DNA from: a virus
Length of the DNA stretch: 64,000 bases
IMG/VR virus record: IMGVR_UViG_3300039191_000223
Coordinates: 1-64,000 of that record
Strand: one strand, 5' to 3'
Shown here: positions 1 through 64,000 of the stretch, one piece after another
Layout of the letters: each line of letters opens with the position of its first letter
How positions within the stretch are numbered: position 1 is the stretch's first letter
Program-made: the position numbers and the translations under genes
Notes under the pieces: model-generated
The model's input: only the letters and a program-made list of their open reading frames with translations
Told to the model about the DNA's origin: nothing
The model's database searches: none

Positions 1-1
1 G

Positions 2-430
2 TTGCTACGTGGTGACTTCAACACGGTAGCGGGTTTGATGCAGGACCGTGAATACCTACAGTCTTTCCCTGAAGGCTCACTAGGCCATGCACTAGGACAG
101 TTGCAGCTACCCAACCTCTACGAGCTTCAGAAGAGCAGTACGCCGCTTCCTACAGCCTTTGTAACCATTCATGACCCGTTGCACGTCCTTACCGGCTACG
201 GGACTTCTGCGCACGATGAAGCCTGCTTGCAGGCGTTTAGCTTCCATCACCTGCCAGTACCGGCACCTCTGGTCATTGCGTTTGGCTACGCACTGTCTAA
301 TCCGCGTTCTATACCTGCCATCTACCGTGGTTACAAATGGGGAAAGCGCGTTAATTGGTTACTACTTGTAGATTGGACTAAATACCTTGGTAAGCAAGTA
401 GACCAAGTTAAGCGGGAGTTGGGTATATGA
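2..430 (+). CDS. Coq4-family protein (5' partial)
   Basis: HDPLHVLTGY...DE matches the Coq4 HDxxH-x11-E metal motif; open at window edge. Confidence 0.6.
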   Translation: MLRGDFNTVAGLMQDREYLQSFPEGSLGHALGQLQLPNLYELQKSSTPLPTAFVTIHDPLHVLTGYGTSAHDEACLQAFSFHHLPVPAPLVIAFGYALSNPRSIPAIYRGYKWGKRVNWLLLVDWTKYLGKQVDQVKRELGI

Positions 431-1128
431 AGTTAGGTGAAGAAGGCTGGACAATTACTAAGACTGGTCTATTTCGATTGGCAGTTAGAAAAGGTATTCC
501 GGCAGATTCATACATGCAGTTTGCTGGTGCTAGTGGCTCAGGCTTCGTCAATGGGATATGGAAACCCGGAACCGTAAAAGCTTGGTTTGGTACTGAAGGC
601 ACATGGTCTAGAAAGTTCACTTACCCAGATTCCGACCAACCATTAATGGAAGAGTGCGAACAGGACTTATCGCAATTGTTCCCTGCCGAAGCTTTCTGCA
701 CACTAGACCACATATACAACGACCTAACGTCCGTGGAATTCGACTATGACGCCAATGAAGTCAAGTGGGATTGGAACCCTAATCAAGTTCTGTCGCCTGC
801 TGTAGATGGCGTATTGAACAACCACGTACTCAAGTACCCCTTTGTGCAGACAACCAAAAAGCCTGCCGATATCGCGTGCCTCATCGTCAATGCAGATCCA
901 CAGGAGTTGCATACCATCTGGTCTTCAGCTGCTGTTTCGACGGAAGTGGAGTCAGTGACAGTACAGGCAGCAGCACATGATGTTTGGTTTGTATCCCTGT
1001 TCACCGATATGCAGACCACAGAAGGTAAGGCTATAGAGCGTGGCAAGTTCTACCGTATCACCAAGACCATTGAACTACAGCCGACAACAGAGCGGAACCT
1101 TTTAGTTGTTCTTAGTAAGGCAAACTGA
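427..1128 (+). CDS. hypothetical protein
   Basis: 233-aa ORF, ATGA overlap with upstream gene. Confidence 0.6.
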   Translation: MKLGEEGWTITKTGLFRLAVRKGIPADSYMQFAGASGSGFVNGIWKPGTVKAWFGTEGTWSRKFTYPDSDQPLMEECEQDLSQLFPAEAFCTLDHIYNDLTSVEFDYDANEVKWDWNPNQVLSPAVDGVLNNHVLKYPFVQTTKKPADIACLIVNADPQELHTIWSSAAVSTEVESVTVQAAAHDVWFVSLFTDMQTTEGKAIERGKFYRITKTIELQPTTERNLLVVLSKAN

Positions 1129-1167
1129 TTAACCGAAGTTTGTTTTGTTCGTTTAGTTGCGTCCTTC

Positions 1168-1175
1168 GATAAATA
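1168..1175 (+). promoter_or_regulatory. T4-late-like promoter GATAAATA
   Basis: Motif 23 nt before ATG 1199; recurs before many genes in the window. Confidence 0.6.
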
Positions 1176-1198
1176 CAAGAAAGAGGACGTAATAACCG

Positions 1199-1841
1199 AT
1201 GGCGCTAACCACAAGAACACTCACAGTAAACGCACAGTCTCCTGATGCTGCAAAGCTAAACCGGCTGTTAGTTGAAGCAGAACTAACCAATGCGGAATTT
1301 ACAACAGAAGGCTTGGTTGTTCCCAGCATCGTTAAGGCGTGGACTGACAGTGAAGGTGTAGCAACCCTTGAGCTATTTCCCCAATGAACTAGGCACACAA
1401 AGCAGCAAGTACACATTTCGTGCTGTTCGCTTTGTTGACAGTCAACGTGAAGTGCTTTGGACAGATACAGCAGAAATGCCTGATGGGGATACAAACCTAG
1501 ATCAGATCATCGGCACAAGTCCAAATGACCAGACCTTTGCAAGTGGTGCGGCCATATCTGCCGCATTGGCAACCACTAAAGCCGATGAAGCCGCAGACTC
1601 TGCAAGTTCCGCATCTGACAGTGCCGATACAGCAAGTACAGCCGCAGAAAGTATTGGCACATCAGTAGCTGATGCAGTAGCAGCCGCTTTAGCAGCTTCC
1701 GACAGTGCAGACGCAGCCGCTGAATCGGCAACCGCAGCTTCTGATAGTGCCGACGCCGCAAGTGCATCAGCCGTGGGCTTGAGTGATGCCGTAGACGCAG
1801 CGGCGGCATCCGCTTTAGCAGCTTCCGACAGTGAAGATGTA
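1199..1841 (+). pseudogene. tail-fibre N-terminal fragment, frameshifted at C4 run 1379-1382 and truncated
   Basis: ORFs 1199-1387 and 1368-1946 join as TDSEGVATLELFPNELGTQSSKY if one C is removed; Ala/Ser-rich repeats typical of side tail fibres follow. Confidence 0.6.
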
Positions 1842-2335
1842 GCTAGTACAGGTGCTAGATCTGCATCGACGTACAAGATGCGGTGGAATGAATTGGACGC
1901 CGCCAACCTTGCATGGAATATCCCGGATGAACAGATGAACAGATGAAGGGGGGCAAGCCATTCCGTGTACCTCTTTCACAGACCCTGATTGACTTTCTAT
2001 CACCGATAAAGCGCAACCATGAGCCAGTATTTAAGAACCCAAAGGGACTGATGCTTAGTGATGCAGCGTTCCTCACAGCCCTAAAGCGTATGGACTGGCA
2101 TTCAAGGACTGTCGTGCATGGCCTACGTTCCACTATGCGCACATACCTTGGTGAAAACACCAACTACCCGGTAGACATACTAGAGGCGACGCTATCTCAT
2201 TCTGTGGGTATGAGACAGTCCGAAATACAACGGGCCTACAACCATGGTCCAATGTTCGAACGCAGACGAGAAGTGATGCAGGTATGGTGGGACTACCTAG
2301 AGGCAGATAAGGTGTTGCCATTGATGCAACGGTAA
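1842..2335 (+). pseudogene. tyrosine integrase catalytic-domain fragment (P4-like)
   Basis: TGARxxxxxMRW, IPxxxMK, VPLS, HGLR, LSH and RAY motifs; no N-terminal domains; 8-nt duplication at 1926-1941 breaks the frame. Confidence 0.8.
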
Positions 2336-2364
2336 CACCTACACCCCCAGAGCCCCGGACGGCA

Positions 2365-2550
2365 TCAGCTTTCCGGGGTTTGTTTTCTTTGGTTCATCAA
2401 TACCTGCACAGCCTCTGCTGCTAACAGAGATGCACGCGCCAGTGCGTCCGGGTCTACCTCTACACCCTGTACGGTTGCGCCGCACTGTAGCTCTACAGCG
2501 CCTCTGACAATCATTGCGATTGTCTCGCGTTCTTCGTCTTTGGTCATCAA
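2365..2550 (-). CDS. small hypothetical protein beside the integrase remnant
   Basis: 61-aa ORF convergent on the integrase; may be 5'-truncated. Confidence 0.35.
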   Translation of the reverse strand: MMTKDEERETIAMIVRGAVELQCGATVQGVEVDPDALARASLLAAEAVQVLMNQRKQTPES

Positions 2551-2564
2551 GGCTAAATATTATC

Positions 2565-2936
2565 ATGGCTGAAAAACTATCCAATTTATCCAGAGTTCTA
2601 TTCGACAAGAAAACCGGTGAGTTTCTTGTAGGGAACGATATTGCATATGATGGTCAGACTGTCATATTTCAATATGTGCAGTCAACACCGTCTGGGACTT
2701 GGCTTATCAGCCTACCATTTGAATCCAGAACAGCACTTACATTTGTTTTTGAAGATAATCTGGATGGTACATATACAGAGGTCAAGCCCGAAATAACATT
2801 TATCGCACAAACACAGGTAGAGATTAAATTCAATACACCAGTACAGGGTGTGGCTAACATACTACTGGCGACAGAGGTTATCACCACAGTTCCTGCAACG
2901 CCATCGATAACTCCATCCACAACACCGGTTATCTAA
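2565..2936 (+). CDS. hypothetical protein (probably structural)
   Basis: Start reassigned to MAEKLS just after CTAAATA. Confidence 0.55.
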   Translation: MAEKLSNLSRVLFDKKTGEFLVGNDIAYDGQTVIFQYVQSTPSGTWLISLPFESRTALTFVFEDNLDGTYTEVKPEITFIAQTQVEIKFNTPVQGVANILLATEVITTVPATPSITPSTTPVI

Positions 2937-2997
2937 TAAGCTAAAAATTATAACGCTGTTTCACCACCATAAATAACCATGTTATAGGAGCAATGGT

Positions 2998-3432
2998 ATG
3001 AGCAAGAAGTTTCCATTAGTTGTTGAACCACACCCAGCAGATTATCATGGGTATGAATTTCTTACACTTATTCGGTTTAATGATGAGAGTTCGTTGAATA
3101 TCGTAGATAATGTGTCAAAGAAATACATTCATACATATGTAATTGATCTATGCGGCCCGGAAGGATTTGATGAAGAAACCCTTATCGACGTTGCAAATGA
3201 ATGGTATCACAGTAATGGTGATCAATACCCAATCTCCGTAGAATTTTCACGAAGAAATATGATTGAACAGGCATCAAGTATCTTACGTGCATACCCACTA
3301 GATTATGTAACACGAGTTATTGGTCCCCTACCATATTTTGATATGAGTGGTCCCATCAAAGTTAGAAAGAGAAAGAGAAAGGAAATTTCGCCGGGAGTCG
3401 AGATAGTACGAAAGCGTCTTAAACAGAGTTGA
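2998..3432 (+). CDS. hypothetical protein
   Basis: 144 aa, AGGAG RBS, CATAAATA at 2968-2975. Confidence 0.7.
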   Translation: MSKKFPLVVEPHPADYHGYEFLTLIRFNDESSLNIVDNVSKKYIHTYVIDLCGPEGFDEETLIDVANEWYHSNGDQYPISVEFSRRNMIEQASSILRAYPLDYVTRVIGPLPYFDMSGPIKVRKRKRKEISPGVEIVRKRLKQS

Positions 3433-3775
3433 CATATTTAAAGGATTCGAACTTTTTCCATTCATTTCGGTCTCTAATATAACGATCAGTTAGCTCTTCG
3501 CCACGATCAGTAAGACGACCATCCTGTATGAGGTTATCTGAGGTTAATACCTCTTTACCCAACGGTGTCAATTCAGCTTGCTTCAAAGTATTGTTTACGC
3601 GAATATACCCGGCACGTATTAGTTCTTTAGAAGCAGCGGTTGCATTACGCGAACCACTTGTAAGATCATACGCCATTTCAGGTGTGGCTGCAATTTCGAT
3701 TGAAGCAATAATAGCCTTCTGGGTATTATCCAGATTCAATCGTTTTTCATGTAAAATAGCGCTTAATGGTCTCAT
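3419..3775 (-). CDS. hypothetical protein, possible wHTH
   Basis: ELIRAGYI...AELTPLGKE pattern. Confidence 0.55.
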   Translation of the reverse strand: MRPLSAILHEKRLNLDNTQKAIIASIEIAATPEMAYDLTSGSRNATAASKELIRAGYIRVNNTLKQAELTPLGKEVLTSDNLIQDGRLTDRGEELTDRYIRDRNEWKKFESFKYVNSV

Positions 3776-4341
3776 AGTCTACCTTGTTTAACTAAGTGTA
3801 GTTGCAGTACAATTATAAGAGCATATGGAATGGCGTGTGCTTTACGGATATCCACATGGGTTCTTTTTGTAAACAACTCTGTCCTGAACTTATCAGGGTC
3901 TTGTAAGTATTTATTCAAAAGTGGACGTTTGTGGGGACGAATTAGTGCAAGCACATCTGCCAGAACTTGAACGGAGCGAGGTTTAACTTGTTTTACAACG
4001 TCGAAGTGCTTACCAAGATGAAAAAGCTTCTTGACAACTTTTTCGTCTTCCAGAAGGGACCAATCCGGTTCTTGCTCCTGAAGTTGTAACATTTCATCCT
4101 TAGAATCGAATTGTTTTAATACGTTTACAGTAAGCATATCTATTTTATAGTAACCGAAATCTTCTGCATGGTTATATGGAATAGCAGCGTATCCTGTAAC
4201 AGAATCTACTGGAATATCCTGAAAGTATATACCCACAGGATGCTCTTGTATTACATTTTCTTCCACTCTCGATGCTCTAACAGCCCTACGAAATAAAGAC
4301 TCAACGTCCACACCGGGGGCAAGGTCAATATCAATATCCAT
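3772..4341 (-). CDS. DnaE-like DNA polymerase III alpha, catalytic-Asp fragment
   Basis: MDIDIDL (PDIDxD), HPVG, GYYKIDML (third Asp), ALIRP, KAHAIPYA motifs. Confidence 0.8.
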   Translation of the reverse strand: MDIDIDLAPGVDVESLFRRAVRASRVEENVIQEHPVGIYFQDIPVDSVTGYAAIPYNHAEDFGYYKIDMLTVNVLKQFDSKDEMLQLQEQEPDWSLLEDEKVVKKLFHLGKHFDVVKQVKPRSVQVLADVLALIRPHKRPLLNKYLQDPDKFRTELFTKRTHVDIRKAHAIPYALIIVLQLHLVKQGRL

Positions 4342-5062
4342 CTAGTTCTTCTTGTAGTTTACGTGGCAGTGCCTCTCTGGACGCTATTGTACCACTCTCA
4401 GCAAGTCTTTGATAGCTCTCATACGCCTTAGTAACTTTTGCATAGCAACGAATCAACTCTCCATGGTTTTGTACAATTTTGCTGGCTTCCTGCTGCGTAT
4501 CAATACCATCTTCTTCGATAAGCGGAAAAATCGTGCCTTGTCCAGATAGATAATCGATAGCCTGATTCAGGCGCTCCATATATGCCACACTAAGTGATGG
4601 ATGGGGTGATATTTCTTCAATCTTTGCTATATAAACACCATACAACGCATCCCGCACGGCTTGAATCCGGTCGTCTTCAGATAATGTCACAGAGTTCTCC
4701 TGCTCAACAACTCCATCCTCCTTCTCCATAATCTCATATCCGTGTTCATTCAAAACATCTTCAACGAGAGCCTTGACTAATTCGCGATCCACTGAATACT
4801 CATCGTACTTGATCCCAATAAAATCGTGGTCCGTTCTAACTTCCCGTGGCTTTTCGTCATTCAATTTCCGTAGAATCTCCTTGGCTTCGACTTCAGTATG
4901 ATTGGTTTTTGTTACATCACGTACCTGCTTACGCCATTCCTTCCACGCCTCAACGCATTCGGACGAAAGGCCGGAATCACGCAACTGCGTCCAGTTCGAC
5001 CGAGAGAGAAACATATTTCTAGCTTTTGTAATGCTATCCCAAGTAAGTTTCGTATCTTTCAT
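4331..5062 (-). CDS. tail fibre assembly chaperone-like protein
   Basis: RNMFLSRSNWTQLRD...WKEWRKQVRD resembles Caudo_TAP motif; start reassigned to MKDTK. Confidence 0.55.
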   Translation of the reverse strand: MKDTKLTWDSITKARNMFLSRSNWTQLRDSGLSSECVEAWKEWRKQVRDVTKTNHTEVEAKEILRKLNDEKPREVRTDHDFIGIKYDEYSVDRELVKALVEDVLNEHGYEIMEKEDGVVEQENSVTLSEDDRIQAVRDALYGVYIAKIEEISPHPSLSVAYMERLNQAIDYLSGQGTIFPLIEEDGIDTQQEASKIVQNHGELIRCYAKVTKAYESYQRLAESGTIASREALPRKLQEELDGY

Positions 5063-5109
5063 GTTTATTATGCCTCTATGATAAATATTGAAAAGCGGAG
5101 AGTAAAACT

Positions 5110-6390
5110 GTGGCAACACCTACCAAAACAGTTCCCTATACACTATATTTACCAGAAAATATAGCTTCTGAAACTTCTGGCATACCGATTGCCAATAAAG
5201 CTGAAGTTCAAATCGGTGGCCTTGTTTTCACGGGGAAGAACCGTATTGAGTATGGTCAATACCGAAACCAAAATTTCCTAAGTCTTCTAGCTAACTTTTC
5301 TAGCCCAGAAGGCACTACACCGGGTGAGCCCGATTCTGATGTTATTTCTAGTCCACTTGTTGGACAAACATGGTACAATCAAACCGATGGTGCATTGTAT
5401 ATTTACACGGGCTCGTGGGTAACACTTGCCAGTACTATTGCATTGAATGCTGATGCTATAACCGTTTCCCCAACAGTCAATGGTCAATCAAATGTGCAAG
5501 CATCACTGACTGACCTAAACACTCGAACCAATACAAATGCCACCAATCTGTCTGACCACATCAATGCAAACCCTGCGCACGCGGCTGCAAATATTAATGT
5601 GTCCCCAGTAGTAAGCGGCGGAAGTAACGTGCAAACCGCACTACAAGGGTTAGAGACAGCCATTGGTGCAATTACTGCAAGTGATGTTGATTTTGCACCA
5701 TATATTAGCATCGGTTCAACAAATGTGCAAGCTGCAATTCAAGAACTTAAGGATGAACTAGACGCTGTATCGGGAGCGGGAGTTACAGCTTCGGCAGTTT
5801 CGGTATCGCCAACAGTCAATGGTCAATCAAATGTGCAAGCATCACTGACTGACCTAAACACTCGAACCAATACAAATGCCACCAATCTTTCTAATCACAT
5901 CAGTGCTAGCCCTGCGCACGCGGCTGCAAATATTAATGTGTCGCCAGTAGTAAGCGGCGGAAACAACGTGCAAACCGCACTACAGGGGTTAGAGGCAGCT
6001 ATTGGCGCAGGTAGTGGTGTTAGCGAAACTGGAACCTCTTCGGGGTTCACACCAAACGCAGGTACAACTATAACTCGTTCGAACCCATTGGCAAGCGCAC
6101 CCGATATAATGCAAGTGGTGCTTGTATGTCAGGTTCCAGAACTCGGCTTTCTTGCCGGAGATATTGTCGTCCTAAACCCACAGGGCGTTGACCGTGACGA
6201 ATCTAGTGGGCCGGGAAAGACAGGCAACTTGCTAGCATACCGTTTAAGCACAAACCAAATTCGTGTATCGCTACAGCATCACAAAAACTCGCAAATTGCA
6301 ATTGCGCCATATAGTGGCGTTGGCTATAACAACCTTCAACAAATCACTCCTGCAAATTGGCAGGGTTTTGTAAAAGCAATCAGATTCTAA
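5110..6390 (+). CDS. tail fibre/baseplate-type structural protein with internal duplication
   Basis: GKN..EYG...QNFLSLLANFS, PLVGQTWY motifs; NVQAAL-type repeats; GATAAATA at 5080-5087. Confidence 0.7.
   Translation: MATPTKTVPYTLYLPENIASETSGIPIANKAEVQIGGLVFTGKNRIEYGQYRNQNFLSLLANFSSPEGTTPGEPDSDVISSPLVGQTWYNQTDGALYIYTGSWVTLASTIALNADAITVSPTVNGQSNVQASLTDLNTRTNTNATNLSDHINANPAHAAANINVSPVVSGGSNVQTALQGLETAIGAITASDVDFAPYISIGSTNVQAAIQELKDELDAVSGAGVTASAVSVSPTVNGQSNVQASLTDLNTRTNTNATNLSNHISASPAHAAANINVSPVVSGGNNVQTALQGLEAAIGAGSGVSETGTSSGFTPNAGTTITRSNPLASAPDIMQVVLVCQVPELGFLAGDIVVLNPQGVDRDESSGPGKTGNLLAYRLSTNQIRVSLQHHKNSQIAIAPYSGVGYNNLQQITPANWQGFVKAIRF
5470..6009 (+). repeat. ~200-bp near-identical direct repeat (5470-5670 and 5809-6009)
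   Basis: ccaacagtcaatggtcaatcaaatgtgcaagcatcactgactgacc... occurs twice, 339 nt apart. Confidence 0.9.
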
Positions 6391-6399
6391 GAGGATAAG

Positions 6400-6936
6400 A
6401 TGAATAAACTTTTTGCACTAGAGCTTCTAGGCTTTGAAAATACAGTTGATTTTGAAGTGTTTATCGATGGCTCATTTGAGTGGCTATCCAGCGATGTGAT
6501 GCCAACTGAAAGTGAAATGCAGCAGGCGTGGGATAATCACGCAACTGCACAAGTACCTATCGAACTTGGAAGAAAAAGAATCCAGTCCCTAGATATAGCG
6601 GATGATATGGCTGAACGCAAACGCGCAGAGTATGTTACTATGGGCTCCGGGCAAGCTATGGCATATGAGCAGAAATTTACAGAAGCTCAAACGTTTTTAA
6701 GTGTCGGTGGTGATGTGAACAATTATCCATTTATTAGCATGGAGTCCACAGCGCGTGGTATTGATCCGACAGACTTCGCCAACATTGTTATTCAAAAGCG
6801 AAATGGGTGGGCTCAAATTGGAGCCCAGATCGAAGCACTCCGCTACACAGTTAAGGAAAATATCAAAGTAGCTGCTAATGCTTCCACAATAGCTAGTATA
6901 CTAGAAAGTTATCAAGATAATCTGGATGCACTTTAA
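6400..6936 (+). CDS. tail fibre accessory/chaperone protein
   Basis: GQAMAYEQKFTEA..YPFI..E..ARG motif; follows fibre gene. Confidence 0.6.
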   Translation: MNKLFALELLGFENTVDFEVFIDGSFEWLSSDVMPTESEMQQAWDNHATAQVPIELGRKRIQSLDIADDMAERKRAEYVTMGSGQAMAYEQKFTEAQTFLSVGGDVNNYPFISMESTARGIDPTDFANIVIQKRNGWAQIGAQIEALRYTVKENIKVAANASTIASILESYQDNLDAL

Positions 6937-7610
6937 AGCCCTAGTGCTCGCACATTCTTCTTGATTCGGATTACACGCTCGGGTTCTTGCTCGAACTTTA
7001 CACGCCACTTATCAGGGTTGACATATTTTTTCAAAAGTATCTGCTGTTCGCGTGTCATTTCATTTTGCATGAACCACATGAATTTGCTCGAAAACAACAA
7101 GAACCATGGAGACAGTTTCTTAGCCTGAACTACGCGAATCAATGCAGAAGGTTCGATATGAAGAAATACTTCTGCCGGTTCACAATCAAAGATTCTGGAT
7201 AGTTCAGTTATAGTTTCTACACTAATCTGCGTTTGCGCTTCAGGGTCGTGTAGCTCATCAAAGTGATCCATATAATGGTCGTACACAATACGCTGACACC
7301 AATCCTTCGGATGAATATCCAGACTAACCATGTGCTCAATAAATTTGTCTATACCCGGTATTGCCATCTTCCTTGAAAACTTGACGAAGTTAAAGAATGA
7401 AGTGAAAAACTTCGAGTCGATAAATTGTTCCTTGGAGTAAACCCGATGCTTTTTTTGCTTCTGCCAACGACAATAATAGTCGTATGCAGTCATACCATTT
7501 GGTGAGCGTAATAACCTCGTCCGCAACATCTGGCGGCATTCATGTTTCTTGAAGCTTGCCTCTCTGACAAACTTCTTTAAACAGTATTCACATTCAAGGT
7601 ATCCATTCAT
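6933..7610 (-). CDS. hypothetical protein with N-terminal zinc finger
   Basis: CEYC...HEC. Confidence 0.65.
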   Translation of the reverse strand: MNGYLECEYCLKKFVREASFKKHECRQMLRTRLLRSPNGMTAYDYYCRWQKQKKHRVYSKEQFIDSKFFTSFFNFVKFSRKMAIPGIDKFIEHMVSLDIHPKDWCQRIVYDHYMDHFDELHDPEAQTQISVETITELSRIFDCEPAEVFLHIEPSALIRVVQAKKLSPWFLLFSSKFMWFMQNEMTREQQILLKKYVNPDKWRVKFEQEPERVIRIKKNVRALGL

Positions 7611-8071
7611 TTAAATTCTTTCTTGATTTTTTTGAGAGTGTCATCTTGCTCTCCAAGTTCAAAAGCAATCTCTTCAATGTCCTCGTATTCTAACAGAGGA
7701 ACATAGCTCAATGCAATCTCTTTGCTGCACTGGTAGTATCGTACAAGTAGATCAACGGTTGTTGAATACACTTTTCCTTTGCCGTTCTTCTTAATCCAGT
7801 TATACCGTTTCTTCTTACCATCACTGGATATACATGCCAAGTAAAAGAACAGTTCCCTATGATCAGTCATCGATATGTCGAAAAGATAGCGATTCATGAA
7901 CATATTAACTTTTTGAAGTTGAAGCTTAGACTTACAGCCACTCATCCAGAGCATCAACGTATATGGTGCGAGTGATTTTTTCTGCGCATCATTGAGTTCA
8001 CGAAAGTAGGCCAGATCAAACTGATCTACTTTTGTCAACACCTCAAAAATGTCAACTTTGTTTTCACTCAT
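7607..8071 (-). CDS. clamp loader small subunit (gp62-like)
   Basis: PYTLMLWMS, KRYNWIKK, YYQCS..A..Y; near gp44. Confidence 0.65.
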   Translation of the reverse strand: MSENKVDIFEVLTKVDQFDLAYFRELNDAQKKSLAPYTLMLWMSGCKSKLQLQKVNMFMNRYLFDISMTDHRELFFYLACISSDGKKKRYNWIKKNGKGKVYSTTVDLLVRYYQCSKEIALSYVPLLEYEDIEEIAFELGEQDDTLKKIKKEFK

Positions 8072-8372
8072 TAATCTTGAGTTTCTTGTTGCAGAACTTG
8101 CACTGAATATGGTCGCCCTTATGAACCAGAGTTCTGGCAGGATGGACGCATTCGTGAACCATTTTGGATCGAAGATCGGTAATCTCGTCTAGAATAGGTT
8201 GCTTTTTCAAGACGGTATCAAGAGCTTCTTGGTTCAGAGGCTCAAGCTCTCCCAGAAGGTCTTCCATCTTTTTTTCTTTACGACGCCATGCTAACCGCAT
8301 ATTCTTGTCTGCTTCTTTTGAGGCAGCTTCAATCTGATGTTGTACAGTTTCATCATCTATTACTTTAGTCAT
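8064..8372 (-). CDS. hypothetical protein
   Basis: 102 aa; CxH and CxxC. Confidence 0.6.
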   Translation of the reverse strand: MTKVIDDETVQHQIEAASKEADKNMRLAWRRKEKKMEDLLGELEPLNQEALDTVLKKQPILDEITDLRSKMVHECVHPARTLVHKGDHIQCKFCNKKLKINE

Positions 8373-9310
8373 TCTACTACTCCTGATAATTTAATCATAA
8401 ACGCACTGAAATTTATTTCTGGATCGGCTACCTGACCATGGAAGCGAAGATGCTCCGCAATCAAAATAATACCCTTCATCCAATTCTTAGTGTTCCCATC
8501 AAATCCTTCGACCTGATCTAGGTTGTCATAGAAGAACCGATAGATATCTTCCCATTCATCATTCTCGACACTCTGGACAATACCTTCACGAACATCCAAC
8601 CACTTACCTTTGTTGAGTTGTTCGATCATTCCTACTAGAGCCTTGTCCTTATCGGTTGATTCGAATGCTTCGTAGAGTACACCATCACGAACGTTTCCTT
8701 CCATATTCATGAGTAGCTTACGCATATCAGGATATGCATCCTCAACATAATCTTTTAAAATCTGAACATCTTTTTCATGAAGCTTCACACCTTCCTTTTT
8801 CAGGATGCTATATGCATGGACTGCCATACCTTCCTTATCGAATTCATTGAAGGTGAATTCTTTGCAGCGAGACTTCAACTCAGGTATGATCTTGTGTGGC
8901 TTATTACATGTCAGAATGAAACGCACTGAATCAGAAAACTCTTCCATCATTCTGCGAAGTGCAGCTTGTGCATTCTGTGTTAGATAATCTGCTTCATCCA
9001 GAAAGACAATCTTGAAGTCTCCCATAGGCATTGTCTGGGCAAACCCCTTGACACTATTGCGCACCGTATCTACACTATTATCATCAGACGCATTGATGAC
9101 TTTAAAGTCTGCATCTGGAATATCTAGTTCTGTCTTCAAGATAAAGGCTAAGGTAGTTTTACCTGTTCCACGATGACCTTTCAGCAATAGATGAGGAATA
9201 GATTTATCCTCAATGTATTGTTCAAATGCTTTCTGGTGAGCTTCGCTCTGGAACAAGAATCCGTCGAGAGTACTTGGGCGATATTTTTCAACCCAAAGCT
9301 TCTTTGGCAT
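8369..9310 (-). CDS. clamp loader AAA+ subunit (gp44/RFC-like)
   Basis: WVEKYRP, GTGKTT, NASD, DEAD, SRC. Confidence 0.95.
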   Translation of the reverse strand: MPKKLWVEKYRPSTLDGFLFQSEAHQKAFEQYIEDKSIPHLLLKGHRGTGKTTLAFILKTELDIPDADFKVINASDDNSVDTVRNSVKGFAQTMPMGDFKIVFLDEADYLTQNAQAALRRMMEEFSDSVRFILTCNKPHKIIPELKSRCKEFTFNEFDKEGMAVHAYSILKKEGVKLHEKDVQILKDYVEDAYPDMRKLLMNMEGNVRDGVLYEAFESTDKDKALVGMIEQLNKGKWLDVREGIVQSVENDEWEDIYRFFYDNLDQVEGFDGNTKNWMKGIILIAEHLRFHGQVADPEINFSAFMIKLSGVVE

Positions 9311-9364
9311 ATTTGTTATCCTTGTTGTTTAGGCGAAGGATTATACGTTATTGTAAGGAAGAAA

Positions 9365-9988
9365 TCAAGAGTATTCTTCTAGTCTACATAGCATTTGATC
9401 GACTTCGGCTCTAAGACCAGTTGAAATAATTCTATCCTCGATTTCTGTGTAAGAATAGTTGTGCTTCTTTGCATTGCTTTTCGTATTAACGACTTCTGAG
9501 AAAGGTTTCATTTCCCTGCCTAGAAACGTGGATATCCTGTCTATATTAATGTCGTGAAGTGGAACTACCAATTTATTAATGGTTGATTCTATGATCATAT
9601 TATGCCATGTGATCCAATAGCGAGTAAAAAAATCTACATAGTTTTGGCCGGGTTGATGCTGCAAATATTTTGCTATGTACTGCAAACTTTTACATTCTTC
9701 AATTACTTGACCAAGGTCAAGAAAGGATTTCACTACAAGAACCGGATCGCGCCAAACATGGAGAGCTATCAAGTTTGGATTGCACTCTTCGATTCGTGCA
9801 AGTTGTGGGGCAACGAACCATGAGCTTTCAGCTTGCCATGTAGTATCTCTAATCACCAAACCATAGTCATCGTTTCTCCAGTTACATACCTGCTCATGAC
9901 CACACGCGATTCCGTTATGTCGGAGCAAATGAGACATGTAACCCGTGCCACCTCGGCCCGTACCAACCACCACATAGTCCATCAACAC
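9365..9988 (-). CDS. sulfotransferase-like protein
   Basis: GTGRGGT PAPS loop, CGHE, RDP...S. Confidence 0.65.
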   Translation of the reverse strand: MLMDYVVVGTGRGGTGYMSHLLRHNGIACGHEQVCNWRNDDYGLVIRDTTWQAESSWFVAPQLARIEECNPNLIALHVWRDPVLVVKSFLDLGQVIEECKSLQYIAKYLQHQPGQNYVDFFTRYWITWHNMIIESTINKLVVPLHDINIDRISTFLGREMKPFSEVVNTKSNAKKHNYSYTEIEDRIISTGLRAEVDQMLCRLEEYS

Positions 9989-10002
9989 GTCTCCATTAGG
10001 TA

Positions 10003-10872
10003 TTAATCTTCTTGTTTTCTCATAGAATCAATAATCCCTGAACGGGAATTGGGTGAGGGTGATTGAATACTATCAACCTTTTCAAGTGCTTTAGTTAGTG
10101 CATCCGTAATGTCAACTTGATCACTCTTTATCTGACTCATGACTGAATTGATAGTATCAATATCCATTTCCTGTTGCTTTTTATTAGAGATATTGGCAAA
10201 GCCCACATTCGCCACATAGGTTAATACAACAGCCATGGGGTCAAATATGAATATAACTGCAAGTATGAAATACAGCATCGCATTAGTTGGGTCAAGCCAG
10301 TCTACCGACTCTGCCAATAAAAGGATAGCACCAAACTCAGTTTGTTGCTCAATGCGTTCAAGCTTTATTTCGGATTCTTCTCGTGCTAATTGATCGAGTT
10401 CCTGTACAACGGACTCTTTCTCGGGTGCAAACGTGGCTATAAGCTCCATACGCTTCGATACGTAAGTTTCTGGTACTTCGGCAATCTGTGCATCAATATT
10501 CTCTAAACGTTGCTCTAATCGCTCTCTACGGCTGTCCATTAGCTCTATACGAGCATCGTTCTGGGTAATTGCTAGAGTATCTTTTTGATACGAGCTTGCC
10601 AGATAGCCATACACACCCATTGAAGTTACAGCCATAGCGATAATGATAAGTATGAATAGTACGCTTTTCCACACCCATCCTATGATATCACGAAATTGAT
10701 ATAATGCCGATACTGCCATAACTTTTCCAACCTCAATAACCGCAGCCATGTACATAATCTTGAGGCTAGGTTCAAACAGTTCCCGAAATCCAAGAACTGT
10801 AAACAGCGCAGCGCCAGCAGCAATTGCCAGCGCCACGAGCATAGCTAGTGATGGAAAAATATACGGCTTCAT
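10003..10872 (-). CDS. membrane protein with coiled coil
   Basis: Three N-terminal hydrophobic helices, TSMGVYGYL, IFIFDP. Confidence 0.65.
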   Translation of the reverse strand: MKPYIFPSLAMLVALAIAAGAALFTVLGFRELFEPSLKIMYMAAVIEVGKVMAVSALYQFRDIIGWVWKSVLFILIIIAMAVTSMGVYGYLASSYQKDTLAITQNDARIELMDSRRERLEQRLENIDAQIAEVPETYVSKRMELIATFAPEKESVVQELDQLAREESEIKLERIEQQTEFGAILLLAESVDWLDPTNAMLYFILAVIFIFDPMAVVLTYVANVGFANISNKKQQEMDIDTINSVMSQIKSDQVDITDALTKALEKVDSIQSPSPNSRSGIIDSMRKQED

Positions 10873-10889
10873 AACTTCATAACGGTATG

Positions 10890-11225
10890 TTACGCAACTT
10901 CACCCGGAAGATTAACCATATCATCCCATGTTGCGAGAATTGACTCTTCGTTTGTAACCCAATAATCTTTATCAGTGAGTCTAAACTTACTAGTCCATTT
11001 CAAATTCTGAATCAAAACAATATTACCGGGAGCGATTCCTTCTGATACATTGGGGCCTTTGGCAAGTACTCGCACCCAACGGCTGCCTTGAACTTGTTTA
11101 TCTGCCTGTTCTACAATCAAAACACCACCACTAGTTTTTTCGTTGAACTTACCCTGCGTGGTGTCTTCTAAAAATTCAAATACAATCTGATCATTGATCG
11201 GATCAACTTCTGAACGCTGCTTCAT
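10890..11225 (-). CDS. GroES-like co-chaperonin
   Basis: PINDQI, TSGGVLI, VLAKGP, EESILA. Confidence 0.7.
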   Translation of the reverse strand: MKQRSEVDPINDQIVFEFLEDTTQGKFNEKTSGGVLIVEQADKQVQGSRWVRVLAKGPNVSEGIAPGNIVLIQNLKWTSKFRLTDKDYWVTNEESILATWDDMVNLPGEVA

Positions 11226-11234
11226 AAAATCTCC

Positions 11235-11609
11235 TTAGTCTTCTGTTTTGCTGCGTCGTACAATTTTCTTACGGCTAGTTCGTTTTGGTTCGGAAGAAGC
11301 TTCCTGAATTGGAGTTGGAGACGAATCTCCCAGAATATCATCGACTGTCGTTTCCTCTGCTTCACGCTGCAACCGTGCTTCGCGGCTTTTCTGTATCTTT
11401 TCACGGGCATCAGATTCGTTACCGCGCTGTTCGTTTTCTAAATCAGAAACATTGCGGCGAGGATTACGACGGCGACGAATATCAATATACTTCTCACGCA
11501 TTTCTACGCTGTCCGGCTTATCGTTGGTTTCAATAGCAGCTTTGACTCGTAGAAGGTCAAAGTCTACAGATTGTCCACGAATGCTTTGAGATTTACGGTT
11601 ATTCGACAT
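11235..11609 (-). CDS. hypothetical protein
   Basis: 124 aa; TATAAATA at 11639-11646. Confidence 0.65.
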   Translation of the reverse strand: MSNNRKSQSIRGQSVDFDLLRVKAAIETNDKPDSVEMREKYIDIRRRRNPRRNVSDLENEQRGNESDAREKIQKSREARLQREAEETTVDDILGDSSPTPIQEASSEPKRTSRKKIVRRSKTED

Positions 11610-11654
11610 TATAATACCTCTTGTTGTTGTTGTGCTTATATTTATACTAGACCT

Positions 11655-12215
11655 TTAACGGAAAAATTCACCAAGGTCTAAATCATATTTTACACTGTCT
11701 ACTTGATGAATGCCAATTAAGTATAGTATATATGATGCACAAGAACTACCTCTCCCGGTACCCCACACAACCTTATTTTCCTCAAATATATTCACAACGT
11801 AGATCAGTGTACGCAACAACCCAAGTAAGTCTCGTTTCTTCCAAATGCGAAGCTCCATTTTAGTGCGGGATAGACGTTCTTGATATTCGTCTGGAGAAAG
11901 CTTCGCGCGCTTAGCTTCTTTCTGTAACCTTTTCCAGATGTAGTCTGCTACATCTAAGTCTTTGTATCGTTTAGGAATATTCCATTCGGTTGATATGGAA
12001 TTGAATGATGTTTTATATTTAACAACATCATTCTTGAATTTTTTGTTATACGTCTGTATTTCATCAGATTCGTAATCTTCTTTGGAAACGAATAAATCCG
12101 ACGCATCACCACCATCGAGCAGATGTTGATACAGAAACGGCAACTCAGCAATAGAGTCACCGTCCCCGCAAAGGATTCTACCATCCAATATTGTATGAAA
12201 GTTATCGAGTGCCAT
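11655..12215 (-). CDS. DnaE-like DNA polymerase III alpha, GRGS fragment
   Basis: ERL..EL, GTGRGSSCASYILYLIGIHQVDSVKYDL; ends where the DIDID motif would begin. Confidence 0.85.
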   Translation of the reverse strand: MALDNFHTILDGRILCGDGDSIAELPFLYQHLLDGGDASDLFVSKEDYESDEIQTYNKKFKNDVVKYKTSFNSISTEWNIPKRYKDLDVADYIWKRLQKEAKRAKLSPDEYQERLSRTKMELRIWKKRDLLGLLRTLIYVVNIFEENKVVWGTGRGSSCASYILYLIGIHQVDSVKYDLDLGEFFR

Positions 12216-12216
12216 A

Positions 12217-12648
12217 TTACCCAAATGGTGAATCGTAGTCATCAACCGACGTATCAATTGTTGGTGTCTTAACCTTAATACCCGATTTTAACACATCCCC
12301 TTGCTTTTCGAAAGTGCCATCATGTTTAATTTCATAACCTTTACCTTCACGTAAATCAAGCTGCCGAGGACGCTTAGTATTACCATCTAACGATTCTCCA
12401 GTCAATGCACTATCCGCATTTGCATTTGGCCCCTGCTGCGCATAATAGGGTTGTTGTACTGGAGTCTGCTCAACAATCCGCTCAACTTTTGGGGGATCAA
12501 CCTTTACATTCATCAACATGTCAACTATCTTTTCCCATTGAGTTTTATCGGGATGCCAGTCTTCATCGTTCAGGTCAATTGCACCTTGGACATACGACTG
12601 AAGTTCTGCGATAGTTACTTTCTTTACTCTTTTTTTTCTACTAGCCAT
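12217..12648 (-). CDS. hypothetical protein
   Basis: 143-aa ORF in operon. Confidence 0.6.
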   Translation of the reverse strand: MASRKKRVKKVTIAELQSYVQGAIDLNDEDWHPDKTQWEKIVDMLMNVKVDPPKVERIVEQTPVQQPYYAQQGPNANADSALTGESLDGNTKRPRQLDLREGKGYEIKHDGTFEKQGDVLKSGIKVKTPTIDTSVDDYDSPFG

Positions 12649-12658
12649 AATTCCCTCA

Positions 12659-13156
12659 CTATACCATTAAATCACCAACAAGTGCGCCTTTCAGGTACTT
12701 GTTATAGTTGTCTGTTGGTGCCAAACACACCCAAGCATCAGGACCCACATGGTGACACAACATGGTATGTTTATTTAGCGTCGGATTTCTAATGTGAGCT
12801 TCTGCATGATAATCTACCACAGTAATAGGACCCGCAGTTATTTTACCAGTCTTGTGGTGATAAACGACACCCGTAAACTTTGCCCGTGTCAAATCAGAAA
12901 TTTCAGCAACGTCAAGCTGTGCAGTCTCTTCTGAGAAGACCAGAATATTCCAGTTTGTTGGGGCTTCGATCAAATAACCATCGATCAAAAACTCAAGAGT
13001 GCGAGTGGTCTGTTCTTCAAACATATTCAGTGGCTGTAGAGTAAAATCCATCATGCCATCCATGGATAGTTGCAGTACCCAAAAATAATCTGTTAGAGTA
13101 GGTGTGTCAATACTCTCAATCAATATTGGATACGAGTTTTCATCTGAAATTACCAT
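12659..13156 (-). CDS. hypothetical protein
   Basis: 165 aa, coupled to UvsW. Confidence 0.65.
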   Translation of the reverse strand: MVISDENSYPILIESIDTPTLTDYFWVLQLSMDGMMDFTLQPLNMFEEQTTRTLEFLIDGYLIEAPTNWNILVFSEETAQLDVAEISDLTRAKFTGVVYHHKTGKITAGPITVVDYHAEAHIRNPTLNKHTMLCHHVGPDAWVCLAPTDNYNKYLKGALVGDLMV

Positions 13157-14649
13157 TAATCATTTTCTCCTTGGAACCATCCCAGATAGTCGATCTTGTC
13201 TGTCTTAAATGGGTAGTTCTTATTTTTATAATGTTTTTTTCTGTTAGCACCGTGTCTCTTAGAGAATTTTAAATCACTGTAAACGTCATAGACCCTTACT
13301 GTATACTTGTCGTGAGCACGGCGTAACCCTCGACCAATACTTTGAATAACCTGAACATAGCTTTTACCCGCATCAATCAAGAATAGATTAAACACTCTCT
13401 TGATATTCAATCCAGTTGATGCTAACGAAAAAGTTGTAATGGCAACGATATCATCGTTGTCTTTATACGAATCATATATCTGTGCTCTTACTGCTTTTGA
13501 ATCTTGTCCGTAGAAGAAAATCGCACCGGGTATCCTCTTTGTAATCTTCTTACCAAATTCTACATTGGGGACAAGAACTAATGTATTCTTCGTTGGCTTA
13601 CTTATTAACTTAGCCAAAAAGTCTAGACGCTCTTCGCGCTTTTGAATGAACTTCTTTTCAGACTGGTAATCAGGAAGATACTTTTCTCGAAACTTGTTGT
13701 ATGTTAGGTCTGCCGCCTGCTCTGGGTTGTCATTACAAAATTCATGATACTCTGCCCGTAAGTCTTCGACCAATTCATACGAGTATAATTTCAGCCGTGC
13801 AAGCCAACCACTGGCAATCAATTCGGATGCTTCTACCTTTTCAACAACGTCACCCAAAGTGACTCGTACATGCATCTGGTCAATTTCATCTTCAGGTATA
13901 GTACCTGTCAATCCCATACGAACAACAGCTTTCTTTGCGTGGTCATTCATGAGTTCTTGTAGAATTTGCCCACGCACTCCGTGGCACTCATCCACAATGA
14001 CAACTTCGAATTGACCAATGATACCTTTGTTGTTATTCAAGGACTGCCATGTACTAACTAGGTGATGGTGCTCTATATCTTTTGTGTTACCACCATAGCG
14101 CCCTACATCAACTCCGTATTCTACCATTTCATTGTACGTTTGGTCAATAAGATCAGACGTTGGAACAATAGTTATTGTTCTAAACCCGTGCTCCTGTTCG
14201 TATGTATGAGCCAGAGCCGCAGTCATTATCGTTTTTCCTGCACCAGTGCCTCCTTCAAAGATGCCTCCCGCTTCACCTATAAGAGCATTTATGCCTCGAA
14301 CTTGATGCTCACCAAGTTCAATATCATACCCCATATCCTTTAAATAATCTTTAGTGACGGGCTTACATACAAGGTCTACGCTCTTGCGATTATCCGTAAG
14401 AGTGATATCATAATCACGCATCCTAAGATAGTCAATGATTTCAGGAAGCAGCTTTACATAAGTCTTACCTAAAGGCTTCTTGAAAAACGCAATGCGACCG
14501 TCCCATATCCCGAGCTTGAATTTGGGGTTGTGCCGATATCCCTTTGCATGGATAGCATGACGGTTATAAAGTTCATCCATATCACCCACAGATAGGCCCT
14601 GAACGGTTGCATATACTTCATCGACAATGTATACAGATGCTTGCTTCAT
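13156..14649 (-). CDS. uvsW: UvsW-like SF2 DNA helicase
   Basis: GAGKT, DECH, GLTGT, QSIGRGLR. Confidence 0.9.
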   Translation of the reverse strand: MKQASVYIVDEVYATVQGLSVGDMDELYNRHAIHAKGYRHNPKFKLGIWDGRIAFFKKPLGKTYVKLLPEIIDYLRMRDYDITLTDNRKSVDLVCKPVTKDYLKDMGYDIELGEHQVRGINALIGEAGGIFEGGTGAGKTIMTAALAHTYEQEHGFRTITIVPTSDLIDQTYNEMVEYGVDVGRYGGNTKDIEHHHLVSTWQSLNNNKGIIGQFEVVIVDECHGVRGQILQELMNDHAKKAVVRMGLTGTIPEDEIDQMHVRVTLGDVVEKVEASELIASGWLARLKLYSYELVEDLRAEYHEFCNDNPEQAADLTYNKFREKYLPDYQSEKKFIQKREERLDFLAKLISKPTKNTLVLVPNVEFGKKITKRIPGAIFFYGQDSKAVRAQIYDSYKDNDDIVAITTFSLASTGLNIKRVFNLFLIDAGKSYVQVIQSIGRGLRRAHDKYTVRVYDVYSDLKFSKRHGANRKKHYKNKNYPFKTDKIDYLGWFQGEND

Positions 14650-15152
14650 TGTATTAGGTAATCTATTGCTGATATTTCTAATGACTTCGTGATGTTATTC
14701 AACGCATATCCACGCTGCTGATATGATTCAACAATAGCATGAAAGCGGTCGTACATATCTTTGACCAGCAGAGCATTAAATTGCGCTTGACGAATATCCG
14801 CATCACCATCAATAATTGAGTTAATTGCCCTATCGTTCAACTCGCGAGATTCACCTCTGCGAATACTCTCATATTTCACACCCCGCATGTACCTTACGTT
14901 TGCCTCAAGCGCATCTAATATTCCCTTCAAGTTTACGCAACAGCGCTTAAAAAATAGGTATTCAGACGGCTGCGTTGCCAACGCCTCGGACAAATGCTTG
15001 TTGGGGAGTGCAACCAAGTCCTTAGAAACGGACGAGATTTTGTCATACTCATCCAAAATTTCTGTCAAATTGGATAAGTCATTCTCAAGATCATTCAACG
15101 CACTCGGCTTGAGCAAATGTATGGTTTTACGAATTTTTGCAATATCTTTCAT
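14646..15152 (-). CDS. uvsY: UvsY-like recombination mediator
   Basis: Helical, IDGDADI, RGYALNNI; between uvsX and uvsW. Confidence 0.7.
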   Translation of the reverse strand: MKDIAKIRKTIHLLKPSALNDLENDLSNLTEILDEYDKISSVSKDLVALPNKHLSEALATQPSEYLFFKRCCVNLKGILDALEANVRYMRGVKYESIRRGESRELNDRAINSIIDGDADIRQAQFNALLVKDMYDRFHAIVESYQQRGYALNNITKSLEISAIDYLIQ

Positions 15153-15808
15153 TTACGGGTTACTTCACTAAGCATTAGGCTTTGTTTTTGTTCTTCTGTG
15201 AGACCACTTAAATCAAATCCGTCTAAGTGTGGTGGGAGCTTTATTGTAGTAATATCTGGTTCCTCCTGTGCTTGCTTCGCTAACTTTTCAATATCGGGAA
15301 GCAGTTCTTGCAACGTGGCCATTGTAAAGTTCACATCGCGTAGATTATTGTGGAATTCTTTTGGTGTAGAAACACTACGGGCGACGCCAATGGACTTAGC
15401 GGCATCTGCTATTTGATAAGCACTAGAACCGTCATCCAACATTTCCCATGGAACCGTGAAGCTAACCTCAAGTACTAAATCATTGTCAATGTTTGTACCA
15501 GATGGTAGTTTCTGACCTTCTGCCACAAGAGCGGTTCCAGATACCATTATAAAGTTACTGGTGGGAGAGAACCGAAAGATTCTCTCCCACTCAATAAATG
15601 CATCCACTTCATAAATGACCTGAAATGTTTTATAGAGAAGGTCTTCATACTTATTAAGTGTTCTCTTTTCAAACTTCTCTTTTATTTTTAGATCATTCAG
15701 AATCGTCATCAGAATCCTCAAGCGCTTCATTAGCTTTACGTTGACGCCGTGCCTTACCAGACTCCTGTGTTTCTTCGCTTGGTTTATCAAGTTCAGACAA
15801 ATATTCAT
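15149..15808 (-). CDS. hypothetical protein (true start probably ~15700)
   Basis: Fills the gap between uvsX and uvsY. Confidence 0.55.
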   Translation of the reverse strand: MNICLNLINQAKKHRSLVRHGVNVKLMKRLRILMTILNDLKIKEKFEKRTLNKYEDLLYKTFQVIYEVDAFIEWERIFRFSPTSNFIMVSGTALVAEGQKLPSGTNIDNDLVLEVSFTVPWEMLDDGSSAYQIADAAKSIGVARSVSTPKEFHNNLRDVNFTMATLQELLPDIEKLAKQAQEEPDITTIKLPPHLDGFDLSGLTEEQKQSLMLSEVTRK

Positions 15809-16847
15809 CTAGAATTGGCTCTAGAACCAATTCTTCATCATTAGCCTTACAGCACAATGTGAGAATAGCTTCCATCGTATCTGGATCATTCTCTGCTGTT
15901 TTACGCTGGAACTTAGGCATATCAGCATTATCATTTGCGAATGAGTACCATGCGTTATTTTTTATAACTACGCCAAGCTGCTCAGCAATTTCAAGAAGAC
16001 CCGCATACGGATCAAGTCCATCTTTAAACGGTACTTCAATTTTTGCAACTTGCTTTTCTTTAGTATGGCGATTCTTGTAACTCTTAGCTTTCAGTGTGAA
16101 GCCCTTGTGCTCTTTAGTCGCCTTGTCCTTGAACTGAAGCTTTTCGACAACTATAATTTGTGAGCACGGATACTTCAGCGATTCCGTAAACACCCAAGGT
16201 TCTTCATAGGCTTTGAATTTATCCTGCTCAACATATACCTGCTTAGAACAAATGATTGTAATGTTCAGTGTACTTATAGAATGAGTCCAAGACAGTAGCA
16301 TGCGCTTAAGCTGCTTTGCTCGCTGACCCTGATCACCACCAAGATCACCTACAGTATTGATATCTTTCGTCTCACTGTCTGTGAACAAGTTATCCAACGA
16401 ATCAACGAAAATAACTACTCGCGTGTCATCACCCGATTCCGCATAGTCACGGATAAAGTTATTAACGATCCTACTACAATGGGTAATTTCTGACGTGCCT
16501 TCACGCAAAAAACGGCTCATCGTATCTTCATCAGTAACATCAATACCAACACCCGCCAAGAAACGATTATCAATAGCGCCTTCACTATCTATTACAATAC
16601 CGATACCACCGTTTTTTAGGTTATGTGCCAAAATAGATGCTCCTACCAAACTCTTACCAGAGCTTGAGTGTCCACCAAATGATACAATCCTTCCCTGTGG
16701 AGCACCACCCTCGAATTTACCAGACATTAGTCTGTTGAGAGAATAGCTTCCAGTATGTAGGTAATAGGTTGGGTCGGGTAGTAATTTTGCATTGCGGGCC
16801 TTATCTTTTTCAACTGCTTTCTTATACTTCTTCATAAAATCTGACAT
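15693..16847 (-). CDS. uvsX: UvsX/RecA recombinase
   Basis: TGSYSLN, GHSSSGKS, IDSE, VDSL; start MSDFMKK. Confidence 0.9.
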   Translation of the reverse strand: MSDFMKKYKKAVEKDKARNAKLLPDPTYYLHTGSYSLNRLMSGKFEGGAPQGRIVSFGGHSSSGKSLVGASILAHNLKNGGIGIVIDSEGAIDNRFLAGVGIDVTDEDTMSRFLREGTSEITHCSRIVNNFIRDYAESGDDTRVVIFVDSLDNLFTDSETKDINTVGDLGGDQGQRAKQLKRMLLSWTHSISTLNITIICSKQVYVEQDKFKAYEEPWVFTESLKYPCSQIIVVEKLQFKDKATKEHKGFTLKAKSYKNRHTKEKQVAKIEVPFKDGLDPYAGLLEIAEQLGVVIKNNAWYSFANDNADMPKFQRKTAENDPDTMEAILTLCCKANDEELVLEPILDEYLSELDKPSEETQESGKARRQRKANEALEDSDDDSE

Positions 16848-16878
16848 ATTATCTCCAATGAATGATTGTTGTAGAACA

Positions 16879-16902
16879 GAAGGGGGCGTTTCCGCCCCCT
16901 TC
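16879..16902 (-). terminator. hairpin/terminator after gp32
   Basis: gaagggggcg-tttc-cgcccccttc inverted repeat. Confidence 0.7.
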
Positions 16903-16921
16903 ATGTAGTTACTACTAACGA

Positions 16922-17917
16922 TTAACTACGAAGCTGAGACAAAATATCATCATCATCATCATCATCATCGTCATCACCATCCACCAAACCAGCAAGAGGG
17001 TTATCAGAATCATCATCGGGCGTATCTTTAGACACAGGTTCGTCCTTTTCCTTTTCCTTTTCCTTTTCCTTTTCCTTTTCCTCTTCTGCCACAGGCTCTT
17101 CAGCCTTTTTATTCTTGCTCTGTTGACGCTTGAGTTTTTCCATCAAATCGTCTTCAGAGGTCGTTTTATCATCACCATCACCATCGTCAGATTCACCCAT
17201 CAACGACTTCAGATGCTTCTGAAGTGTTGCGTCGGCCTCATCGTAAGACGGGATTTCAGATAGAAGTGCAGAGAGAGGCTCTTCGGGAATTTCACTGCGC
17301 CAATCATCAGGCACAGCAGAAGGCTTACGGACAAATCCACTGGACAAGTCATACTTGCCGTATTCTTGACCACCCTTGCCCATTTGCTTATCTTTAACGA
17401 TAGCAAAGTCAAGACCTTCTTCCAAGTCCCAGAACAGATCATCATCCTCAAGCTTAGCAATCTCTGCCTTGAGCTTGTTGAAAATCTGATAGCTGAACTT
17501 GAATACCTTTACCTTACCCTTGGCAGTCTCTTCACCATCACTATATTCAAGACCGTCCTTGGTTACAACAGCACGCAGCACTGCGTACATATCGCGATAG
17601 TAGTACTTGCCCTTATCTTCGTTACCGGCGTCATAGAACTTCTTTGCCAAATCACAGATCGGGCAGTTATGATCTTTACCTTTGTTTCGAAGACACGGGA
17701 CACGGACGACATCATCACCAATGTGAAGACGGTGCTCCATGAATGTCACATATACTGCAAGGGGGTTATCTTCATTCGGGTCTTCGAGAATTCGAACTTT
17801 CGTAGTACCGTCGAAGGGGAGTTTCCAGTGCGGGTAGAAAAGGCTTCCTGAGTTGTTGCTGTCCTTTCCCTCGTTGTTAATCTTATCCTGCAATGCTTTC
17901 AATGAACGTCTAGCCAT
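16922..17917 (-). CDS. single-stranded DNA-binding protein (gp32-like)
   Basis: VRIL, CPIC zinc site, GKVKVFKF, YDLS, acidic tail. Confidence 0.85.
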   Translation of the reverse strand: MARRSLKALQDKINNEGKDSNNSGSLFYPHWKLPFDGTTKVRILEDPNEDNPLAVYVTFMEHRLHIGDDVVRVPCLRNKGKDHNCPICDLAKKFYDAGNEDKGKYYYRDMYAVLRAVVTKDGLEYSDGEETAKGKVKVFKFSYQIFNKLKAEIAKLEDDDLFWDLEEGLDFAIVKDKQMGKGGQEYGKYDLSSGFVRKPSAVPDDWRSEIPEEPLSALLSEIPSYDEADATLQKHLKSLMGESDDGDGDDKTTSEDDLMEKLKRQQSKNKKAEEPVAEEEKEKEKEKEKEKDEPVSKDTPDDDSDNPLAGLVDGDDDDDDDDDDILSQLRS

Positions 17918-18079
17918 AAATATATTCTCCTTTTCTTATTGTTATATTCTTGTATTACGTTCTTATTATAATCTGCGTAAGAGACAAACAAATTGTACAC
18001 TATTTGCCCTTACAATACAACACTTACTTATACTCTTAATACATTCTTACTATATTCTTACTACGCTCTTACTACGATC

Positions 18080-18616
18080 TTATCTGATAATTCTTTCTCG
18101 TTTAAGTTCGTTCGTTAGAGCCATCAAATGCTTGCAAAGCCCCGGTACTTCATTCGGATTAACCGGCTCACTATCCGTCTTCTTTACATAAGGCGGCGGC
18201 GGGTCTCCAAGCAAACTACCATCGCCATGATTCCATGCGGAAAAGCGATAGTAAAAGTCAAGACAATTACAACTTACCTGTACATCCGTACCACGGTATT
18301 GCACAGGCTCAATCGTATATGCCTGACCATCTTGAGAATCAAAAGTTACTGCCTGATTACTCAGACGAGCATCTTCTTCATCTAGATACACGACCTCAAA
18401 GGCCATACGTGTCTCATAATTCTTAGCACTGGATCGAGTCTTAGCATTAACTGTCACCAAACCATTTCTAGGAGCCGGAAGAAAAATCTTACTTACGACT
18501 TGAACCCTTCCCTGATTCTGCTGACGGTTGGTCGAAAAGCTACTAACCGTATTACTATATAGCTGATCGAGACTAGTCTCTTCCAATATTTGCGCTGGGA
18601 TAATAATTGTTCTCAT
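18080..18616 (-). CDS. SWIM zinc-finger protein
   Basis: VSCNCLDF...NP...GLCKH. Confidence 0.65.
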   Translation of the reverse strand: MRTIIIPAQILEETSLDQLYSNTVSSFSTNRQQNQGRVQVVSKIFLPAPRNGLVTVNAKTRSSAKNYETRMAFEVVYLDEEDARLSNQAVTFDSQDGQAYTIEPVQYRGTDVQVSCNCLDFYYRFSAWNHGDGSLLGDPPPPYVKKTDSEPVNPNEVPGLCKHLMALTNELKRERIIR

Positions 18617-18624
18617 AATACTAT

Positions 18625-20187
18625 TTATAGCAAACCACCCGGAATAGGCATACTATCGTAATCTGATGGTTTAGGACTTCCCTCCGTATACCACTCGTCT
18701 CCACGAGCTTGATCGTCAAAGCGATATAGCTTCTGATATGCCCGTGGATCATACATTGCGATTTCATCTAGCATACGCATGACCATAAAGGTAGCAGAGA
18801 TACAGTCATCTGTTGCACCGGTCTGTGCCTCAAAGCCATCACCCTTACGTATATAGCTTTTCATTTCGTTGTACAACTGCGTCGAATAAATAACCATTTC
18901 ACGACGCTCAAACATATTCTTGAATCTAAGGGCACAATCTCTCTTTGTTGTACTTGTAGTAGTGTACCCCATCTTATTCTTTCCCTGCTCACTCATAAAG
19001 TGGGCATACATCAGTGGGTTTTCGTCCTGCATATACAATGCTATCAACGCTCGACCTACACCATTTGATTCAACACTGAAATAAACATCGTCTGAATACT
19101 TTTCCAAAAATCCAATCACTTTCTTGAGGTGAGAGTATAACACAACTTCACTTACAGTGTTGTCCCTAAATTCCATTACTTGTTGCATTGTAGGAAATTC
19201 AAATACCTCAATAACTGAAGAATCATTTCCGTTACCAGTAGATGGATCAACCCCCACAATGTATGTCATATCCTGTGATATAGGTTTAAAAAATCCTTGC
19301 TCGTTATTTATCAAGTATGCAGGCTCATCCATAGCAAACTTCTTCTGTGCAATCTGAATCAACCTTGTATCAAATAGCGAGTTGTCGGACGAAATGAACT
19401 CACACTCATATTCCTGAAGCCACTGTCTTTCACCAATAACACCAATCTGTTTATTTTTGAATTCTTCACCTCGACCCGGAGGTTGATCCCAATATATCCG
19501 GTTGGACTTGAATGAATTCGTCTCAGCTTCGGAACCTCTCCACAGTGTAGAGAACAGATCATTGTCACCATTTGGAGTAGAAGTGATAATACACTTACCA
19601 CCAGTGGACAATGTGGGGAATACCGAAGTCCAGAACTCTTCTTGAATGCTTGGCTTTACGAACGCAAGCTCATCACAATATAGTAGTGAAATGGAAAGAC
19701 CACGACCAGAGCCCGCTGTAGTTGTACGTGCTACGATACGTGAACGGTTGTCAAAAGCTGCGGTGTGCTTGTTCCAATCGTCGTCCTGAATACCCGGCTT
19801 TAACCAGTTGGGAAGTTCTTCGTAAATCTGTTGGACGCGCTTGATAATTTCTTTTGCAGCGTCAGAGTCCTTCGATACAACGAGAACTGTTTTCTCTTCC
19901 TGAAAAATTGCCCACCACACCATGAATGCACACGAAGTTTCAGTCTTCCCAGTCTGTCTAGCTGACAATACAATGTTGTATATCTCATCATGGTAATTTT
20001 GTACAAGCTCTTCCTGATAATCGTATAAGTCAAACTTGATACGACCCTTTTTAGGGTGCACAATATGTACATAATTCTTGATGAAGTAAAGCGGATCGCG
20101 CATGCATCGCTGCATTTCTATGATCTGCTCATAAGTGATTTCCATCGTCTCATGAGCAGCTTTTAGATTTGGATTACCCCGACGCAT
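18625..20187 (-). CDS. terminase large subunit (gp17-like)
   Basis: ARQTGKT, YCDELAF, ITSTPNG, QEYECEF, GVDPSTG, TDDC. Confidence 0.95.
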   Translation of the reverse strand: MRRGNPNLKAAHETMEITYEQIIEMQRCMRDPLYFIKNYVHIVHPKKGRIKFDLYDYQEELVQNYHDEIYNIVLSARQTGKTETSCAFMVWWAIFQEEKTVLVVSKDSDAAKEIIKRVQQIYEELPNWLKPGIQDDDWNKHTAAFDNRSRIVARTTTAGSGRGLSISLLYCDELAFVKPSIQEEFWTSVFPTLSTGGKCIITSTPNGDNDLFSTLWRGSEAETNSFKSNRIYWDQPPGRGEEFKNKQIGVIGERQWLQEYECEFISSDNSLFDTRLIQIAQKKFAMDEPAYLINNEQGFFKPISQDMTYIVGVDPSTGNGNDSSVIEVFEFPTMQQVMEFRDNTVSEVVLYSHLKKVIGFLEKYSDDVYFSVESNGVGRALIALYMQDENPLMYAHFMSEQGKNKMGYTTTSTTKRDCALRFKNMFERREMVIYSTQLYNEMKSYIRKGDGFEAQTGATDDCISATFMVMRMLDEIAMYDPRAYQKLYRFDDQARGDEWYTEGSPKPSDYDSMPIPGGLL

Positions 20188-20229
20188 ACTATTTCCCCTA
20201 ACTGGTTTAATAGTATTTATCAGTGTAAA

Positions 20230-20862
20230 TTATGGTGATTCGTTTACAATCATCTTAGCACCGGGATAATTCAAATTGCTCCTAAGATGTATTAGATATT
20301 CATCTCTGGATTGTGTGTTACGAAAGCTTGAATCAACCAGAATTATATCGTATGATGGCCCACCACGCATCTTAACAATAGCATTTTCGATGCCACCAAA
20401 TGTGTGAATTGATCTCGTAATCCACGCTGCCGAAGTTGTTGGATGAATATCTATTCCGATTTTGCCTTTGTTGAAACCGCTAAGTTTATATTTAAAAAGA
20501 CCGATAGTATATAATGCTTGATCTATTGCATGTTGTATCATTCTGTTGTTTTCAGATACATAAACGCATGTCTTATCGTACTTGATTGTATAGTACACTG
20601 CGATCAAAAACATAAGAGTCGTACCTCCCGTCTGCCTTGCGGCGCGACGGACGTTTATGGGCTGCCCATGATGAACTTTGTTTAAAAATTCTTGCTCTTG
20701 GGCCGGGATCAAGAATTCAAGATCAGCAGGCTTTAGATAGCACTCATCCCTAATGAATTTCAGTATTTCGTTAGGAATATATTCGTATTCAAAGTTAGGA
20801 TCAGCTTTATCAAGCTGCTGCTTCAAACTCTCGATTATAGTAGCTTGCACGCCATTCTCCAT
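20230..20862 (-). CDS. degenerate terminase-ATPase paralogue
   Basis: Colinear with TerL N-domain; ARQTGGTT, ILVDSS. Confidence 0.7.
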   Translation of the reverse strand: MENGVQATIIESLKQQLDKADPNFEYEYIPNEILKFIRDECYLKPADLEFLIPAQEQEFLNKVHHGQPINVRRAARQTGGTTLMFLIAVYYTIKYDKTCVYVSENNRMIQHAIDQALYTIGLFKYKLSGFNKGKIGIDIHPTTSAAWITRSIHTFGGIENAIVKMRGGPSYDIILVDSSFRNTQSRDEYLIHLRSNLNYPGAKMIVNESP

Positions 20863-22510
20863 TGATTACATTTATAAGTGCTCGTGAGCCATTCGGATAG
20901 ATTACACAGTGCGTATGGAGCCAACTGGACGGTCCTGAAGCATATTCTAGGTCAAGGTAAGCACATAGTCCTACCTGATACGCTCCCTCAACGATACCCG
21001 GCGAGTGTGAATGACCAATAACTGTCTTCGGTCCAATTTTCGAGAAAGCCTGAATGCTGCCTCGCGAACCATTGATACCACTGTCACCATGGAATCCAAT
21101 TTCAATTCCTCCAACAACGAAGCTTTCATCACGTCCAAGAAACTTAGTATTGTCTACGGATGTAAGCCCTCTCTGTTCAAGCGGGTTCTCACACCAGAAC
21201 TTGAATGCATTGATTGTCTTATAGCCAGTCTTAGTACGCTTGACATTGGATAGCTGATTAAACTTCATGTAGTAGTAGAATCGTGCATTCTCAGGATCAT
21301 CTTTAGGATCAGATTCTTTCAACCATCGCTCGAAGGCTTCATCGTGGTTTGATCTGACGATGAGGTTCAACATTTCAGCACGAGTATGCCGGTCAATGAA
21401 ATCAGCAGACAGTTGCAAACCTTCCTCAACGTTATCCTGCTTGTAATGGTGCTTGCCATATGCGACGATATCATTGCCACGGTGATGGTGGTTGCGGCGG
21501 TAGAAGTCTTCTAGGTCATGATATACCATAACTTCAGGATTCAATACCTCCACAATAGAATTTGGACCGTCGAACATAGCCGACTCAACATTTGGATCAA
21601 TGAACTCAGCATGAATATCACCCGGCACAAAACCTGCGACGCGACCATAAGTCTCGCGACCATGTGGAGTGTAGTAATACTCTAAGTCATAAAAGGACCC
21701 ATCGTCCTCACCATGCACATGGCGCATATGGAACTTGTCACCATCAACTTCGACGATCAGTGCGCTGATATTGTGGTGGAATCGGCCTTTGTGTCCGGCC
21801 TTAGAATCAGTATAGTTCTCAATTGTGCATGCGCCGGTTGTGGTAAGAATCTTTGGCATGTTCTTACTTGGCGTGGCAACAGTCTTGAGTTGGATTTTAG
21901 GATGACCAAGGATAGCAGAATCGCTACCCGTAAAAGCATCAAATCCTGAAAGAGGAGTTACTCCAGTAGGCTGACTCTTAATCTGAGCTAGAAGCTGTAG
22001 CCCCTTGCACATGCGAGTCTTGGAGTCAACAATATAGGGCTTGATGGATTCCCACCAATAATCCGCGTCTTCATTATGCTCGTTCCAAATAGATGTTGGA
22101 TTCTTGTACCGATACGGAATCACCATAAGTTGCGCGTTTCTAAGAGAACAGTATTGGAGAAGTGTAGCAAGGAATCCATCATGAACAGGAGTTGCATTTT
22201 GCGCTGATGTGATTACATATACTTGCTGCGTATTGGGGGCGTTAATCGTCTTGGGAGCATCCTTACTCATTAATTCACTAAAGAAATCTTCAAACTTTTC
22301 AACTTTGGCAACCTCTAATTGACCGTTGAAGGTAGGATCACTTTTTAAGTAGGGTAAGTCTAGACCAGTGGAAGTTTTGATTTCAAGTCGTCTGCGAATT
22401 GCGCTATCCGGCTTGACCCCCAAGTAGGCTGCGAATTCTTCGCGGGTGAACTTGGCTTTTAGCGCAGCGCGATATCGCGCTACGAATTCTTTTTTAGCAA
22501 TACTACTCAT
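20810..22510 (-). CDS. T5 A1-like metallophosphoesterase/nuclease
   Basis: ITSAQNAT, GDIH, HD, SNHD, FHGD, GHSH. Confidence 0.7.
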   Translation of the reverse strand: MSSIAKKEFVARYRAALKAKFTREEFAAYLGVKPDSAIRRRLEIKTSTGLDLPYLKSDPTFNGQLEVAKVEKFEDFFSELMSKDAPKTINAPNTQQVYVITSAQNATPVHDGFLATLLQYCSLRNAQLMVIPYRYKNPTSIWNEHNEDADYWWESIKPYIVDSKTRMCKGLQLLAQIKSQPTGVTPLSGFDAFTGSDSAILGHPKIQLKTVATPSKNMPKILTTTGACTIENYTDSKAGHKGRFHHNISALIVEVDGDKFHMRHVHGEDDGSFYDLEYYYTPHGRETYGRVAGFVPGDIHAEFIDPNVESAMFDGPNSIVEVLNPEVMVYHDLEDFYRRNHHHRGNDIVAYGKHHYKQDNVEEGLQLSADFIDRHTRAEMLNLIVRSNHDEAFERWLKESDPKDDPENARFYYYMKFNQLSNVKRTKTGYKTINAFKFWCENPLEQRGLTSVDNTKFLGRDESFVVGGIEIGFHGDSGINGSRGSIQAFSKIGPKTVIGHSHSPGIVEGAYQVGLCAYLDLEYASGPSSWLHTHCVIYPNGSRALINVINGEWRASYYNREFEAAA

Positions 22511-22537
22511 TGAATCCCCTTTTATTATTTGTTTTTA

Positions 22538-23641
22538 TTAGAAGTATTCTTCCAAGCGGCTGGGTTTGAAATACATCTTGTAGCGATGATCCGTCAAATT
22601 TCCACTATACCGCTCTTTCTTAAACCTGACCTGAAACAGTTCTGTCTTTCCATCCATGATTCTAATTGATGGATTAACATTTTCTGGGCATGTAGCCAAA
22701 AGATCACAATTATATAGTTTATCCACAAGTGGGTTGACAGCAAAGCTTTTATGTTTTATCTTGTTGCTTGGAATAACCAAGCATGTGCAATCGCTAACGT
22801 CGTGCAGGTCTAGACCTGTTTTGGGAGTAACGCCATAGCAGCAACCAAGCATCTTGGCTATTAACTGCATTCTAAAGTCATATAGTGCGGTGTCGTTTGC
22901 GCCCGCCAATCCATCATTTATTTTCCGACACACATTATTGTAGAGACCTCGCGTCGCAAGTTCAACGGACGCTACACTCGGTGAACCATCATTATGTGCA
23001 GTTTGGTAGTATACCGCAGAATCAGGACCAACGTCAACTCCTAAGTTACTCAAAACAAATTGGCGTTGCGTTTCGAATCCATAATCTTTTTCTAATTCTT
23101 TCTGACCTACACCACCAATACCAGTTCGATGATCATATATTGGCATCACAGTGTTGAACAATTTAACATGCTCATTGTCAATCATTATTGAAGTGGCCTT
23201 CGGCTCACCCACTGACATATTATCTACATCAATTATAATACGATTCATAACGCCATTATTTGTTACAGTTTCAACCATGGCACCGAAATCAGAATCATTA
23301 TTCAAATAATCAAGTATGCTCCGAACCATGCAAAAGTCGGGTGACATACGATCTGAGAGTTTGGTTAGAATGTAGTTTCTAGTAGCTTCGGAGGCTGGGG
23401 CACGAAGTGTAATTTGGTCGTAAGTGTTATGTGCGCTTTCCATGTTTGTAAAATTAATGGTGCTCCTTCCTTCACGCAAATAACTCAGCATCCGTATAAA
23501 GTGAGACGGCATAACTGGCACACCTTGGTTCTTCGTCAAGAATGCACTAGCCACACAGTATGCCAAAACAACACATGCTGCGTCATCTAGGGTTTCCTGT
23601 GGCACAACTGGCCTGTGTATTTCGGTTAAGAAACTTGTCAT
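22538..23641 (-). CDS. hypothetical protein
   Basis: 367-aa ORF. Confidence 0.65.
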   Translation of the reverse strand: MTSFLTEIHRPVVPQETLDDAACVVLAYCVASAFLTKNQGVPVMPSHFIRMLSYLREGRSTINFTNMESAHNTYDQITLRAPASEATRNYILTKLSDRMSPDFCMVRSILDYLNNDSDFGAMVETVTNNGVMNRIIIDVDNMSVGEPKATSIMIDNEHVKLFNTVMPIYDHRTGIGGVGQKELEKDYGFETQRQFVLSNLGVDVGPDSAVYYQTAHNDGSPSVASVELATRGLYNNVCRKINDGLAGANDTALYDFRMQLIAKMLGCCYGVTPKTGLDLHDVSDCTCLVIPSNKIKHKSFAVNPLVDKLYNCDLLATCPENVNPSIRIMDGKTELFQVRFKKERYSGNLTDHRYKMYFKPSRLEEYF

Positions 23642-24090
23642 TCTGTCTTATCACCTTCCATATTCCTACGCAACTGGGTTAACAATGCCGTTCGATCATC
23701 TACGATCAAAGTATTGTTATTTGTCACATGGGATGGTCCACTTGTTTTCTTTGCTTCAAGCTTATCCTTGTGCTCTTTAAGCCTCGCTTTATGCGAGGCG
23801 GCGTTTAGAGCAGCATTTAAGTGCTGAACCGATACTTCACCAACTCTCGCCTTAAACTTACCTTCAACTGTATGAAGTTCGTCGGATAGCAGATCAAAGC
23901 CGTCCATGGCGCTGTCGTAAATTTCCTGATACTGTGAATCAATCTCTTTGTCTTTATCGTCATACTCACGGGCGTTAACAAGTTCACCTTCCCGCTCGTA
24001 AACTTCTACTTCCGTAGTACCTGTTTCGATATCAAAGACTTCTTCGAGTGGATGCTCAATTGTTTTTACTACTTTATTTTCGTCTGACAT
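23638..24090 (-). CDS. terminase small subunit (gp16-like)
   Basis: Size, ARVGEV helix, TNNNTLIV tail; CATAAATA at 24118-24125. Confidence 0.6.
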   Translation of the reverse strand: MSDENKVVKTIEHPLEEVFDIETGTTEVEVYEREGELVNAREYDDKDKEIDSQYQEIYDSAMDGFDLLSDELHTVEGKFKARVGEVSVQHLNAALNAASHKARLKEHKDKLEAKKTSGPSHVTNNNTLIVDDRTALLTQLRRNMEGDKTE

Positions 24091-24127
24091 AATTCCCGCA
24101 CCTACATTCTGTATGGGTATTTATGCC

Positions 24128-24388
24128 TTACTGACCGTTTAGCTCCATAAGGTGCTCTTCAATCAATTCTAAAACATCATCCCTGACACCTTCAATCGAT
24201 GAGTCAATAGCCTCCTGCGGAAGTGATTCACCATATGTCTGCTGATACCATTCTTTAAAACTGTATACTGTATTAAACTTTTCAGCAACATAATTGGAAT
24301 ATTCGGTTTGTCGCGTTAGAAATTGATCAAATTCGGCTTCTGCCTGCTCCACTACATCATCAATATCTTCGTATAAATCACTCATCAT
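24128..24388 (-). CDS. hypothetical protein
   Basis: Acidic ORF; start MMSDLYE. Confidence 0.5.
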   Translation of the reverse strand: MMSDLYEDIDDVVEQAEAEFDQFLTRQTEYSNYVAEKFNTVYSFKEWYQQTYGESLPQEAIDSSIEGVRDDVLELIEEHLMELNGQ

Positions 24389-24671
24389 CAGAGTCCTTTT
24401 CGGTTTTAGTTTCCGTGTTGCCCATAAGATCACCATACTTCTGTTCCGCATACTTCAGTCCAAGCCTGTTCAATTGGGCCTGCATTGACATACTTGCGTG
24501 CGTCAACTTTTGACGTTCATATTCTTCATCTACAATCTCTTGTCGTAAACGATCAAATTGCTCAAGGCACTGTTTCAGTGCCGGGTCTTGATCCAGTTCA
24601 GATCGTGGTAGAGTGATAGTTCTATCACCCATATTCACCGCAACTGACTGGACAGGTTCAACTTTAATCAT
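24378..24671 (-). CDS. hypothetical protein
   Basis: 97-aa ORF. Confidence 0.55.
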   Translation of the reverse strand: MIKVEPVQSVAVNMGDRTITLPRSELDQDPALKQCLEQFDRLRQEIVDEEYERQKLTHASMSMQAQLNRLGLKYAEQKYGDLMGNTETKTEKDSDDE

Positions 24672-24672
24672 A

Positions 24673-26151
24673 TTAATCTTCTCCTGCGAAGTCTTTTATT
24701 AGATTTTGAAGTTCATCAAAATCTTCGTGTGTTGCCTTTATTTTAGGCATGATTGGGGGCTGGTCCGCATCATCAAACATCGGCCTAACCTCCGGCTCAT
24801 CATCTTCCGGCATACCCGGAAGTCCGTTAACCAAAATTTCTTCCGGTACTTTGGGTTCGTTTATCTTGGCCAAAGCATCTTCCATGTCAGCCTTAGCTTT
24901 TCTTTTACGTGGCATGACGCCTGAACCACCCCCGTCCAAATTACTAATTCTCAGATTAGTTGAGTTGAAATTCAGGATTGAACAATGACCAACACCACGA
25001 CTTGAACGAGTCTTTAGGAAGTAAGCATTCATTTCACCTTCAAGACGCATGGTGTCATCCATGAACAGTGAAATATAATTGTCCACGGTGTTGACCTTTG
25101 AGATACCACCAGCAATAACAGACTGATTAGGTGAAGTCATGCTAATCGCATCACGGTTTTGCTGTGATGCCGATATACCTATCATATCATATTCTTGTAA
25201 TATATCAACTACTTCCTCGGACTTTCTCTTATCTTGTTCGAAGATTCCAAGATTACCCGCACCAGAGTTTGGGTCCATAAGATCAAGATAGTCAACCAGA
25301 AATACATCTGGCAGTTTACCATATTCCATTTCATAAAACGATAAGTATGAACGAAAATCTGCGGCAGTAGAATGTTGTGACATTTTCTTGATAATGTATG
25401 ATCCACCCCCAGCACTATTCTTTGCGTGTATAATTCCAGAACTTATTTCCGGTATGTGCCCCTTCCAGTTAGAAGTATCATAGCCGGAAATGATAGACGC
25501 TAATCGCAAGAACACCATTTCAGCAGGAAGCTCCAATGAAATATACAGTACGTCGTAACCACGTAACGCATAATTAGCTCCGATGTTGGCCAGCATTACA
25601 GACTTACCACCACCCGAATTAGCCGAGAATAGTGTAAATTGCTGCCGAATAAGGCCACCATCAAGTGGTCCATCAATGCCGTCAATACCCGTGGGTATGG
25701 GTGTGAAATCGTCAATAAGACTTCGTAAAAGCTCTTCGGGGTTATTGAATAAATCAACACCCATATCACGCTGAAGGCTTATATTTACAGCCTCCGTAAC
25801 GCGGGCCAGAACCCGACTCATTTCTTGGTTCTCGATATCTTCTAAAGAATTATAAATGGCCTCTTTAACTGCCGTCTCTTTACAGAACTTTTCGATATCA
25901 TCACAAGTTGATTCTACGCGATCACGTGACACTTTAACAGTTGCTTCTATTTCTAGATCAAACTCGGCGGCTATTTGGTCAACCGCTGGAGTTGCACTAT
26001 ATTTACCATAGTACTCGTGAATAAATGCTACAATGGGTTCGTATTCCTGATCAAAATAAGAAGGTTTTAAAATTCCAGACGTTTGCGTGTATATTTCAGG
26101 GGATGAAAGTAAATCTTGTATAATTAGTTTTTGTTTTTTGTTATTTGCCAT
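24673..26151 (-). CDS. replicative helicase (gp41/DnaB-like)
   Basis: SGGGKS, YISLEL, VDYLDL, SASQQNR, LKTR. Confidence 0.9.
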   Translation of the reverse strand: MANNKKQKLIIQDLLSSPEIYTQTSGILKPSYFDQEYEPIVAFIHEYYGKYSATPAVDQIAAEFDLEIEATVKVSRDRVESTCDDIEKFCKETAVKEAIYNSLEDIENQEMSRVLARVTEAVNISLQRDMGVDLFNNPEELLRSLIDDFTPIPTGIDGIDGPLDGGLIRQQFTLFSANSGGGKSVMLANIGANYALRGYDVLYISLELPAEMVFLRLASIISGYDTSNWKGHIPEISSGIIHAKNSAGGGSYIIKKMSQHSTAADFRSYLSFYEMEYGKLPDVFLVDYLDLMDPNSGAGNLGIFEQDKRKSEEVVDILQEYDMIGISASQQNRDAISMTSPNQSVIAGGISKVNTVDNYISLFMDDTMRLEGEMNAYFLKTRSSRGVGHCSILNFNSTNLRISNLDGGGSGVMPRKRKAKADMEDALAKINEPKVPEEILVNGLPGMPEDDEPEVRPMFDDADQPPIMPKIKATHEDFDELQNLIKDFAGED

Positions 26152-26265
26152 ACTTACTCCTGTGAGCAGAATTATATCAAACTCCCATCAAACATTCAAT
26201 CCATTCGATCCATTCGATAGTAAGGGGTATGTATGGCGGTTCAATAGCGGATGTTATTTCTACGA

Positions 26266-27957
26266 TTACGTTTCATCATCTAGAAAAGCATCCTTATCAT
26301 CTGGGTTGGTTACTGTGGATTCGTTTGGATTCAATTTATTCTGAAGCTTCGGTTCAGTGTTCTTGAATTCGGCGCGACGATCCTTCTCCAAGAATATCCA
26401 ACGGCTTTTCGCAGAAGACCAACGATGTAGGCGTGCAGGGATACCTGAACGAATAGAAGTATACGTTAGTCGGTGGTAGTCCCCATCTTTTGGCTTAGCA
26501 GGGAAGTCGTCACCCTGAGTATAATCCTCACCATTAGGAGGCATAGCATCCACACCAAACTGTGCCCGAACACGATCAATGCGCTTCGCAACATCACGAC
26601 TGCCCTGATCTTCTGCCCAATCGTAAAATTCATCTGAAATCTTGGCAATATCGGCATAGTCTACGCCTCGTACTGGAGTCTGAGTGTTCGCATCAGCGTC
26701 AATCGTTTGGGATATATTCGATAAATCTTGATACTTTTTATCACTTGAACCATCGTCAATATCGACCGTTCCAAGATTATCAGTATCCTGAGTGAGCTTA
26801 CCCATGATATCTTGCGTTTCTTGTGACGCCATCACCGGACGTGCGATCAAACGCTGCATGGTTGGAATCCAGTTTGGAGTGTAACCATTCGTGCTCCATG
26901 CAACATCACTGACTTCCAAATAACGAAGCACTGGCTTCAAGCTCGGAGTATACTGCGTTTCTGACGGGAGTTGGAGAATGTCACCAATAACAAAAGGACG
27001 CCCAAGTAACGATATCGCAGATGAAAAGCTTACTTCAATAATCCACTCGTCTCCAGAGAATTGAGTACCGAAGCCCCACTTGGATTGATTGGACTGAATG
27101 TCAATTGGCTGATAAGAACCTTTCATTCGAATGGGGTTCTCATCATAATCTCGATCCCTATTCTCTAGAAAGATACGGTCCTGTATGTTGTCTACACGAG
27201 TTGCTTCATAGTCAAGAAGTTGCAATGCTTGAATTTCCCAAGCATCAGTCTCAGTACCGTTGAACGCGATAGGTCTTAGACGCCAGAAGCGTGAAGGCAC
27301 GCTACGCTTGAAATTCACACGAGCCGCACCCTCACAATCTGGAAGATCGACAACCTGTACACCAAACCACTTCTCACCATCACTAGAACGCTCTACACGA
27401 GCCTTAGTGACACGATTCTCTGAGCGGCATCCCTGTCTAATCTTAATCGCCGCTACATCATGCTTGACAAACGTTTCTAGACCGTAACGTTTCCTTCCAT
27501 TGTCGAGTAGTAATTCACCGAAATCATATCCAATATAAGCAGACGACGTAACTTCAGCCCCAAGCTGAATAGAACGCCATTGCGTTGGGAATAAAGTGAA
27601 TGCATTCGTAGCTGGGAAATTGGGGTGCGAGCCATTTGAAACCGCAACACCACTTCTCCCAGTCAAGTCCTGTAGATAGCCTTGTTCATGCACACCAAGC
27701 ATGCGATATACGTTGACTACAGCACCACCGATAGTGATAGACTCACTAATATAAGCATCAATGACACAAGAGTCTGCGCCTTCGGTAAGCTCCCATGCTG
27801 GGGTCGGATCATCACTCGCACAGTTTAACGCCGGATTCAAGGACTTACATATCTTAGAGAGTGCATCATTCTGTGGCGGGGCAATAAAATTACCATCCCC
27901 ATCTACAGGACAATTACCACTGTTTAGTAATGCATCTAATTGACTTGTTATACTCAT
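26266..27957 (-). CDS. gp14-like neck protein with inserted discoidin-like domain
   Basis: ISESITIGG..VNVY, SKWG, GDILQLP; SSDG..W and RFWRL insert. Confidence 0.6.
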   Translation of the reverse strand: MSITSQLDALLNSGNCPVDGDGNFIAPPQNDALSKICKSLNPALNCASDDPTPAWELTEGADSCVIDAYISESITIGGAVVNVYRMLGVHEQGYLQDLTGRSGVAVSNGSHPNFPATNAFTLFPTQWRSIQLGAEVTSSAYIGYDFGELLLDNGRKRYGLETFVKHDVAAIKIRQGCRSENRVTKARVERSSDGEKWFGVQVVDLPDCEGAARVNFKRSVPSRFWRLRPIAFNGTETDAWEIQALQLLDYEATRVDNIQDRIFLENRDRDYDENPIRMKGSYQPIDIQSNQSKWGFGTQFSGDEWIIEVSFSSAISLLGRPFVIGDILQLPSETQYTPSLKPVLRYLEVSDVAWSTNGYTPNWIPTMQRLIARPVMASQETQDIMGKLTQDTDNLGTVDIDDGSSDKKYQDLSNISQTIDADANTQTPVRGVDYADIAKISDEFYDWAEDQGSRDVAKRIDRVRAQFGVDAMPPNGEDYTQGDDFPAKPKDGDYHRLTYTSIRSGIPARLHRWSSAKSRWIFLEKDRRAEFKNTEPKLQNKLNPNESTVTNPDDKDAFLDDET

Positions 27958-27960
27958 CTG

Positions 27961-30900
27961 TTATCCAATAAAGAACTGTGATTGTACATCGGCATTGTGA
28001 TCCTGCATTGAACGGTCGAATAGCTCTTCTCTCAACTCGACCTTCTCGTTCTCGGCCTGTGTGATCAATTCCTGTGAGTTCAATGTTGTTGATCCATTTG
28101 GACCCGGTAGCGACTGGTATTTACCACGAACCTGAGATAGCATCATCTTAGCCTCAGCAATAGCCCACTTCTTAATCCAAAGTGACAAGTAACGGTTTGT
28201 AATAAGCTTTTGTTCCGATACCTCAATAAACGCATCAAGCATGACGCGCTCATTGCTATAAAATATTTGATGGAAGCTAAGTGTTCTATTATCCTCGTAG
28301 AAAGTGTACACCAACTGGTCTGCAAACAAGTACTGCAAATCTTCGATATAGCTAGACACCATATGGTAAGACAACATATCAAACGTACCCAGTGAATACA
28401 ATTGCTGCAACGCGGCGTATCCATAAATATCGTTTCCACCAAATCCACCAGTACCCGTGCCCAAGAATCCACCTCGCATACGATGGACCGCATTGATGTT
28501 TACAATTTTATTGAACCCAACACACGCGTTCGTCAATGAATATTTTTGTTGATTAGGAAGCACGTCTAAGAAGAACAACACATGCTCGTAAGAGTAGCTT
28601 GAATACTTCCGCACCATCAATAATGAGTTGTCAATACACTCATCCAGCTGCTGCTTAGTAAGCTCAACAGTTGTGCTTACAGTACCAAGAGCTACACGAA
28701 TCTGCTCTTGTAATTTACGTCGCTCATCAGGTGATCCATCTGTACCTACACCAAGCTCACGATACATCGGACCATTGTTGTTAGTGCTACGCCCAGTAGC
28801 TGGCGCATAGCGAATAACTGGCTTGTTTATTTTTACAAATATAGCATCGGATTGGGTTGAATCAACTTCAATTCGCTGATCGCAACCGGTGGCGCACGTC
28901 TTAAATCTAACAATATCACGACCAAATTTATCGAAATCATTGAATTGTCCAAATTGATCAATGTTTATGTTGGGGACATTATCAAAGCACACTGCACGGT
29001 CGAATAACAACTCTACTGATGCCAACCCGCACGATACTAACCACATCGTACCGTTCCATTGATACAACTCATCCTCAACCGTGTTGAAGAAGTAGGTATC
29101 TACCTCGGAGGCCAGTGAATCCCGGCTGTATACCTGTTCAACCCACGCTCCCACTTCTCGCAAGAAAAGCTGGTCATCGTCGCCATCAAACCATAGAATG
29201 CCGTCAGACACACCGTATGGGTCATCTTCGTCACGTATAGCTTCAATTGAAACAAACTCCACACCATCCCAAATAAAGAAGGTGCCGTCTGCCGTATTGA
29301 GCCATACGACACCTATAGGAAGGTTGGAGGGGTCATACATTGAACAAATGAACGAAACATTTGAACAGTTCAGACCAGTGATCTGCTGCATAACTTCAGT
29401 TTCAGGGTTATACCATATCGTACCACCCGGCAGCGCTGAAGGACTAGCAGGATCATCAACGCTCTGGAAAAATGCGTCCACTTCATCCCACTCATTGTTA
29501 ACGTCGTCCCACTTAAATAGCGTATCTATACCAACATCAACATTCCACCATAGATCACAGCTTTCACGAGTAGCAGGATCAGTTGCAGCAATAACAACAT
29601 TAATTTCTACCCACGCATCATTCGCACCATTGCGCTGATACAGGCGCTGTTCTGTTGTATCGAACCAGTAATGATTGGCAACCGGATTAGTCGGCTCTGT
29701 AGCCTCGTATCGGATGTTGGTCACATCGGACCACTCACCAGCAATACGAACAAATGCTAATTCGGTTGCACCACTGTACCAAAAATCTCCATCGGAAATT
29801 GTGTTGGGGTCAGTGTCCCAAACAATTGGATCGACTTCATCCCACTTACGACCATCAACATTGCGGCCACTTACGGTGCCGTCAGTTTCGTTGTACCAAT
29901 ACGTTCCAGATGATAGAATAGGCGGAAGTAGCGGATTACGGACTTGGATAATAGTATTACGCTTGCACCATGTACCAGCTTCCCATACCCATGCAGTAGT
30001 GTTTGTTGCGTCCAAGCCCCCATTACTTTCGAGAACTTTATCTAACCACACGGTACCGTCAGATGGATTTGATGGATCAGTTGCAAATTCAATAATTGCA
30101 CTTACAAGTGCCCACCCGGCGGTTTCTCGTATACGAAGTTCTTTGGTGGAAGGCTTATACCAATATGTACCAATTACAGGTAGTGCAGGGTCTTCATCTA
30201 AAAAGATAGCATCCTGTTCAATGTTCTGCGAACCATCCCACTGATATACTTTCTTATTCGACTCGTCTACTTGAAACTTTCCCGTATTGGGGAAATTGGG
30301 ACCTAAAATGGGCTTGACAAGCAACTTGAGACGCTTGTTTAAAACTGATGCAATATCCTCGTAGGTCTGCATATCGCTTCCCCGAAGGTCATCGAAACTG
30401 TAGCAGTCACCATTTATTTCTACGCGAAAGGTATACGTTGCTCCCTTGGCAAGTCCTGTTCTAGTCTTTACTGTAATACCTTCCGGGGTGTCGATCTGAA
30501 GATCATGAAATGCTGGCTGCTCTGGGCCAGACTTATCCGTTTCAGATTCACCGGTAGGTAAGCTATATGCGTGGACCCCTTGACGATAATAGTTACCAAC
30601 CTGATCTACCGCGTAAGCTGACACATAGTATGGTGTCTTGTTGGCAACATCAGTTACAGTAATCTCAGTTGTCGTGCGATCATGGTAAAATGCTCCCACC
30701 ACAGATGCTACATTTATCTTGTCACCTGTATGTAGGTCAGAATCAAATGTTGTATCAGCATCATAGTACTCACCGTTCTGGGGGGATGAACTGATATAAT
30801 TTGCTGGGCGACTGCTTACCGTGACTACGATACCATCGTAAATCAAATCTTCGACACTGCAACCAGAAATGCTCGGAATGTTCCACTTGATGGTTGCAGT

Positions 30901-30993
30901 TCCGTCGCCATTGCGAACAAGCTTGAGGGTAATATCCTCCGCTTCATTCTTGAGGCGCTCTGGAGAGTCTGCATGCTTATCGTAAATAGCCAT
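27961..30993 (-). CDS. gp13-like neck protein with large N-terminal extension
   Basis: VELTKQQLDECID, WIKKWAIAEAK...RGKY..LPG; Trp-rich repeats upstream. Confidence 0.75.
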   Translation of the reverse strand: MAIYDKHADSPERLKNEAEDITLKLVRNGDGTATIKWNIPSISGCSVEDLIYDGIVVTVSSRPANYISSSPQNGEYYDADTTFDSDLHTGDKINVASVVGAFYHDRTTTEITVTDVANKTPYYVSAYAVDQVGNYYRQGVHAYSLPTGESETDKSGPEQPAFHDLQIDTPEGITVKTRTGLAKGATYTFRVEINGDCYSFDDLRGSDMQTYEDIASVLNKRLKLLVKPILGPNFPNTGKFQVDESNKKVYQWDGSQNIEQDAIFLDEDPALPVIGTYWYKPSTKELRIRETAGWALVSAIIEFATDPSNPSDGTVWLDKVLESNGGLDATNTTAWVWEAGTWCKRNTIIQVRNPLLPPILSSGTYWYNETDGTVSGRNVDGRKWDEVDPIVWDTDPNTISDGDFWYSGATELAFVRIAGEWSDVTNIRYEATEPTNPVANHYWFDTTEQRLYQRNGANDAWVEINVVIAATDPATRESCDLWWNVDVGIDTLFKWDDVNNEWDEVDAFFQSVDDPASPSALPGGTIWYNPETEVMQQITGLNCSNVSFICSMYDPSNLPIGVVWLNTADGTFFIWDGVEFVSIEAIRDEDDPYGVSDGILWFDGDDDQLFLREVGAWVEQVYSRDSLASEVDTYFFNTVEDELYQWNGTMWLVSCGLASVELLFDRAVCFDNVPNINIDQFGQFNDFDKFGRDIVRFKTCATGCDQRIEVDSTQSDAIFVKINKPVIRYAPATGRSTNNNGPMYRELGVGTDGSPDERRKLQEQIRVALGTVSTTVELTKQQLDECIDNSLLMVRKYSSYSYEHVLFFLDVLPNQQKYSLTNACVGFNKIVNINAVHRMRGGFLGTGTGGFGGNDIYGYAALQQLYSLGTFDMLSYHMVSSYIEDLQYLFADQLVYTFYEDNRTLSFHQIFYSNERVMLDAFIEVSEQKLITNRYLSLWIKKWAIAEAKMMLSQVRGKYQSLPGPNGSTTLNSQELITQAENEKVELREELFDRSMQDHNADVQSQFFIG

Positions 30994-31087
30994 TTGATAT
31001 CCTTTTGGGTCTATGGATATTTATCACTGCGCATAAAAAAACTCCACATAGGCTTGCCCCCCGTGAAGTTTTCCCATTTAAGTTCAG

Positions 31088-31750
31088 TTATTCTAGTGGG
31101 TTACCCTCAAACATCAGGCCCGTAATCTCACCGTTGATGCGTATCAAATTCCGCTCAGAATCACCAATTACAGTTACCAGTTTTAGATTTAGCAAATACA
31201 ATAGAGTATTTGTTCGAACAACATTGCTTTCGTAAAATGTTGACACGGTAAGGTCTTTAACATAGTTATACAGTAATATTTGAGTTGGCTGCCGGAACAT
31301 CATAAATTTATTTATAACAAGTTCAGGAACGCCTGCTGATATTGCACGGTCATGTAAAGTCCTATCACCTGTAGACAGTTTTTCATGAACGAGTGCCATC
31401 CATTGGGCAGGTGTCATGTCTTCAATGTTTTCATTAATCAATGACAGTGCAATTTCTTTTAAGCATACAACTTTAATTTCCAAAAGTTTGCGAAACATTT
31501 TCTGTCTGATCGGTTTCAAATTCCCATTGAACGACATTGAGGGTATTTCGTTTGAAAGTTTAAACTCTATGTTAGCAAACAGCTGATTAGCTAAAAGCTC
31601 GTCCTTAGCAATTTGAATTCGCGCAATATCTCGATCACTCCATACCTTCATGCGGTTGCTAACGTAGCGCAACAACGCAATGCCACACACAAACAAAAAG
31701 AGTGCTGCCCACCCGTAATCATGTAGTACCCTCATGGCATCATTAAACAT
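31088..31750 (-). CDS. membrane protein, holin candidate
   Basis: Single N-terminal TM plus soluble domain, near endolysin; CATAAATA upstream. Confidence 0.45.
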   Translation of the reverse strand: MFNDAMRVLHDYGWAALFLFVCGIALLRYVSNRMKVWSDRDIARIQIAKDELLANQLFANIEFKLSNEIPSMSFNGNLKPIRQKMFRKLLEIKVVCLKEIALSLINENIEDMTPAQWMALVHEKLSTGDRTLHDRAISAGVPELVINKFMMFRQPTQILLYNYVKDLTVSTFYESNVVRTNTLLYLLNLKLVTVIGDSERNLIRINGEITGLMFEGNPLE

Positions 31751-31795
31751 TAAAGAAACTCCTTTTGCTTCCTTAATTATTTATGGATAGGGTAA

Positions 31796-32104
31796 CTAGA
31801 GTTTGAGATAAACGTGTTCCTCACACTCTTGAATGAATTCCAGCAATAAAGGCAAGCCATCCCTTTCAATTCCATGGAACTTACTAAGAATTGTATCACA
31901 AATTATATCCGTAAAATATGCTAAGTTTTTATTTTCATGAGGGTTGAGAAACGTGCGTAAATCTTGAACGATGTTGACTCTTGTCTTTGTAGTCAGAGGG
32001 TCAGTGGCAAGATAGGCTTCAACACAATGTTTAAAGCTAGCAAATAATTCGTCAACGTTGTCTTCATACGGACAGACATGCCACTCGTCAATGAGTTGGT
32101 TCAT
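31796..32104 (-). CDS. hypothetical protein
   Basis: Start reassigned to MNQLIDE. Confidence 0.5.
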   Translation of the reverse strand: MNQLIDEWHVCPYEDNVDELFASFKHCVEAYLATDPLTTKTRVNIVQDLRTFLNPHENKNLAYFTDIICDTILSKFHGIERDGLPLLLEFIQECEEHVYLKL

Positions 32105-32105
32105 A

Positions 32106-32450
32106 TTAACTTTCAATGGTATTACTGTTGATCCACTTGTGGATTTTTTTGTTGTTCCAGCAGGGGTACACTTCTTTATCACCATCTTCGGATATAAGAA
32201 CAATACGTTTTGCAGTCGGGTAATCATCAAATTCATCTACCTTTTCCCAAAGGACTTCAATTCTGTCCTTTGGTCGGAAGGATACATAACTTCGATCATC
32301 GTTGTCCAGTGCTTCAAACACCGGGAACTTACAATACTTTTTCAACGTGTATTCATTCCGAATACGTGGTACACTATCACACGCTGATAAAAGCTTCTTC
32401 TTAGAAACATAGTACTCACTAAAGCTTAATCGTTTCATATTACTCTTCAT
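32106..32450 (-). CDS. hypothetical protein
   Basis: 114-aa ORF. Confidence 0.55.
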   Translation of the reverse strand: MKSNMKRLSFSEYYVSKKKLLSACDSVPRIRNEYTLKKYCKFPVFEALDNDDRSYVSFRPKDRIEVLWEKVDEFDDYPTAKRIVLISEDGDKEVYPCWNNKKIHKWINSNTIES

Positions 32451-32841
32451 CGTCTGCTAGTTCGATGTGCGGCCAGTCCATAAACTTATGGTCCGTAATA
32501 TCACCGTCTACGTCCCAATCAAAACCGAAACGTAATTTAATACCCTTAACAACCGCGATGCCTCTAATCAATCCACCAAGGTGTGCAAACCTTTTAAGGT
32601 CTTCCCAATCAATTGGATACGGTGCAATGTCTACTGCACGTGAAGGCATACTATTATGCTTGCTGTTTGGCCACTGTACCTTACTGTTTTCAGATTGAAA
32701 CGCAGTGGTCTGATCTGCTTCATTTCGGTGCCCACATAAAACACTGAAATCAACATGTTTAATAGCTTCGTTAAGGATTTCTTGTAGTTTTGGATGGCAT
32801 GTATCTAAACGTCGTTGGGATGTGGGTCCAAATTTGTACAT
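32440..32841 (-). CDS. endolysin, M15 (L-Ala-D-Glu) peptidase
   Basis: GHR, SKHN, AVDI, DWPHIEL. Confidence 0.9.
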   Translation of the reverse strand: MYKFGPTSQRRLDTCHPKLQEILNEAIKHVDFSVLCGHRNEADQTTAFQSENSKVQWPNSKHNSMPSRAVDIAPYPIDWEDLKRFAHLGGLIRGIAVVKGIKLRFGFDWDVDGDITDHKFMDWPHIELADDEE

Positions 32842-33000
32842 TACACAACTCCTGTTTTCAATATTTATATCCTATGAAAACATTAGTGGAATATATTGGA
32901 ACATATGGACAGTAAATAATGCCAATACTGAGCGCTTCATTATAGTTAGCGCTCGCTTGGCGCATATTACCATCGGCTTCCTCAAGAAATTTAGAAAAAT

Positions 33001-33138
33001 CTAATCGGTCAATGTGGTCTTCCACTCCACTCCACCTGAAGCTTCAAGAATATCTTTCATTATTTTTTCATCAATATCTTTAGCTATTTCAGCAGCCATT
33101 ATCTTTGTTAATTCATGTTCAATGTCAAAGTTATTCAT
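33001..33138 (-). CDS. 45-aa peptide resembling the major capsid spine helix
   Basis: MNNFDIEHELTKIMAAEIAKDIDEKIMKDILEASG vs gp23 GLDLESEITKALSAEIVQEIDAEIINDLLALAG. Confidence 0.65.
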   Translation of the reverse strand: MNNFDIEHELTKIMAAEIAKDIDEKIMKDILEASGGVEWKTTLTD

Positions 33139-33231
33139 ATACCAAACCATCTAGATCATTCATAATTGTTTATGACTTGTATTTAGTAGCATTTTCAAGC
33201 CATGCTATTGTTTGTAAGTTTCCTTAAGCAC

Positions 33232-33262
33232 AAAAAAAGCCCCGCACGGAGCGGGGCTTTTT
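33232..33262 (-). terminator. Rho-independent terminator of the capsid gene
   Basis: aaaaaaagccccgc-acgga-gcggggcttttt. Confidence 0.9.
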
Positions 33263-33308
33263 CGGAGTTAGCAACTTTAGTTGCCGTGTTACTACTAGCT
33301 ACTAGACC

Positions 33309-34706
33309 TTATAGGAACTCAAGGTTAGTAACATTTATACGCCCATAATAGTCGGCGCTATTGCCGAGGGAGGTCGTTGGATCGGTTAGTGCAACCTTAC
33401 CGTAACGAGTCATTAGAGAAACAACTGGCTGGAAGGTAACTGGGTTAACAACTACACCGCTGCTCATTAGAGGAACGTATGGTGCGTAGAAGTAACCGGC
33501 ATCAACCTCACCGTTGCCACCTTTGTAACCGACAAGAATCTTGTCGTCGCCGTTTGGCGAAGATGAACCCGGTCCTGCTTGGTTCCACAGGTAGGAGTAA
33601 ACCTTGATACGTCCGTTAAGCGTACCGACTAGCTCGGTGTTGTTTGGACCCTTGAAGTCACCTTCAACTGCTGGGGCAAACACTGCCTTGGCTGCCGACT
33701 GTAGTACGGAAACGATCATTGGGGAAACCACAATGAAGTTACCCGAACCACGACGCGTCTTACGAGCGATGACGTTTGCTACTTCGTTGATGCGAACACC
33801 AAGGTTAGCGAAACGGTCACCAACGAACGCGGGAGCGTAAGTCGTACCACCGGTTGCGGAGAAGTCAAATGTACGAACCGTACCAGCAAGAGCTAGAAGG
33901 TCGTTGATGATTTCCGCGTCAATTTCCTGCACAATCTCTGCAGATAGTGCCTTCGTGATTTCGGACTCAAGGTCTAGACCATGCTGACTGTTTAGGTCCT
34001 GCATAGCTTCGATTGTCCAACCACTCTGTAGCTTACGGCTACCAGCTTCAACTGCCTGCGAGATAACTTCTAGGCTCATCTTACGACCACCAGAACCTTC
34101 GATGAAGGAACCCGAACCACCAAGCATAGAACCACCAACGTTTACGGAGTAACCCGAGAAGTCGGTCGTGCCTGTGTCGTAGGTTGTTACGTCCTGCGAG
34201 GACTCCCATGCGCCACCTTCAGCCGTTGCCGCAGCAATGTCTGTAGTTGCAGCAGCATCGTGTGCAATACCGGAAGCACCAGCTTCTTCAGCCGCGCCCG
34301 TGTTACCAGCGTAGAACTGGCGGATTGGCTTGTCGTTACCGAAAGCTTCTTCGCCTGCTGCGATGTCAAAGCCACCAAACTGCGAACTTGCCGTGTTTTG
34401 GGTCATATCTTCTTCGTACTTGTAACGAAGCGTGTAGATAAGACCAACTGGTCCGCTCATTGGCTGAACACCGACAAGCTCTGTTGCGATGGTGCCCGGA
34501 ATAATACGACGGATCATCGGTAGTAGAGTCTTACGGAAGTTTGCGATATCGTGCCCCTGTACGGAGCCAGCTGCCGCTGATTCACGTAGCATGTACTGCT
34601 TCTGGTTCTCTAGAAGAGGACCTACAACTTCTTTTTGGGACGGCTTAAGACCATCGAGAAGAGCCTCTTTAGTAACGTCCCAGTTTTCAAATAGTGAATT
34701 GTCCAT
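33309..34706 (-). CDS. major capsid protein (gp23-like)
   Basis: LLENQ, GVQPMSGPVGLIY, SRKL..WTIE..QDL, YAPYVPL, MTRYG. Confidence 0.97.
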   Translation of the reverse strand: MDNSLFENWDVTKEALLDGLKPSQKEVVGPLLENQKQYMLRESAAAGSVQGHDIANFRKTLLPMIRRIIPGTIATELVGVQPMSGPVGLIYTLRYKYEEDMTQNTASSQFGGFDIAAGEEAFGNDKPIRQFYAGNTGAAEEAGASGIAHDAAATTDIAAATAEGGAWESSQDVTTYDTGTTDFSGYSVNVGGSMLGGSGSFIEGSGGRKMSLEVISQAVEAGSRKLQSGWTIEAMQDLNSQHGLDLESEITKALSAEIVQEIDAEIINDLLALAGTVRTFDFSATGGTTYAPAFVGDRFANLGVRINEVANVIARKTRRGSGNFIVVSPMIVSVLQSAAKAVFAPAVEGDFKGPNNTELVGTLNGRIKVYSYLWNQAGPGSSSPNGDDKILVGYKGGNGEVDAGYFYAPYVPLMSSGVVVNPVTFQPVVSLMTRYGKVALTDPTTSLGNSADYYGRINVTNLEFL

Positions 34707-34745
34707 TGTTATATTTCTCCTAACCTATGGGGTAATAATTCTTTT

Positions 34746-35708
34746 TTAATGAATGCCGCTTAGATGACGTAGACGAGCAATCTCGGCACGTACACTTGCT
34801 GGCACTTCATCCTCAACTGCTTCTTCAAGCTGCTGAGATTCTGTGTCGCCTGTTGAGACGACCTCACCTTTTTTCAATTCATCTGCTTTCGCAGAATCAT
34901 CACCCTCGGCTAGTACTGACGACTTCTCGTTTTCCTTCTCCGACTCAACGACAGGCTCTTCAGCGCTCTCGTTCAGAACTTTTGGAATGTAGTGTTCGTA
35001 TGCTTCAACCAACTTATTGGTTGGAATGTTGCGAAGCACTGCTTCCATAACATCGCGGGAGCGTCCGTGTAGCGATGACAGAACTTCAGTCATCTTGTTC
35101 TCTCGGCACATCGTCTCAAGCTCTTTGGATGCTTCCTCAAGCTGATCGGATAGGTCAGTTAGACGCTCTTCCTTTTCTTTCAAATCGCTTTCTAGGCCAT
35201 TCTCATCAACAAATTTCTTGGAGAAAACACCCTCGAATGCTTCGTATACTTCTTTACCGAACTGTAGACGCTGGACGTTTTTTAGGTCCTCTTTTAGTTC
35301 AGACATTTCGTTTTCTAGTGCCATATCTAGGAACTGGTCGATTGTCTCGACTAGCTCTTCTAGGTCACCCTTAAGAACTTGTGCAAGTTCTTCTTTGGCT
35401 TCCTCTAGCTTGTCAGCATATTCAACTTCTAGATCACGGAAACGCTCAATGTCGTCACGCAGTTCTTCTAGTTCTTCTTTTAGGTACTCTTCGGTCTTAG
35501 TATCTAGAGCCTCGATTAGAGCCTCTCGGTCAGCCTGATACTGCTCTTGCAGATCAACGCGAACCTGAGCTTCTACTTCCGCCTTTGCTTCAACAATCGC
35601 AGCTTCTTTAGCTTCTTCGATTTGCTTGCTGATAGCTTCCGTAAGCTCTTTCTTTGTATCTTCCGTTAGTAGATCACTTTCTACCAACTGTTGAAGCAAC
35701 TCTTCCAT
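34746..35708 (-). CDS. prohead core/scaffold protein (gp22-like)
   Basis: Acidic coiled coil directly upstream of gp23. Confidence 0.85.
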   Translation of the reverse strand: MEELLQQLVESDLLTEDTKKELTEAISKQIEEAKEAAIVEAKAEVEAQVRVDLQEQYQADREALIEALDTKTEEYLKEELEELRDDIERFRDLEVEYADKLEEAKEELAQVLKGDLEELVETIDQFLDMALENEMSELKEDLKNVQRLQFGKEVYEAFEGVFSKKFVDENGLESDLKEKEERLTDLSDQLEEASKELETMCRENKMTEVLSSLHGRSRDVMEAVLRNIPTNKLVEAYEHYIPKVLNESAEEPVVESEKENEKSSVLAEGDDSAKADELKKGEVVSTGDTESQQLEEAVEDEVPASVRAEIARLRHLSGIH

Positions 35709-35767
35709 AGCTAACTCCTTAACATTATGGGATAATTACAATAATAGACTTATTAAATCTACATAAT

Positions 35768-35775
35768 TATTTATG
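35768..35775 (-). promoter_or_regulatory. late promoter CATAAATA for gp22-gp23
   Basis: Motif 60 nt upstream of gp22. Confidence 0.7.
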
Positions 35776-35895
35776 CAAGGTTGAATCATTTCCTAAAGTA
35801 TTAGGGGGTAAATTGATAAGTAATTGATTTTGTTAAGAAATTAATTATAAATAAATTCTAAAAAATTCGAAAAAGCTTGTACACCCAATGGCGTA

Positions 35896-35924
35896 TTGAC
35901 AAAAATTGGGGGGTGTAGTAGAAT
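35896..35924 (+). promoter_or_regulatory. sigma70-type promoter
   Basis: TTGACA-17-TAGAAT, then AGGAG RBS and ORF 35951. Confidence 0.8.
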
Positions 35925-35950
35925 AAGTGATTGTTTAGATAGGAGTTTAT

Positions 35951-36178
35951 ATGTCGTATATTGGGGAAATTCAGTCGAAGTACTTCAAAGAGAAAGAGGT
36001 TCCCGACGATGATCGAAAACTTCTAAAGCAAAATCTTCAGGCTGAAGTTAATAAAGTCGAGGGGATGATTCGTAAGCTCTCTGAAAAGAAAGCTCACCCA
36101 TCAGAATTGGCGAGGTTACGTACTTCGGTGGTCAGACTACTGGGGATTATTGATCACAACGATCAAGTTCATCTTTAA
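35951..36178 (+). CDS. hypothetical protein
   Basis: Good promoter and RBS. Confidence 0.65.
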   Translation: MSYIGEIQSKYFKEKEVPDDDRKLLKQNLQAEVNKVEGMIRKLSEKKAHPSELARLRTSVVRLLGIIDHNDQVHL

Positions 36179-36674
36179 GGTATTTGGAAAGAGCTTCACA
36201 GCCTACAACGACCAACCAGAAATCATTAGCTGTGAAACCAAACTTATCACCAAATTCGTCTGCAATTTTTGTGCGAATAATTTTCACAATTTCATATTCA
36301 ATATCTAGACCATTCCACCCCTTTAAGTTTTCGATGGTAGGCTTGGCAATTGTGCCCAACACTTTGTCAAAACATGTAAGTTCAATTTCGTCATCAGCGT
36401 CTTTTAATGTAATTGCTCGTAAAGGCTCTTCATCTGGATGACCGTAATCTCCAAAGCTCTCAATTACGGCAACACCTAACCAGAAGTCGCTGAGGTCGAA
36501 TTCATACTCTGCACCTAATTTATCTACAATTTTTTTACGAACGATTGACCTGAAATCCATGGCGGACATAGATTTAAGCTCTTCCTTTACAATGTCATTG
36601 ACTAGACACACCACTTCACCGAAGCAAGTGACTTCTATTTGATCATCAACACCTTTAAATACAATTGTTGTCAT
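36147..36674 (-). CDS. hypothetical protein with internally duplicated domain
   Basis: DDQIEVTCF..DFWL and DDEIELTCF..DFWL. Confidence 0.6.
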   Translation of the reverse strand: MTTIVFKGVDDQIEVTCFGEVVCLVNDIVKEELKSMSAMDFRSIVRKKIVDKLGAEYEFDLSDFWLGVAVIESFGDYGHPDEEPLRAITLKDADDEIELTCFDKVLGTIAKPTIENLKGWNGLDIEYEIVKIIRTKIADEFGDKFGFTANDFWLVVVGCEALSKYLKDELDRCDQ

Positions 36675-37279
36675 GCTAGTTTCTCAAACATTTTATCATC
36701 ATCACCACATTTTGTTTTAAGGCTATCTAGCCAGTCTTGCGTTTTAATCTTGAACATACCTACCTGTTCTTTACGAACAACATACTTACAAACAACACCC
36801 TCATGAGTCACTTTGGGATGCTGACCACTGCGTACTTGCTGGATGAATGAATCATCAGCCTTCCCAACATGAACAAGATCGGGTACTTTCAATCCAGACA
36901 CCATGTTGAGAAAATCTTTAGGGGGCATGATACCCTTTCGATATACTGCAACATCAAATAAAACAACATCGAAAGTATCATCTTCTTCATGGAAGCCAGC
37001 AAAAGAATTGGGTCCAAAGAATTCAAAGAATGCAATTGCTCTTTCAAACTTACGGTCGGTAAATCTACGATTTAGTCGCTGGCCGTATACGTCGTTGATA
37101 AGCTCAACCGCTTGACCAAACGGTTGCTCGTTTGCATCAAGTAGTCTTTTACGAGTGCCATACTTATAAAAGCCCCGCTTCTTTGACCACTCGGCTCTGA
37201 TGTTAGAGCCATCGAGTTTATCAAAGGCGTAGACCTCTACGTCTTGAATTTTTTTCGGAATTGTAGGGTACGTTTTCAT
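36671..37279 (-). CDS. RNA ligase (Rnl2-like adenylation domain)
   Basis: KLDGSN, FFEFFG, LFDV, EGVV, FKIK. Confidence 0.75.
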   Translation of the reverse strand: MKTYPTIPKKIQDVEVYAFDKLDGSNIRAEWSKKRGFYKYGTRKRLLDANEQPFGQAVELINDVYGQRLNRRFTDRKFERAIAFFEFFGPNSFAGFHEEDDTFDVVLFDVAVYRKGIMPPKDFLNMVSGLKVPDLVHVGKADDSFIQQVRSGQHPKVTHEGVVCKYVVRKEQVGMFKIKTQDWLDSLKTKCGDDDKMFEKLA

Positions 37280-37506
37280 TTTTTAACCGCCTAACCGTTT
37301 CATCTCCGTAATGGCAGATTCCATCCATTCAATTTTTTTCATTTTGCCAACGTCGTCCCACACATGCTGAACAGCATCAACAAATTCAGAAGTCAATTGA
37401 TTTGAGTCTACGGAAGTCAAGCCTGCATAGTATGGGTAATCAAAATATTCCCATGCTGGCCCATTTTCGTAAATTTCGCTCAATATTGTAATAATCGTCA
37501 TAGGCG

Positions 37507-38559
37507 TCATGATGTGCCCTCCTTGTCAACGATTGCACCCAAATAGGGTAGCAATGCATTATCCCACGAGTGGTTATTGCGAGTTGCTAGCATACACTGG
37601 TTGCGATCAATTAGCAAAGCATTCTTGACAGCTACTGCCAAGTCATCGTTCATGGAACCGGTTACTCCCTCTTGAATGATATCCTTTGGTCCTGTAACCG
37701 GGAAGGCCGCAACAGGCGTCCCACACGCCATCGCCTCCAAATTTACAAGCCCAAAGGTATCGGTTTTTGACGGGAACACCATGATATCCATCTTGTTGTA
37801 TTCTGCCACAAGATTCTTGCCAAATTTATATCCAACAAACCGCACATTGGGATACTTTTTTTCCAAACGTTTACGGTCGGGGCCATCCCCCACAACAATT
37901 TTTTTACCAAGATAATCTGGAAGGTCCAAGAAGGCTTCCATGTTTTTCTCGACCGATACTCGACCAACATATCCTAGATTGGGTAGGTCAGGATAGTCCA
38001 AGCTTCTCGACCCGTTCTGTAAATGTTGAACCGGTCTAAATACGCCAGTATCAACCCCTCGGTTCCAAACCACGGTGTTATTAATACCCCATTCGGTTAA
38101 TTCTTCTTGCATAGATTTAGTAGTTACTAAAACAGATGATGCGCGGTTATGCATCCATCGCATTACAGCATATCCCCATGAGAGTTTTAGAAAACTCCAT
38201 CGGGCGTTAGCATATTCTGGAAAGCGAGTATGATATGACGTGATGTATGGGATGTTGTGGCGATGACAATATAGTCGTGCCATAAGACCAATAGGCCCTT
38301 CAGTGGCTATATGGACGTACTGGGCAAACTTAATCTGCGTAGCTACAGTTCTGTATACTTTAACCATATTCCATGGCATTAAAACTTCTTTATAGAGGGG
38401 GAACCTATAGCATTTAAACTGGGATGGCTCGACAATACCCACCATATAGTCCATGTCTAGAAGTTGTTTCGTAAGTTGGGTGAGCGTCGTGACAACACCA
38501 TTTACTTGAGGTGACCACGCATCAGTAACTAAAACAATACGCTTAGTTGGTGTACTCAT
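37507..38559 (-). CDS. GT4 glycosyltransferase
   Basis: TDAWSPQVNGVV, VGRVSVEKN, DTFGLVNLEAMACG. Confidence 0.92.
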   Translation of the reverse strand: MSTPTKRIVLVTDAWSPQVNGVVTTLTQLTKQLLDMDYMVGIVEPSQFKCYRFPLYKEVLMPWNMVKVYRTVATQIKFAQYVHIATEGPIGLMARLYCHRHNIPYITSYHTRFPEYANARWSFLKLSWGYAVMRWMHNRASSVLVTTKSMQEELTEWGINNTVVWNRGVDTGVFRPVQHLQNGSRSLDYPDLPNLGYVGRVSVEKNMEAFLDLPDYLGKKIVVGDGPDRKRLEKKYPNVRFVGYKFGKNLVAEYNKMDIMVFPSKTDTFGLVNLEAMACGTPVAAFPVTGPKDIIQEGVTGSMNDDLAVAVKNALLIDRNQCMLATRNNHSWDNALLPYLGAIVDKEGTS

Positions 38560-38829
38560 GTATTCAACTCTCAGTATATGATAGTAATGTTTCTCTTATG
38601 GATGCATGCGTGTTGCGAGTGATCTGAAATTGTGGCATCTCAGCTAAGGCCCCGCATAGTCCAGTCGCGCAGATATCGGCAATGTTAAATCCACCATCTT
38701 CTGCATTTTTAATAACACTAAACATGTCACGAGGTACTGATACAATTTCTTCATCATTCCAGTACAATGAAAGTTCACCTTTGAAATTTTCTGATTCGTT
38801 GATAGTGAACATGCAAGCTTCCTTCAAAT

Positions 38830-38917
38830 TGGCAGTAGGGGAGGGATTCGAACCCTCGTGCCGTTTCCGACCATCACATTTCCAATGTGAGGCAATAGGC
38901 CGCTCTGCCACCCTACT
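38830..38917 (-). tRNA. tRNA-Ser(GGA)
   Basis: Cloverleaf, loop TTGGAAA, long variable arm, CCA. Confidence 0.9.
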
Positions 38918-39222
38918 ATTGTTTACGTATTATATGCTTCCATGTAATCTTCAATTGCGCATTTTACATCTTCGGCTACAGCGTTAATGACTTCCGCTTC
39001 AGTGGAAATCATACGAAGACGTTCAAGCTCCACCGAACTCTCAAAACCAACTGCCTTAGATAGTTCTTGAGAAACGTCCGTACCATGAAGCATACTCATA
39101 TCATTATAATCTTTAGGACGAAATCCAACTGCTAATGGCGTGCCCTCATATACCACACATACAAATCCTTCGTGTTCAGAACTCTCAATTATCTCAATCA
39201 TATTTTTATGACATCCTATTGT

Positions 39223-39299
39223 TGGTAGTGAGGGAGGGACTTGAACCCACAATCATTCGCTTATGAGGCGAACTGCTCGGCCAGTTTGCATTCCTCACC
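39223..39299 (-). tRNA. tRNA-CAT (Met or Ile2)
   Basis: TTCGC-CTCATAA-GCGAA, GTTCAAGTC, CCA. Confidence 0.85.
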
Positions 39300-39643
39300 A
39301 TTAAGGATTATAATTATATATGTTTGTTAGGTCAATGTCAACCATTTCATTCTCTTGAACAATCCAATTTTCATGAGAGGTATCAAGCGTTACTCGACCC
39401 AAACTAAAAACAAAATGATTAGACGACTTAAAGTCTATCGTAAATTTGTTTGCTCTCATGCCAATTTTCGGCTTTCCAAAAATTGGCCCAGATGCACTAT
39501 CTATGGGGATGGAGACCCTAAAATTCACATCATCATCAGGCATAGCTGCTGAGCTTAATACTAAAAATACAAAGGCAATGATTATCTTTATCATAAGCCC
39601 TCCCCCATTGTGGTAATAGGAAGTACTATTAACCTAAGTATAT

Positions 39644-40255
39644 TTATACTTTCCACTGCTTACGGCGCTTCGAATGAGTCTTCCAACTTTTAATGCTTCG
39701 CTGGGCACTGTTGGACTTATCATCCCACGACGAGGGCAAGCTTCTTGCTGAGCGACTGCGGCGCACATACTGTGGACCAATGTCATGTTCATGTGCAGCG
39801 TTCTGACGAATCTCGTTCGTCGTTCTCACTGCACGGTAAACCCCACTCACCTTATAAGGCACTTCATACCAATCGTAAGGCTGGTGCCACCCGCTAACTC
39901 CATACCAAAATCTAGCCCACTCATAGTAGCCCCGCTTAATCTTATTGGGATTACCCTTTTTGTAGCGAACGTCGGGTGCCCTATCTCTACCACGACGGTG
40001 AGGTGCATATGGTTCACGGAATTCTTTCAGGAACGCATTAAAGTCACACAATTCGCCATACTGATTATAGATGATGAATCGCGGTTGAGGCTCATCATAG
40101 ATGCTCTTTGCGTATGGGATATTCCAGTAGTCCTTACGATAGGTATCGTGAAGAACTTTACGGTCATCAGTTTCAAAGACAAAGGTCTTCTTCCAGTCAT
40201 CCCAAACGCGGTATACCACGCGATATGGCTTGATCTGATAGGTTTTCGGCTTCAT
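39644..40255 (-). CDS. basic hypothetical protein
   Basis: LPSSWDD...SWK..KRRKQW. Confidence 0.6.
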   Translation of the reverse strand: MKPKTYQIKPYRVVYRVWDDWKKTFVFETDDRKVLHDTYRKDYWNIPYAKSIYDEPQPRFIIYNQYGELCDFNAFLKEFREPYAPHRRGRDRAPDVRYKKGNPNKIKRGYYEWARFWYGVSGWHQPYDWYEVPYKVSGVYRAVRTTNEIRQNAAHEHDIGPQYVRRSRSARSLPSSWDDKSNSAQRSIKSWKTHSKRRKQWKV

Positions 40256-40313
40256 GTTTAATCCTCATAGTTAAATTCGATTAAACATAGCTGCCCCCCT
40301 TTACATACTATAT

Positions 40314-40910
40314 TTATGTCTCTTTTGAATATCCAAACTTCTCGAAATCTTCCCCAGCCCAAATATTTGCATGGTGTATGATTTCGTCAGTTTTCAACTC
40401 GTCCCAATTGGCATGTGGGCGGTGGAGGACTCTTGGAATTTCAACTTCTCGATCTACGAACGAAAGCGCATTAAATTCTTCATTTATATTTTCAAGATGC
40501 AATGGTAGCACGTTTGGTGGAAGTCGTCTATACCATCTATACTGGGGCATCATAAGAATGGGAAGCCTTAATGCTGGTAGAGTTTCTATGTTGTGTGTAT
40601 TTTCTGCTGCGAATTTACAGAACGTACCAAAATCATCCTTCTTTATAACACGGAGCCAAGTATCGCGATATGCGTGCTTGTCGTTCTTAGAAAACAACAG
40701 AGAATTCCATAATGCCACAAGCCGCTCATAAGGATTCCTACAGGTAGAAAATACCGTGTAACCATCAACGGCTTTCGGAAGTTCAGTTCTATGAAATTGA
40801 GGCCCTAATCTCTCACCATCAAACTCTTCAGTTAGCAGCTTAAAAAAAGAATGCGATCCAGTCTTCGGGGTTGAAATAAAGACGTACTTATTTTTTCTAG
40901 ATAGTATCAC
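40314..40910 (-). CDS. sulfotransferase family 2
   Basis: FISTPKTGSHS, RNPYERLVA, DFEKFGY. Confidence 0.85.
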   Translation of the reverse strand: MILSRKNKYVFISTPKTGSHSFFKLLTEEFDGERLGPQFHRTELPKAVDGYTVFSTCRNPYERLVALWNSLLFSKNDKHAYRDTWLRVIKKDDFGTFCKFAAENTHNIETLPALRLPILMMPQYRWYRRLPPNVLPLHLENINEEFNALSFVDREVEIPRVLHRPHANWDELKTDEIIHHANIWAGEDFEKFGYSKET

Positions 40911-41557
40911 TACCCATAATCCCTGTATAAGTCATAAGCTGGTTCGTGGATAAGTAAAATAGAGTTAGCATGCACCATAACTTCGTGTTGAGAAGCATGG
41001 GCTTCTTTAATACCCTGATCGATGACTAGACCTTTACAAAATTCCTCTCGATCAAAATCGTTATCGGTTTCTTTTTCTACGGCAACCATATCGCGATATT
41101 TTTTATGCCACGTATAATGGTACTCTCCCATGGGTAGCGCCACATAAATGATACCATACCCACGAGCTTGAAGTCTATTTGAAGTAACAAATGCTGAATT
41201 GTGCCTATTCGCTACAGCCTTACCATTGGAGCAATCATTGATATTTTTGATTAGAAACTGATGTAGCCTTTCATCACTTGGTTCATTACGTGACATATTG
41301 ACACGTTGTGATACGACCGCATCTTTAGATGCCTGCTCCTTGGTCATACTGCCTATACCCCGATAGAACATTTCCTGCTTACCACCAATTTCATGTAGCC
41401 ACGAACCACTGTATTTTTCAACAAGTTGAGCAATTTTTTTAGGGTAAGAACCATCTACATTATGATTATCCATCAAATCAAATGAAGTTACGTGGGGGGT
41501 CTCAAGTGGTTTCAGATAACTAAGTAAGACATTGCCTTTAAAATCTTCTAATAGCAT
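40910..41557 (-). CDS. possible ADP-ribosyltransferase-fold head protein
   Basis: FYRG...FVTS...A..YG...HEV. Confidence 0.4.
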   Translation of the reverse strand: MLLEDFKGNVLLSYLKPLETPHVTSFDLMDNHNVDGSYPKKIAQLVEKYSGSWLHEIGGKQEMFYRGIGSMTKEQASKDAVVSQRVNMSRNEPSDERLHQFLIKNINDCSNGKAVANRHNSAFVTSNRLQARGYGIIYVALPMGEYHYTWHKKYRDMVAVEKETDNDFDREEFCKGLVIDQGIKEAHASQHEVMVHANSILLIHEPAYDLYRDYG

Positions 41558-41558
41558 A

Positions 41559-42416
41559 TTACATCACCAATATATGTTGTTGGGCTTCAAAAAGCAGTTC
41601 TTGGAAATAATGATTCAAGGTATTTTCAAAACTACCCAAGTCTTTCAATTCTTCATACGCCTCTTTATCGCGGACGGATACATCTCCGAAATTGCCAGCT
41701 TTAAATCTCTCGGGAAGATCATTCATTGTAACCTTACCTGTTATCAAATACTGCGCAAACAACTCATTGTATAGTTCAAAGTATTCTCGCATGTTGTTAT
41801 CGCGAGCAGACTTGAACGTTCCAAGATTATGCGCCAAGTGCTTAAACAACAATTGGTCTCGACGGGCATATGGACCGAACTTACCCTTTGCATTAAAGCC
41901 CTTAATACCGTATACGTCTTGGAAGAATGTATTGAATTCATTGCCGATGTAATCGACAACTTCTTGATATGATCTGAATTGACGCCCACCACCATGCGTC
42001 ATGCTGAATCGAGAAAGGGCATGGCCTATTCGATGTGCCATGATCCATGGGGTCATATTGATTCGTTCTGCGCCACTATTATTAGTGAAGATGACATTTA
42101 TTTCATCTTCGTCGCCAAAGTTAGGTTCAACCTTGTCAGCTACTTCGTCTCCAAGATTTTCACGAACCCAATCTAAATCAACGGCACCTACCTCAGTATG
42201 ATTTCTACCTTTGGGGGTGTTTACAAAATACAGATTGATATCGAATTCGGTCTTACCGAATTTCTTGGCAACAATTTCTTTAAACTTAGGATTGGTGATC
42301 ATCTTCCGATCACGGGGGTCTCTGAAAGATGATCCTTTTGAGAAATCTCCAATAGGTTCGAAGTCCTTCAGAGGAACTTCTGATATCACACTTTCAAGAA
42401 TAGATGTTATTTTCAC
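41559..42416 (-). CDS. zincin-like putative head protein
   Basis: MKITSILE leader, AHRIGH, ELFAQY; TATAAATA at 42440-42447. Confidence 0.5.
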   Translation of the reverse strand: MKITSILESVISEVPLKDFEPIGDFSKGSSFRDPRDRKMITNPKFKEIVAKKFGKTEFDINLYFVNTPKGRNHTEVGAVDLDWVRENLGDEVADKVEPNFGDEDEINVIFTNNSGAERINMTPWIMAHRIGHALSRFSMTHGGGRQFRSYQEVVDYIGNEFNTFFQDVYGIKGFNAKGKFGPYARRDQLLFKHLAHNLGTFKSARDNNMREYFELYNELFAQYLITGKVTMNDLPERFKAGNFGDVSVRDKEAYEELKDLGSFENTLNHYFQELLFEAQQHILVM

Positions 42417-42452
42417 AATAATGTTCTCCAGTTTGAAAGTATTTATAAGAGT

Positions 42453-42529
42453 TGGTGGGTGTAGCAGGGTTTGAACCTGCGAACCTCCACGATGTCAACG
42501 TGGCGCTCTCCCAACTGAGCTATACACCC
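42453..42529 (-). tRNA. tRNA-Val(GAC)
   Basis: CCACG-TTGACAT-CGTGG, CCA. Confidence 0.92.
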
Positions 42530-42541
42530 ATGGAAAGCGGC

Positions 42542-43084
42542 TTACGCCGCTTCCTTGGTTACTTCTTCGTTCGTCAGCAATAACATACGCGATGCGTATA
42601 AATGGAGCGACGCTAGCGTTTCAATTGTAATACCAAAAGGTTCTATGAATTTTGATAACTTCATGCGATCCCTATTGATAAACCATAACTGGTGTTCATT
42701 GACTTGCTTATTGCTAGTATCATGATCTACCAAAAACTTGGCTTCATTAATTCTCAAATACAACTTTTCCTTCGCACTCGTAAAGCCGTCCTTACGATTA
42801 GTGGGTGACGGTTTAAATGTCACAGACAAATCTTTACCAGCCAAGAGACAGAAGAGCAACTGCTGACTTGCGTCTAAGTGGCAGGTCTTTGCGGTGTGCT
42901 TCTGGGGGCGCATAGCCTTGTCGATAGGACACCATGTTCTAATCTCAGTCTCTTCGTAAGTTGGCCTGTGCTTACCACTGTTGATGTAGTCTGCCCAAGC
43001 TTTGCGAAATGCCTCCACCAAAACCCAAAATAGCACCAAAAAACTCACCCATAGTAATTCTCCTTTGTCAGTTGCTAAGAGCAT
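42542..43084 (-). CDS. hypothetical protein (5' end uncertain)
   Basis: ORF; the best RBS leads an out-of-frame ATG at ~43052. Confidence 0.4.
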   Translation of the reverse strand: MLLATDKGELLWVSFLVLFWVLVEAFRKAWADYINSGKHRPTYEETEIRTWCPIDKAMRPQKHTAKTCHLDASQQLLFCLLAGKDLSVTFKPSPTNRKDGFTSAKEKLYLRINEAKFLVDHDTSNKQVNEHQLWFINRDRMKLSKFIEPFGITIETLASLHLYASRMLLLTNEEVTKEAA

Positions 43085-43229
43085 AGTAGCATACCATAAT
43101 GTATAAGTCTAGAGAGAATGAAAGATAAAATCATGAATATGGTCATAGAGCCAACTGCTAGTACGAAATGCCCCAGTTTAGTGGGAGTGTAATCGTCTTC
43201 ATTAAAAACAGCTTAGTTGTTTTCATTGT

Positions 43230-43304
43230 TGGTGCTCCTACACAGACTTGAACTGAGAATGTGACCTTACCAAGGTCGTGTTTTACCCGTTAAACTATAG
43301 GAGC
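43230..43304 (-). tRNA. tRNA-Thr(GGT)
   Basis: GACC-TTGGTAA-GGTC, CCA. Confidence 0.85.
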
Positions 43305-43317
43305 AGACTAATGGCAT

Positions 43318-43620
43318 TTAGCCGCCGTGACTAAACACATCATCTGGGTATGTTCGTCCATGGTAATAGTTGACCGGTATATCGAACTCTACCGTATTTT
43401 CACTACCATCTCTAGAGACTACTTCAAAAGAAAAGCGTTCATTGACGAAATCAATACCTGTAAAGGTATGACTGTCTAGTCTACCAACTGACACCATACT
43501 GTCAAGCTTAGATTTGACCTGTTTTACAAATTGTTTTTGCGTATCAGGATCATGGAGCGCTTCAGCATATGTACTCCGCAGATGCTTAATGTAACGTTGG
43601 TACTCTTCTTCTGGACTCAT
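43318..43620 (-). CDS. hypothetical protein
   Basis: 100-aa ORF. Confidence 0.55.
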   Translation of the reverse strand: MSPEEEYQRYIKHLRSTYAEALHDPDTQKQFVKQVKSKLDSMVSVGRLDSHTFTGIDFVNERFSFEVVSRDGSENTVEFDIPVNYYHGRTYPDDVFSHGG

Positions 43621-43628
43621 ATTAAACC

Positions 43629-43947
43629 TTACATTTTTATTTTTTTAGGCTTTGAGATTTGAAAAGTGCTAGGCCCTGAACAAGTTTCGTATTGTTCTTC
43701 TGTTCCACCAAACATATTTATTGCTTCCACAATAAAATAACCATCATCCGTTTTTGCCCATCATTAACCAAAAATCTTCGCCTTCTCTAAACTTAACAGC
43801 ATAATCAGTCTGGACTGATTCTGCCATTGCGTAATCGTAGATAGTACCATCATTCACAAGCCCTTGTAGGATCATGAGTCCTTTTTCTACTTCCTCAAAT
43901 ATAATTGCGTCTCTCACTGCGTCAAATTTTTCAGGTATTATTTTCAT
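43629..43947 (-). pseudogene. hypothetical gene frameshifted at A5 run (43751-43755)
   Basis: Removing one A extends MGK into TDDGYFIVEAINMFGG...KIKM*, filling the gap. Confidence 0.5.
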
Positions 43948-44621
43948 AATAGATTCATTCCACCTTTCATTATTTTTGTTGCTTTCGCAGTCTTACCTGT
44001 TTGATGGTCAATTACTTGATCATCCTGAAAGCGATATGTTCTTATTTTGTCACCACGCATACCAGAGCCCCGTTGTTCCCTAGTTATTTGTGATGTTTGT
44101 TTAGACTGGTCATTATATAACATTTCGCTAATCTGTGTCAATAGACTTTGCTTGGCCTCAGCATAATTGTTTTTACGGTTCCTACCTTGACGAGCTTCAC
44201 AAAGTCCAGTGGGCGTGTGGGTGAGGCGACAAGAGTTCTGCTTTTTATTTCTATGTTGCCCACCTTTACCGGTTCCTGAAAACCACTCAACGTGGAAGTC
44301 TTTATCATCGAGGGATAGATAAGCATCGTTTACTGATAACTGATTGGGGTCAACAACGGATACTGTAACCGTAGAAGTGTGGACTCTACCACGTTTCTCA
44401 GTTGGAGGGATTCGTTGTATTCTGTGCCCACCGGCTTCATTATCAAGGCCACGTAGGTCTTTACCAGTGATGTCGAGTTGTGTAAAGCTTGGATGAACTT
44501 TAACGTCACACTTTCAACCGTAGGTAGTTGATAGGCGGGAGTATGCTTCAGCTAGATCGTTGACAAATAGTTTGGAATCGTTACCACCCTCTGCCGGGTG
44601 AATTTCTAGAATGCGTTTCAT
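43944..44621 (-). CDS. RF1-type peptide chain release factor with in-frame TGA at codon 36
   Basis: LEIHPAEGG, EAGGHRIQRIPPTE, GRVHTS, GKGGQHRNK, HTPTG, KIRTY all in one frame; TGA at 44514-44516. Confidence 0.92.
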
Positions 44622-44945
44622 TTTACTTTCCTCTAGTATTAATGTTATTTATCCCATTGCCACGGTTTGCCGGGTTTACATAAAATAATATAATCACATA
44701 CCTTAGTTATTTCGTTGAAGTAATAGTATGCAGGGTCGTATACCCAGCCCCCACGACTTACTGTTATGTGTGGTACCTCTTTGCTACTCCATGTGCCGTG
44801 TTCATATTTCCCGAGCCACCATTTAAGACTGCTTCGAGGGCATTCCAACAATACCAAACTATAAAACACAATATAAAGATTAGAAAATCCATGGTGTTCT
44901 CCGATTAAAACGGATGCCTAGTCTACAAATTTGTATACATAGTGT

Positions 44946-45275
44946 ATGACATATCATATCACACAGAAAGAACTCAAGCAACTACTAAATCAGCTTAAAG
45001 AAAGTGCTAAAAAAAGAAATATAGAGTTCAATCTCACAACTGCGGATATAGACGAAATAGGAATCCCTATTACTTGTCCAGTGTTGGGGTTTCCTCTGAA
45101 GTTTCATCGAGGTCATCCACAGCACGATTCAATAAGCTTTGACAGACTGGATTCGTCACAAGGATATACGAAGGATAACCTTGTGATTGTATCGTTTCGT
45201 GCAAATCAGCTAAAATCAAATGCAACTCTAAGTGAAATGAAGTCATTGGTATCCTTTTACGAAAGTATATTATGA
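44946..45275 (+). CDS. HNH-type endonuclease domain protein
   Basis: CPVLG, SFDRLDSSQGY..DN....RAN..K. Confidence 0.75.
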   Translation: MTYHITQKELKQLLNQLKESAKKRNIEFNLTTADIDEIGIPITCPVLGFPLKFHRGHPQHDSISFDRLDSSQGYTKDNLVIVSFRANQLKSNATLSEMKSLVSFYESIL

Positions 45276-45276
45276 A

Positions 45277-45540
45277 TTACTGGCGTAGAACCGTAACTTT
45301 GCGCTTTGAATATACACAGGATTCAACAGGATACCGATACCTCATGTCAGCAGCATAATCAAATGCTCGCCATACATTTTGATGCTCCCGAACAAAATCA
45401 AAGTCTCGGTCAACAACCACCGTTGGTTCTGCCCCAAAATAGCAAGTCAAATGGTATACAGTAGAGATTTTGTTACCTTCAGAACATCCGTTTAGCAATA
45501 TACCAAACAGAATAATGATGATGGCTGTGATTGTTTTCAT
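45277..45540 (-). CDS. putative lipoprotein
   Basis: Signal peptide with LNGC lipobox. Confidence 0.55.
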   Translation of the reverse strand: MKTITAIIIILFGILLNGCSEGNKISTVYHLTCYFGAEPTVVVDRDFDFVREHQNVWRAFDYAADMRYRYPVESCVYSKRKVTVLRQ

Positions 45541-45576
45541 TTTTAAATTACCTAGTTAGTTTTTGTACAGCAAATG

Positions 45577-46764
45577 CTACTGGTACTCAGTAGCATCGCC
45601 CTTACGAGTCAAGTATGCAGCACTGACACTCTTGAGAATCACACGACCAATCTCATTGTCTCGACGCTCAATCGCGGTTCTGATCACAATACCCTCACGG
45701 ATATGCGCCTCTTTTCCTGACAGCGTTTCCTTACCATCGGTGTATTCCTGCATCACCTCTACCGAAAACGGACCACTGTAAAGAACAGGCATGTACTCAA
45801 CCGCATAGCCACCGTATTTAATCTCGTCACCAATGCCATCGTCCGATTCATGGAGTCTATTCTCAAACCATTCTAGGGCATCAAGTACTTCATCGGAGTT
45901 AAGGTAACGGCCCGTCTCACCATTGCCATTAGGATTGCCCACGTAAATGTCAAACACCCTAAACACCGGTTCCGTAGAGCCATAGTGCAAATCCTGCACA
46001 CCTTTACCGAAAATCTCACCAAGAACAAAGATGCTATCGGTATCCAGTAGGTGAGTAAGCTCATCGACAAGAGCTTGACCAACGTCATTGAACATCTTCA
46101 CATACAGGTTGGAAGCATTCATCGGGTTAAGCTTAAATGCTAGACCCTGCTTGCCAAGACCTTTCGAGTTCACAATGTAAGTCTGGTCATAGATGCCCAT
46201 GGACACAAAGGTCCCGTGCGCCTTCTCCGTGAAGATAACTTCCTCCCCATCCTGAATCACATCCGGGTTGTTTTTCCAATTCTCAATATCGAATCGGAGA
46301 GTCTTGCCACTAGCATTCCAAACCTGCCCTGCCATATGCACCGGAATCGGCGGCTCGTACTTTACGATGCGAAGGTAGTGAGTTACAACAGCACCTTCAG
46401 GCACATAAAGATCAGTAGGACCCTCATCAGGATCGATGAAATGCATGTCATACCATTCGGAGCCATCAGTCGTCTCGCACTTCTTCAAGGGGTAAATCAG
46501 ACCTTGAGACAGCACACCGCGAAGCTTGATAGCCTTCACACGGTCACTGTTTTTACCAGCAAGCCTACCTTCCAGCCCAAGCTCTTTAACAAGCCACTGG
46601 GGCAACACAGCCTGTTCAGGAATATAAACGGCAAGGTCGCCCGTCTGGAACTGTCCCTTACGCACGATAGAACGATATCCACCAACGACAGCGAGTTCGA
46701 GAGCATCAGCATTCGGATGCTCTTCGATGGTTAGTCTAACTACTTTGACGTTAAATTCTGACAT
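45577..46764 (-). CDS. RNA ligase, DRB0094-like family with N-terminal OB domain
   Basis: HPNADAL, LRGVLSQG, TEKAHG, GEIFG, REGIV, LKSVS..YL. Confidence 0.88.
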   Translation of the reverse strand: MSEFNVKVVRLTIEEHPNADALELAVVGGYRSIVRKGQFQTGDLAVYIPEQAVLPQWLVKELGLEGRLAGKNSDRVKAIKLRGVLSQGLIYPLKKCETTDGSEWYDMHFIDPDEGPTDLYVPEGAVVTHYLRIVKYEPPIPVHMAGQVWNASGKTLRFDIENWKNNPDVIQDGEEVIFTEKAHGTFVSMGIYDQTYIVNSKGLGKQGLAFKLNPMNASNLYVKMFNDVGQALVDELTHLLDTDSIFVLGEIFGKGVQDLHYGSTEPVFRVFDIYVGNPNGNGETGRYLNSDEVLDALEWFENRLHESDDGIGDEIKYGGYAVEYMPVLYSGPFSVEVMQEYTDGKETLSGKEAHIREGIVIRTAIERRDNEIGRVILKSVSAAYLTRKGDATEYQ

Positions 46765-46815
46765 TGGTTAATCTCCTTCAATTTCGAGTGAGCTTACCGT
46801 GGCAGAAGCAAGCTG

Positions 46816-47451
46816 TCAAGCATTAATGGTGTCAAGAACTTCCAATACATCACTAAGGGCTTCTGTCTCATCACCATGCATAAACCGATTAAAATAAAGA
46901 TTATCCTCTAGCGTTCGTCCTTGCAAATATTGGTCAACCCAGCCACTTTCAACTTCAATAATGGTAGTCATGCGGCCTGCGTATTCTGTCATAAGATCAC
47001 AGTAATCATCCATGTCACCGTTACCCAAGAGCCGACGATAGTCTTCAGTGAACCTTTCAAGGAAACGCTGAGCCTGCAATTCGGTAGGGCAATCGATGAA
47101 CATATTGACGACCGTCCACCCCTTTTCCGTGGCATTGCGATTTATTTGAAACATACCATTAGGATCAACTACAATCACTGGCACCAAACCACTATCAAAC
47201 TTATCTTCAAATTCAGCGACACTGCCACCATACGAGTTTCCATTGAATGTAACCGTCTCCAACATTTCAATTTCGTCAAACTCGTTGGGAGTCACAAAAT
47301 GGTAGTTCTCCCCGTCAACTTCCCCTACACGCTTTATTCGAGTTGTGGTCGAGACAATTTCAGTAAACTTACCAGTGTCTACCATCAATTTGGTTAAGGT
47401 AGATTTTCCTGAACACGTTGGGCCGGTAATCGTAAAAATTATCTTATTCAT
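46816..47451 (-). CDS. guanylate kinase-like protein
   Basis: GPTCSGKST, STTTR..R.GEVDG..YHF, YG. Confidence 0.85.
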   Translation of the reverse strand: MNKIIFTITGPTCSGKSTLTKLMVDTGKFTEIVSTTTRIKRVGEVDGENYHFVTPNEFDEIEMLETVTFNGNSYGGSVAEFEDKFDSGLVPVIVVDPNGMFQINRNATEKGWTVVNMFIDCPTELQAQRFLERFTEDYRRLLGNGDMDDYCDLMTEYAGRMTTIIEVESGWVDQYLQGRTLEDNLYFNRFMHGDETEALSDVLEVLDTINA

Positions 47452-47477
47452 ATTATCTCCTTCCGTTTTATATTAGC

Positions 47478-48143
47478 TCAATTTCGTTGAAGGCGCAACA
47501 TATTTCGCTCGCCCCCAGACCACATCCAATGCTGGTCAGTCTGTACATGGCCTTTACGCACAAACTTAGCTATACTTTGTTGGAAGTCCTTAAGTTGAAA
47601 GCTTCCAGCTGGACGAATAACGTAGCCCTCAACAGTCTTTTGCATATCATCAGTATACAAAGCCTTGATCGCTTCCTCATCATACACGCCACGATAAAGA
47701 ACCGGCACATGATCCATATGATACTGCTCACCTGTTTTGATATGCCACTGTGTATTATTGCAGCGCTCAACGGTATCATCCCACGACAATGCAGTGTCAC
47801 CTTCCCACCACGAAAAGGCAAGAAAATAAGATGGTAATTGCGTGTAGATAATAGAATGCACAGCGAACATATTTTCACCACAGATTCGTTCATCATCTTT
47901 CAGTTTGAAGGAGACAGAACCCCACAGGTTTTTGACCCATTCACGAGACCAGTGGTATCCACTATTGACAGATCGAGCATGGATATGATCCCGATACATG
48001 GTGGTGCACTCCCCATCCATTTTCTCGGTAACAACAACTTCCATGCCCGCAAAGGCTGTAGTCGTATCGAGAATGATATCGTCTTCATCTGCACCCGGAG
48101 ACCAAGGCAAATGTGGGGTGCGGGGATATTTAACATACGTCAT
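47478..48143 (-). CDS. RNA ligase family protein
   Basis: KYPRTPHLPWS, TEKMDGE, CGEN, EGYV, AKFVR. Confidence 0.88.
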   Translation of the reverse strand: MTYVKYPRTPHLPWSPGADEDDIILDTTTAFAGMEVVVTEKMDGECTTMYRDHIHARSVNSGYHWSREWVKNLWGSVSFKLKDDERICGENMFAVHSIIYTQLPSYFLAFSWWEGDTALSWDDTVERCNNTQWHIKTGEQYHMDHVPVLYRGVYDEEAIKALYTDDMQKTVEGYVIRPAGSFQLKDFQQSIAKFVRKGHVQTDQHWMWSGGERNMLRLQRN

Positions 48144-48457
48144 AGCTTAGCTTGCTCCAAGCGAATGCCTTTCAATTTACCTTCCAAGAAAAGATTACGA
48201 ATGGCTTTACGGGTTTCAAGATTAACATCCACCCCATCAGCGGACAACCATTCGATTAGCTCATCCGGCGTTCTAGGGTATTTAACATCAGAAGTTTCAT
48301 CGTCATCAATGATGGTTGGTTTCGATGGTACAGCGTTTACAGTGACGATGCCACTGTCGCCCCTATTCTTGAAGTATCTATAGATTACCCAAATAGGTGC
48401 AATAACTACAGATGCTGCTCCAAGAAGCATTCCCAACACAAGAATAATTTCCAACAT
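48140..48457 (-). CDS. small membrane protein
   Basis: N-terminal TM, AGGAG RBS. Confidence 0.6.
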   Translation of the reverse strand: MLEIILVLGMLLGAASVVIAPIWVIYRYFKNRGDSGIVTVNAVPSKPTIIDDDETSDVKYPRTPDELIEWLSADGVDVNLETRKAIRNLFLEGKLKGIRLEQAKL

Positions 48458-48514
48458 TTTTTCTCCTAAATGACCAAAGCCTTGAAGGATACTTTACCCT
48501 TCAAGGCTTTGGAC

Positions 48515-48542
48515 ATTCTACCAATTTTATAGAGTTTGTCAA
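48515..48542 (-). promoter_or_regulatory. sigma70-type promoter for the RNA-ligase operon
   Basis: TTGACA-16-TAGAAT. Confidence 0.7.
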
Positions 48543-48552
48543 CCCCCTAAAA

Positions 48553-48582
48553 AGAAAAGCCCTCTTCGGAGGGCTTTTCTTT
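48553..48582 (-). terminator. Rho-independent terminator
   Basis: agaaaagccctc-ttcg-gagggcttttct. Confidence 0.85.
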
Positions 48583-48583
48583 A

Positions 48584-49819
48584 TTACGTACCAGACGTAT
48601 CGATGTCTCCCGGTGTTATCTGGAAACTGAAGCCGGGTATTTCGTCCCCCGTCTCCACTGTTGGCCCCGGTTCATGAGATTGTGTGTTATTTTCAATCTT
48701 GCCAATTTTATCAGTATACATGTAATCTGTACGCGGCTTAGATTTAAATCCAAAAGCCTCGGACTTGGCTTCAACAACACCCGCCTTCAGGTACATATCG
48801 GCTACACTCTCAATGAACTCTTTCGTCCGAAGAATAGATAGTTCGTCACCATTCTCACCAGTTTTAGCATCTGCAACAAATGCGCGAAGCTCTTTTTGTA
48901 GACGAGTAGGATTGACACCAATCTGTTCTAACAATCTTTGTTCACCTTTTGTGATAGTACCACCACCACGTACATCACGTAAAGACTGTGCAATAGCTTG
49001 ACGAAGGTGTGCACGCGCATTATGGTCCTCGTAGTCAGCTTCACTAAACGTATTGATCTGTAGTTTAAGTTGATCATACAAATCTTCTAGAATCAAGACT
49101 TCTTTCATAGCACCTTCAATGAATGACATACCATTAAGAATGCCTTCCTGCATTTCACTAATTTCAATCATCAGTTCGTGAAGATGAAGTTCATCAATTT
49201 TCGCGGGGCGGGCTTCACCAAGCTTCTCATCATAAACCATCATTTCAACACGGGTCTTATCGCCATCTGAAACCGAAACGTGGAACGGTACTGGCTTGTC
49301 CTTAATCTCTGCCGCCGAAATATATTCTTCGGTGACAGGTGCATTTTGCTCCTGCATGATTTCAAGATACCGATCTTTCTTTTTAAACAACCGACGAAGC
49401 TTAACTTCGTTTTTCATGTGTCGGTACTTGGACTCATTCAATGCAGACCGGCGGCTGGACATTTCGGCACTGATCTGTCGCATGTTGAACCAAGGATCAT
49501 AGTGATCTAGGTTGATCATGCGACGGGTCCACTCCGAGTGGTTACGGTTGTAAATATTAGACAATTCTTTGGTTTTGCTTATTGCAGAATCAACACGTTC
49601 CATGTTGTATGCAAGAGAATGGCCACCAAAACTCTTTAGCTCTGCTAGTTTGCCACGAGCAAAACTATCTTTCAGAGTCGGAAGGTGTTTAGGTGTAATC
49701 TCCGGCAATGTTGTCAAGCTCATTGTATCTTCGAGAGCTTCCAATGCGGTTGTCTGTGCGTTGTTAGCTTCTAGTTCAGATGACTGTAGTACATCAAATT
49801 CTTTGTTATCTTCGTCCAT
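48584..49819 (-). CDS. coiled-coil hypothetical protein
   Basis: 411 aa, co-transcribed with oxygenase and sulfotransferase. Confidence 0.65.
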   Translation of the reverse strand: MDEDNKEFDVLQSSELEANNAQTTALEALEDTMSLTTLPEITPKHLPTLKDSFARGKLAELKSFGGHSLAYNMERVDSAISKTKELSNIYNRNHSEWTRRMINLDHYDPWFNMRQISAEMSSRRSALNESKYRHMKNEVKLRRLFKKKDRYLEIMQEQNAPVTEEYISAAEIKDKPVPFHVSVSDGDKTRVEMMVYDEKLGEARPAKIDELHLHELMIEISEMQEGILNGMSFIEGAMKEVLILEDLYDQLKLQINTFSEADYEDHNARAHLRQAIAQSLRDVRGGGTITKGEQRLLEQIGVNPTRLQKELRAFVADAKTGENGDELSILRTKEFIESVADMYLKAGVVEAKSEAFGFKSKPRTDYMYTDKIGKIENNTQSHEPGPTVETGDEIPGFSFQITPGDIDTSGT

Positions 49820-49828
49820 TATAGCCTC

Positions 49829-51109
49829 TTATCTAAATCGTTTGGAACCATGGACCCAAATAACTAAGGCCCATCGTTCACCTTCTTGCATTGGTGTTAC
49901 TTTATGTAGACAATAACTTGGGAACAGTGCCAAAGCACCCCGATCCCGCGAAGCATTTAGCATTTCACCGTTGCTATTGACCATCAAATCACCACCAGTA
50001 TATTGATCAGGTGCGGTTAGTTGCACCGACACACTAATTTTCCGCGTAGAACTTGTCATGTTTCCCACGTCAACATGCCACTCATAGTGGCCGGGGTCTT
50101 CGCCAGAATCGTAATGTAGAAGCTGGAGTTCATGCGTAATCCCCATGATTTCATAATCAAAGTGTTCCGCGTTTACAATACTCACAATACGCGCTAGCTT
50201 ATCAAATGCCCAACGTGTATCATCGTTCATTGGAATTTGATATAAGTCTACATTGCGAATATCTTTCTTAATTAGACCATCAGCACCAGCACCTATACTG
50301 CCTTCTTCCGCGTACATGGATGATGCAAACCCAATGATCCGTTCACACTCTTCTGGGGTAAACGCAAGGTTTGGATGTGTTGTAGACGTAATACTAGCTA
50401 AACCGGGAATCTGTAGGTCCCAACTTGGAATCATTACACCGTTATAAATCGGGAATACTCCTTGTCGCGATTGTTTTACGTTACCAGTGTCAGGACTTTG
50501 CTGCCCTACAGTTTGGTTTTGATTTTCTGCCTTAGTGTCGGCACCCAGCCCAAGCTCAGGTCTGCCGTCAAATTTATTATCTTTGTGTGGTCCGTTGGCG
50601 TCTACGAAATGAAAAAATACTTGGCACTGCCATTCACCTTTAAATTCTGGACGCCAATGTACAAGGTCTTCTCCACGGTATAGCAAAAAGTCACCAATCT
50701 TAAGATCAACACGTTTCCCGCGTTCATCGTTAGGGTCAGCCGCTAGATAAATTGGCCAGACATTCATGCCATCAAATCCCAGCGTTAGTGTACCGCTAAT
50801 CTCACATGATGGGCGATCAGTATGTCGCGATAGCACTTCACCCGTTCGATAGATACGCGCATAGGTATATGTTGGGGTCAACTCTTTTCCAATGTGCTGT
50901 CCAATTGGCTCAGCAAGTTTTTCTAACAATCCATCAAACACTGGATCACCATAAATCGCTTCCGACTTAGGACACTGGTCATCCTTCACCATTTTACCAT
51001 CTTCACACAATTGGAACATACGCTTTGTTAGATTTTCACATAAATCTTTGGATAGCACATCATGCAACAGAACATATGAATTATTCTCAAAATATTCTCT
51101 GGGCGTCAT
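49829..51109 (-). CDS. tandem 2OG-Fe(II) oxygenase (two domains)
   Basis: HTD...HWR and HVD...RKIS...HKV...R. Confidence 0.88.
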   Translation of the reverse strand: MTPREYFENNSYVLLHDVLSKDLCENLTKRMFQLCEDGKMVKDDQCPKSEAIYGDPVFDGLLEKLAEPIGQHIGKELTPTYTYARIYRTGEVLSRHTDRPSCEISGTLTLGFDGMNVWPIYLAADPNDERGKRVDLKIGDFLLYRGEDLVHWRPEFKGEWQCQVFFHFVDANGPHKDNKFDGRPELGLGADTKAENQNQTVGQQSPDTGNVKQSRQGVFPIYNGVMIPSWDLQIPGLASITSTTHPNLAFTPEECERIIGFASSMYAEEGSIGAGADGLIKKDIRNVDLYQIPMNDDTRWAFDKLARIVSIVNAEHFDYEIMGITHELQLLHYDSGEDPGHYEWHVDVGNMTSSTRKISVSVQLTAPDQYTGGDLMVNSNGEMLNASRDRGALALFPSYCLHKVTPMQEGERWALVIWVHGSKRFR

Positions 51110-51936
51110 GTCAATACCTCTGGATAAAACATTTCATAATACGGTAGGTTGCGTTCTATAATTTGCTTGTGGAATGCAGGATCGCTTACGCGCTTTTCTT
51201 TCTTCTTTGTCAGCAGCGAGGGCGATACCTTATGGCTAGTCCGCTCTCGGAAATAGACGGCATCGTGTTCATAGATTTCAGATTGTTGAATATTGTCAAA
51301 ATCGTGTTCGAATTTTTCTTCACCTAAGAACGAGTATACCCTATTTAACTCTTTGAACGGATCGACAATAAGGTCTTCATATCGAATGAAAATAACGTCA
51401 CGGGTCTGCTTGCGTGCAGCCTCTAGTACACGAGGAAGCTCATAGGTGAACGCCCCCGACAAAGGGTTTCCCGTTTCGAAATAATAGCGATATCGTTCTT
51501 GATCTGTCATACCCGGAAGTAACCCATGAGTTTTATCAAAGGTATGCATGATTTTTGTTTTTGCATTTACACGATCAAAGGATTCGACAATATCTCGTAG
51601 ATCACGAATCATAGCAATGTATTTACCTTCGGGGAACAGGTGGTAATAGCCCGACCAATTTCTAGACTTAGAAATGACCACTGGCTTATCAGTAAGTGCA
51701 TCAAACCAACCATGGACCCCGGCAATCGCAAATCCGTGCAATGCTTCGTCAGCCCGCTCTATAGGCATAGCCATGAATTCTTCACGACCCCTAGTGTTAA
51801 TTGCGACTTGATTTAGGATGTTAGGAACAGGACACGTTCCGGTTGTAAAGATACGATGATTTTGCTGAAGGACGTTCATTAAAACTGTAGAGCCTGAACG
51901 AGGGAGTCCCCCACAGAAGTGCAATTGTTTTGGCAT
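51106..51936 (-). CDS. sulfotransferase
   Basis: GLPRSGST, RD...S, RYEDL. Confidence 0.88.
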   Translation of the reverse strand: MPKQLHFCGGLPRSGSTVLMNVLQQNHRIFTTGTCPVPNILNQVAINTRGREEFMAMPIERADEALHGFAIAGVHGWFDALTDKPVVISKSRNWSGYYHLFPEGKYIAMIRDLRDIVESFDRVNAKTKIMHTFDKTHGLLPGMTDQERYRYYFETGNPLSGAFTYELPRVLEAARKQTRDVIFIRYEDLIVDPFKELNRVYSFLGEEKFEHDFDNIQQSEIYEHDAVYFRERTSHKVSPSLLTKKKEKRVSDPAFHKQIIERNLPYYEMFYPEVLT

Positions 51937-51951
51937 ATAAAATCTTTATGT

Positions 51952-52029
51952 TGGTAGCGGGGGGAGGATTTGAACCTCCGACCTCCAGCGTATGAAACTG
52001 GCGAGCTAACCAAACTGCTCTACCCCGCA
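51952..52029 (-). tRNA. tRNA-Met(CAT), initiator-like
   Basis: GCGGGG acceptor with 1:72 mismatch, loop TTCATAC, CCA. Confidence 0.85.
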
Positions 52030-52578
52030 ATCGTTAATTATTTTATCCTACAGACTCTTTGAGTTCTTTTAGCTCACTAGTTAAGTCACTTATAGTCTTA
52101 TTGGTATCCTTAAGAGCGAGAGTATCTGTATGATAAAAACAATGAAATGGAATTTTGTTTGACTGCATTTCTATGTATAAATCAGAATTTTTAAATTTAT
52201 CAGCTACTTCCTCTATCTTTTCTTTAACAAGGTGGGATAGTATTGCACCAACATTAACCGTTATGTCGAATATATAACCTGTCTTATCGCCACCTAAATC
52301 AATTGGTATTACGTTTATCATTATTATTATCCTTTATTTATATACTGGAATTATATCAGTGAGCATCAATGTTTATTTGACTTGCTAGTTTTGGAATGGA
52401 ATATCCTATACCTTCAACAATGGCAAGAAAGATATTCCCATCATAGACCAGATCAGCTGTTTTAAGTTTACGCTCAATATCACTACCCTCTTCACGGGCC
52501 AGCCTTTCAAGCTGTTCCATCGTGGCAATAGTGTAGTCCACATCTTTTGATTCTTTGATCATTTTTTACTCGCTTTTT

Positions 52579-52655
52579 TGGTACGTCAGGTGGGACTTGC
52601 ACCCACTGCCTTCCGCTTATAAGACGGACGCTTTTACTACTTCAGCTTCTGACGC
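52579..52655 (-). tRNA. tRNA-Ile(TAT)
   Basis: TCCGT-CTTATAA-GCGGA; T-loop TGCAAGT; CCA. Confidence 0.8.
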
Positions 52656-52727
52656 ATTGGATTTTTTAAACGTGCTCAATTCCAATGCGTCGTATTCGTT
52701 GTGTCATTTTCTTCATTTACGTTTTCC

Positions 52728-53225
52728 TTAAAAATCAATATTAAATACTACTGGAAAGCTCTCATAAGAACCATCCTCCGCTATGTTCAAAACAATTGCC
52801 TGAATCTCTACTTCACCCAATTCAGGGTAGTTCAGTAGTGTGTAATACATATCGATATCGTTATTTAGTGTACCGGCAAGACCTGTATATCCAAATCCCG
52901 TATAGCTACCTTCAAGTGCTGGAGAGAAAACATAGTTACCAGTCATAGCAGACTGAAATACTGATACCAAAACGGGAGATGCAATAATCACTTTCTTATG
53001 TGCGTTAGTATCGACTAAAGCTAGTACTCCATCCGTTACCTGCTCCAACGCCTTAGCCAATGGAAAGTGACCTGATGGTGAGATATCACCCAAATCAACA
53101 ACGGGCGTATTCATGATTAGTTGCTTTTTAAATACCAAATCAATACAAAATACCACTTCGCTTTCGACTTCGACTTCGACTGTTTGCTCACGGATACTGT
53201 TATAATGTCCAGTAGCAATTACCAT
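52728..53225 (-). CDS. truncated major capsid protein paralogue
   Basis: IIASPVLVSVFQSA..VFSPALEG...LAGTLNNDIDMY vs gp23 IVVSPMIVSVLQSA..VFAPAVEG...LVGTLNGRIKVY. Confidence 0.75.
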   Translation of the reverse strand: MVIATGHYNSIREQTVEVEVESEVVFCIDLVFKKQLIMNTPVVDLGDISPSGHFPLAKALEQVTDGVLALVDTNAHKKVIIASPVLVSVFQSAMTGNYVFSPALEGSYTGFGYTGLAGTLNNDIDMYYTLLNYPELGEVEIQAIVLNIAEDGSYESFPVVFNIDF

Positions 53226-53311
53226 ATTCCCCGGCTTGATACTACCGAATAGTTGATGTTCAAATGATGTTCAAATGATGTTGATGTGATATCGATCATG
53301 TAAATTTTCCA

Positions 53312-53677
53312 TTAAGTTCCGAACTTCTGCTTAAGGCGTTCGAATTCTGCCTTGTCTTTCTTATCCCGTTGTTCTTTTAATCTCTTTTCTTTTGCGATTT
53401 TATTATTGCGACGCTTGCGAGTAGCCTCTACTCGCTTTGTCATTTCTTTATCGCTTTCCCAACGCATATACATAATGTGATGAATATTAGTTGCAAAATC
53501 CCAAGCTATTGCAATATTCTCTGAATCACATGCGCCTAGTTCATCAATCGCATATGATTCTATGTCTGCTAGACATTGACGCATTTCTGTAATACAACCG
53601 GTTGCCCTATATTCTGGCAGAGGATGGGATCGCCCAATCTTAATACGTGTGCTGTAATAGGGATCGTTGTCTCCCAT
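53312..53677 (-). CDS. hypothetical protein
   Basis: 121-aa ORF. Confidence 0.55.
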   Translation of the reverse strand: MGDNDPYYSTRIKIGRSHPLPEYRATGCITEMRQCLADIESYAIDELGACDSENIAIAWDFATNIHHIMYMRWESDKEMTKRVEATRKRRNNKIAKEKRLKEQRDKKDKAEFERLKQKFGT

Positions 53678-53681
53678 TTTC

Positions 53682-54134
53682 TTAATCCTTTCTGATAGAA
53701 TCTCTAATCTTATGTAGTCTACTACAAAACTCCTGTCGAGTCAATACAGTTTCATTCTGTTTGGTTCGACCAATACTGTGCTTCAATACAGCATTACCGG
53801 TTGCCTTCAAAGCATTAAGAGCCTTCTCGTTTTGTGTGAACATTGTCGAGTACGCTTCATCGAGCAAGTCTTGATATTCTTGAGAATCACGTTCAAGCGG
53901 CTCACCATCCCACCACAAGATTTGCGTGCGCTGCCAGTTCTTCTTTGCCCCGGAACGCTTAGCTGCTAATCCAGTCAACGTGCAGATGTGTCGCTGCATA
54001 TCGGGCTCTTTAAATTTAAGTGATTGTAGGAACCCTTCCATAGAAGAAACTGCCACACCACGAAATACAAAGGGGTGTGGGGCGAAGTTACTTAGTGCTC
54101 CGGCGGGGTATCCGCTACCGGATTTAATGTCCAT
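53682..54134 (-). CDS. NADAR-family protein (T4 30.3-like)
   Basis: LSNFAPHPF, SMEGFLQSLK, ALKATG..LKHSIG. Confidence 0.8.
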   Translation of the reverse strand: MDIKSGSGYPAGALSNFAPHPFVFRGVAVSSMEGFLQSLKFKEPDMQRHICTLTGLAAKRSGAKKNWQRTQILWWDGEPLERDSQEYQDLLDEAYSTMFTQNEKALNALKATGNAVLKHSIGRTKQNETVLTRQEFCSRLHKIRDSIRKD

Positions 54135-54462
54135 CGTAATATTCACCGCGAGCCTTAAGATAAATTACATTCGCAACGTGTCTCGCCCTTGCACTCGGAA
54201 ACCAATCCAGTAGGTTCAGAGTGTCATAGTATAGTGCGAAGTTTTCAGTGAATTCCTCTTTCGTGAGCCCATACTCAACAACATAATCAGCAAGATGATT
54301 CACCATAAATTCAGCAGTACGAAGTCTAATATAAATTGTGGCAAACAAACACAATGTGGTTAGGAAAAAAGAAATCATATTCTGCACCTTAAGCCATTTT
54401 AGATACGTTGTTTGTGTAAATGAAGGATTTTACTTTTAGGATACTGGTACTGATTCGAAAAC

Positions 54463-54538
54463 TGGTGCCGCCACGAGGATTTGAACCCCGGACATTCTGA
54501 TTACAAGTCAGACGCTCTACCAACTGAGCTATAGCGGC
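54463..54538 (-). tRNA. tRNA-Thr(TGT)
   Basis: TCTGA-CTTGTAA-TCAGA, CCA. Confidence 0.93.
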
Positions 54539-54550
54539 ATATTCGTTTAT

Positions 54551-55255
54551 TTATGCTGGCATGAGAACAGTATTCTCATACAGTTTCTGTCCTTTAACGT
54601 AATTCAATTCACCAAAGATGAAGTCCTTGAAGAACGGAGTATCAAGATAACTATCTTGCCACATTTCTAGAATCAAAATGGGACGATCCCTCCTAAGCAA
54701 TTCTGTCGCACCTTTCAAAGCTTCTTCTTCATATCCCTCAATGTCCAAATGAATTATACTAACCCGATGTCTGGGATGTATAGCCCAATCAAGTATAAAG
54801 ATTAGAACCTCTTCTGAGTTATCTTCTGTAGCTACCCAGCGATCAGATTCTACCTTACTTGCGCATCCGATATCCTTGCCCTGTTCTTTAGTAATCATGC
54901 GAATGGTTTCACCATGGGTAGAGCCAAGGGCAGCATGAATAACTTTCGTTTGGTGCGTATGGTAGTTTAGATCAACGGTGATCTTTGCACAACGATAGTT
55001 TTCGAACACTGGTTCAAAAGCATACACTACTGCGTTATCAGATGCAAGTGCGGGGAGAAAATCACCAAAGTATGCACCTGCATGAACTACAGCACCATCG
55101 CCACGGTTTGCAAGAATGAAGTCAATTGTATCTTTTTCATACGTGTGCCCACCTAGTATCCTTCCAGCAACAGTTCGGTGACTCGAAGAGCGAGGGATAC
55201 AATAGTTCCCATATTTGTTTTTTGCAAAAATGCAATCAATCGCTTCTGACATCAA
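54551..55255 (-). CDS. FkbM-family methyltransferase
   Basis: HAGAYFG, AFEP, HLDIEGYE. Confidence 0.85.
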   Translation of the reverse strand: MMSEAIDCIFAKNKYGNYCIPRSSSHRTVAGRILGGHTYEKDTIDFILANRGDGAVVHAGAYFGDFLPALASDNAVVYAFEPVFENYRCAKITVDLNYHTHQTKVIHAALGSTHGETIRMITKEQGKDIGCASKVESDRWVATEDNSEEVLIFILDWAIHPRHRVSIIHLDIEGYEEEALKGATELLRRDRPILILEMWQDSYLDTPFFKDFIFGELNYVKGQKLYENTVLMPA

Positions 55256-55682
55256 TTTCTCCCAACGATGTACAACCTAGCACAGACTTCGTGCTTATTT
55301 TCGAAATCAAAAATAACCTCAACACCATCTATTGACTGCTTGGTGCTTGGTGCTTGGTGCCGTGTATCGCCATTTATGCTTAGGGGGGCGGTGTTATAGT
55401 TATTTATGTATCCAGTACCATTTGCCGCCGCTCTCAATGACTGTAGGCAGTACGCCGTGAACCTTGTTAAATATCGCGCTCCACTGACCAATGTCAATAC
55501 TACCATCCTCATTAACATATCTTTTATACGTGAAGCCACAACATGGCATACAGTGCATTATACTTTCACTACCATGACACTCACAGTCGCATATTTGACT
55601 TTTTTAAAATTATCTTCCACAATCAGTATCCTCAGACAGTTTTTGTAATACGCTCACCAGCATGCCTTAGCTATTGATTTCT

Positions 55683-55757
55683 GGGTGCTTCCTGCCTGAT
55701 TCGAACAGGCGATTTGAACTTACGAGGTTCGCGTTTTTCCAGCTAAACTAAGGAAGC
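55683..55757 (-). tRNA. tRNA-Thr(CGT)
   Basis: GAAC-CTCGTAA-GTTC; 3' end ACCC(A). Confidence 0.8.
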
Positions 55758-55965
55758 AATTACTACAACTGTTTAAATAATTCTATTCGCATATTTTCAC
55801 GTTTGAGCATTAGCTTGTCCATTTTGTCACGATCTTCGGGACTGGGTTGCTCTTTCGTGCTATACGCTTCACACCATAAGGATTGTATTTCATCCCAATT
55901 TTCTTTCATGTCATCAAAAATTTCTTTATTTTTAGGGGGGTTCATTATTATATTTATTCTTTCAA

Positions 55966-56372
55966 CTATGCGCTTATCAACAAATTTTGGGGACGAAGGT
56001 TGATGTGCTGTACCTCACAGCTAGTAATCAACGTCTTGTCATCCCAATCGGGGGTAACAAAAAAGACTGGGGTGAGCAAAAGCTCATCTGCCATATTCTC
56101 GGCCATTTTACCTGCGGGGTATCAAGAAAACGAATCGATGCACAGAGATAACCTTCAGAATCAATGTAAAGATTATCAACCCAATGGCTGACCTTAGACG
56201 GATTAACATCGTATTTATCTACGTCAGATTCATCTTCAAGCATGCCAATGAAATTTTCACGAACCAGATATGTTTCGATAGCACCCTCCAACATGATCTT
56301 GGGAAAGATCAAACCCTTATTCGGAGTAGGCTCATCAACTTTCATGCGACTGCGGTAGATTCGATTAGTCAT
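55966..56372 (-). pseudogene. degenerate prohead-protease (gp21-like) paralogue, frameshift at C4 run ~56116-56119
   Basis: N.GLIFPK..LE.AI, VSH....LYID, FLDTP then AGK in the next frame; lacks ELxHP His and SSRG Ser. Confidence 0.6.
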
Positions 56373-56421
56373 GGTATGTCTCCTGAATATGCACGCACTT
56401 TAGACTTTCTTGGAGTCTTTG

Positions 56422-57015
56422 TCAAGCATAATCTGCGCGAGATACATCCTTGTGTAGAAGACCAGTCATCCATCGCGTGAACATAACATAAAGGAGTGGG
56501 TCCTGCCCGTCCACAAGCCACGGACAATCTTCCGCGTTAGTATCACTCATTGGCGCAGGGACAGTTACCCATTCATTATGGGCTTTACCTTCAAGCACGG
56601 AGCCATCAGTTTCAATTTCAATCTGATCCCACATATCTTCTTCTGTAAGATCGACTACGAACAAGTGATATAGCGTGTCACTACTCTTCGTGCCACGACA
56701 CGTACCAAGACTCATAATACAACTTTCATCGTTTAGGACGATACCGGCTTCTTCGCGAAGCTCTTCAAGTACGGTATCAATTGGGGTGGGGTGTCTATCT
56801 TTCTCCCAACCACCAGTGATCGAACTGACGTTCAGCCCATCACCCCAACAGGGGGTGAATTCATGTCGCACTAGCATCCCACGGCTAAAACTTACAGGAA
56901 GGATAGCTACAATGTTGCCATCACACCGAGACTCGTGAACGAATTCATAACTGTACCCATCACCATCACGTTGCTTTAGTTGCACGAACTTTCCGGCATG
57001 TAGGGTTGTATCCAT
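56422..57015 (-). CDS. Nudix hydrolase
   Basis: GG.....EELREEAG. Confidence 0.85.
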   Translation of the reverse strand: MDTTLHAGKFVQLKQRDGDGYSYEFVHESRCDGNIVAILPVSFSRGMLVRHEFTPCWGDGLNVSSITGGWEKDRHPTPIDTVLEELREEAGIVLNDESCIMSLGTCRGTKSSDTLYHLFVVDLTEEDMWDQIEIETDGSVLEGKAHNEWVTVPAPMSDTNAEDCPWLVDGQDPLLYVMFTRWMTGLLHKDVSRADYA

Positions 57016-57416
57016 TTAAAATCTCCAAATATTAAATTGTAGTCGAGTAAAGCTTCTTCATTCGTTGTAAACAAAAGACCAACATTGTAACCCAGTATAG
57101 CTTTTTCGAAATTAAGATAGCCTAAGTTCAAGGGGCGCATTGTATCATTACTGGATAATATAGTCAATCGTAGCGAGCAATCATATAAGTAATCTAATAG
57201 TACGCTATAATTTTTTACGCTTCGGAAAAAATCATCAGTTTTAAATTCAATGAGAATATTATACTTAAGGTCATAGTAATTGTGGCTTAATGTAATTTGA
57301 AAGTTAGATTCAATTAGCCAAGAGTGTTTCGTAGTAACAACATACATTTCATACCAGTGAGCATGCAATTGAATCAATTGCTCCAATTGATTCAATTGCG
57401 GTGTTATGATGCTCAT
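56976..57416 (-). CDS. hypothetical protein
   Basis: 146-aa ORF coupled to groES. Confidence 0.5.
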   Translation of the reverse strand: MSIITPQLNQLEQLIQLHAHWYEMYVVTTKHSWLIESNFQITLSHNYYDLKYNILIEFKTDDFFRSVKNYSVLLDYLYDCSLRLTILSSNDTMRPLNLGYLNFEKAILGYNVGLLFTTNEEALLDYNLIFGDFKWIQPYMPESSCN

Positions 57417-57706
57417 ACTGGAAGTTTACCGAGAACCCCACTCGACAATACGCACACAAATTCTTCATGGTCAATTTCAAAAGTTTTTTCATGTGCGAGA
57501 GTATACACGATACGGTCCCCAACCTCAATACCAGTCTCACGAAACTCACCGTCATCAGTATATGTGCCCGGTCCTACCGCTAACACCTTACCGATACGTG
57601 GCTTATCTTTGTCGATCTTCGCCAAATGAATACCACCGGGGGAAGTTTTTTCGTCTTCTTCTTTCTCAATTACGAGGATGTTACGCAGGGGTCTAATTGT
57701 TGGCAT
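57413..57706 (-). CDS. groES: co-chaperonin GroES
   Basis: IRPL, SPGGIHL, GKVLAVGPG, VGDRI. Confidence 0.88.
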   Translation of the reverse strand: MPTIRPLRNILVIEKEEDEKTSPGGIHLAKIDKDKPRIGKVLAVGPGTYTDDGEFRETGIEVGDRIVYTLAHEKTFEIDHEEFVCVLSSGVLGKLPV

Positions 57707-57739
57707 ATCTGTCTCCTAATACCTAATTAAAAATAAAGT

Positions 57740-57832
57740 TGGCGGAAGGTGAGGGATTCGAACCCTCATACCACTTACGTAGCTTTCTGTTTAGCAAACA
57801 GCCCCGGACAGGCCAATCCCGGCACACCTTCC
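57740..57832 (-). tRNA. tRNA-Ser(GCT), possible 8/4 fold
   Basis: CTGT-TTGCTAA-ACAG, long variable arm, G discriminator, CCA. Confidence 0.8.
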
Positions 57833-57930
57833 ATTTTTGTTCTATAAAGAGGGCATGAAACCCATGTATGATCTAATTATAGTACCACACGTGAACCATT
57901 CATGCAACTCATTTATACATCCTTGTTTGT

Positions 57931-58010
57931 TGGCACCCCCGACAGGAGTCGAACCTGCATGAATCCAGTTACTCTTTCTACGGCTTAGAAGGCCAAGGAG
58001 ATACGGGGGC
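57931..58010 (-). ncRNA. D-arm-less tRNA-like RNA with Arg(TCT) anticodon
   Basis: 7-bp acceptor, GGC-CTTCTAA-GCC, canonical T-arm, CCA; only ~7 nt where the D-arm belongs. Confidence 0.75.
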
Positions 58011-58392
58011 ATTAAATCCAGAAGTCAGGTGCCATACGTTCGGCGTAACCTTCCCACTGTTCAAGTCGGTAGGCTTCGGCCTCTTCTGGTGTGCTGAAGT
58101 ATGGGCCGATGATACCGGGAAACCCATCCGGCTCGTCTTCTATCAATTTAAGAAGATTGGCCCTAACAACTTTCGGATCATATACCATATTTAGCCCTTC
58201 TGCACAGTGGGGTTTTCCTGCGTAATATCGTTGTTTCCTCGAAGCTCTTCATCGCGAGCATCGACTTCATCGATATATGACCGGTCACCGTCACTTGCTA
58301 TTATTTGCATTTTAACAGCAATCATAGCGATCAGGACAACCAGTAAAATCCCTGTAATAATTTCAGTAATGTCCATGTCGATATTATCCTAT

Positions 58393-58469
58393 TGGTAGGG
58401 ATGGTGGGATTCGAACCCACGATTTTGACTTAGGAGGTCAACGTTTGTTCCTGACTAAACTACACCCCT
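58393..58469 (-). tRNA. tRNA-Arg(CCT)
   Basis: TTGAC-CTCCTAA-GTCAA, CCA. Confidence 0.85.
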
Positions 58470-59203
58470 GTTATTGTTATTACTCTTCGTCATCTTTTAT
58501 ACCCGGTCCAGCTATACGAGTCACTCTACCTGTTGGGAACAGATGAATGTCATCTGAACGCCCATTCTGAACATCATCTAGTGTCAGAGTCCCATGTTTC
58601 CAAGGATTGGCAAGAGCCAAATACCAAGGGTGGCTGCAAATATTCTTGGTATCACTACCAGCAGTATAAATTCCGTCGAGTAATAGCTTACGCGCCCCGA
58701 ATCCGTTTTCAAGAAAAACAACAGTAGCCGTAACATTATCCCACGAACTGGTACTGCGCCCTATATGGGTCAGCACTGCACTGTAAACGGGTTTATATTT
58801 CCACCAGAATATCATCGGCATCTCCTATTTGTTCTTCGAACGATATCACGTTACGACGCTCTTGTAAAGTCAAAGATTCCTGACTCTTGAGTCTTCGAGG
58901 ATTGCCACAACATACCGGATTCGAACACAAACATGGTGTATGGAGCATGTGGTGTGCCGTCAAATAGCACCGACGTTCAAACGCATCCCATTCATCTTGG
59001 TGCGTAACTGTATACGGTCTATAGGATTTCGCTTGCAGATAACGCTTTGCAAGCATACGCTCACGGTGATGCCTACGAATGGCCCGCTTCTTGTTCTTCA
59101 TTTTCACTCTCCCAGTCAACGACCCTAACGGTTGGGAAATCATACGCTAGAGTCATTTAAGGTGAAGAATGTCAAATGTGCGAACCATCTTTTGCTCCTA
59201 TGT

Positions 59204-59292
59204 TGGCAGAGAGTAGAAGAATCGAACTCCGACCGCGTTAAGCAGCCCGCCAGCTTTCGAAACTGGTTGTCCTCCAGTGGACCGTACTCTCT
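59204..59292 (-). tRNA. tRNA-Ser(CGA), 8/4 structure
   Basis: AGAGAGTA/TACTCTCT acceptor, GGAG/CTTC T-stem, loop TTCGAAA. Confidence 0.8.
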
Positions 59293-59294
59293 AT

Positions 59295-59389
59295 TGGCGG
59301 AAGAGGTGGGATTCGAACCCACACGCCGGTTACGACAAACGCTTTTCAAGAGCGTCTCCGCTACCCTGAATCTTTCGGATAACTCTTCC
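59295..59389 (-). tRNA. tRNA-Ser(TGA)
   Basis: ACGCT-CTTGAAA-AGCGT, enlarged D-loop, CCA. Confidence 0.85.
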
Positions 59390-59483
59390 GTGCATTTTTA
59401 CTACAATATGTATCAGTCTGAGTATGACAATTAGGACACACTATCCTTAAGCCAGACTCTGCCACCCCACCATATACTATTAT

Positions 59484-60009
59484 TTATCCACGGTACAATG
59501 TTTTAAATCCATACTTCTCGGCGTAGTCCAAGACTTTATCTGGAATAGCCATATCGCTATAAAACATATTCATACAATTTTGCTTCACGACAAAACCGTT
59601 ACTACCATCCTTTTTGACCTTTGGTGAGCTTTCGAGCTTTCGTCAAAAAGTCATCGTTCTTAATCATACCGCATATCCAACATGTTTCCAAGTCTTTCAT
59701 GACTCTAGTGAAAACATAAATATCACAATCCTGTTTGAGGTTACAGGATGCCACGCTTCCCTCATAATCCAGAGAAGGCACAACGGTAGTTTCTTTGGTT
59801 TTTACTTCCATTCTACAATCGAATGCGAGAACATCGTAATCATATGTGTTATGTAGGTAGCCACTGAAAAGATAGGCAACCGCAATTTCACCCAAAAACC
59901 CTACCTTATTTCCTTTACCTTTTCTGATAGAATTGTTTAGCTTTCCAAGTTCTTTCGCCTTGATAGTGGCTAGTGCCCGCATGTCATCGTTGAGTGGTAT
60001 TTCAATCAT
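59484..60009 (-). pseudogene. hypothetical (nuclease-fold-like) gene frameshifted at A5 run 59611-59615
   Basis: GFLGE, YDYD, EVKTK; removing one A gives KGQKDGSNGFVVKQNC...RG*. Confidence 0.55.
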
Positions 60010-60130
60010 GCAATTTATTCTTTTTCAAAAGTGGTGCCACATTAAGATTCCACCACGCCATAGTATACGGGACTATTGTCTGGATTACAGATAGAACCGC
60101 GACAATTTCAAGTGGACAAATATGCATTTA

Positions 60131-60430
60131 TTATTCCTCAAATAATTCAGTAATACCTTCACGCCGTTTCTTCTCTCTAAGAAGATCAACTAGCACATCA
60201 CCATGGCATGCCTCCGGTTTACAGTGACATCCTAACACCTTTCCATCAAGCTCGTCAAGAGACTCTAGAAGTTTAGGCTGCTTTTTAATCCATGATCGAT
60301 ATTTATCGATAACTTGACTTCGCGTTCCGTGCATACTTATCATGAACGGATTACCCCATTTACTAGACCTACCAATATACACATCATATTCGGCTGTTTT
60401 GGAATTTACAACTTTTGTTTCTCTTACCAT
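60131..60430 (-). CDS. DUF4326-like protein
   Basis: DVYIGRSSKWGNPF, LGCHCKP..CHGDVL. Confidence 0.85.
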   Translation of the reverse strand: MVRETKVVNSKTAEYDVYIGRSSKWGNPFMISMHGTRSQVIDKYRSWIKKQPKLLESLDELDGKVLGCHCKPEACHGDVLVDLLREKKRREGITELFEE

Positions 60431-60440
60431 AAATATCCTT

Positions 60441-60914
60441 ATGAAAATCTCAACTATATTAGAACGTTCCAGAGTACAGAATGCCACCGAATCTGAGGAA
60501 TTGCAATACCTTCAGAAAGCGGCTGACCTGTTATCAAATGAACTAGACTTAAATGATCGAGAGGTTACTATTACGTTCGATCCACCATACGACCTAGACG
60601 CTTCTCAATATGGTGCCACAATAGGTCTAGGGCGCTCTCCTAAGAAGATATTCATCTTTGTTGATAAGGACATATCAACCGGAGAAAAACTCCGTGCGCT
60701 GGCGCATGAGATGGTTCACGCCCAACAACTTGCATCGGGCAAACTTGCCATTCTTAATTTTGAAAAAGGTCAGATATCTGGTGAATGGGATGGAGAGCCT
60801 TTCGAATTTCTGCGATACAGTAAATCTAATCCATGGGAAGTTGAAGCTTATACCAAGGAAAAAAGTTTACAAAAATTTGTAATCAATAAGCTTGGTAATT
60901 TTCACCAAAAATGA
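60441..60914 (+). CDS. HExxH zinc metallopeptidase-like, putative head protein
   Basis: LAHEMVH..Q, PWEVEA; MKISTILE leader; CATAAATA at 60428-60435. Confidence 0.75.
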   Translation: MKISTILERSRVQNATESEELQYLQKAADLLSNELDLNDREVTITFDPPYDLDASQYGATIGLGRSPKKIFIFVDKDISTGEKLRALAHEMVHAQQLASGKLAILNFEKGQISGEWDGEPFEFLRYSKSNPWEVEAYTKEKSLQKFVINKLGNFHQK

Positions 60915-60934
60915 TGTCGAATAATAATTGTGTT

Positions 60935-61010
60935 TGGTAGTCCGAGAGGGGTTCGAACCCCCGACCTAGTGCTTGTAAGGCACCCGCTCTCCCAACTGAG
61001 CTATCGGACT
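60935..61010 (-). tRNA. tRNA-Val(TAC)
   Basis: GTGC-CTTACAA-GCAC, CCA. Confidence 0.93.
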
Positions 61011-61045
61011 ATATTCTGGTGTCTCTTTGACGATAAAGTATGTCA

Positions 61046-61741
61046 TCAGCGACTGTTTGTCAACCCCTGATACCAAGAAGCAGATAGGGCCTCTGGAAAA
61101 TTAATAAGGTCTCGTTTAGCGCACCCCCTAATAGTAGATTCTCTAACCCAACACACTGCCTGTGGTGGTTCTGCCACGTATAGGGGGGGGAGTCCCGATT
61201 TGCAATCCATCATGAGATACCGATCTACTTCCATCTTAACCCCATCGTTTATGGCATCATCGACAAGCCATTTAGCGGTCACTGGGCTAAGACCATATGC
61301 GTGCGTGCCAATAGCTCTTGGAATTTCAATCAAGTGGTCTACTTTATTTACAATCGGAGTATACGAATCGCGGTCAGGCACGCGATGCCCGAATGTCACA
61401 ACAGCCATATCAGGAATGTTAACGGTGTTGAGTTTACCTACTATCAATGCATCATGCTCCAAAATAACTCATGGTGCATCCAGTTCAACAATTCGTTTCC
61501 AACATTTAATCGAAGAGGCGTGGCACCCCGCATAACCCACATTACTATAGCTTGGATTAATTTTTGTCACCCCAACGCTCGCGAATGTTTGTATGGGTGT
61601 TTCAAAATACTGCTTATCTACCGCATCGATATATTCATATGACAGGCCATGCTCTTCACATGAGCTAGCACACTGCGCAGCATAGTCAACTGACAGTTTA
61701 TTCTTTGTCATTCTTATGATTAATGCTTTCTGAATTCTCAC
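61046..61741 (-). CDS. GT25-like glycosyltransferase interrupted by in-frame TGA (61469-61471)
   Basis: GCHASS..CW...DAP*VILEHDA...GTHAY in one frame. Confidence 0.7.
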
Positions 61742-61748
61742 CGTATAA

Positions 61749-62135
61749 TTAAGCTCCTACGCTAGTAGTTTTTGCAATACGAGTGTCCTGAAGTCCAGTT
61801 TCTCGAATCCAATCAGCAAGTGAATTGATATCCAGATGTGGATCAAACACTCGTGCCCCTTTGAATCTAAAGCTTTCTTGAAGCTCGTGAATTACAGCAG
61901 CTTCGGCAGCCTTGTATGCAGTTCGAACAACCTCGGTATCGCACATGGTGTACTGGAGCGTCCACTTACGGCAAGCCTGAGTTTCCAGTTTACAGGTTAC
62001 GGCATCGAGTGCTTCGAAGAAAATTTGCAAATATGGAGCACCGTTGTACTCACCCACGACGAATTCGAAATCGCCACAAGATACTTCACCAACCAATTCT
62101 TCGATACTTCCAAGAGTTTGAAGCTGAACATCCAT
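61749..62135 (-). CDS. hypothetical protein
   Basis: CRKW, EVVRTAYKA, HELQESF, VFDPH; start approximate. Confidence 0.6.
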   Translation of the reverse strand: MDVQLQTLGSIEELVGEVSCGDFEFVVGEYNGAPYLQIFFEALDAVTCKLETQACRKWTLQYTMCDTEVVRTAYKAAEAAVIHELQESFRFKGARVFDPHLDINSLADWIRETGLQDTRIAKTTSVGA

Positions 62136-62182
62136 AACATATCCTCCATTTGAGGCCATACTATAACAAAAAAATAGAACCG

Positions 62183-62824
62183 TCAAGCCTGTTTTGGAAG
62201 AAATACGGTATCGTTCTTTAACTCGATGACCGGATCATAACCTAGAGTTGCCATGTGTGCAACAGCGGCATCCTTATCAAAGCATGTTTCTAGTATGATT
62301 AGGGGGTTAAACTTGTTAATAGTATTCTCAGCACCTTGTAACGCGGGTACCTCATACCCTTCAACGTCTAAATGTATCACATCACACGACGGTAAATCCA
62401 GACTGTCGAGAGTTATGATTTTATGCTTACCAACCTTCCCATCAACTATGTTATGCTTGCCAGTGTTGTCCCTACACGTATCATCTAAGAAGGCAGTAGT
62501 ACTTTCTTCAGCACCAAGTCCGGTGTTAAATTTATGGTAAGCTGTCGCGTCATTATCGACACAGTTCTTATCAAGTAAATTAAAGCTACGCTTATTTGGC
62601 TCAAACGTATAGACGTTGGAAAAGTAATTGCCGTAGAATCTTGGATACATTCCACAATGCCCACCAGCCTGAACAATGGTATCAAACTTGGTCATATGCT
62701 CAAAGAAATATTCTTTGTGGTTTTTCCAGTCCTTTAGAACGTAATAAAACGACCAGTCATCACCAGTATACCACGCAAGCTTATCTACCCCTTCGATACC
62801 GACTTCCCTATAACAAAATGCCAT
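62183..62824 (-). CDS. FkbM-family methyltransferase
   Basis: QAGGHCG, TFEP, HLDVEGYE. Confidence 0.85.
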   Translation of the reverse strand: MAFCYREVGIEGVDKLAWYTGDDWSFYYVLKDWKNHKEYFFEHMTKFDTIVQAGGHCGMYPRFYGNYFSNVYTFEPNKRSFNLLDKNCVDNDATAYHKFNTGLGAEESTTAFLDDTCRDNTGKHNIVDGKVGKHKIITLDSLDLPSCDVIHLDVEGYEVPALQGAENTINKFNPLIILETCFDKDAAVAHMATLGYDPVIELKNDTVFLPKQA

Positions 62825-62896
62825 GATAATGTATCCTTTAAATATATTTAGTGTGTCGTTAGAGTGATGCATAAATAGTTAATATCGGAGAACAAC

Positions 62897-63526
62897 ATGC
62901 GAATACATCATGTGGAATTAGTAATCACAAACGATAAAGTTATCAATAACTATCATAAGAACGGTGCATTTGAACCCGAAAGTATGAAAGCATGGGAAGC
63001 CGCAGTGAGTAACGGTGGATGTGCCATTGATGTCGGGTCATATAACGGGTTATATTCTATTCGGGCAGCCCAGTTGGGTGCCGCCGCAGTAGCATTCGAA
63101 CCTCTACCCGATAACTATAATCGCATTCAAGAGAACGTTGGTATGAATAATATAGAAATTGAGACGCATGCGTGTGCAGTGGGAGATAAAGCTGCTAGGG
63201 CCTTTTTGTATTTTAGCAACGCTAGGAATACCAGCGGTGGTAGTCTTACAGGAAGTGGTGCCAATAATCGAAGAACCAACAAAGTAATGGTAGAAGTCAT
63301 CACATTGGACCAATTAAATCTAGAAAATGTTGTTGCCATTAAGGCCGACGTGGAAGGCTTCGAACCTAAAGTAATTCAAGGGGCCATCAACTTAATTAAC
63401 ACTTACAAACCACTACTCATACTAGAAGCACTAACAGACGAAATGGAATACAGAATCAAAGCTGAACTTCCAGACTTTTATAAAATACGTCGGGCTGACA
63501 AACGAAACCTGATCTGTGAAGCATAG
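62897..63526 (+). CDS. FkbM-family methyltransferase
   Basis: DVGSYNG, AFEP, KADVEGFE; CATAAATA at 62870-62877. Confidence 0.88.
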   Translation: MRIHHVELVITNDKVINNYHKNGAFEPESMKAWEAAVSNGGCAIDVGSYNGLYSIRAAQLGAAAVAFEPLPDNYNRIQENVGMNNIEIETHACAVGDKAARAFLYFSNARNTSGGSLTGSGANNRRTNKVMVEVITLDQLNLENVVAIKADVEGFEPKVIQGAINLINTYKPLLILEALTDEMEYRIKAELPDFYKIRRADKRNLICEA

Positions 63527-63540
63527 CAGCACAGATCAGG
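63508..63540. terminator. hairpin between convergent genes
   Basis: CCTGATCTGTG...CACAGATCAGG 11-bp inverted repeat. Confidence 0.55.
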
Positions 63541-63952
63541 CGTACTGGTCCTTACCAACAGTCAAGTGAAGCCTCCAATTGCTCGGCTTATCCATTTCCG
63601 CACGAATGGCAAGTAGCTCAGGGGCATCAACCATAACCATCCAGAAACCGGGATCACGAGAAGAGCGTCCAATGTGGGGACGATGCTCATACATAATCTC
63701 AACCTTGTGACCATGGTACTTCTTCCACAAGCTCATGTACTCGGGAGCAGGCTTCTCACCACGAATGATGGAAACGTGAGCGTCCCAAGAAGGCTGGATC
63801 AATCCCTTTACGTGATACTCTTGCATAATCCACCAGCGATAGTACCGGGTAATCTCACGATCAACCTCAAGCACACACCACCACTGAGTCTTACGCTTCA
63901 TTCCACCACGGAACGGATCGTAAACAATTTTACCTACTGTCTTGTGCCACAT
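63536..63952 (-). CDS. 2H phosphoesterase
   Basis: HVSI and HLTV motifs about 70 aa apart. Confidence 0.75.
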   Translation of the reverse strand: MWHKTVGKIVYDPFRGGMKRKTQWWCVLEVDREITRYYRWWIMQEYHVKGLIQPSWDAHVSIIRGEKPAPEYMSLWKKYHGHKVEIMYEHRPHIGRSSRDPGFWMVMVDAPELLAIRAEMDKPSNWRLHLTVGKDQYA

Positions 63953-63969
63953 GACACGACTTCCTTGTT

Positions 63970-64000
63970 TGGAGATAGCGACGGGATTTGAACCCGCATA
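63970..64000 (-). tRNA. tRNA 3' part, cut by window edge (identity unknown)
   Basis: GCGGGTTCAAATCCCGT-CGCTATC-T-CCA. Confidence 0.75.

Follow-up and report, generated by a model that had tools for sequence, protein, structure and literature searches.

Dead and truncated copies of head-morphogenesis proteins in an XacN1/Rak2-type jumbo phage: probably independent products of gene duplication rather than a single decoy system

The window analysed here, a stretch of 64,000 nt, is part of a 102.7-kb contig from a lake-water jumbo phage of the XacN1/Rak2 type. It contains four ORFs, spread across 36 kb amid unrelated genes, that are diverged, dead or truncated paralogues of the large terminase (TerL), the major capsid protein (MCP) and the prohead protease. 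These ORFs probably do not form one system. Each probably arose independently, head genes being frequently duplicated, split and recombined in jumbo phages of this type, and they are encountered at different stages: the TerL and protease copies would be binding partners, a 49-aa capsid peptide would be debris and a 165-aa capsid ORF would be a strain-specific fragment. All four homologies had been recognized in the original prediction and they hold, with corrections. As it had also proposed, none of the copies is a recent duplication, since they are only 19–42% identical to their parents.

Genuine TerL and gp23-type MCP genes, the parents of the TerL and capsid copies, are present in the window (Table 1). 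The MCP is 73% identical to that of XacN1, and the real prohead protease is encoded outside the window, at positions 86319–86960 of the contig. Head genes are involved in three of the approximately six paralogy relations within the contig. Mini-copies of the TerL, capsid and protease classes also recur in relatives, all three being found in G011 and none in G010. Taken together, these observations form a stronger pattern than chance alone would lead one to expect.

Table 1. Positions in the window of the copies, their parent genes and the associated signals
Feature	Position	Strand	Basis or context
TerL, genuine, parent of the dead copies	18625..20187	-	Pfam Terminase_6N and Terminase_6C, PHROG TerL families
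Predicted catalytically dead TerL ATPase-core paralogue, 210 aa	20230..20862	-	Between a T5 A1-like gene and terL; motif losses, AF2, Foldseek
T4-type late promoter (TATAAATA) for the gene that follows, 32440-32841	32862..32869	-	Far edge of the variable slot
Capsid relic, piece 2, stop-free stretch in another frame	32861..33043	-	Match to MCP 398-420 at ~32873-32941, BLASTP E=2e-4
Capsid relic, piece 1, 49-aa ORF	33001..33150	-	Match to MCP 242-277
Intrinsic terminator of the capsid gene	33232..33262	-	GC hairpin, then a T-run; located between the MCP gene and the relic
MCP, genuine, gp23-type, parent of the capsid fragments	33309..34706	-	Pfam Gp23, E=2e-100
Capsid A-domain fragment (MCP 293-427), 165-aa ORF	52728..53225	-	Match to own MCP (E=4e-11), extended alignment
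Predicted catalytically dead prohead-protease paralogue, 135 aa when intact	55966..56372	-	Family profile against true proteases

The 210-aa TerL copy lies directly upstream of terL, its stop being at 20230 and the start of terL at 20187. Its direct matches to TerL are weak (phrog_2, E=5e-3; BLASTP against the TerL of the window, E=2e-3, over the Walker A region), and it is the comparison of sequences at the family level that can be considered decisive for homology: the profile of its 35-member family matches the phage's own TerL at E=6e-30, and nine of the 35 members match Terminase_6N. The AF2 model obtained from the 35-sequence alignment (pLDDT 91.5) displays the ASCE/RecA-like fold of the TerL N-domain, and its best Foldseek matches are the TerL ATPase domains of HK97, D6E, T4 gp17 and P74-26 (entries 6z6d, 5oea, 2o0j and 4znk; probability 1.00). 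As had been noticed from the sequence, the catalytic residues are missing. Indeed, the Walker A lysine is lost (ARQTGGTT versus SARQTGKT in TerL), and in the Walker B motif (ILVDS versus YCDE, i.e. CDE, in TerL) the aspartate is kept and the catalytic glutamate replaced. The C-terminal RNase H-like nuclease domain is absent as well, the copy aligning to TerL 32–219 only and the ORF stopping right after motif III.

A profile search with this family retrieved 84 cluster representatives, mostly 163–260 aa long, and a specific motif, RRxGG[ST]TL ... RG ... YDxIxxD (no Glu) ... GKxIxN, is conserved across dozens of 50%-identity clusters. TerL-N paralogues devoid of the Walker A lysine are located directly upstream of terL in G006, G011, G014, G016, G003, Xoo-sp13 and CBB, and positional homologues of the 210-aa copy occur in L012, L013, L014 and L015. 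The copy was not found in L010/L011, the complete G010 or the 90%-complete G013, and is therefore accessory. It also evolves faster than its surroundings, with values ranging from no match to 30% identity versus 36–77% for the seven flanking genes. The 210-aa copy belongs to a widespread, fast-evolving and dispensable family sited directly upstream of terL, and this gene order is shared by phages ranging from XacN1-like to Rak2-like. A second dead TerL copy (254 aa) is encoded outside the window and away from terL, at positions 101559–102323 of the contig; its Walker A motif reads RQSGVTT and its Walker B motif WCDD, again with the aspartate kept and the glutamate replaced.

Elements of this kind have been recorded already. 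Truncated large terminases are found directly upstream of terL in Rak2-like phages, namely CBB_274 of Pectobacterium phage vB_PcaM_CBB and its counterpart in GAP32, and likewise in the Sinorhizobium phages phiM12/phiN3 (PMC5259590). The CBB paper noted the truncation, and neither a loss of catalytic residues nor a function (PMC5259590); the comparison made here indicates that CBB_274, which matches the 254-aa copy of the contig at E=9e-10, also lacks the Walker A lysine (RGAGLST) and the catalytic glutamate (YDS). Like the window copy, CBB_274 is a short ORF limited to TerL-N beside a full terL. However, the 210-aa form is shorter, ending after motif III, and much more diverged, and the phage studied here possesses two dead copies, one of which has moved from terL.

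The location of the 210-aa copy is that of a small terminase (TerS) gene, its Xoo-sp13 homologue is annotated as small terminase, and no TerS of the T4 gp16 type (PF11053) was found in four near-complete relatives. The copy might therefore be seen as the functional small-terminase equivalent of the clade, essential for packaging. This is very improbable, given the absence of the gene from the relatives mentioned above, its far faster evolution than that of its neighbours, the lack of any TerS Pfam match and a fold that corresponds to an ASCE ATPase core and not to a helix-turn-helix plus oligomerization architecture. The TerL copy is a folded, non-catalytic ATPase core that would most likely serve as an optional modulator of the packaging motor, acting by binding and not as an enzyme; its candidate partner would be TerL itself, or the DNA or portal at the motor.

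The protease-like protein was originally described as lacking the catalytic His and Ser. The loss of these residues was borne out, but in the window the gene is frameshifted: one nucleotide is missing from a C-run at 56115, which splits the gene into 56028–56372 (114 aa) and 55966–56106. The extra base, and thus an uninterrupted frame, is present in the contigs of all four other metagenome runs (intact allele, P0003), and in one of these runs the gene carries an in-frame insertion of 15 nt. Compared directly, the ORF and the real protease give no significant match (E=0.87). Homology was detected by profiles: the family HMM matches the phage's own protease at E=1e-6, hhalign of the family profile against true proteases gives a probability of 97.3% (E=2.7e-11, 117 columns), and the family member from L113 matches phrog_207. 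The catalytic His79 (GELDHP) aligns to a Glu and Ser132/133 (GISSRG) to a Phe, and both catalytic residues are also missing from the other three members of the family. The region located C-terminal to the catalytic core is absent, the alignment stopping at residue 155 of the 213 of the protease. The gene is present in about 4 of 16 relatives, with a syntenic orthologue in G003 (34% identity, versus 53% for the adjacent gene). The gene is a member of a small family whose products are short paralogues of the prohead protease that have lost its catalytic residues.

Diverged and C-terminally truncated prohead-protease paralogues are known from phiKZ-like phages, namely SPN3US gp117, 201phi2-1 gp206 (145 aa) and PhiPA3 gp143 (136 aa) (PMC5694885). 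Like SPN3US gp117, the window copy falls in a range of ~135–145 aa, is a gp21-type paralogue detectable only by profile methods and lacks the C-terminal targeting region. However, the lineages differ (T4-core, XacN1-like here versus phiKZ-like), and a Ser and an Asp of gp117 line up with catalytic residues, whereas both His and Ser are replaced in the window copy. The 135-aa protein is a dead, C-terminally truncated paralogue whose gene is intact in the natural population, and it would most likely bind the same targets as the protease (protease, scaffold or core) without cleaving them. The assembly-regulator role that the original prediction had kept as its alternative is preferred for two of the four ORFs, the TerL and protease copies, and not for the other two.

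The peptide encoded behind the MCP gene had been described as a capsid helix peptide of 45 aa. Its homology to the MCP stands: 36 residues of the 49-aa ORF are 42% identical to MCP 242–277 (E=4e-9), and Pfam Gp23 (PF07068) is matched at E=2e-5, exactly at the gathering score and over 35 of the 376 profile positions. It does not, however, represent a mini-gene designed to stand alone. The 49-aa peptide is one piece of a frameshifted and internally deleted relic of a capsid gene, the second piece being found in another frame. Indeed, the two pieces are collinear against the MCP of every relative, and their spacing is 87 nt here versus ~360 nt in the intact gene. An independent contig, L128, has the same sequence throughout this region, so that the frames of the relic are real. 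The 49-aa ORF has no visible Shine-Dalgarno sequence, and the CTAAATA 'promoter' claimed for it is not enriched (8 found versus 11.5 expected). The T4-type late-promoter motif that marks the far edge of the slot occurs nine times on the minus strand of the contig versus twice on the plus strand.

The relic, which has no orthologue in relatives and is confined to this strain, occupies a variable slot. The same terminator arrangement behind the capsid gene exists in L094, and the slot is empty in the closest relative; empty slots are seen in L094, L019 and L022. Elsewhere it harbours an HNH homing endonuclease (L017; phrog_559, 2e-81), an HNH-like ORF (L016) or an SNase (L020). Free-standing homing endonucleases and inteins are known beside or inside conserved T4-type genes, as are the seg/mob genes of T-even phages, and the HNH genes of L017 and L016 are reminiscent of these. 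Mobile elements do target these genes in the clade, since the TerL of L014 carries a LAGLIDADG intein; terL is also split in G004 and G007. No endonuclease gene adjoins the relic of the window, so that its link with homing traffic is drawn from position. The 49-aa peptide would be debris of a capsid-gene copy left in a mobile-element slot behind the capsid gene.

By its position just after the MCP gene, the relic recalls the T4 vertex protein gp24 (PDB 1YUE), a gp23 paralogue encoded directly downstream of gene 23. However, the two capsid copies of the window are fragments (36+23 and ~120 aligned residues), with a frameshift in one of them and no orthologue of either; neither encodes an entire HK97-type capsid fold in a single open frame. 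The near-full-length MCP paralogues of relatives (380–394 aa) could be vertex proteins.

The second capsid copy, the 165-aa ORF, is a capsid-domain fragment, as originally described: its residues 67–132 are 42% identical to MCP 312–375 (E=4e-11), and the extended alignment covers ~120 residues, MCP 293–427, at ~35% identity. Positions that do not vary among MCPs are preserved throughout the 120 aligned residues, without any stop, which suggests that the ORF may have been under protein-level selection for most of its history. The capsid part is preceded by an unrelated leader of 40 residues with a hexanucleotide repeat. The ORF has no Pfam match, no homologue among 5.8 billion proteins except a near-identical strain variant (P0001), and no orthologue in 16 relatives; the truncated MCP paralogues found in those relatives (133–394 aa) are distinct from it. 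The AlphaFold check that the original prediction had suggested supported a TerL fold for the 210-aa copy and gave no confident fold here (30-row alignment, pLDDT 36.9), a poor model being no proof of disorder. The ORF lies within an accessory/tRNA island of ~8 kb that is absent from G003. It would be a strain-specific fragment imported into this island or created within it, which may or may not be expressed; nothing in the homologue, orthologue and fold searches points to a function.

The relic, the strain-restricted A-domain ORF, the frameshifted window allele of the protease-like gene, the loss of the TerL copy in close relatives and the inteins and HNH genes found at these loci in relatives could all suggest that the four ORFs are non-functional debris of duplication and homing-endonuclease traffic, with frames open by chance. 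This is unlikely for the whole set, since the TerL-core family keeps its specific motifs across diverged clusters, with a confidently modelled fold and a conserved arrangement, and the protease-like gene is intact in the other metagenomes and has a syntenic orthologue.

Phages possess anti-defence mimics and sponges, such as Ocr, which mimics DNA, and Tad/Acb, which soak up signals, and the copies would resemble them as small accessory proteins predicted to act by binding and not by catalysis. The original prediction went further and raised the possibility that the four copies form a decoy system that occupies host sensors (Avs, CapRel/Lit, CBASS) and leaves them inactive; such copies would be made early. 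In favour of this view, the parents of the copies are known triggers, rapid evolution and a patchy distribution characterize the TerL and protease copies, and those of the capsid and protease are located in an accessory/tRNA region beside a gp30.3/NADAR-type gene. However, this system is very unlikely. The lack of enrichment of the CTAAATA 'promoter' claimed for the 49-aa peptide is one point against it. The copies, scattered over 36 kb, are not inherited together across 16 relatives and cultured phages: the TerL copy is widespread but lost in the closest relatives and in complete genomes, the protease copy is found in a minority and the capsid pieces are strain-unique. Neutral decay and absence from relatives had been named as observations that would refute the decoy set; the capsid relic is plainly decaying and therefore counts against it on these terms. 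Avs-type sensors recognize TerL through residues of its active site and through its nuclease domain, so that the TerL copy, which lacks the Walker A Lys, the catalytic Glu and this domain, would be ill-suited as an Avs decoy. The A-domain of the MCP, which is the part kept in the 165-aa ORF, is bound by Avs7, Avs8 and Avs10 (PMC13581612), but this ORF has no confident fold. Furthermore, Avs sensors recognize core folds and are switched on even by targets that are truncated or have lost catalysis, and a conserved target segment alone can suffice (PMC13581612); a bound fragment is therefore expected to trigger the sensor and not to silence it. In the literature, no published case was found of a phage protein that imitates a trigger made by its own phage and thereby silences the sensor.

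Given their fast evolution and patchiness, the TerL and protease copies could be conflict genes just as well as dispensable modulators of assembly. Together with single domains that possibly form parent-like interfaces, these circumstantial features would also suit dead copies that assemble into the motor, protease or shell of co-infecting relatives and block it, while sparing those of their own phage. This is highly improbable for the four ORFs, as no precedent was found in jumbo phages and a relic and a fragment without a confident fold do not fit. More broadly, it is conceivable, although unlikely, that large T4-core phages repeatedly evolve and keep fast-evolving, dead, single-domain copies of bacterially sensed head proteins (TerL ATPase, prohead protease, capsid A-domain) as conflict proteins, of which the TerL-core and protease-like genes of the window would be two working members. 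If so, such copies could protect the genuine proteins from host pattern-recognition receptors or outcompete them for binding there; alternatively, they could poison the assembly of co-infecting rivals.

Dead or truncated copies of morphogenesis proteins, as the original prediction had reported, are confirmed in this virus (table below), a jumbo phage whose capsid is of the gp23 type. The window covers the first 64 kb of a 102.7-kb IMG/VR contig, which represents an estimated 30% or so of the genome. The major capsid protein (MCP) shares 73% identity with that of Xanthomonas phage XacN1 and 66-68% with those of Xoo-sp13 and of Stenotrophomonas phages CM1 and RAS14, and XacN1 and Xoo-sp13 share the gene order of the contig from the capsid gene to terL, the large terminase (TerL) gene. 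Near-identical DNA is found in lake-water and salt-lake metagenomes, none of the sequencing runs being listed as an RNA run. Population variation across four runs (10 SNPs in 3.9 kb, 0 in the 165-aa ORF) is too low for dN/dS. The match of one MCP HMM to a 571-aa gene (89302-91014) was disregarded, as that HMM included some wrongly picked ORFs; the gene probably encodes the portal.

Genuine morphogenesis genes and their dead or truncated copies (all on the minus strand)
Feature	Coordinates	Similarity or state	Remark
Genuine TerL	18625-20187		parent gene
TerL-like 210-aa ORF (copy 1)	20230-20862	direct TerL similarity weak but located at the Walker A region	
Capsid peptide ORF (copy 2)	33001-33150	match to MCP 242-277	
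Genuine MCP	33309-34706		parent gene
Capsid-domain 165-aa ORF (copy 3)	52728-53225	aligns to MCP 293-427, ~35% identity	
Protease-like ORF (copy 4)	55966-56372	frame broken after codon 86 in the window	
Genuine prohead protease	contig 86319-86960		outside the window
Second dead TerL ATPase-domain paralogue, 254 aa	contig 101559-102323 (L100:18559-19323)		outside the window

Positional homologues of the 210-aa ORF (187-190 aa) lie between the T5 A1-like gene and terL in four related loci (L012, L013, L015 and L014). A family profile, built from four proteins and searched against 1.84 billion proteins, retrieved 84 cluster representatives, most of them of 163-260 aa and a few being full-length TerLs. 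The core family displays the motifs RRxGG[ST]TL (Lys replaced by Gly), RG, YDxIxxD without the following Glu, and GKxIxN. AF2 run on the family alignment gives a pLDDT of 91.5 for the 210-aa protein, and the best structural matches of the model are TerL ATPase domains. These motifs, this model and these matches identify the protein as a genuine TerL core, folded but catalytically dead, that ends just past motif III, and the proposed absence of catalytic residues is borne out by the loss of both Lys and Glu. A related-locus search with the 210-aa protein as query gave no match, nor did tblastn with this protein and the 114-aa protein of copy 4 among 50,697 phage records.

The contig also carries a second, 254-aa copy, which aligns to TerL 32-269 (32% identity, E=6e-38) with a Walker A of RQSGVTT (K to V) and a Walker B of CDD (DE to DD). 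Xoo-sp13 gene 242 and CBB_274 of the Rak2-like phage CBB appear to be orthologues of this copy; the contig ends 376 nt past it. In Xoo-sp13, a TerL-N paralogue devoid of the lysine, annotated 'terminase small subunit', lies directly upstream of terL, as do lysine-less paralogues in four other relatives (G006, G011, G014 and G016) and CBB_274 itself (RGAGLST, YDS). CBB_274 was named a truncated large terminase, found in Rak2-like phages and phiM12/phiN3 and deemed unusual (PMC5259590). No small terminase of the T4 gp16 type (PF11053) was found in near-complete relatives.

The dead-TerL gene is optional. Indeed, L010 and L011, the closest relatives, have no copy between terL and the A1-like gene, which adjoin directly, and the complete genome G010 and the 90%-complete G013 encode TerL only, no copy being detected even by profile search. 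The 210-aa gene is furthermore the fastest-evolving of its neighbourhood, ranging from undetectable to 30% identity, whereas the seven genes that flank it reach 36-77% when the same genomes are paired. Some terL genes are themselves interrupted: that of L014 (L014:2105-4966) contains a LAGLIDADG intein, and G004 and G007 have a split terL. In Escherichia phage WPEC3, two adjacent features labelled 'terminase large subunit', considered as a paralogue pair, are overlapping ORFs of 115 and 445 aa whose combined span is about one TerL, and were read from these lengths as a split terL.

The protease-like ORF belongs to a second family, with short relatives (132-167 aa) in G003, where the gene is syntenic, G011 and G012. 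The four-member family matches true proteases (hhalign probability 97.3%, E=2.7e-11) and its HMM recovers the phage's own protease (E=1e-6). As predicted, the catalytic His and Ser are both replaced; the C-terminal third is absent. The C-run at 56115 has one base more in the contigs of all four other metagenome runs, which restores the frame. The population thus has an undamaged gene, and the broken frame of the window reflects either an assembly error or a rare allele. A strain variant (P0003) encodes an uninterrupted 135 aa, and one run carries an in-frame 15-nt insertion. The closest precedent comes from phiKZ-like phages, in which SPN3US gp117 and its homologues of 136-145 aa (PMC5694885) are likewise short copies of the prohead protease. 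Single-base homopolymer differences between the assembly and the contigs of the other runs also occur at 55599 (extra base in three of four runs), where another small ORF upstream of 55252-55539 may be disrupted, and at 54365 (base absent in one of four).

The capsid pieces have other histories. The match of the 49-aa peptide to the MCP is real, but the peptide is not an independent mini-gene. Its ORF comes after the capsid gene's strong terminator and has no visible ribosome-binding site, and a second piece, which follows in another frame, matches MCP 398-420 (E=2e-4), the gap between the pieces being 87 nt instead of ~360 nt in the intact gene. Contig L128, from an independent assembly, has the identical sequence over the relic region; therefore, the frame breaks are real. 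The slot directly behind the capsid gene, where T4 carries gene 24, varies among relatives: it holds an HNH homing endonuclease in L017 (L017:3177-4787), an HNH-like zinc-finger ORF in L016 (L016:4103-4978) and an SNase in L020 (L020:5496-5951). In L019, L022 and L094 (whose capsid is 94% identical), almost nothing separates the terminator from the late promoter of the following gene. The peptide is therefore a remnant of a capsid-gene copy that has decayed, with an internal deletion, in a slot used by mobile elements. The CTAAATA motif that had been put forward as its late promoter shows no enrichment, and the T4-type TATAAATA is strand-biased and precedes the next gene, not the peptide.

The 165-aa ORF is a capsid-domain fragment, as was claimed: it retains family-invariant MCP residues over the aligned part, ahead of which comes a ~40-residue leader of unrelated sequence that contains a GTCGAA repeat. 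The hexamer run (53140-53190) is 12 nt longer in P0001, the sole other copy of this ORF, and a strain-variable CATCATTTGAA repeat just upstream (53240-53290) is 11 nt longer in one run. No orthologue was found in the 16 relatives compared, and a related-locus search with the protein gave no match; relatives carry their own truncated MCP paralogues (133-394 aa). AF2 gave no confident fold (pLDDT 37), and a scan for sigma-70 promoters and terminators over 51.5-57.2 kb remained at chance level. tRNA genes flank the ORF, which is part of a ~8-kb island with sulfotransferase, gp30.3/NADAR-like and FkbM methyltransferase genes; G003 lacks this island at the syntenic site. NADAR enzymes undo DNA ADP-ribosylation, and the gp30.3/NADAR gene (53682-54146, minus strand; Pfam Phage_30_3, 1e-57), located one gene (53312-53677) upstream of the 165-aa ORF, is therefore a candidate counter-defence gene. 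Eleven tRNA genes are dispersed on the minus strand (38830-61010) amid small accessory ORFs; the 'ORF' 51821-52030 overlaps a tRNA-Met gene (51952-52029), and tRNA-Thr (54463-54538) attracts a read pile-up from many unrelated organisms. Near-full-length capsid paralogues (380-394 aa), of which none was found in the 102.7 kb of the contig, occur in relatives (L002:31936-33078, which is Xoo-sp13 gene 243; L121:1517-2689; L120:989-2173), adjoin the dead TerL copy and terL in Xoo-sp13 and G011, and may be gp24-like vertex proteins.

The original prediction saw in the four copies a decoy system occupying immune sensors. This reading is not supported: the copies are dispersed over 36 kb amid unrelated genes, one of them is debris, and their histories differ, the TerL-like family being ancient and widespread and the protease-like one present in a few relatives, whereas the two capsid pieces are private to the strain. 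Moreover, Avs receptors recognise core folds, targets that are truncated or catalytically inactive activate them, and Avs7, Avs8 and Avs10 grip the MCP A-domain (PMC13581612). A fragment that binds a sensor would therefore be expected to set it off, not to silence it. No published decoy of the capsid or terminase kind, and no terminase pseudoenzyme, was found in the literature. However, the same three kinds of proteins recur as dead or truncated copies across the clade (all three in G011, none in the complete G010), and because of this recurrence the two conserved families keep a slim chance of acting in conflict.

Both conserved pseudoenzymes belong to kinds already in the literature, dead mini-copies of the packaging ATPase and of the head protease having each been noted once before, in Rak2-like and phiKZ-like phages, respectively. 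Many large uncultured phages are now found to carry such copies. Those of TerL constitute a large family that has a conserved P-loop motif of its own, without the lysine; they are dispensable and the fastest-evolving of their neighbourhood, and a single phage can hold two of them. Capsid 'mini-genes' beside them can be plain debris at homing-endonuclease slots. The question therefore narrows to two families, with caution against taking each fragment as a designed decoy.

Follow-up and report, generated by a model that had tools for sequence, protein, structure and literature searches.

In bacteria, UGA is read by release factor 2 (RF2) only, and RF1 does not read this codon. An in-frame UGA may also be decoded, as in the A1 protein of the bacteriophage Q-beta, which arises from UGA readthrough by Trp-tRNA, and UGA-A contexts are leaky in E. 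coli. Programmed recoding within a release factor (RF) gene has been characterized above all for prfB, encoding RF2, which is subject to an autoregulatory +1 frameshift involving a Shine-Dalgarno (SD)-like element and a CUU UGA C sequence at codon 26 (Atkins et al. 2016, PMC5009743; PMC12421855). A bacterial-type RF gene controlled by readthrough had been proposed before prfB was sequenced, and was still listed as unknown by Atkins et al. 2016 (PMC5009743): according to these authors, an early in-frame UGA followed by translation in the same frame is absent from RF2 genes, a UAG/RF1 counterpart is unknown, and the only readthrough case that they cite is an RF of giant viruses of amoebae. The class-I RF gene of Mimivirus and Megavirus indeed requires recoding at internal stops, including readthrough (Jeudy et al. 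2012, PMC3521657). As for prfA, a 2025 survey reports no programmed recoding (PMC12421855).

Two further systems are relevant here. The RF homologue PrfH (RF-H) forms, together with RtcB2, a ribosome-rescue and repair module (PMC1586002; 10.1101/2025.01.09.632186), and phages with recoded stop codons have been found to carry a phage RF1 or RF2 together with suppressor tRNAs (Borges et al., 10.1101/2021.08.26.457843). We describe below a phage gene in which an early in-frame UGA interrupts an RF1-type factor, a gate of which no description was found in the literature on release factor recoding.

A short RF1-type gene interrupted by an in-frame UGA

The stretch of DNA analysed (hereafter the window, 64,000 nucleotides, positions 1 to 64,000 of IMG/VR record IMGVR_UViG_3300039191_000223) is part of a 102.7-kb record, about 30% complete, with a T4-type major head protein and 40 tRNA genes; its source is a jumbo phage related to T4. 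On the minus strand, at 43947-44621, it carries a short RF1-type gene encoding 225 amino acids if one in-frame TGA, at codon 36, is read through. The frame from the ATG at 44621, with its GAGG ribosome-binding site (RBS), a single TGA at codon 36 and a GGQ motif, was found exactly as a preliminary description of this DNA had given it. The features of the locus are as follows.

44646..44651, minus strand: TAAATA motif within GATAAATA, 25-30 nt 5' of the ATG; possible T4-type late promoter
44630..44633, minus strand: SD-like GAGG, 8 nt 5' of the ATG, from reading of the sequence
44621-44619, minus strand: start ATG; the frame reads MKRILEIHPAEGG...TYG-TGA-KCD...
44517..44621, minus strand: codons 1-35, which open RF domain 2 and contain the AEGGxD...LF helix; Pfam PCRF over residues 4-87; omega about 0.09
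44514..44516, minus strand: putative gate TGA, codon 36, in the context GGT TGA AAG; conserved TGA at the aligned codon
43947..44513, minus strand: codons 37-225, remainder of domain 2/4 and GGQ domain 3; Pfam PCRF and RF-1; omega about 0.13
44400..44408, minus strand: PPT, codons 72-74, RF1-type PxT 'anticodon' motif, within QRIPPTEKRGRVHTS
44283..44285, minus strand: Trp113, an ordinary TGG, which is TGG in 81/81 loci scored
44256..44264, minus strand: GGQ, codons 120-122, peptidyl-tRNA hydrolysis motif, invariant in the family alignment
43938..43946, minus strand: TGA AAA TAA, gene end; the TGA sits at a conserved C-terminal Trp
43744..43947, minus strand: 67-aa open reading frame (ORF), whose start overlaps the RF stop (ATGA); no family match

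TGG is thus in use within the gene itself, at Trp113. Between codons 37 and 161 the frame contains no ATG, GTG or TTG, so that the catalytic part, with GGQ, has no start codon of its own. TAAATA is not enriched in the window (67 occurrences found for 57 expected), and the reading of the copy upstream of the RF start codon as a late promoter is a tentative suggestion.

The product resembles RF1 more than any other class-I factor. Pfam recognizes the C-terminal part of PCRF (6.6e-20) and RF-1 (1.2e-17); the NCBIfam prfA model gives 168.6 bits (1.9e-49; cut-off 400) against 102.1 bits for prfB, while the prfH model (TIGR03072) covers the GGQ domain only, with 36 bits (4e-9; cut-off 166.65). Among PDB chains compared by sequence, RF1 scores 100-125 bits and RF2 52-71 bits. 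The top Foldseek matches of an AlphaFold2 model (pLDDT 84.8) are ribosome-bound RF1 chains (TM 0.77, E 1e-16), PrfH ranking 50th by fold, and sequence and fold taken together order the candidates as RF1, then RF2, then PrfH. The residues flanking the PxT motif (Q...GRVHTS) are also of RF1 type. As had been noted from the letters alone, domain 1 is absent, the prfA match being limited to model positions 107-332. Because of this absence, and of a score below the equivalog cut-off, the phage RF is not an orthologue of cellular prfA and belongs to a distinct family of short paralogues. RF1 deprived of domain 1 releases peptides in vitro and functions in vivo (PMC1586002). The full-length phage factor is predicted to release peptides at UAA and UAG.

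The gene is located among tRNA genes, with two RNA ligase genes at most 3.5 kb away, and its commonest neighbours in relatives encode a DSP-type phosphatase-like protein, an AAA_33 kinase and a metallophosphoesterase; the scanned neighbours of the RF gene include no RtcB. Such surroundings suggest a phage module devoted to the maintenance of translation or to RNA repair, neighbourhood alone being no proof of function. No separate gene for domain 1 lies beside the RF gene, the adjacent small ORFs matching no family, and a search for additional copies returned one RF-domain gene per genome.

Conservation of the codon-36 TGA

Is this TGA the mark of a decaying gene, or a feature retained by selection? 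The codon aligns with the Trp of Thermotoga maritima RF1 and of Acinetobacter RF1, in agreement with the preliminary description, which had placed the stop at a conserved Trp codon. By the same text, the reading would fall if homologues carried TGG and the TGA were private to this genome, and the relatives clearly show the opposite. The family counts 484 IMG/VR hits and roughly 4,700 protein hits, and in the related viral loci scored TGA occupies the aligned codon at all 80 that cover the site (49-57% identity). It is also found at 10 loci from genome collections, including the isolates Thalassospira xianhensis MCCC 1A02616 and Jiella sp. LLJ827, and at 10 metagenome loci, including the closest obtainable relatives, at 64-69% identity, i.e. 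in 100/100 close homologues covering the site. The other two Trp positions (Trp113 and the C-terminal Trp226) are TGG in those relatives. The phage collection contained no relative from an isolated phage above 40% identity.

Among 75 distinct sequences (viral loci and window), synonymous sites are saturated (pS about 0.78) and the codon-36 TGA is nevertheless invariant, which places its conservation far beyond chance. Purifying selection acts on both sides of the stop, as the initial reading required, with an omega of about 0.09 over codons 2-35 and of about 0.13 over codons 37-225. From these alignments, the TGA is best described as a conserved feature under selection at a Trp position, a putative control gate and not the sign of a broken gene. 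Relatives that appear in protein databases at full length, with W36, come from short contigs, while on longer contigs the calls are truncated at an internal Met; the full-length W36 proteins were most likely called under code 4.

The second TGA, at the gene end (43946-43944), has another history. It had been noted as a second UGA-A with an immediate backup stop, and the arrangement is present, but it reflects a private change from TGG to TGA and not a conserved design: the codon aligns with a conserved Trp (relatives end in ...LLW(R/K)), which is TGG in 80/80 viral loci and in every metagenome locus reaching it. The consequence in this genome is either the loss of the last two residues or, by readthrough, an end in W-K-stop.

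Stop context and RNA structure

In the 71 distinct sequences compared, the base following the gate UGA is A in 57 (80%), G in 9, C in 5 and T in none, while at genuine TGA terminators of three of these genomes it is A in 32% and T in 31%, a comparison confounded by the kinship of the sequences and by the constraint on the next amino acid. The codon preceding the stop encodes Gly in 70/71 of the same sequences. In E. coli and S. cerevisiae, +4U reduces termination readthrough (PMC5289835), and the lack of +4U after the gate UGA fits with a weak termination context.

A possible stem just 3' of the UGA (TAAAGTT/AGCTTTA), proposed on first inspection, does form in the minimum-free-energy fold of the window, but its stability is not above what chance would give (z = -0.97 against dinucleotide shuffles, +0.12 against synonymous shuffles). 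RNAalifold on 75 relatives returned 0 pairs 3' of the UGA. A candidate CGCC/GGCG stem was rejected, as it shows no significant covariation and 60/500 shuffles reach the observed score. Relatives as a group display a modest excess of structure against synonymous shuffles (mean z -1.27, versus -0.35 for a control segment), and some lineages of the family may carry a hairpin. RNA structure is not part of the gate in the window, because its own gene stands at z +0.12 against synonymous shuffles.

Diversity of gates across the short RF family

Other short RFs depart from the codon-36 arrangement in position, in stop codon, or in the device employed. More distant members from huge phages with a standard code have UGA at codons 36 and 50, 44 and 50, 42, or 50, and a proteobacterial group, including a Cupriavidus plasmid and Variovorax, has it at codon 46. 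In 40 loci a prfB-style +1 site is found instead (28 with CTT TGA C and 12 with CTT TAG C), mostly in Myxococcota and also in Achromobacter anxifer and several metagenome-assembled genomes. Its stop is codon 37 in 33/40 of these loci, an SD-like GGAGG, GGGAG or GGGGG precedes the site in 32/40, and C follows the stop in 35/40. GGQ is retained whatever the gate type, PPT is present in nearly all family members irrespective of gate, and no motif change tracks the identity of the gate codon (UGA versus UAG).

A quick maximum-likelihood tree groups the UGA-36 genes into a single clade (86 rows, SH-aLRT 100) with one exception, the locus L140. In this close relative, codon 36 is TGG and a CTT TAG C site follows a short way 3', a replacement of one gate by another. 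The other clade mixes UGA and UAG cassettes, which may differ even between sisters, for instance L176/L182 and L194/L214. Judged on these comparisons, prfB-type +1 cassettes and the putative UGA gate have been interchangeable in evolution at one codon position. Since readthrough UGA and +1 cassettes replace each other, it is the gate itself that is conserved, and not the device that implements it.

Proposed mechanism and alternative explanations

Our preferred reading, to which we attach a probability of roughly 0.55, is that the locus encodes a domain-1-less RF1-type factor gated by programmed readthrough of the in-frame UGA at codon 36. Translation would start at the ATG at 44621, and the ribosome would meet GGU-UGA-A after 35 codons, where host RF2 would face the competition of a near-cognate Trp-tRNA(CCA), either the host's or that of the phage itself. 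Termination by RF2 would release a 35-aa peptide of no use, while decoding by the tRNA would insert Trp, the canonical RF1 residue at this position, and yield the 225-aa factor. Default output would be low, and would increase when UGA termination is slow or Trp-tRNA abundant. As UGA is read by RF2 only, the amount of full-length product should depend on this contest between RF2 and tRNA, and is expected to track RF2 activity. UGA readthrough does respond to RF2 activity, since in B. subtilis it rises from 6% to 19-54% in prfB mutants (PMC7918605).

Sensing of host RF2, as initially proposed, accordingly stands in part. It is plausible for the present gene given the specificity of RF2 for UGA, and the CTT TGA C of relatives agrees with it, but the 12 relatives with CTT TAG C and the same PPT mean that RF2 specificity of the gate does not extend to the family as a whole. 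Because UGA and UAG gates toggle while PPT is kept, the property under selection may be a general sensing of termination, self-feedback or attenuation. A broader proposal, held tentatively and at somewhat less than even odds, is that the short RF1-type factors found in jumbo phages, together with the related ones of bacterial genomes, are a distinct class tied to failure of termination at stops read by a single factor (UGA or UAG), via Trp readthrough or +1 frameshifting. In the present phage, such a device would report host RF2 or the supply of Trp-tRNA during infection, and would switch on an RF3-independent termination or rescue factor.

What else could maintain a stop codon at this position? 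One answer is that the UGA is a constitutive attenuator, holding a potentially harmful extra RF at a few percent of what its mRNA could yield, with a response to RF2 that is incidental and unselected. Overexpressed release factors harm cells (PMC12421855), UGA and UAG gates serve equally in the family, and no conserved stimulatory structure was found across it, all of which would suit simple attenuation. A weak RBS or promoter would, however, achieve the same without wasted translation, and the full prfB-type cassettes that relatives possess at the same codon respond to RF activity by a known mechanism; moreover, the gate has been kept in more than 100 diverged genes and was replaced by another gate in L140. 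Constitutive attenuation is considered unlikely.

A negative feedback of the prfB kind, in which the short factor would read its own gate codon (UGA here, UAG elsewhere) and shut off its synthesis, appears quite unlikely for this gene. It draws on the resemblance of the cassettes to that of prfB itself and on the toggling between UGA and UAG in close relatives with the same PPT (L176/L182, L194/L214), and in UAG-gated members it would be a direct consequence of RF1-type specificity. It is opposed by the RF1-type PxT and Q...GRVHTS residues of the factor, RF1 not reading UGA, and by the absence of any motif change accompanying the identity of the gate codon.

Genetic code and decoding tRNA

Readthrough by competition, as preferred here, calls for a decoder, and the tRNA content of this record and of four complete relatives, all of standard code, is given below.

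G000 (this record): 102.7 kb, about 30% complete; 40 tRNAs; Trp(CCA) 2; UCA 0; CUA 1
G001: 364 kb, complete; 46 tRNAs; Trp(CCA) 1; UCA 0; CUA 1
G002: 342 kb, complete; 40 tRNAs; Trp(CCA) 1; UCA 2; CUA 0
G003: 424 kb, complete; 56 tRNAs; Trp(CCA) 2; UCA 0; CUA 1
G005: 362 kb, complete; 45 tRNAs; Trp(CCA) 1; UCA 0; CUA 1

A phage suppressor tRNA(UCA), perhaps encoded in the missing 70% of the genome, could decode the UGA and turn the gate into a timing switch set by tRNA expression. These phages have 40-56 tRNAs, some of them atypical, this record is only about 30% complete, and in G002 a UCA anticodon is present in two tRNAs of 77 nt. Against this, ARAGORN detected no UCA tRNA in the complete and gated genomes G001, G003 and G005, none of the 40 tRNAs of the 102-kb fragment has this anticodon, and TGA ends 32-52% of ORFs across all five genomes, making an efficient opal suppressor costly. 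A dedicated opal suppressor thus cannot be the general decoder, as three of the four complete relatives lack a UCA tRNA and TGA is a normal terminator, and we rate it, for this phage, a little below self-feedback. The likely decoder is a near-cognate Trp-tRNA(CCA) competing with host RF2, the simplest candidate since canonical RF1 has Trp at the position and L140 has TGG. A Hirsh-type tRNA-Trp was looked for and rejected: the good copy (genome position 65164-65238) has the wild-type U11:G24 and not A24, and the second copy is degenerate.

Codes 4 and 15 were also rejected for the genome, as coding density shows no gain (0.888 under code 11 and 0.887 under code 4 for the 102.7-kb record), and TGA terminates 62/170 non-overlapping ORFs (about 36%). 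In a codon-usage scan of the whole record, the RF gene provides the single TGA junction with long coding-like flanks on both sides, since only 38 codons come after the other TGA hit, at 1126; no gene of the record apart from that of the RF has a conserved in-frame stop. Elsewhere in the window, a GT25-like gene (61046-61741) has an in-frame TGA that is private to this genome, relatives having TGT. A pseudogene, a sequencing error or a genome-wide reassignment of TGA to Trp, which this second interrupted gene and the code-4-like full-length proteins called on short contigs might suggest, can be dismissed in view of the same TGA in 100 independent assemblies, an omega of about 0.1, and the flat density, terminator usage and lone junction just described.

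Comparison with known systems

Readthrough of the kind preferred here has its nearest analogue in decoding, the Q-beta A1 protein, in which a near-cognate tRNA-Trp likewise reads an in-frame UGA in a bacterial host, with A preferred after the stop. In Q-beta, readthrough lengthens a protein that is already complete and yields a second product, whereas in the phage RF the stop comes early and only the readthrough product can work. Recoded phages reassign a stop over many late genes and keep their code-change genes in the standard code (10.1101/2021.08.26.457843), in contrast to the present genome, which uses the standard code. The Mimivirus/Megavirus gene is similarly an RF gene of a large virus that requires recoding at an internal stop, but its product is of the eukaryotic/archaeal eRF1 type and its host an amoeba. 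PrfH and the phage RF are both class-I RF homologues that lack domain 1, retain GGQ and adjoin RNA-repair genes; the phage RF differs in being far closer to RF1 (prfA 1.9e-49 versus prfH 4e-9) and in keeping PxT, and no report of a recoding gate was found in the PrfH work consulted (PMC1586002).

If the broader proposal above is true, this would be the first natural case of a bacterial-type release factor gene controlled by readthrough. The family would also constitute a natural series on the choice of the ribosome between termination, near-cognate decoding and slippage. The placement of the gene near large tRNA sets, suppressor tRNAs and RNA-repair enzymes suggests a module sustaining translation during infection. 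For annotation, the consequence is practical: standard gene callers cut this gene short, overlook it, or choose code 4 on short contigs.

The closest comparison remains prfB, autoregulatory recoding in RF genes having so far been a textbook case for the RF2 +1 frameshift alone. Both systems have an early in-frame stop in a class-I RF gene, with passage set by the slowness of stop reading. In the phage gene the frame is unchanged (GGT TGA AAG), an amino acid is needed at the stop, and there is neither a slippery CUU nor an SD element; its product is RF1-type (PPT), the gate lies within domain 2, and the factor has no domain 1. As a PPT factor is not expected to read UGA, the phage loop would be a cross-check on RF2 and not a self-feedback. 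The preliminary description had held that the gate differs from the RF2 +1 frameshift circuit, which is correct for this gene, where the gate is in frame and without a cassette, but calls for a reservation, since within this family one device can take the place of the other: the prfB cassette itself occurs in 40 of its members, with the stop at codon 37, beside the position of the phage UGA. Taken together, the family appears to supply both of the forms that were missing beside prfB, namely readthrough of a UGA that stands at a Trp codon and a prfB cassette in amber form (CTT TAG C), both in an RF1-type factor.

Suppressor-type tRNAs alongside the gated release factor

Of the five standard-code genomes bearing a UGA-gated short release factor (RF) gene, four encode a tRNA with a CUA anticodon, the amber-suppressor type: G000, the whole record holding the window, and its complete relatives G001, G003 and G005. 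The fifth, the complete relative G002, carries two UCA tRNAs in its place. The short RF and a suppressor-type tRNA therefore occur together in all five genomes examined. No genes with an in-frame TAG were found in G000, and a second tRNA-Trp(CCA) called in this record is perhaps degenerate or atypical.

G000 84842-84917 (outside the window): tRNA call, CUA anticodon
G000 65356-65427 (outside the window): second tRNA-Trp(CCA) call, 72 nt, weak acceptor stem, 3-bp D stem

Genomic context of the RF gene

The genes immediately upstream of the RF gene include two for RNA ligases and one that is guanylate-kinase-like. In 22-42 related loci, genes for DSP-phosphatase-like, AAA_33 kinase and metallophosphoesterase proteins are found near the RF gene. 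The neighbourhood has the look of an island devoted to RNA repair and translation. Within the RF coding region itself, at about codon 161, stands a perfect sigma-70 consensus directed toward the small ORFs downstream.

Window 45577-46764 and 47478-48143 (both minus strand), and L005 4421-5984: neighbouring genes of the possible island
Window 44112-44141 (minus strand): TTGACA, 18 nt, TATAAT (12/12 matches)

Private TGAs in the genome of the window

Two in-frame or terminal TGAs are private to this genome. One has replaced TGG at the RF gene's end; the other is in frame at codon 91 of a glycosyltransferase family 25-like gene, a codon that is TGT (Cys) in four related viral loci. They could stem from recent nonsense mutation, from assembly error, or from this phage and its host tolerating leaky UGA.

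Window 61046-61741 (minus strand): glycosyltransferase family 25-like gene, Pfam match running across the TGA

Gated short RFs in cultured strains, and a change of gate

Gated short-RF genes also occur in cultured strains, which offer possible experimental systems; a Pfam scan of the flanks of L136 revealed no clear phage genes.

L136, Thalassospira xianhensis MCCC 1A02616: UGA at codon 36
L138, Jiella sp. LLJ827: UGA at codon 36
L165, Achromobacter anxifer LMG 26857: CTT TGA C
L150, Cupriavidus plasmid pTMH.W2_2: UGA at codon 46

The gate has been exchanged in a close relative of the window's RF gene on a Hahella MAG contig (L140, 3001-3664), where codon 36 is TGG and a CTT TAG C +1 site occupies codons 41-42, with no obvious SD. 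This site, which lies within the clade gated by UGA at codon 36, is the amber counterpart of the prfB shift site.

What the first reader, a model, noticed from the sequence alone, without database searches (positions are those of the whole stretch)
57931..58010. tRNA-Arg(UCU)-like RNA with no D-arm and a D-loop-like motif 3' of the anticodon arm
RNA: GCCCCCG UAUCUCC UUGGC CUUCUAA GCCGU AGAAAGAGUAACUGGAUUCAU GCAGG UUCGACU CCUGU CGGGGGU G CCA. Acceptor, anticodon loop, T-arm and CCA are intact, but the D-arm is replaced by ~7 nt. The 21-nt variable region contains UAACUGG (D-loop-like GG) and can pair back to the 5' linker (CUC/GAG, AUC/GAU). Inference: a rewired L-shape whose elbow is built from the variable region, acting as a nuclease-resistant tRNA or as a decoy for anticodon nucleases or synthetases.
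Basis: partly seen in the sequence, partly recalled or inferred. Interest (0 to 1): 0.72.

Follow-up and report, generated by a model that had tools for sequence, protein, structure and literature searches.

The report
Phage arginine tRNA with rewired D-arm
This 80-base gene of a jumbo phage is very probably a working arginine tRNA (anticodon UCU) whose D-stem closes around the anticodon arm and whose D-loop comes after it; over a hundred phage and bacterial sequences share this non-cloverleaf layout, and I found no paper describing it.

Summary
Only 7 nt lie where the D-arm should be.

It is not a deletion pseudogene. I collected 112 distinct homologues with the same layout:
- They come from Streptomyces, E. 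coli, Vibrio and Xanthomonas phages, metagenomic viral contigs, and tRNA arrays in bacterial assemblies.
- All four helices covary, including a 3-bp helix (CUC/GAG here) between the 5' linker and the 3 nt just before an almost invariant UAAYUGGA.
- That motif reads as D-loop A14-A20, and A20 is the main ArgRS determinant.
- 112 of 114 anticodons are arginine.
- The odd gene usually supplies the isoacceptor that the canonical set lacks. Here the canonical genes are CCU, UCG and ACG, so UCU is missing.

Best reading: a decoding tRNA-Arg with two core blocks in swapped order. The L-shape, charging with arginine and any defence-evasion role are inferred, not shown.

This scan has reported the same family many times on other DNA. 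An earlier 'phage-only' claim does not hold. Ten searches of the paper library found no description of it.

The parts
57931..58010 (-). Whole gene: 77-nt rewired tRNA-Arg(UCU) plus encoded CCA
   Evidence: Sequence. R1 covariance model match at 57934-58010, 95.2 bits (the window is a seed member). Rfam tRNA 27.0 bits.
58004..58010 (-). Acceptor stem, 5' strand (GCCCCCG, RNA 1-7)
   Evidence: Pairs with 57935-57941. All 7 acceptor pairs covary in the family.
58002..58003 (-). U8 A9, invariant dinucleotide after the acceptor stem
   Evidence: UA in 111 of 112 distinct family members.
57998..58000 (-). 5' strand of the cross-anticodon helix (C11 U12 C13). U10 (58001) lies opposite the invariant U of UAAC.
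   Evidence: Pairs with GAG at 57972-57974. 97.5% of cells are paired and all 3 pairs covary. Anchor-only test: 235/261 paired against 148.6 +/- 7.0 in shuffles. RNAalifold on a plain MAFFT alignment predicts the same helix.
57997..57997 (-). Single unpaired C between the helix and the anticodon stem (position-26-like)
   Evidence: Exactly one nucleotide in this column in nearly all members.
57980..57996 (-). Anticodon arm UUGGC-CUUCUAA-GCCGU. Anticodon UCU lies at 57987-57989, with U33 and A37 in place.
   Evidence: Sequence. All stem pairs covary. The outer pair is U.U here and non-standard in 19 of 59 members.
57975..57979 (-). Linker AGAAA between the anticodon arm and the 3' strand of the helix
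   Evidence: Length varies from 3 to 12 nt in the family.
57972..57974 (-). 3' strand of the cross-anticodon helix (GAG)
   Evidence: As for 57998-58000.
57963..57971 (-). D-loop-like motif UAACUGGAU, read as U13-like, A14, A15, C16, U17, G18, G19, A20
   Evidence: UAAYUGGA in 103 of 112 members. GG followed by A matches the bacterial ArgRS determinant A20 (PMC9976931). The numbering is an inference.
57959..57962 (-). Connector UCAU to the T-arm; the final AU is conserved
   Evidence: AU directly before the T stem in 110 of 112 members. A U48-like partner for A15 is an inference.
57942..57958 (-). T-arm GCAGG-UUCGACU-CCUGU
   Evidence: T-loop UUCRA in all 112 members. 4 of 5 stem pairs covary; the fifth never varies.
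57931..57941 (-). Acceptor 3' strand CGGGGGU, discriminator G73, encoded CCA
   Evidence: Sequence. CCA is encoded in 70 of 112 members.

Best explanation
The element is a working elongator tRNA-Arg(UCU) of a XacN1-like jumbo myovirus, reading AGA (and AGG). It belongs to a large family of mobile-element tRNAs with non-cloverleaf wiring.

Shown by comparative analysis:
- The acceptor, anticodon and T arms are standard.
- A 3-bp helix (CUC/GAG here) forms between the 5' linker and the three nucleotides just upstream of a nearly invariant UAAYUGGA. The anticodon arm is therefore nested inside what corresponds to the D-stem, and the D-loop-like sequence follows it.

Inferred:
- The helix stacks on the anticodon stem.
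- UAAYUGGA plays the part of A14-A20. G18 and G19 dock on the canonical T-loop, and A20 is presented to ArgRS.
- The invariant U8 and A9 take the roles of U8 and A21.
- The conserved AU before the T stem supplies a U48-like partner for A15.
- In effect, two adjacent core blocks (9-21 and 22-45 of a normal tRNA) are joined in swapped order. Their ends all meet in the tRNA core, so the L-shape can be kept.
- The host ArgRS charges it through A20, C35, U36 and G73.

Why this wiring exists is not known.
For: 1. Homologues. 59 matches in phage and viral contigs and about 55 in bacterial and archaeal assemblies have the same layout. They score at least 31 bits with model R1, against at most about 30 bits for ordinary tRNAs. 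This gives 112 distinct sequences.

2. Covariation.
- 97% of cells are paired and 19 of 20 pairs change on both sides.
- The middle pair of the new helix is UA 18, GC 15, CG 9, AU 3.
- An anchor-only test with no alignment freedom gives 235/261 paired against 148.6 +/- 7.0, with 0 of 5000 shuffles reaching it. It shows 8 different complementary triplets.
- RNAalifold on a plain MAFFT alignment predicts the same four helices.

3. Arginine identity.
- Anticodons are UCU 66, ACG 31, CCU 10, UCG 4 and CCG 1, with only 2 GAU.
- GGA (A20) is nearly invariant. A20, C35, U/G36 and A/G73 are the bacterial Arg determinants (PMC9976931).
- One of the two Ile(GAU) members has GGU-U and A73, which fits Ile determinants U20, U21 and A73.

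4. Non-redundancy.
- This phage record has 40 ARAGORN tRNAs with canonical Arg CCU, UCG and ACG but no UCU.
- In 43 loci that also hold canonical Arg genes, only 3 of 50 family members duplicate one. Shuffling gives 16.1 +/- 2.9, and 0 of 20000 shuffles are as low.

5. Gene context. Members lie in tRNA arrays a few bases from neighbouring tRNAs, and 70 of 112 encode CCA.
Against: - There is no expression, processing, aminoacylation or decoding data for any member.
- The L-shape and the D-loop numbering are inferences. The invariant positions cannot be tested by covariation.
- In many ACG-type members the helix has only 2 standard pairs (CCC/AGG in 17 sequences).
- In this copy the anticodon stem has a U.U outer pair.
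- The complementarity statistic treats related loci as independent.
- The window sequence is in the seed of model R1.
- A note in this scan's records says part of the same claim, made on other DNA, fell on later checking. It does not say which part.
Confidence: 0.8

Rival explanations
1. A non-decoding decoy. The RNA mimics tRNA-Arg to soak up a host anticodon nuclease, or to bind ArgRS or another tRNA-binding protein, but it is not used by the ribosome.
For: - The anticodon loop is identical to ordinary Arg loops, while the core is unusual.
- Phage tRNAs are known to counter tRNA-targeting defences (PMC10264068, PMC11464382, PMC11555353; listed).
- The phage carries an RNA ligase gene at 45577-46764, which is compatible with pressure from tRNA damage.
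Against: - A decoy should copy the targeted isoacceptor whatever else the phage encodes. Instead, family members avoid the anticodons of canonical Arg genes in the same locus.
- The acceptor stem, discriminator, CCA and T-loop are all kept as for a chargeable tRNA.
- Five different Arg anticodons are represented.
Confidence: 0.1
2. A structured tRNA-like RNA with another role, such as an integration or recombination site, a homing-endonuclease target, a processing signal in the tRNA operon, or a regulator.
For: - HNH endonuclease genes lie beside some copies (TomSawyer, Bas93).
- One bacterial copy lies about 1.3 kb from prophage genes: a tail-related ORF (PhageMin_Tail, scoring below Pfam's gathering threshold) and a large terminase.
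Against: - A DNA-level site would not produce RNA-type compensatory changes in four helices.
- It would not restrict the loop triplet to arginine anticodons.
- Most copies have no HNH neighbour.
Confidence: 0.05
3. A decaying pseudogene: a tRNA-Arg that lost its D-arm by deletion.
For: ARAGORN misses it and Rfam scores it below threshold. The folding energy of the single sequence is not unusual, with z = -0.57.
Against: - 112 distinct sequences in unrelated phage lineages and in bacteria keep the same layout, with covariation and invariant motifs.
- It is the only UCU gene in a record that otherwise has Arg ACG, UCG and CCU among its 40 tRNAs.
Confidence: 0.02

Closest known systems
Canonical class I bacterial and phage tRNA-Arg (Rfam RF00005), for example this phage's own tRNA-Arg(CCU) at window 58393-58469
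   Same: - 7-bp acceptor stem, discriminator and CCA.
- 5-bp/7-nt anticodon arm with U33 and R37.
- T-arm with a UUCRA loop.
- Arg anticodons.
- A D-loop-type sequence with GG followed by A20.
- Helix base pairs C-G, U-A, C-G, as in the GCUC/GAGC type of D-stem. That D-stem comparison rests on my own knowledge of E. coli tRNA-Arg and was not checked with a tool.
   Different: - The D-stem strands lie on either side of the anticodon arm rather than around the D-loop.
- The D-loop follows the 3' strand.
- There is no separate 4-5-nt variable loop.
- It scores below the Rfam gathering threshold (27.0 against 29 bits), and ARAGORN misses it.
D-armless mitochondrial tRNAs (for example metazoan mt-tRNA-Ser(AGY) and nematode mt-tRNA-Ser(UCU); review PMC7609411)
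   Same: No D-arm hairpin between the acceptor and anticodon arms, and only a short connector on the 5' side.
   Different: - The mitochondrial forms lose the D-loop and have reduced or flexible elbows.
- This family keeps a nearly invariant D-loop-like motif and a canonical T-loop, and it rebuilds a D-stem-like helix across the anticodon arm.
- It is found in phages and bacteria, which use standard translation machinery.
Class II tRNAs (Leu, Ser, Tyr) with a long variable arm
   Same: About 20 nt lie between the anticodon arm and the T-arm.
   Different: - Here that region does not form its own hairpin (no covariation). Instead it pairs with the 5' linker.
- Class II tRNAs keep a normal D-arm.
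Circularly permuted tRNA genes of Cyanidioschyzon merolae (from my own knowledge; not checked here)
   Same: The order of tRNA segments in the gene departs from the textbook.
   Different: - Those genes are permuted at the termini and are processed into an ordinary cloverleaf.
- Here the termini are normal, and the swap is internal and would persist in the mature RNA.
8/4 and 9/3 'allo-tRNAs' and 8/4 tRNA-Ser/His of phage tRNA clusters (Mukai et al. 2017, PMC5389517)
   Same: Non-standard tRNA architectures carried in phage and bacterial tRNA gene clusters and missed by routine annotation.
   Different: Those forms change the lengths of the acceptor and T stems. This family keeps 7/5 and rewires the D region. 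That paper's main text does not mention such Arg tRNAs.

Membership tests
Canonical tRNA (Rfam RF00005 cloverleaf) | 7-bp acceptor stem with discriminator (and CCA) | tested here: met
   GCCCCCG/CGGGGGU, G73 and CCA. All 7 pairs covary in the family.
Canonical tRNA (Rfam RF00005 cloverleaf) | D-arm hairpin (stem 10-13/22-25 enclosing the D-loop) between the acceptor and anticodon arms | tested here: not met
   Only 7 nt lie there. cmscan deletes the D-arm positions.
Canonical tRNA (Rfam RF00005 cloverleaf) | Anticodon arm with a 7-nt loop, U33 and R37 | tested here: met
   Loop CUUCUAA; 4 standard pairs plus U.U.
Canonical tRNA (Rfam RF00005 cloverleaf) | T-arm with a 5-bp stem and a UUCRA-type loop | tested here: met
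   GCAGG-UUCGACU-CCUGU. The loop is invariant in 112 members.
Canonical tRNA (Rfam RF00005 cloverleaf) | Score at or above the family's gathering threshold (29 bits) | tested here: not met
   27.0 bits, E = 0.0034 in a 1-kb search. It is absent from the gathering-threshold scan.
Rewired (block-swapped) tRNA-Arg family, as defined here by model R1 | Helix between the 5' linker and the 3 nt immediately 5' of UAAYUGGA, enclosing the anticodon arm | tested here: met
   CUC/GAG in the window. Covariation.
Rewired (block-swapped) tRNA-Arg family, as defined here by model R1 | UAAYUGGA motif after the helix, and AU before the T stem | tested here: met
   UAACUGGA and ...CAU are present. Family frequencies are 103/112 and 110/112.
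Rewired (block-swapped) tRNA-Arg family, as defined here by model R1 | Arginine anticodon | tested here: met
   UCU. 112 of 114 family anticodons are Arg.
Functional bacterial tRNA-Arg (ArgRS substrate) | Identity set A20, C35, U/G36, A/G73 (PMC9976931) | tested here: inconclusive
   C35, U36 and G73 are present. An A follows GG as A20 would, but this numbering in a rewired RNA is an inference. Charging cannot be tested with these tools.
D-armless mitochondrial-type tRNA | Loss of the D-loop/T-loop elbow elements, with a short flexible connector only | tested here: not met
   The GG-containing motif and the canonical T-loop are conserved.
Class II tRNA | Long variable region that forms its own stem-loop | tested here: not met
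   The GAGU/AUUC hairpin of the minimum-energy fold is 63% paired, no better than shuffles, with no covariation.
Circularly permuted tRNA gene | The 3' half is encoded upstream of the 5' half, with the acceptor ends internal to the gene | tested here: not met
   The acceptor strands lie at the two ends of the gene.

The most novel reading that the evidence does not exclude
The rewiring is adaptive, not a frozen accident. It keeps what ArgRS, EF-Tu and the ribosome read (A20, anticodon, acceptor/T domain, L-shape). It removes the D-arm hairpin and variable-loop geometry that some tRNA-targeting nuclease or modifier, of the host or of the phage itself, needs. These arginine tRNAs would therefore keep working when ordinary tRNA-Arg is destroyed. 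That would make it a structural route of immune evasion, distinct from the known anticodon-loop mutations.
Probability: 0.25. Interest if true: 0.9.

Novelty: new variant of a known kind. Interest (0 to 1): 0.8.

Why it matters
Outside mitochondria, elongator tRNAs are taken to follow one cloverleaf wiring. Gene finders, Rfam and annotation pipelines build on that assumption.

A widespread, covarying family of arginine tRNAs with two core blocks in swapped order would have three consequences:
- It would show that the L-shape can be reached by a different chain topology and still serve standard bacterial ArgRS, EF-Tu and ribosomes.
- It would explain apparent gaps in phage and tRNA-array isoacceptor sets, and some misannotations. 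Examples: 121Q gene 124 is labelled tRNA-Leu, Mildred21's copy is labelled tRNA-OTHER, and the copies in XacN1, TomSawyer, Yaboi and Bas93 are unannotated.
- It would give a natural test case for which parts of the tRNA core each enzyme or nuclease reads, and possibly an orthogonal scaffold for engineering.

Tried and rejected
1. Internal hairpin GAGU/AUUC of the variable region, which is the minimum-energy fold. It is 63% paired, equal to shuffles, with no covariation. Rejected.

2. No covariation, and no better than shuffles. Rejected.

3. A 16-mer scan of viral contigs for GAAAGAGTAACNGGAT. Only 7 of the 79 loci held a family member; the rest were chance or coding matches. It was replaced by a motif-plus-T-arm pattern.

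4. The idea that the copy in Mesorhizobium sp. Root552, which lies among housekeeping genes, is the genus's own core tRNA-Arg(UCU). Only 2 of 41 sampled genomes of the genus have a match. It is accessory, not core.

5. 'Phage-only' distribution. Rejected, because members lie in large scaffolds of isolate genomes (Bradyrhizobium, Mesorhizobium, Limoniibacter), mostly in tRNA arrays or next to prophage genes.

6. Ten full-text literature searches and three papers read found no description of this layout. The library lacks most subscription-journal papers, including the 1980s work on T5 tRNA genes, so this is not proof of absence.

7. Pfam scans of neighbouring ORFs found no ArgRS, nuclease or tRNA-modification gene that could be linked to the element.

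8. I could not learn from the scan's records which part of the earlier, similar claim 'fell'.

Full report
**What is there**

On the minus strand, window 57931-58010 reads as follows:
- acceptor GCCCCCG
- UA, then U, then CUC, then C
- anticodon arm UUGGC-CUUCUAA-GCCGU
- AGAAA, then GAG
- UAACUGGAU, then UCAU
- T-arm GCAGG-UUCGACU-CCUGU
- acceptor CGGGGGU, then G, then CCA

ARAGORN finds 11 tRNAs in the window but not this one. Rfam's tRNA model gives 27.0 bits (gathering score 29). Its alignment deletes the D-arm and places 18 nt as an insert in the variable region. On its own the sequence does not fold unusually well, with z = -0.57. The single sequence therefore proves little, and the case rests on comparison.

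**Genomic setting**

The window is the first 64 kb of a 102.7-kb IMG/VR virus record, estimated to be 30% complete.
- It has a T4-type major capsid protein, a T4-type terminase and a UvsW-like helicase.
- Its capsid protein is 73% identical to that of the Xanthomonas jumbo phage XacN1.
- ARAGORN finds 40 tRNA genes on the record, all on the minus strand between 38.8 and 84.9 kb and interspersed with small ORFs. Canonical Arg genes carry anticodons CCU (58393-58469), UCG and ACG. There is no canonical UCU gene.
- The element starts 2 nt after the stop codon of a 58-codon ORF and lies about 100 nt upstream of tRNA-Ser(GCU).

**Homologues**

BLASTN of the 91-nt region against GenBank phages found the same layout in several lineages:
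- Streptomyces phages. TomSawyer and Yaboi carry anticodon CCU and the gene is unannotated. In Mildred21 it is annotated 'tRNA-OTHER'.
- E. coli jumbo phages of the 121Q/PBECO4 group. In 121Q it is annotated tRNA-Leu(taa).
- The 69-kb coliphage Bas93 and a Vibrio phage.

Two motif scans of IMG/VR and one of 185,579 species genomes added many more.

I built covariance model R1 from 12 gap-free sequences, specifying four helices.
- It finds 59 matches of at least 32 bits in the viral loci, where ordinary tRNAs reach at most 28 bits.
- It finds about 55 matches in the genome-contig loci, scoring from 91 bits down to 31.4. There the gap is narrower: ordinary tRNAs reach about 30 bits, and one 32-bit match without the motif was set aside.
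- After de-replication there are 112 distinct sequences of 74-89 nt.
- XacN1 itself carries an unannotated member with anticodon ACG, in two identical copies at 47,790 and 366,585 of the 384.7-kb record.
- ARAGORN called only 5 of the 114 members. It gave three of them an arginine anticodon and labelled the other two tRNA-Leu(CAA) and an undetermined type.

**Secondary structure**

On the model-fitted alignment of 59 sequences:
- 97.0% of cells form standard pairs, against 61.9% in shuffles and 39-47% with slid partners.
- 19 of 20 pairs change on both sides.
- The new helix (5' linker positions 11-13 with the three nucleotides just before UAAY) is 97.5% paired. Its pair types are CG 55, UA 2, AU 1, GC 1; then UA 18, GC 15, CG 9, AU 3; then CG 38, GC 6, AU 4, UA 2.

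A fitted alignment leans towards its own structure, so I ran two independent checks.
- Anchor-only test. I took triplets at fixed offsets from the acceptor end and from the motif start, with no alignment freedom. For the 87 distinct sequences with a 7-nt linker, 235 of 261 positions pair, against 148.6 +/- 7.0 in shuffles (0 of 5000 as high). The triplets include CGG/CCG, CUC/GAG, CCC/GGG, CGA/UCG, CAC/GUG, CGU/ACG, ACC/GGU and CUU/AAG. The 25 sequences with an 8-nt linker behave likewise.
- RNAalifold on a plain MAFFT alignment of 24 diverse members predicts the same four helices.

A weak point is that 17 ACG-type sequences have CCC/AGG, which gives only two standard pairs.

**Conserved single-stranded positions**

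| Feature | Members |
|---|---|
| U8 A9 | 111 of 112 |
| UAAYUGGA | 103 of 112 |
| AU directly before the T stem | 110 of 112 |
| T-loop UUCRA | 112 of 112 |
| CCA encoded | 70 of 112 |

Exactly one nucleotide separates the helix from the anticodon stem in nearly all members.

**Identity and use**

- The anticodons are UCU 66, ACG 31, CCU 10, UCG 4, CCG 1 and GAU 2 (one further row in that tally was an ordinary tRNA let in by my filter).
- The bacterial arginine determinants are A20 (the main one for E. coli ArgRS), C35, U/G36 and A/G73 (PMC9976931, read). If UAAYUGGA is read as U13-A14-A15-Y16-U17-G18-G19-A20, the A after GG is A20.
- One of the two GAU members (L124:2428-2504) has GGU-U and A73. 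This fits the Ile determinants U20, U21 and A73 in the same table. It is a single case, but it points the same way.
- Members sit in tRNA arrays a few bases from their neighbours: 4 nt after tRNA-Ser in 121Q, 4 nt after tRNA-Gly in Mildred21, and in tandem in L172.
- They are non-redundant. In 43 loci that also hold canonical Arg genes, 3 of 50 members share an anticodon with one, against 16.1 +/- 2.9 after shuffling (0 of 20000 as low). Related loci are not independent, so the size of the effect matters more than the p-value. The window's own genome is one such case.

**Mechanism: inferred steps**

The helix is nested directly outside the anticodon stem with a one-nucleotide spacer, so it should stack on that stem as the D-stem does. 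The strand that runs away from the anticodon stem (GAG, then U) continues into AAYUGGA. In a normal tRNA, 10-13 continue into 14-20 in the same way. The strand that runs towards the anticodon stem (UCUC, then C) corresponds in position to 22-26.

Read this way, the chain goes 7, U8, A (in the place of A21), 22-26, anticodon arm, a linker in the place of 44-45, then 10-13, 14-20, a connector ending in a U48-like U, and then 49. That amounts to swapping blocks 9-21 and 22-45.

In the known tRNA core, the ends of these blocks meet through the triples 8-14-21, 9-12-23, 45-10-25 and 46-22-13. This is textbook yeast tRNA-Phe geometry and comes from my own knowledge. The new joins therefore need only short linkers, which is what is observed.

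None of this was modelled in 3D here.

**Distribution**

The family is not confined to phage records.
- Members lie in 8.3-9.0-Mb Bradyrhizobium genomes, within arrays of 13-22 tRNAs.
- One member lies about 1.3 kb from prophage genes in Limoniibacter.
- One lies among housekeeping genes in Mesorhizobium sp. Root552. Only 2 of 41 sampled genomes of that genus have a match, so it is accessory there.
- Many further hits are in metagenome-assembled genomes (Blastocatellia, Bryobacterales, Planctomycetes, Saprospiraceae, Saccharimonadales, and a few archaeal bins). Some of those contigs may be mis-binned phage DNA.

**Comparison with what is known**

The RNA works like a class I tRNA-Arg, but it fails two defining features of the cloverleaf family: the D-arm hairpin and the Rfam threshold.
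- It differs from D-armless mitochondrial tRNAs because it keeps the elbow elements.
- It differs from class II tRNAs because the long region does not fold on itself.
- It differs from permuted tRNA genes because its termini are normal.

Ten full-text searches found no description, and neither did the review of non-canonical tRNAs (PMC7609411) or the main text of Mukai et al. 2017 (PMC5389517). The library does not cover most subscription journals.

**Earlier notes of this scan**

After I had formed my reading (stated), look-ups showed that this scan has reported the same family on many other genomes, with the same interpretation. One note says that part of the same claim, made on other DNA, fell on later checking, without saying which part. 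An earlier 'phage-only' wording is contradicted by my. The claims about L-shape and charging remain untested here as well.

**Verdict**

The most likely function is ordinary decoding of AGA/AGG by a tRNA-Arg with a block-swapped core (confidence 0.8). The reason for this architecture is open.

Noticed in passing
window 59295-59379 (-): Probable tRNA-Ser(UGA) directly upstream of the ARAGORN-called tRNA-Ser(CGA). It has GGAAGAG/CUCUUCC acceptor strands, a CUUGAAA anticodon loop, a canonical T-arm and CCA. ARAGORN misses it, and R1 gives only a weak 24-bit hit at 59298-59365.
   Followed up: partly
window 52582-52655 (-): Rfam tRNA match of 58.2 bits that ARAGORN does not report. I did not determine its isotype.
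   Followed up: no
window 45577-46764 (-): RNA ligase gene (PF09414 plus an OB-fold domain) at the edge of the tRNA region. T4-type phages use RNA ligases to repair nuclease-cut tRNAs, so tRNA damage may matter to this phage.
   Followed up: no
window 37507-38559, 51106-51936, 54551-55255, 62183-62872 (all -) and 62897-63526 (+): A GT4 glycosyltransferase, a sulfotransferase and three FkbM-type methyltransferase genes are scattered among the tRNA genes.
   Followed up: no
G000:C1:84842-84917 and 78997-79070 (same record, beyond the window): ARAGORN reports a tRNA with anticodon CUA, labelled Pyl, which would be an amber suppressor type. It also reports a 'tRNA-???' with a two-base anticodon call.
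   Followed up: no
L124:2428-2504 (-) and L154:193-271 (-): Two family members carry the isoleucine anticodon GAU. The first also has GGU-U instead of GGA, and A73, matching the bacterial Ile determinants U20, U21 and A73.
   Followed up: partly
L082:1496-1577 (E. coli phage 121Q gene 124); AP018399.1 47790-47866 and 366585-366661 (XacN1); L084:1502-1576 (Mildred21): Public annotations of family members are wrong or missing: tRNA-Leu(taa) in 121Q, nothing in XacN1, and tRNA-OTHER in Mildred21. In TomSawyer an annotated HNH endonuclease CDS overlaps the 5' part of the gene.
   Followed up: partly
L209:2879-4501 (-) (Bradyrhizobium sp. C9): A Ro60/TROVE-family protein gene lies inside the 18-tRNA array that holds the rewired tRNA-Arg(ACG).
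   Followed up: no
window 57980-57996 (-) and alignment A3 columns 17/33: The outermost anticodon-stem pair is U.U here and is non-standard in 19 of 59 family members. Many members therefore have in effect a 4-bp anticodon stem next to the new helix.
   Followed up: no
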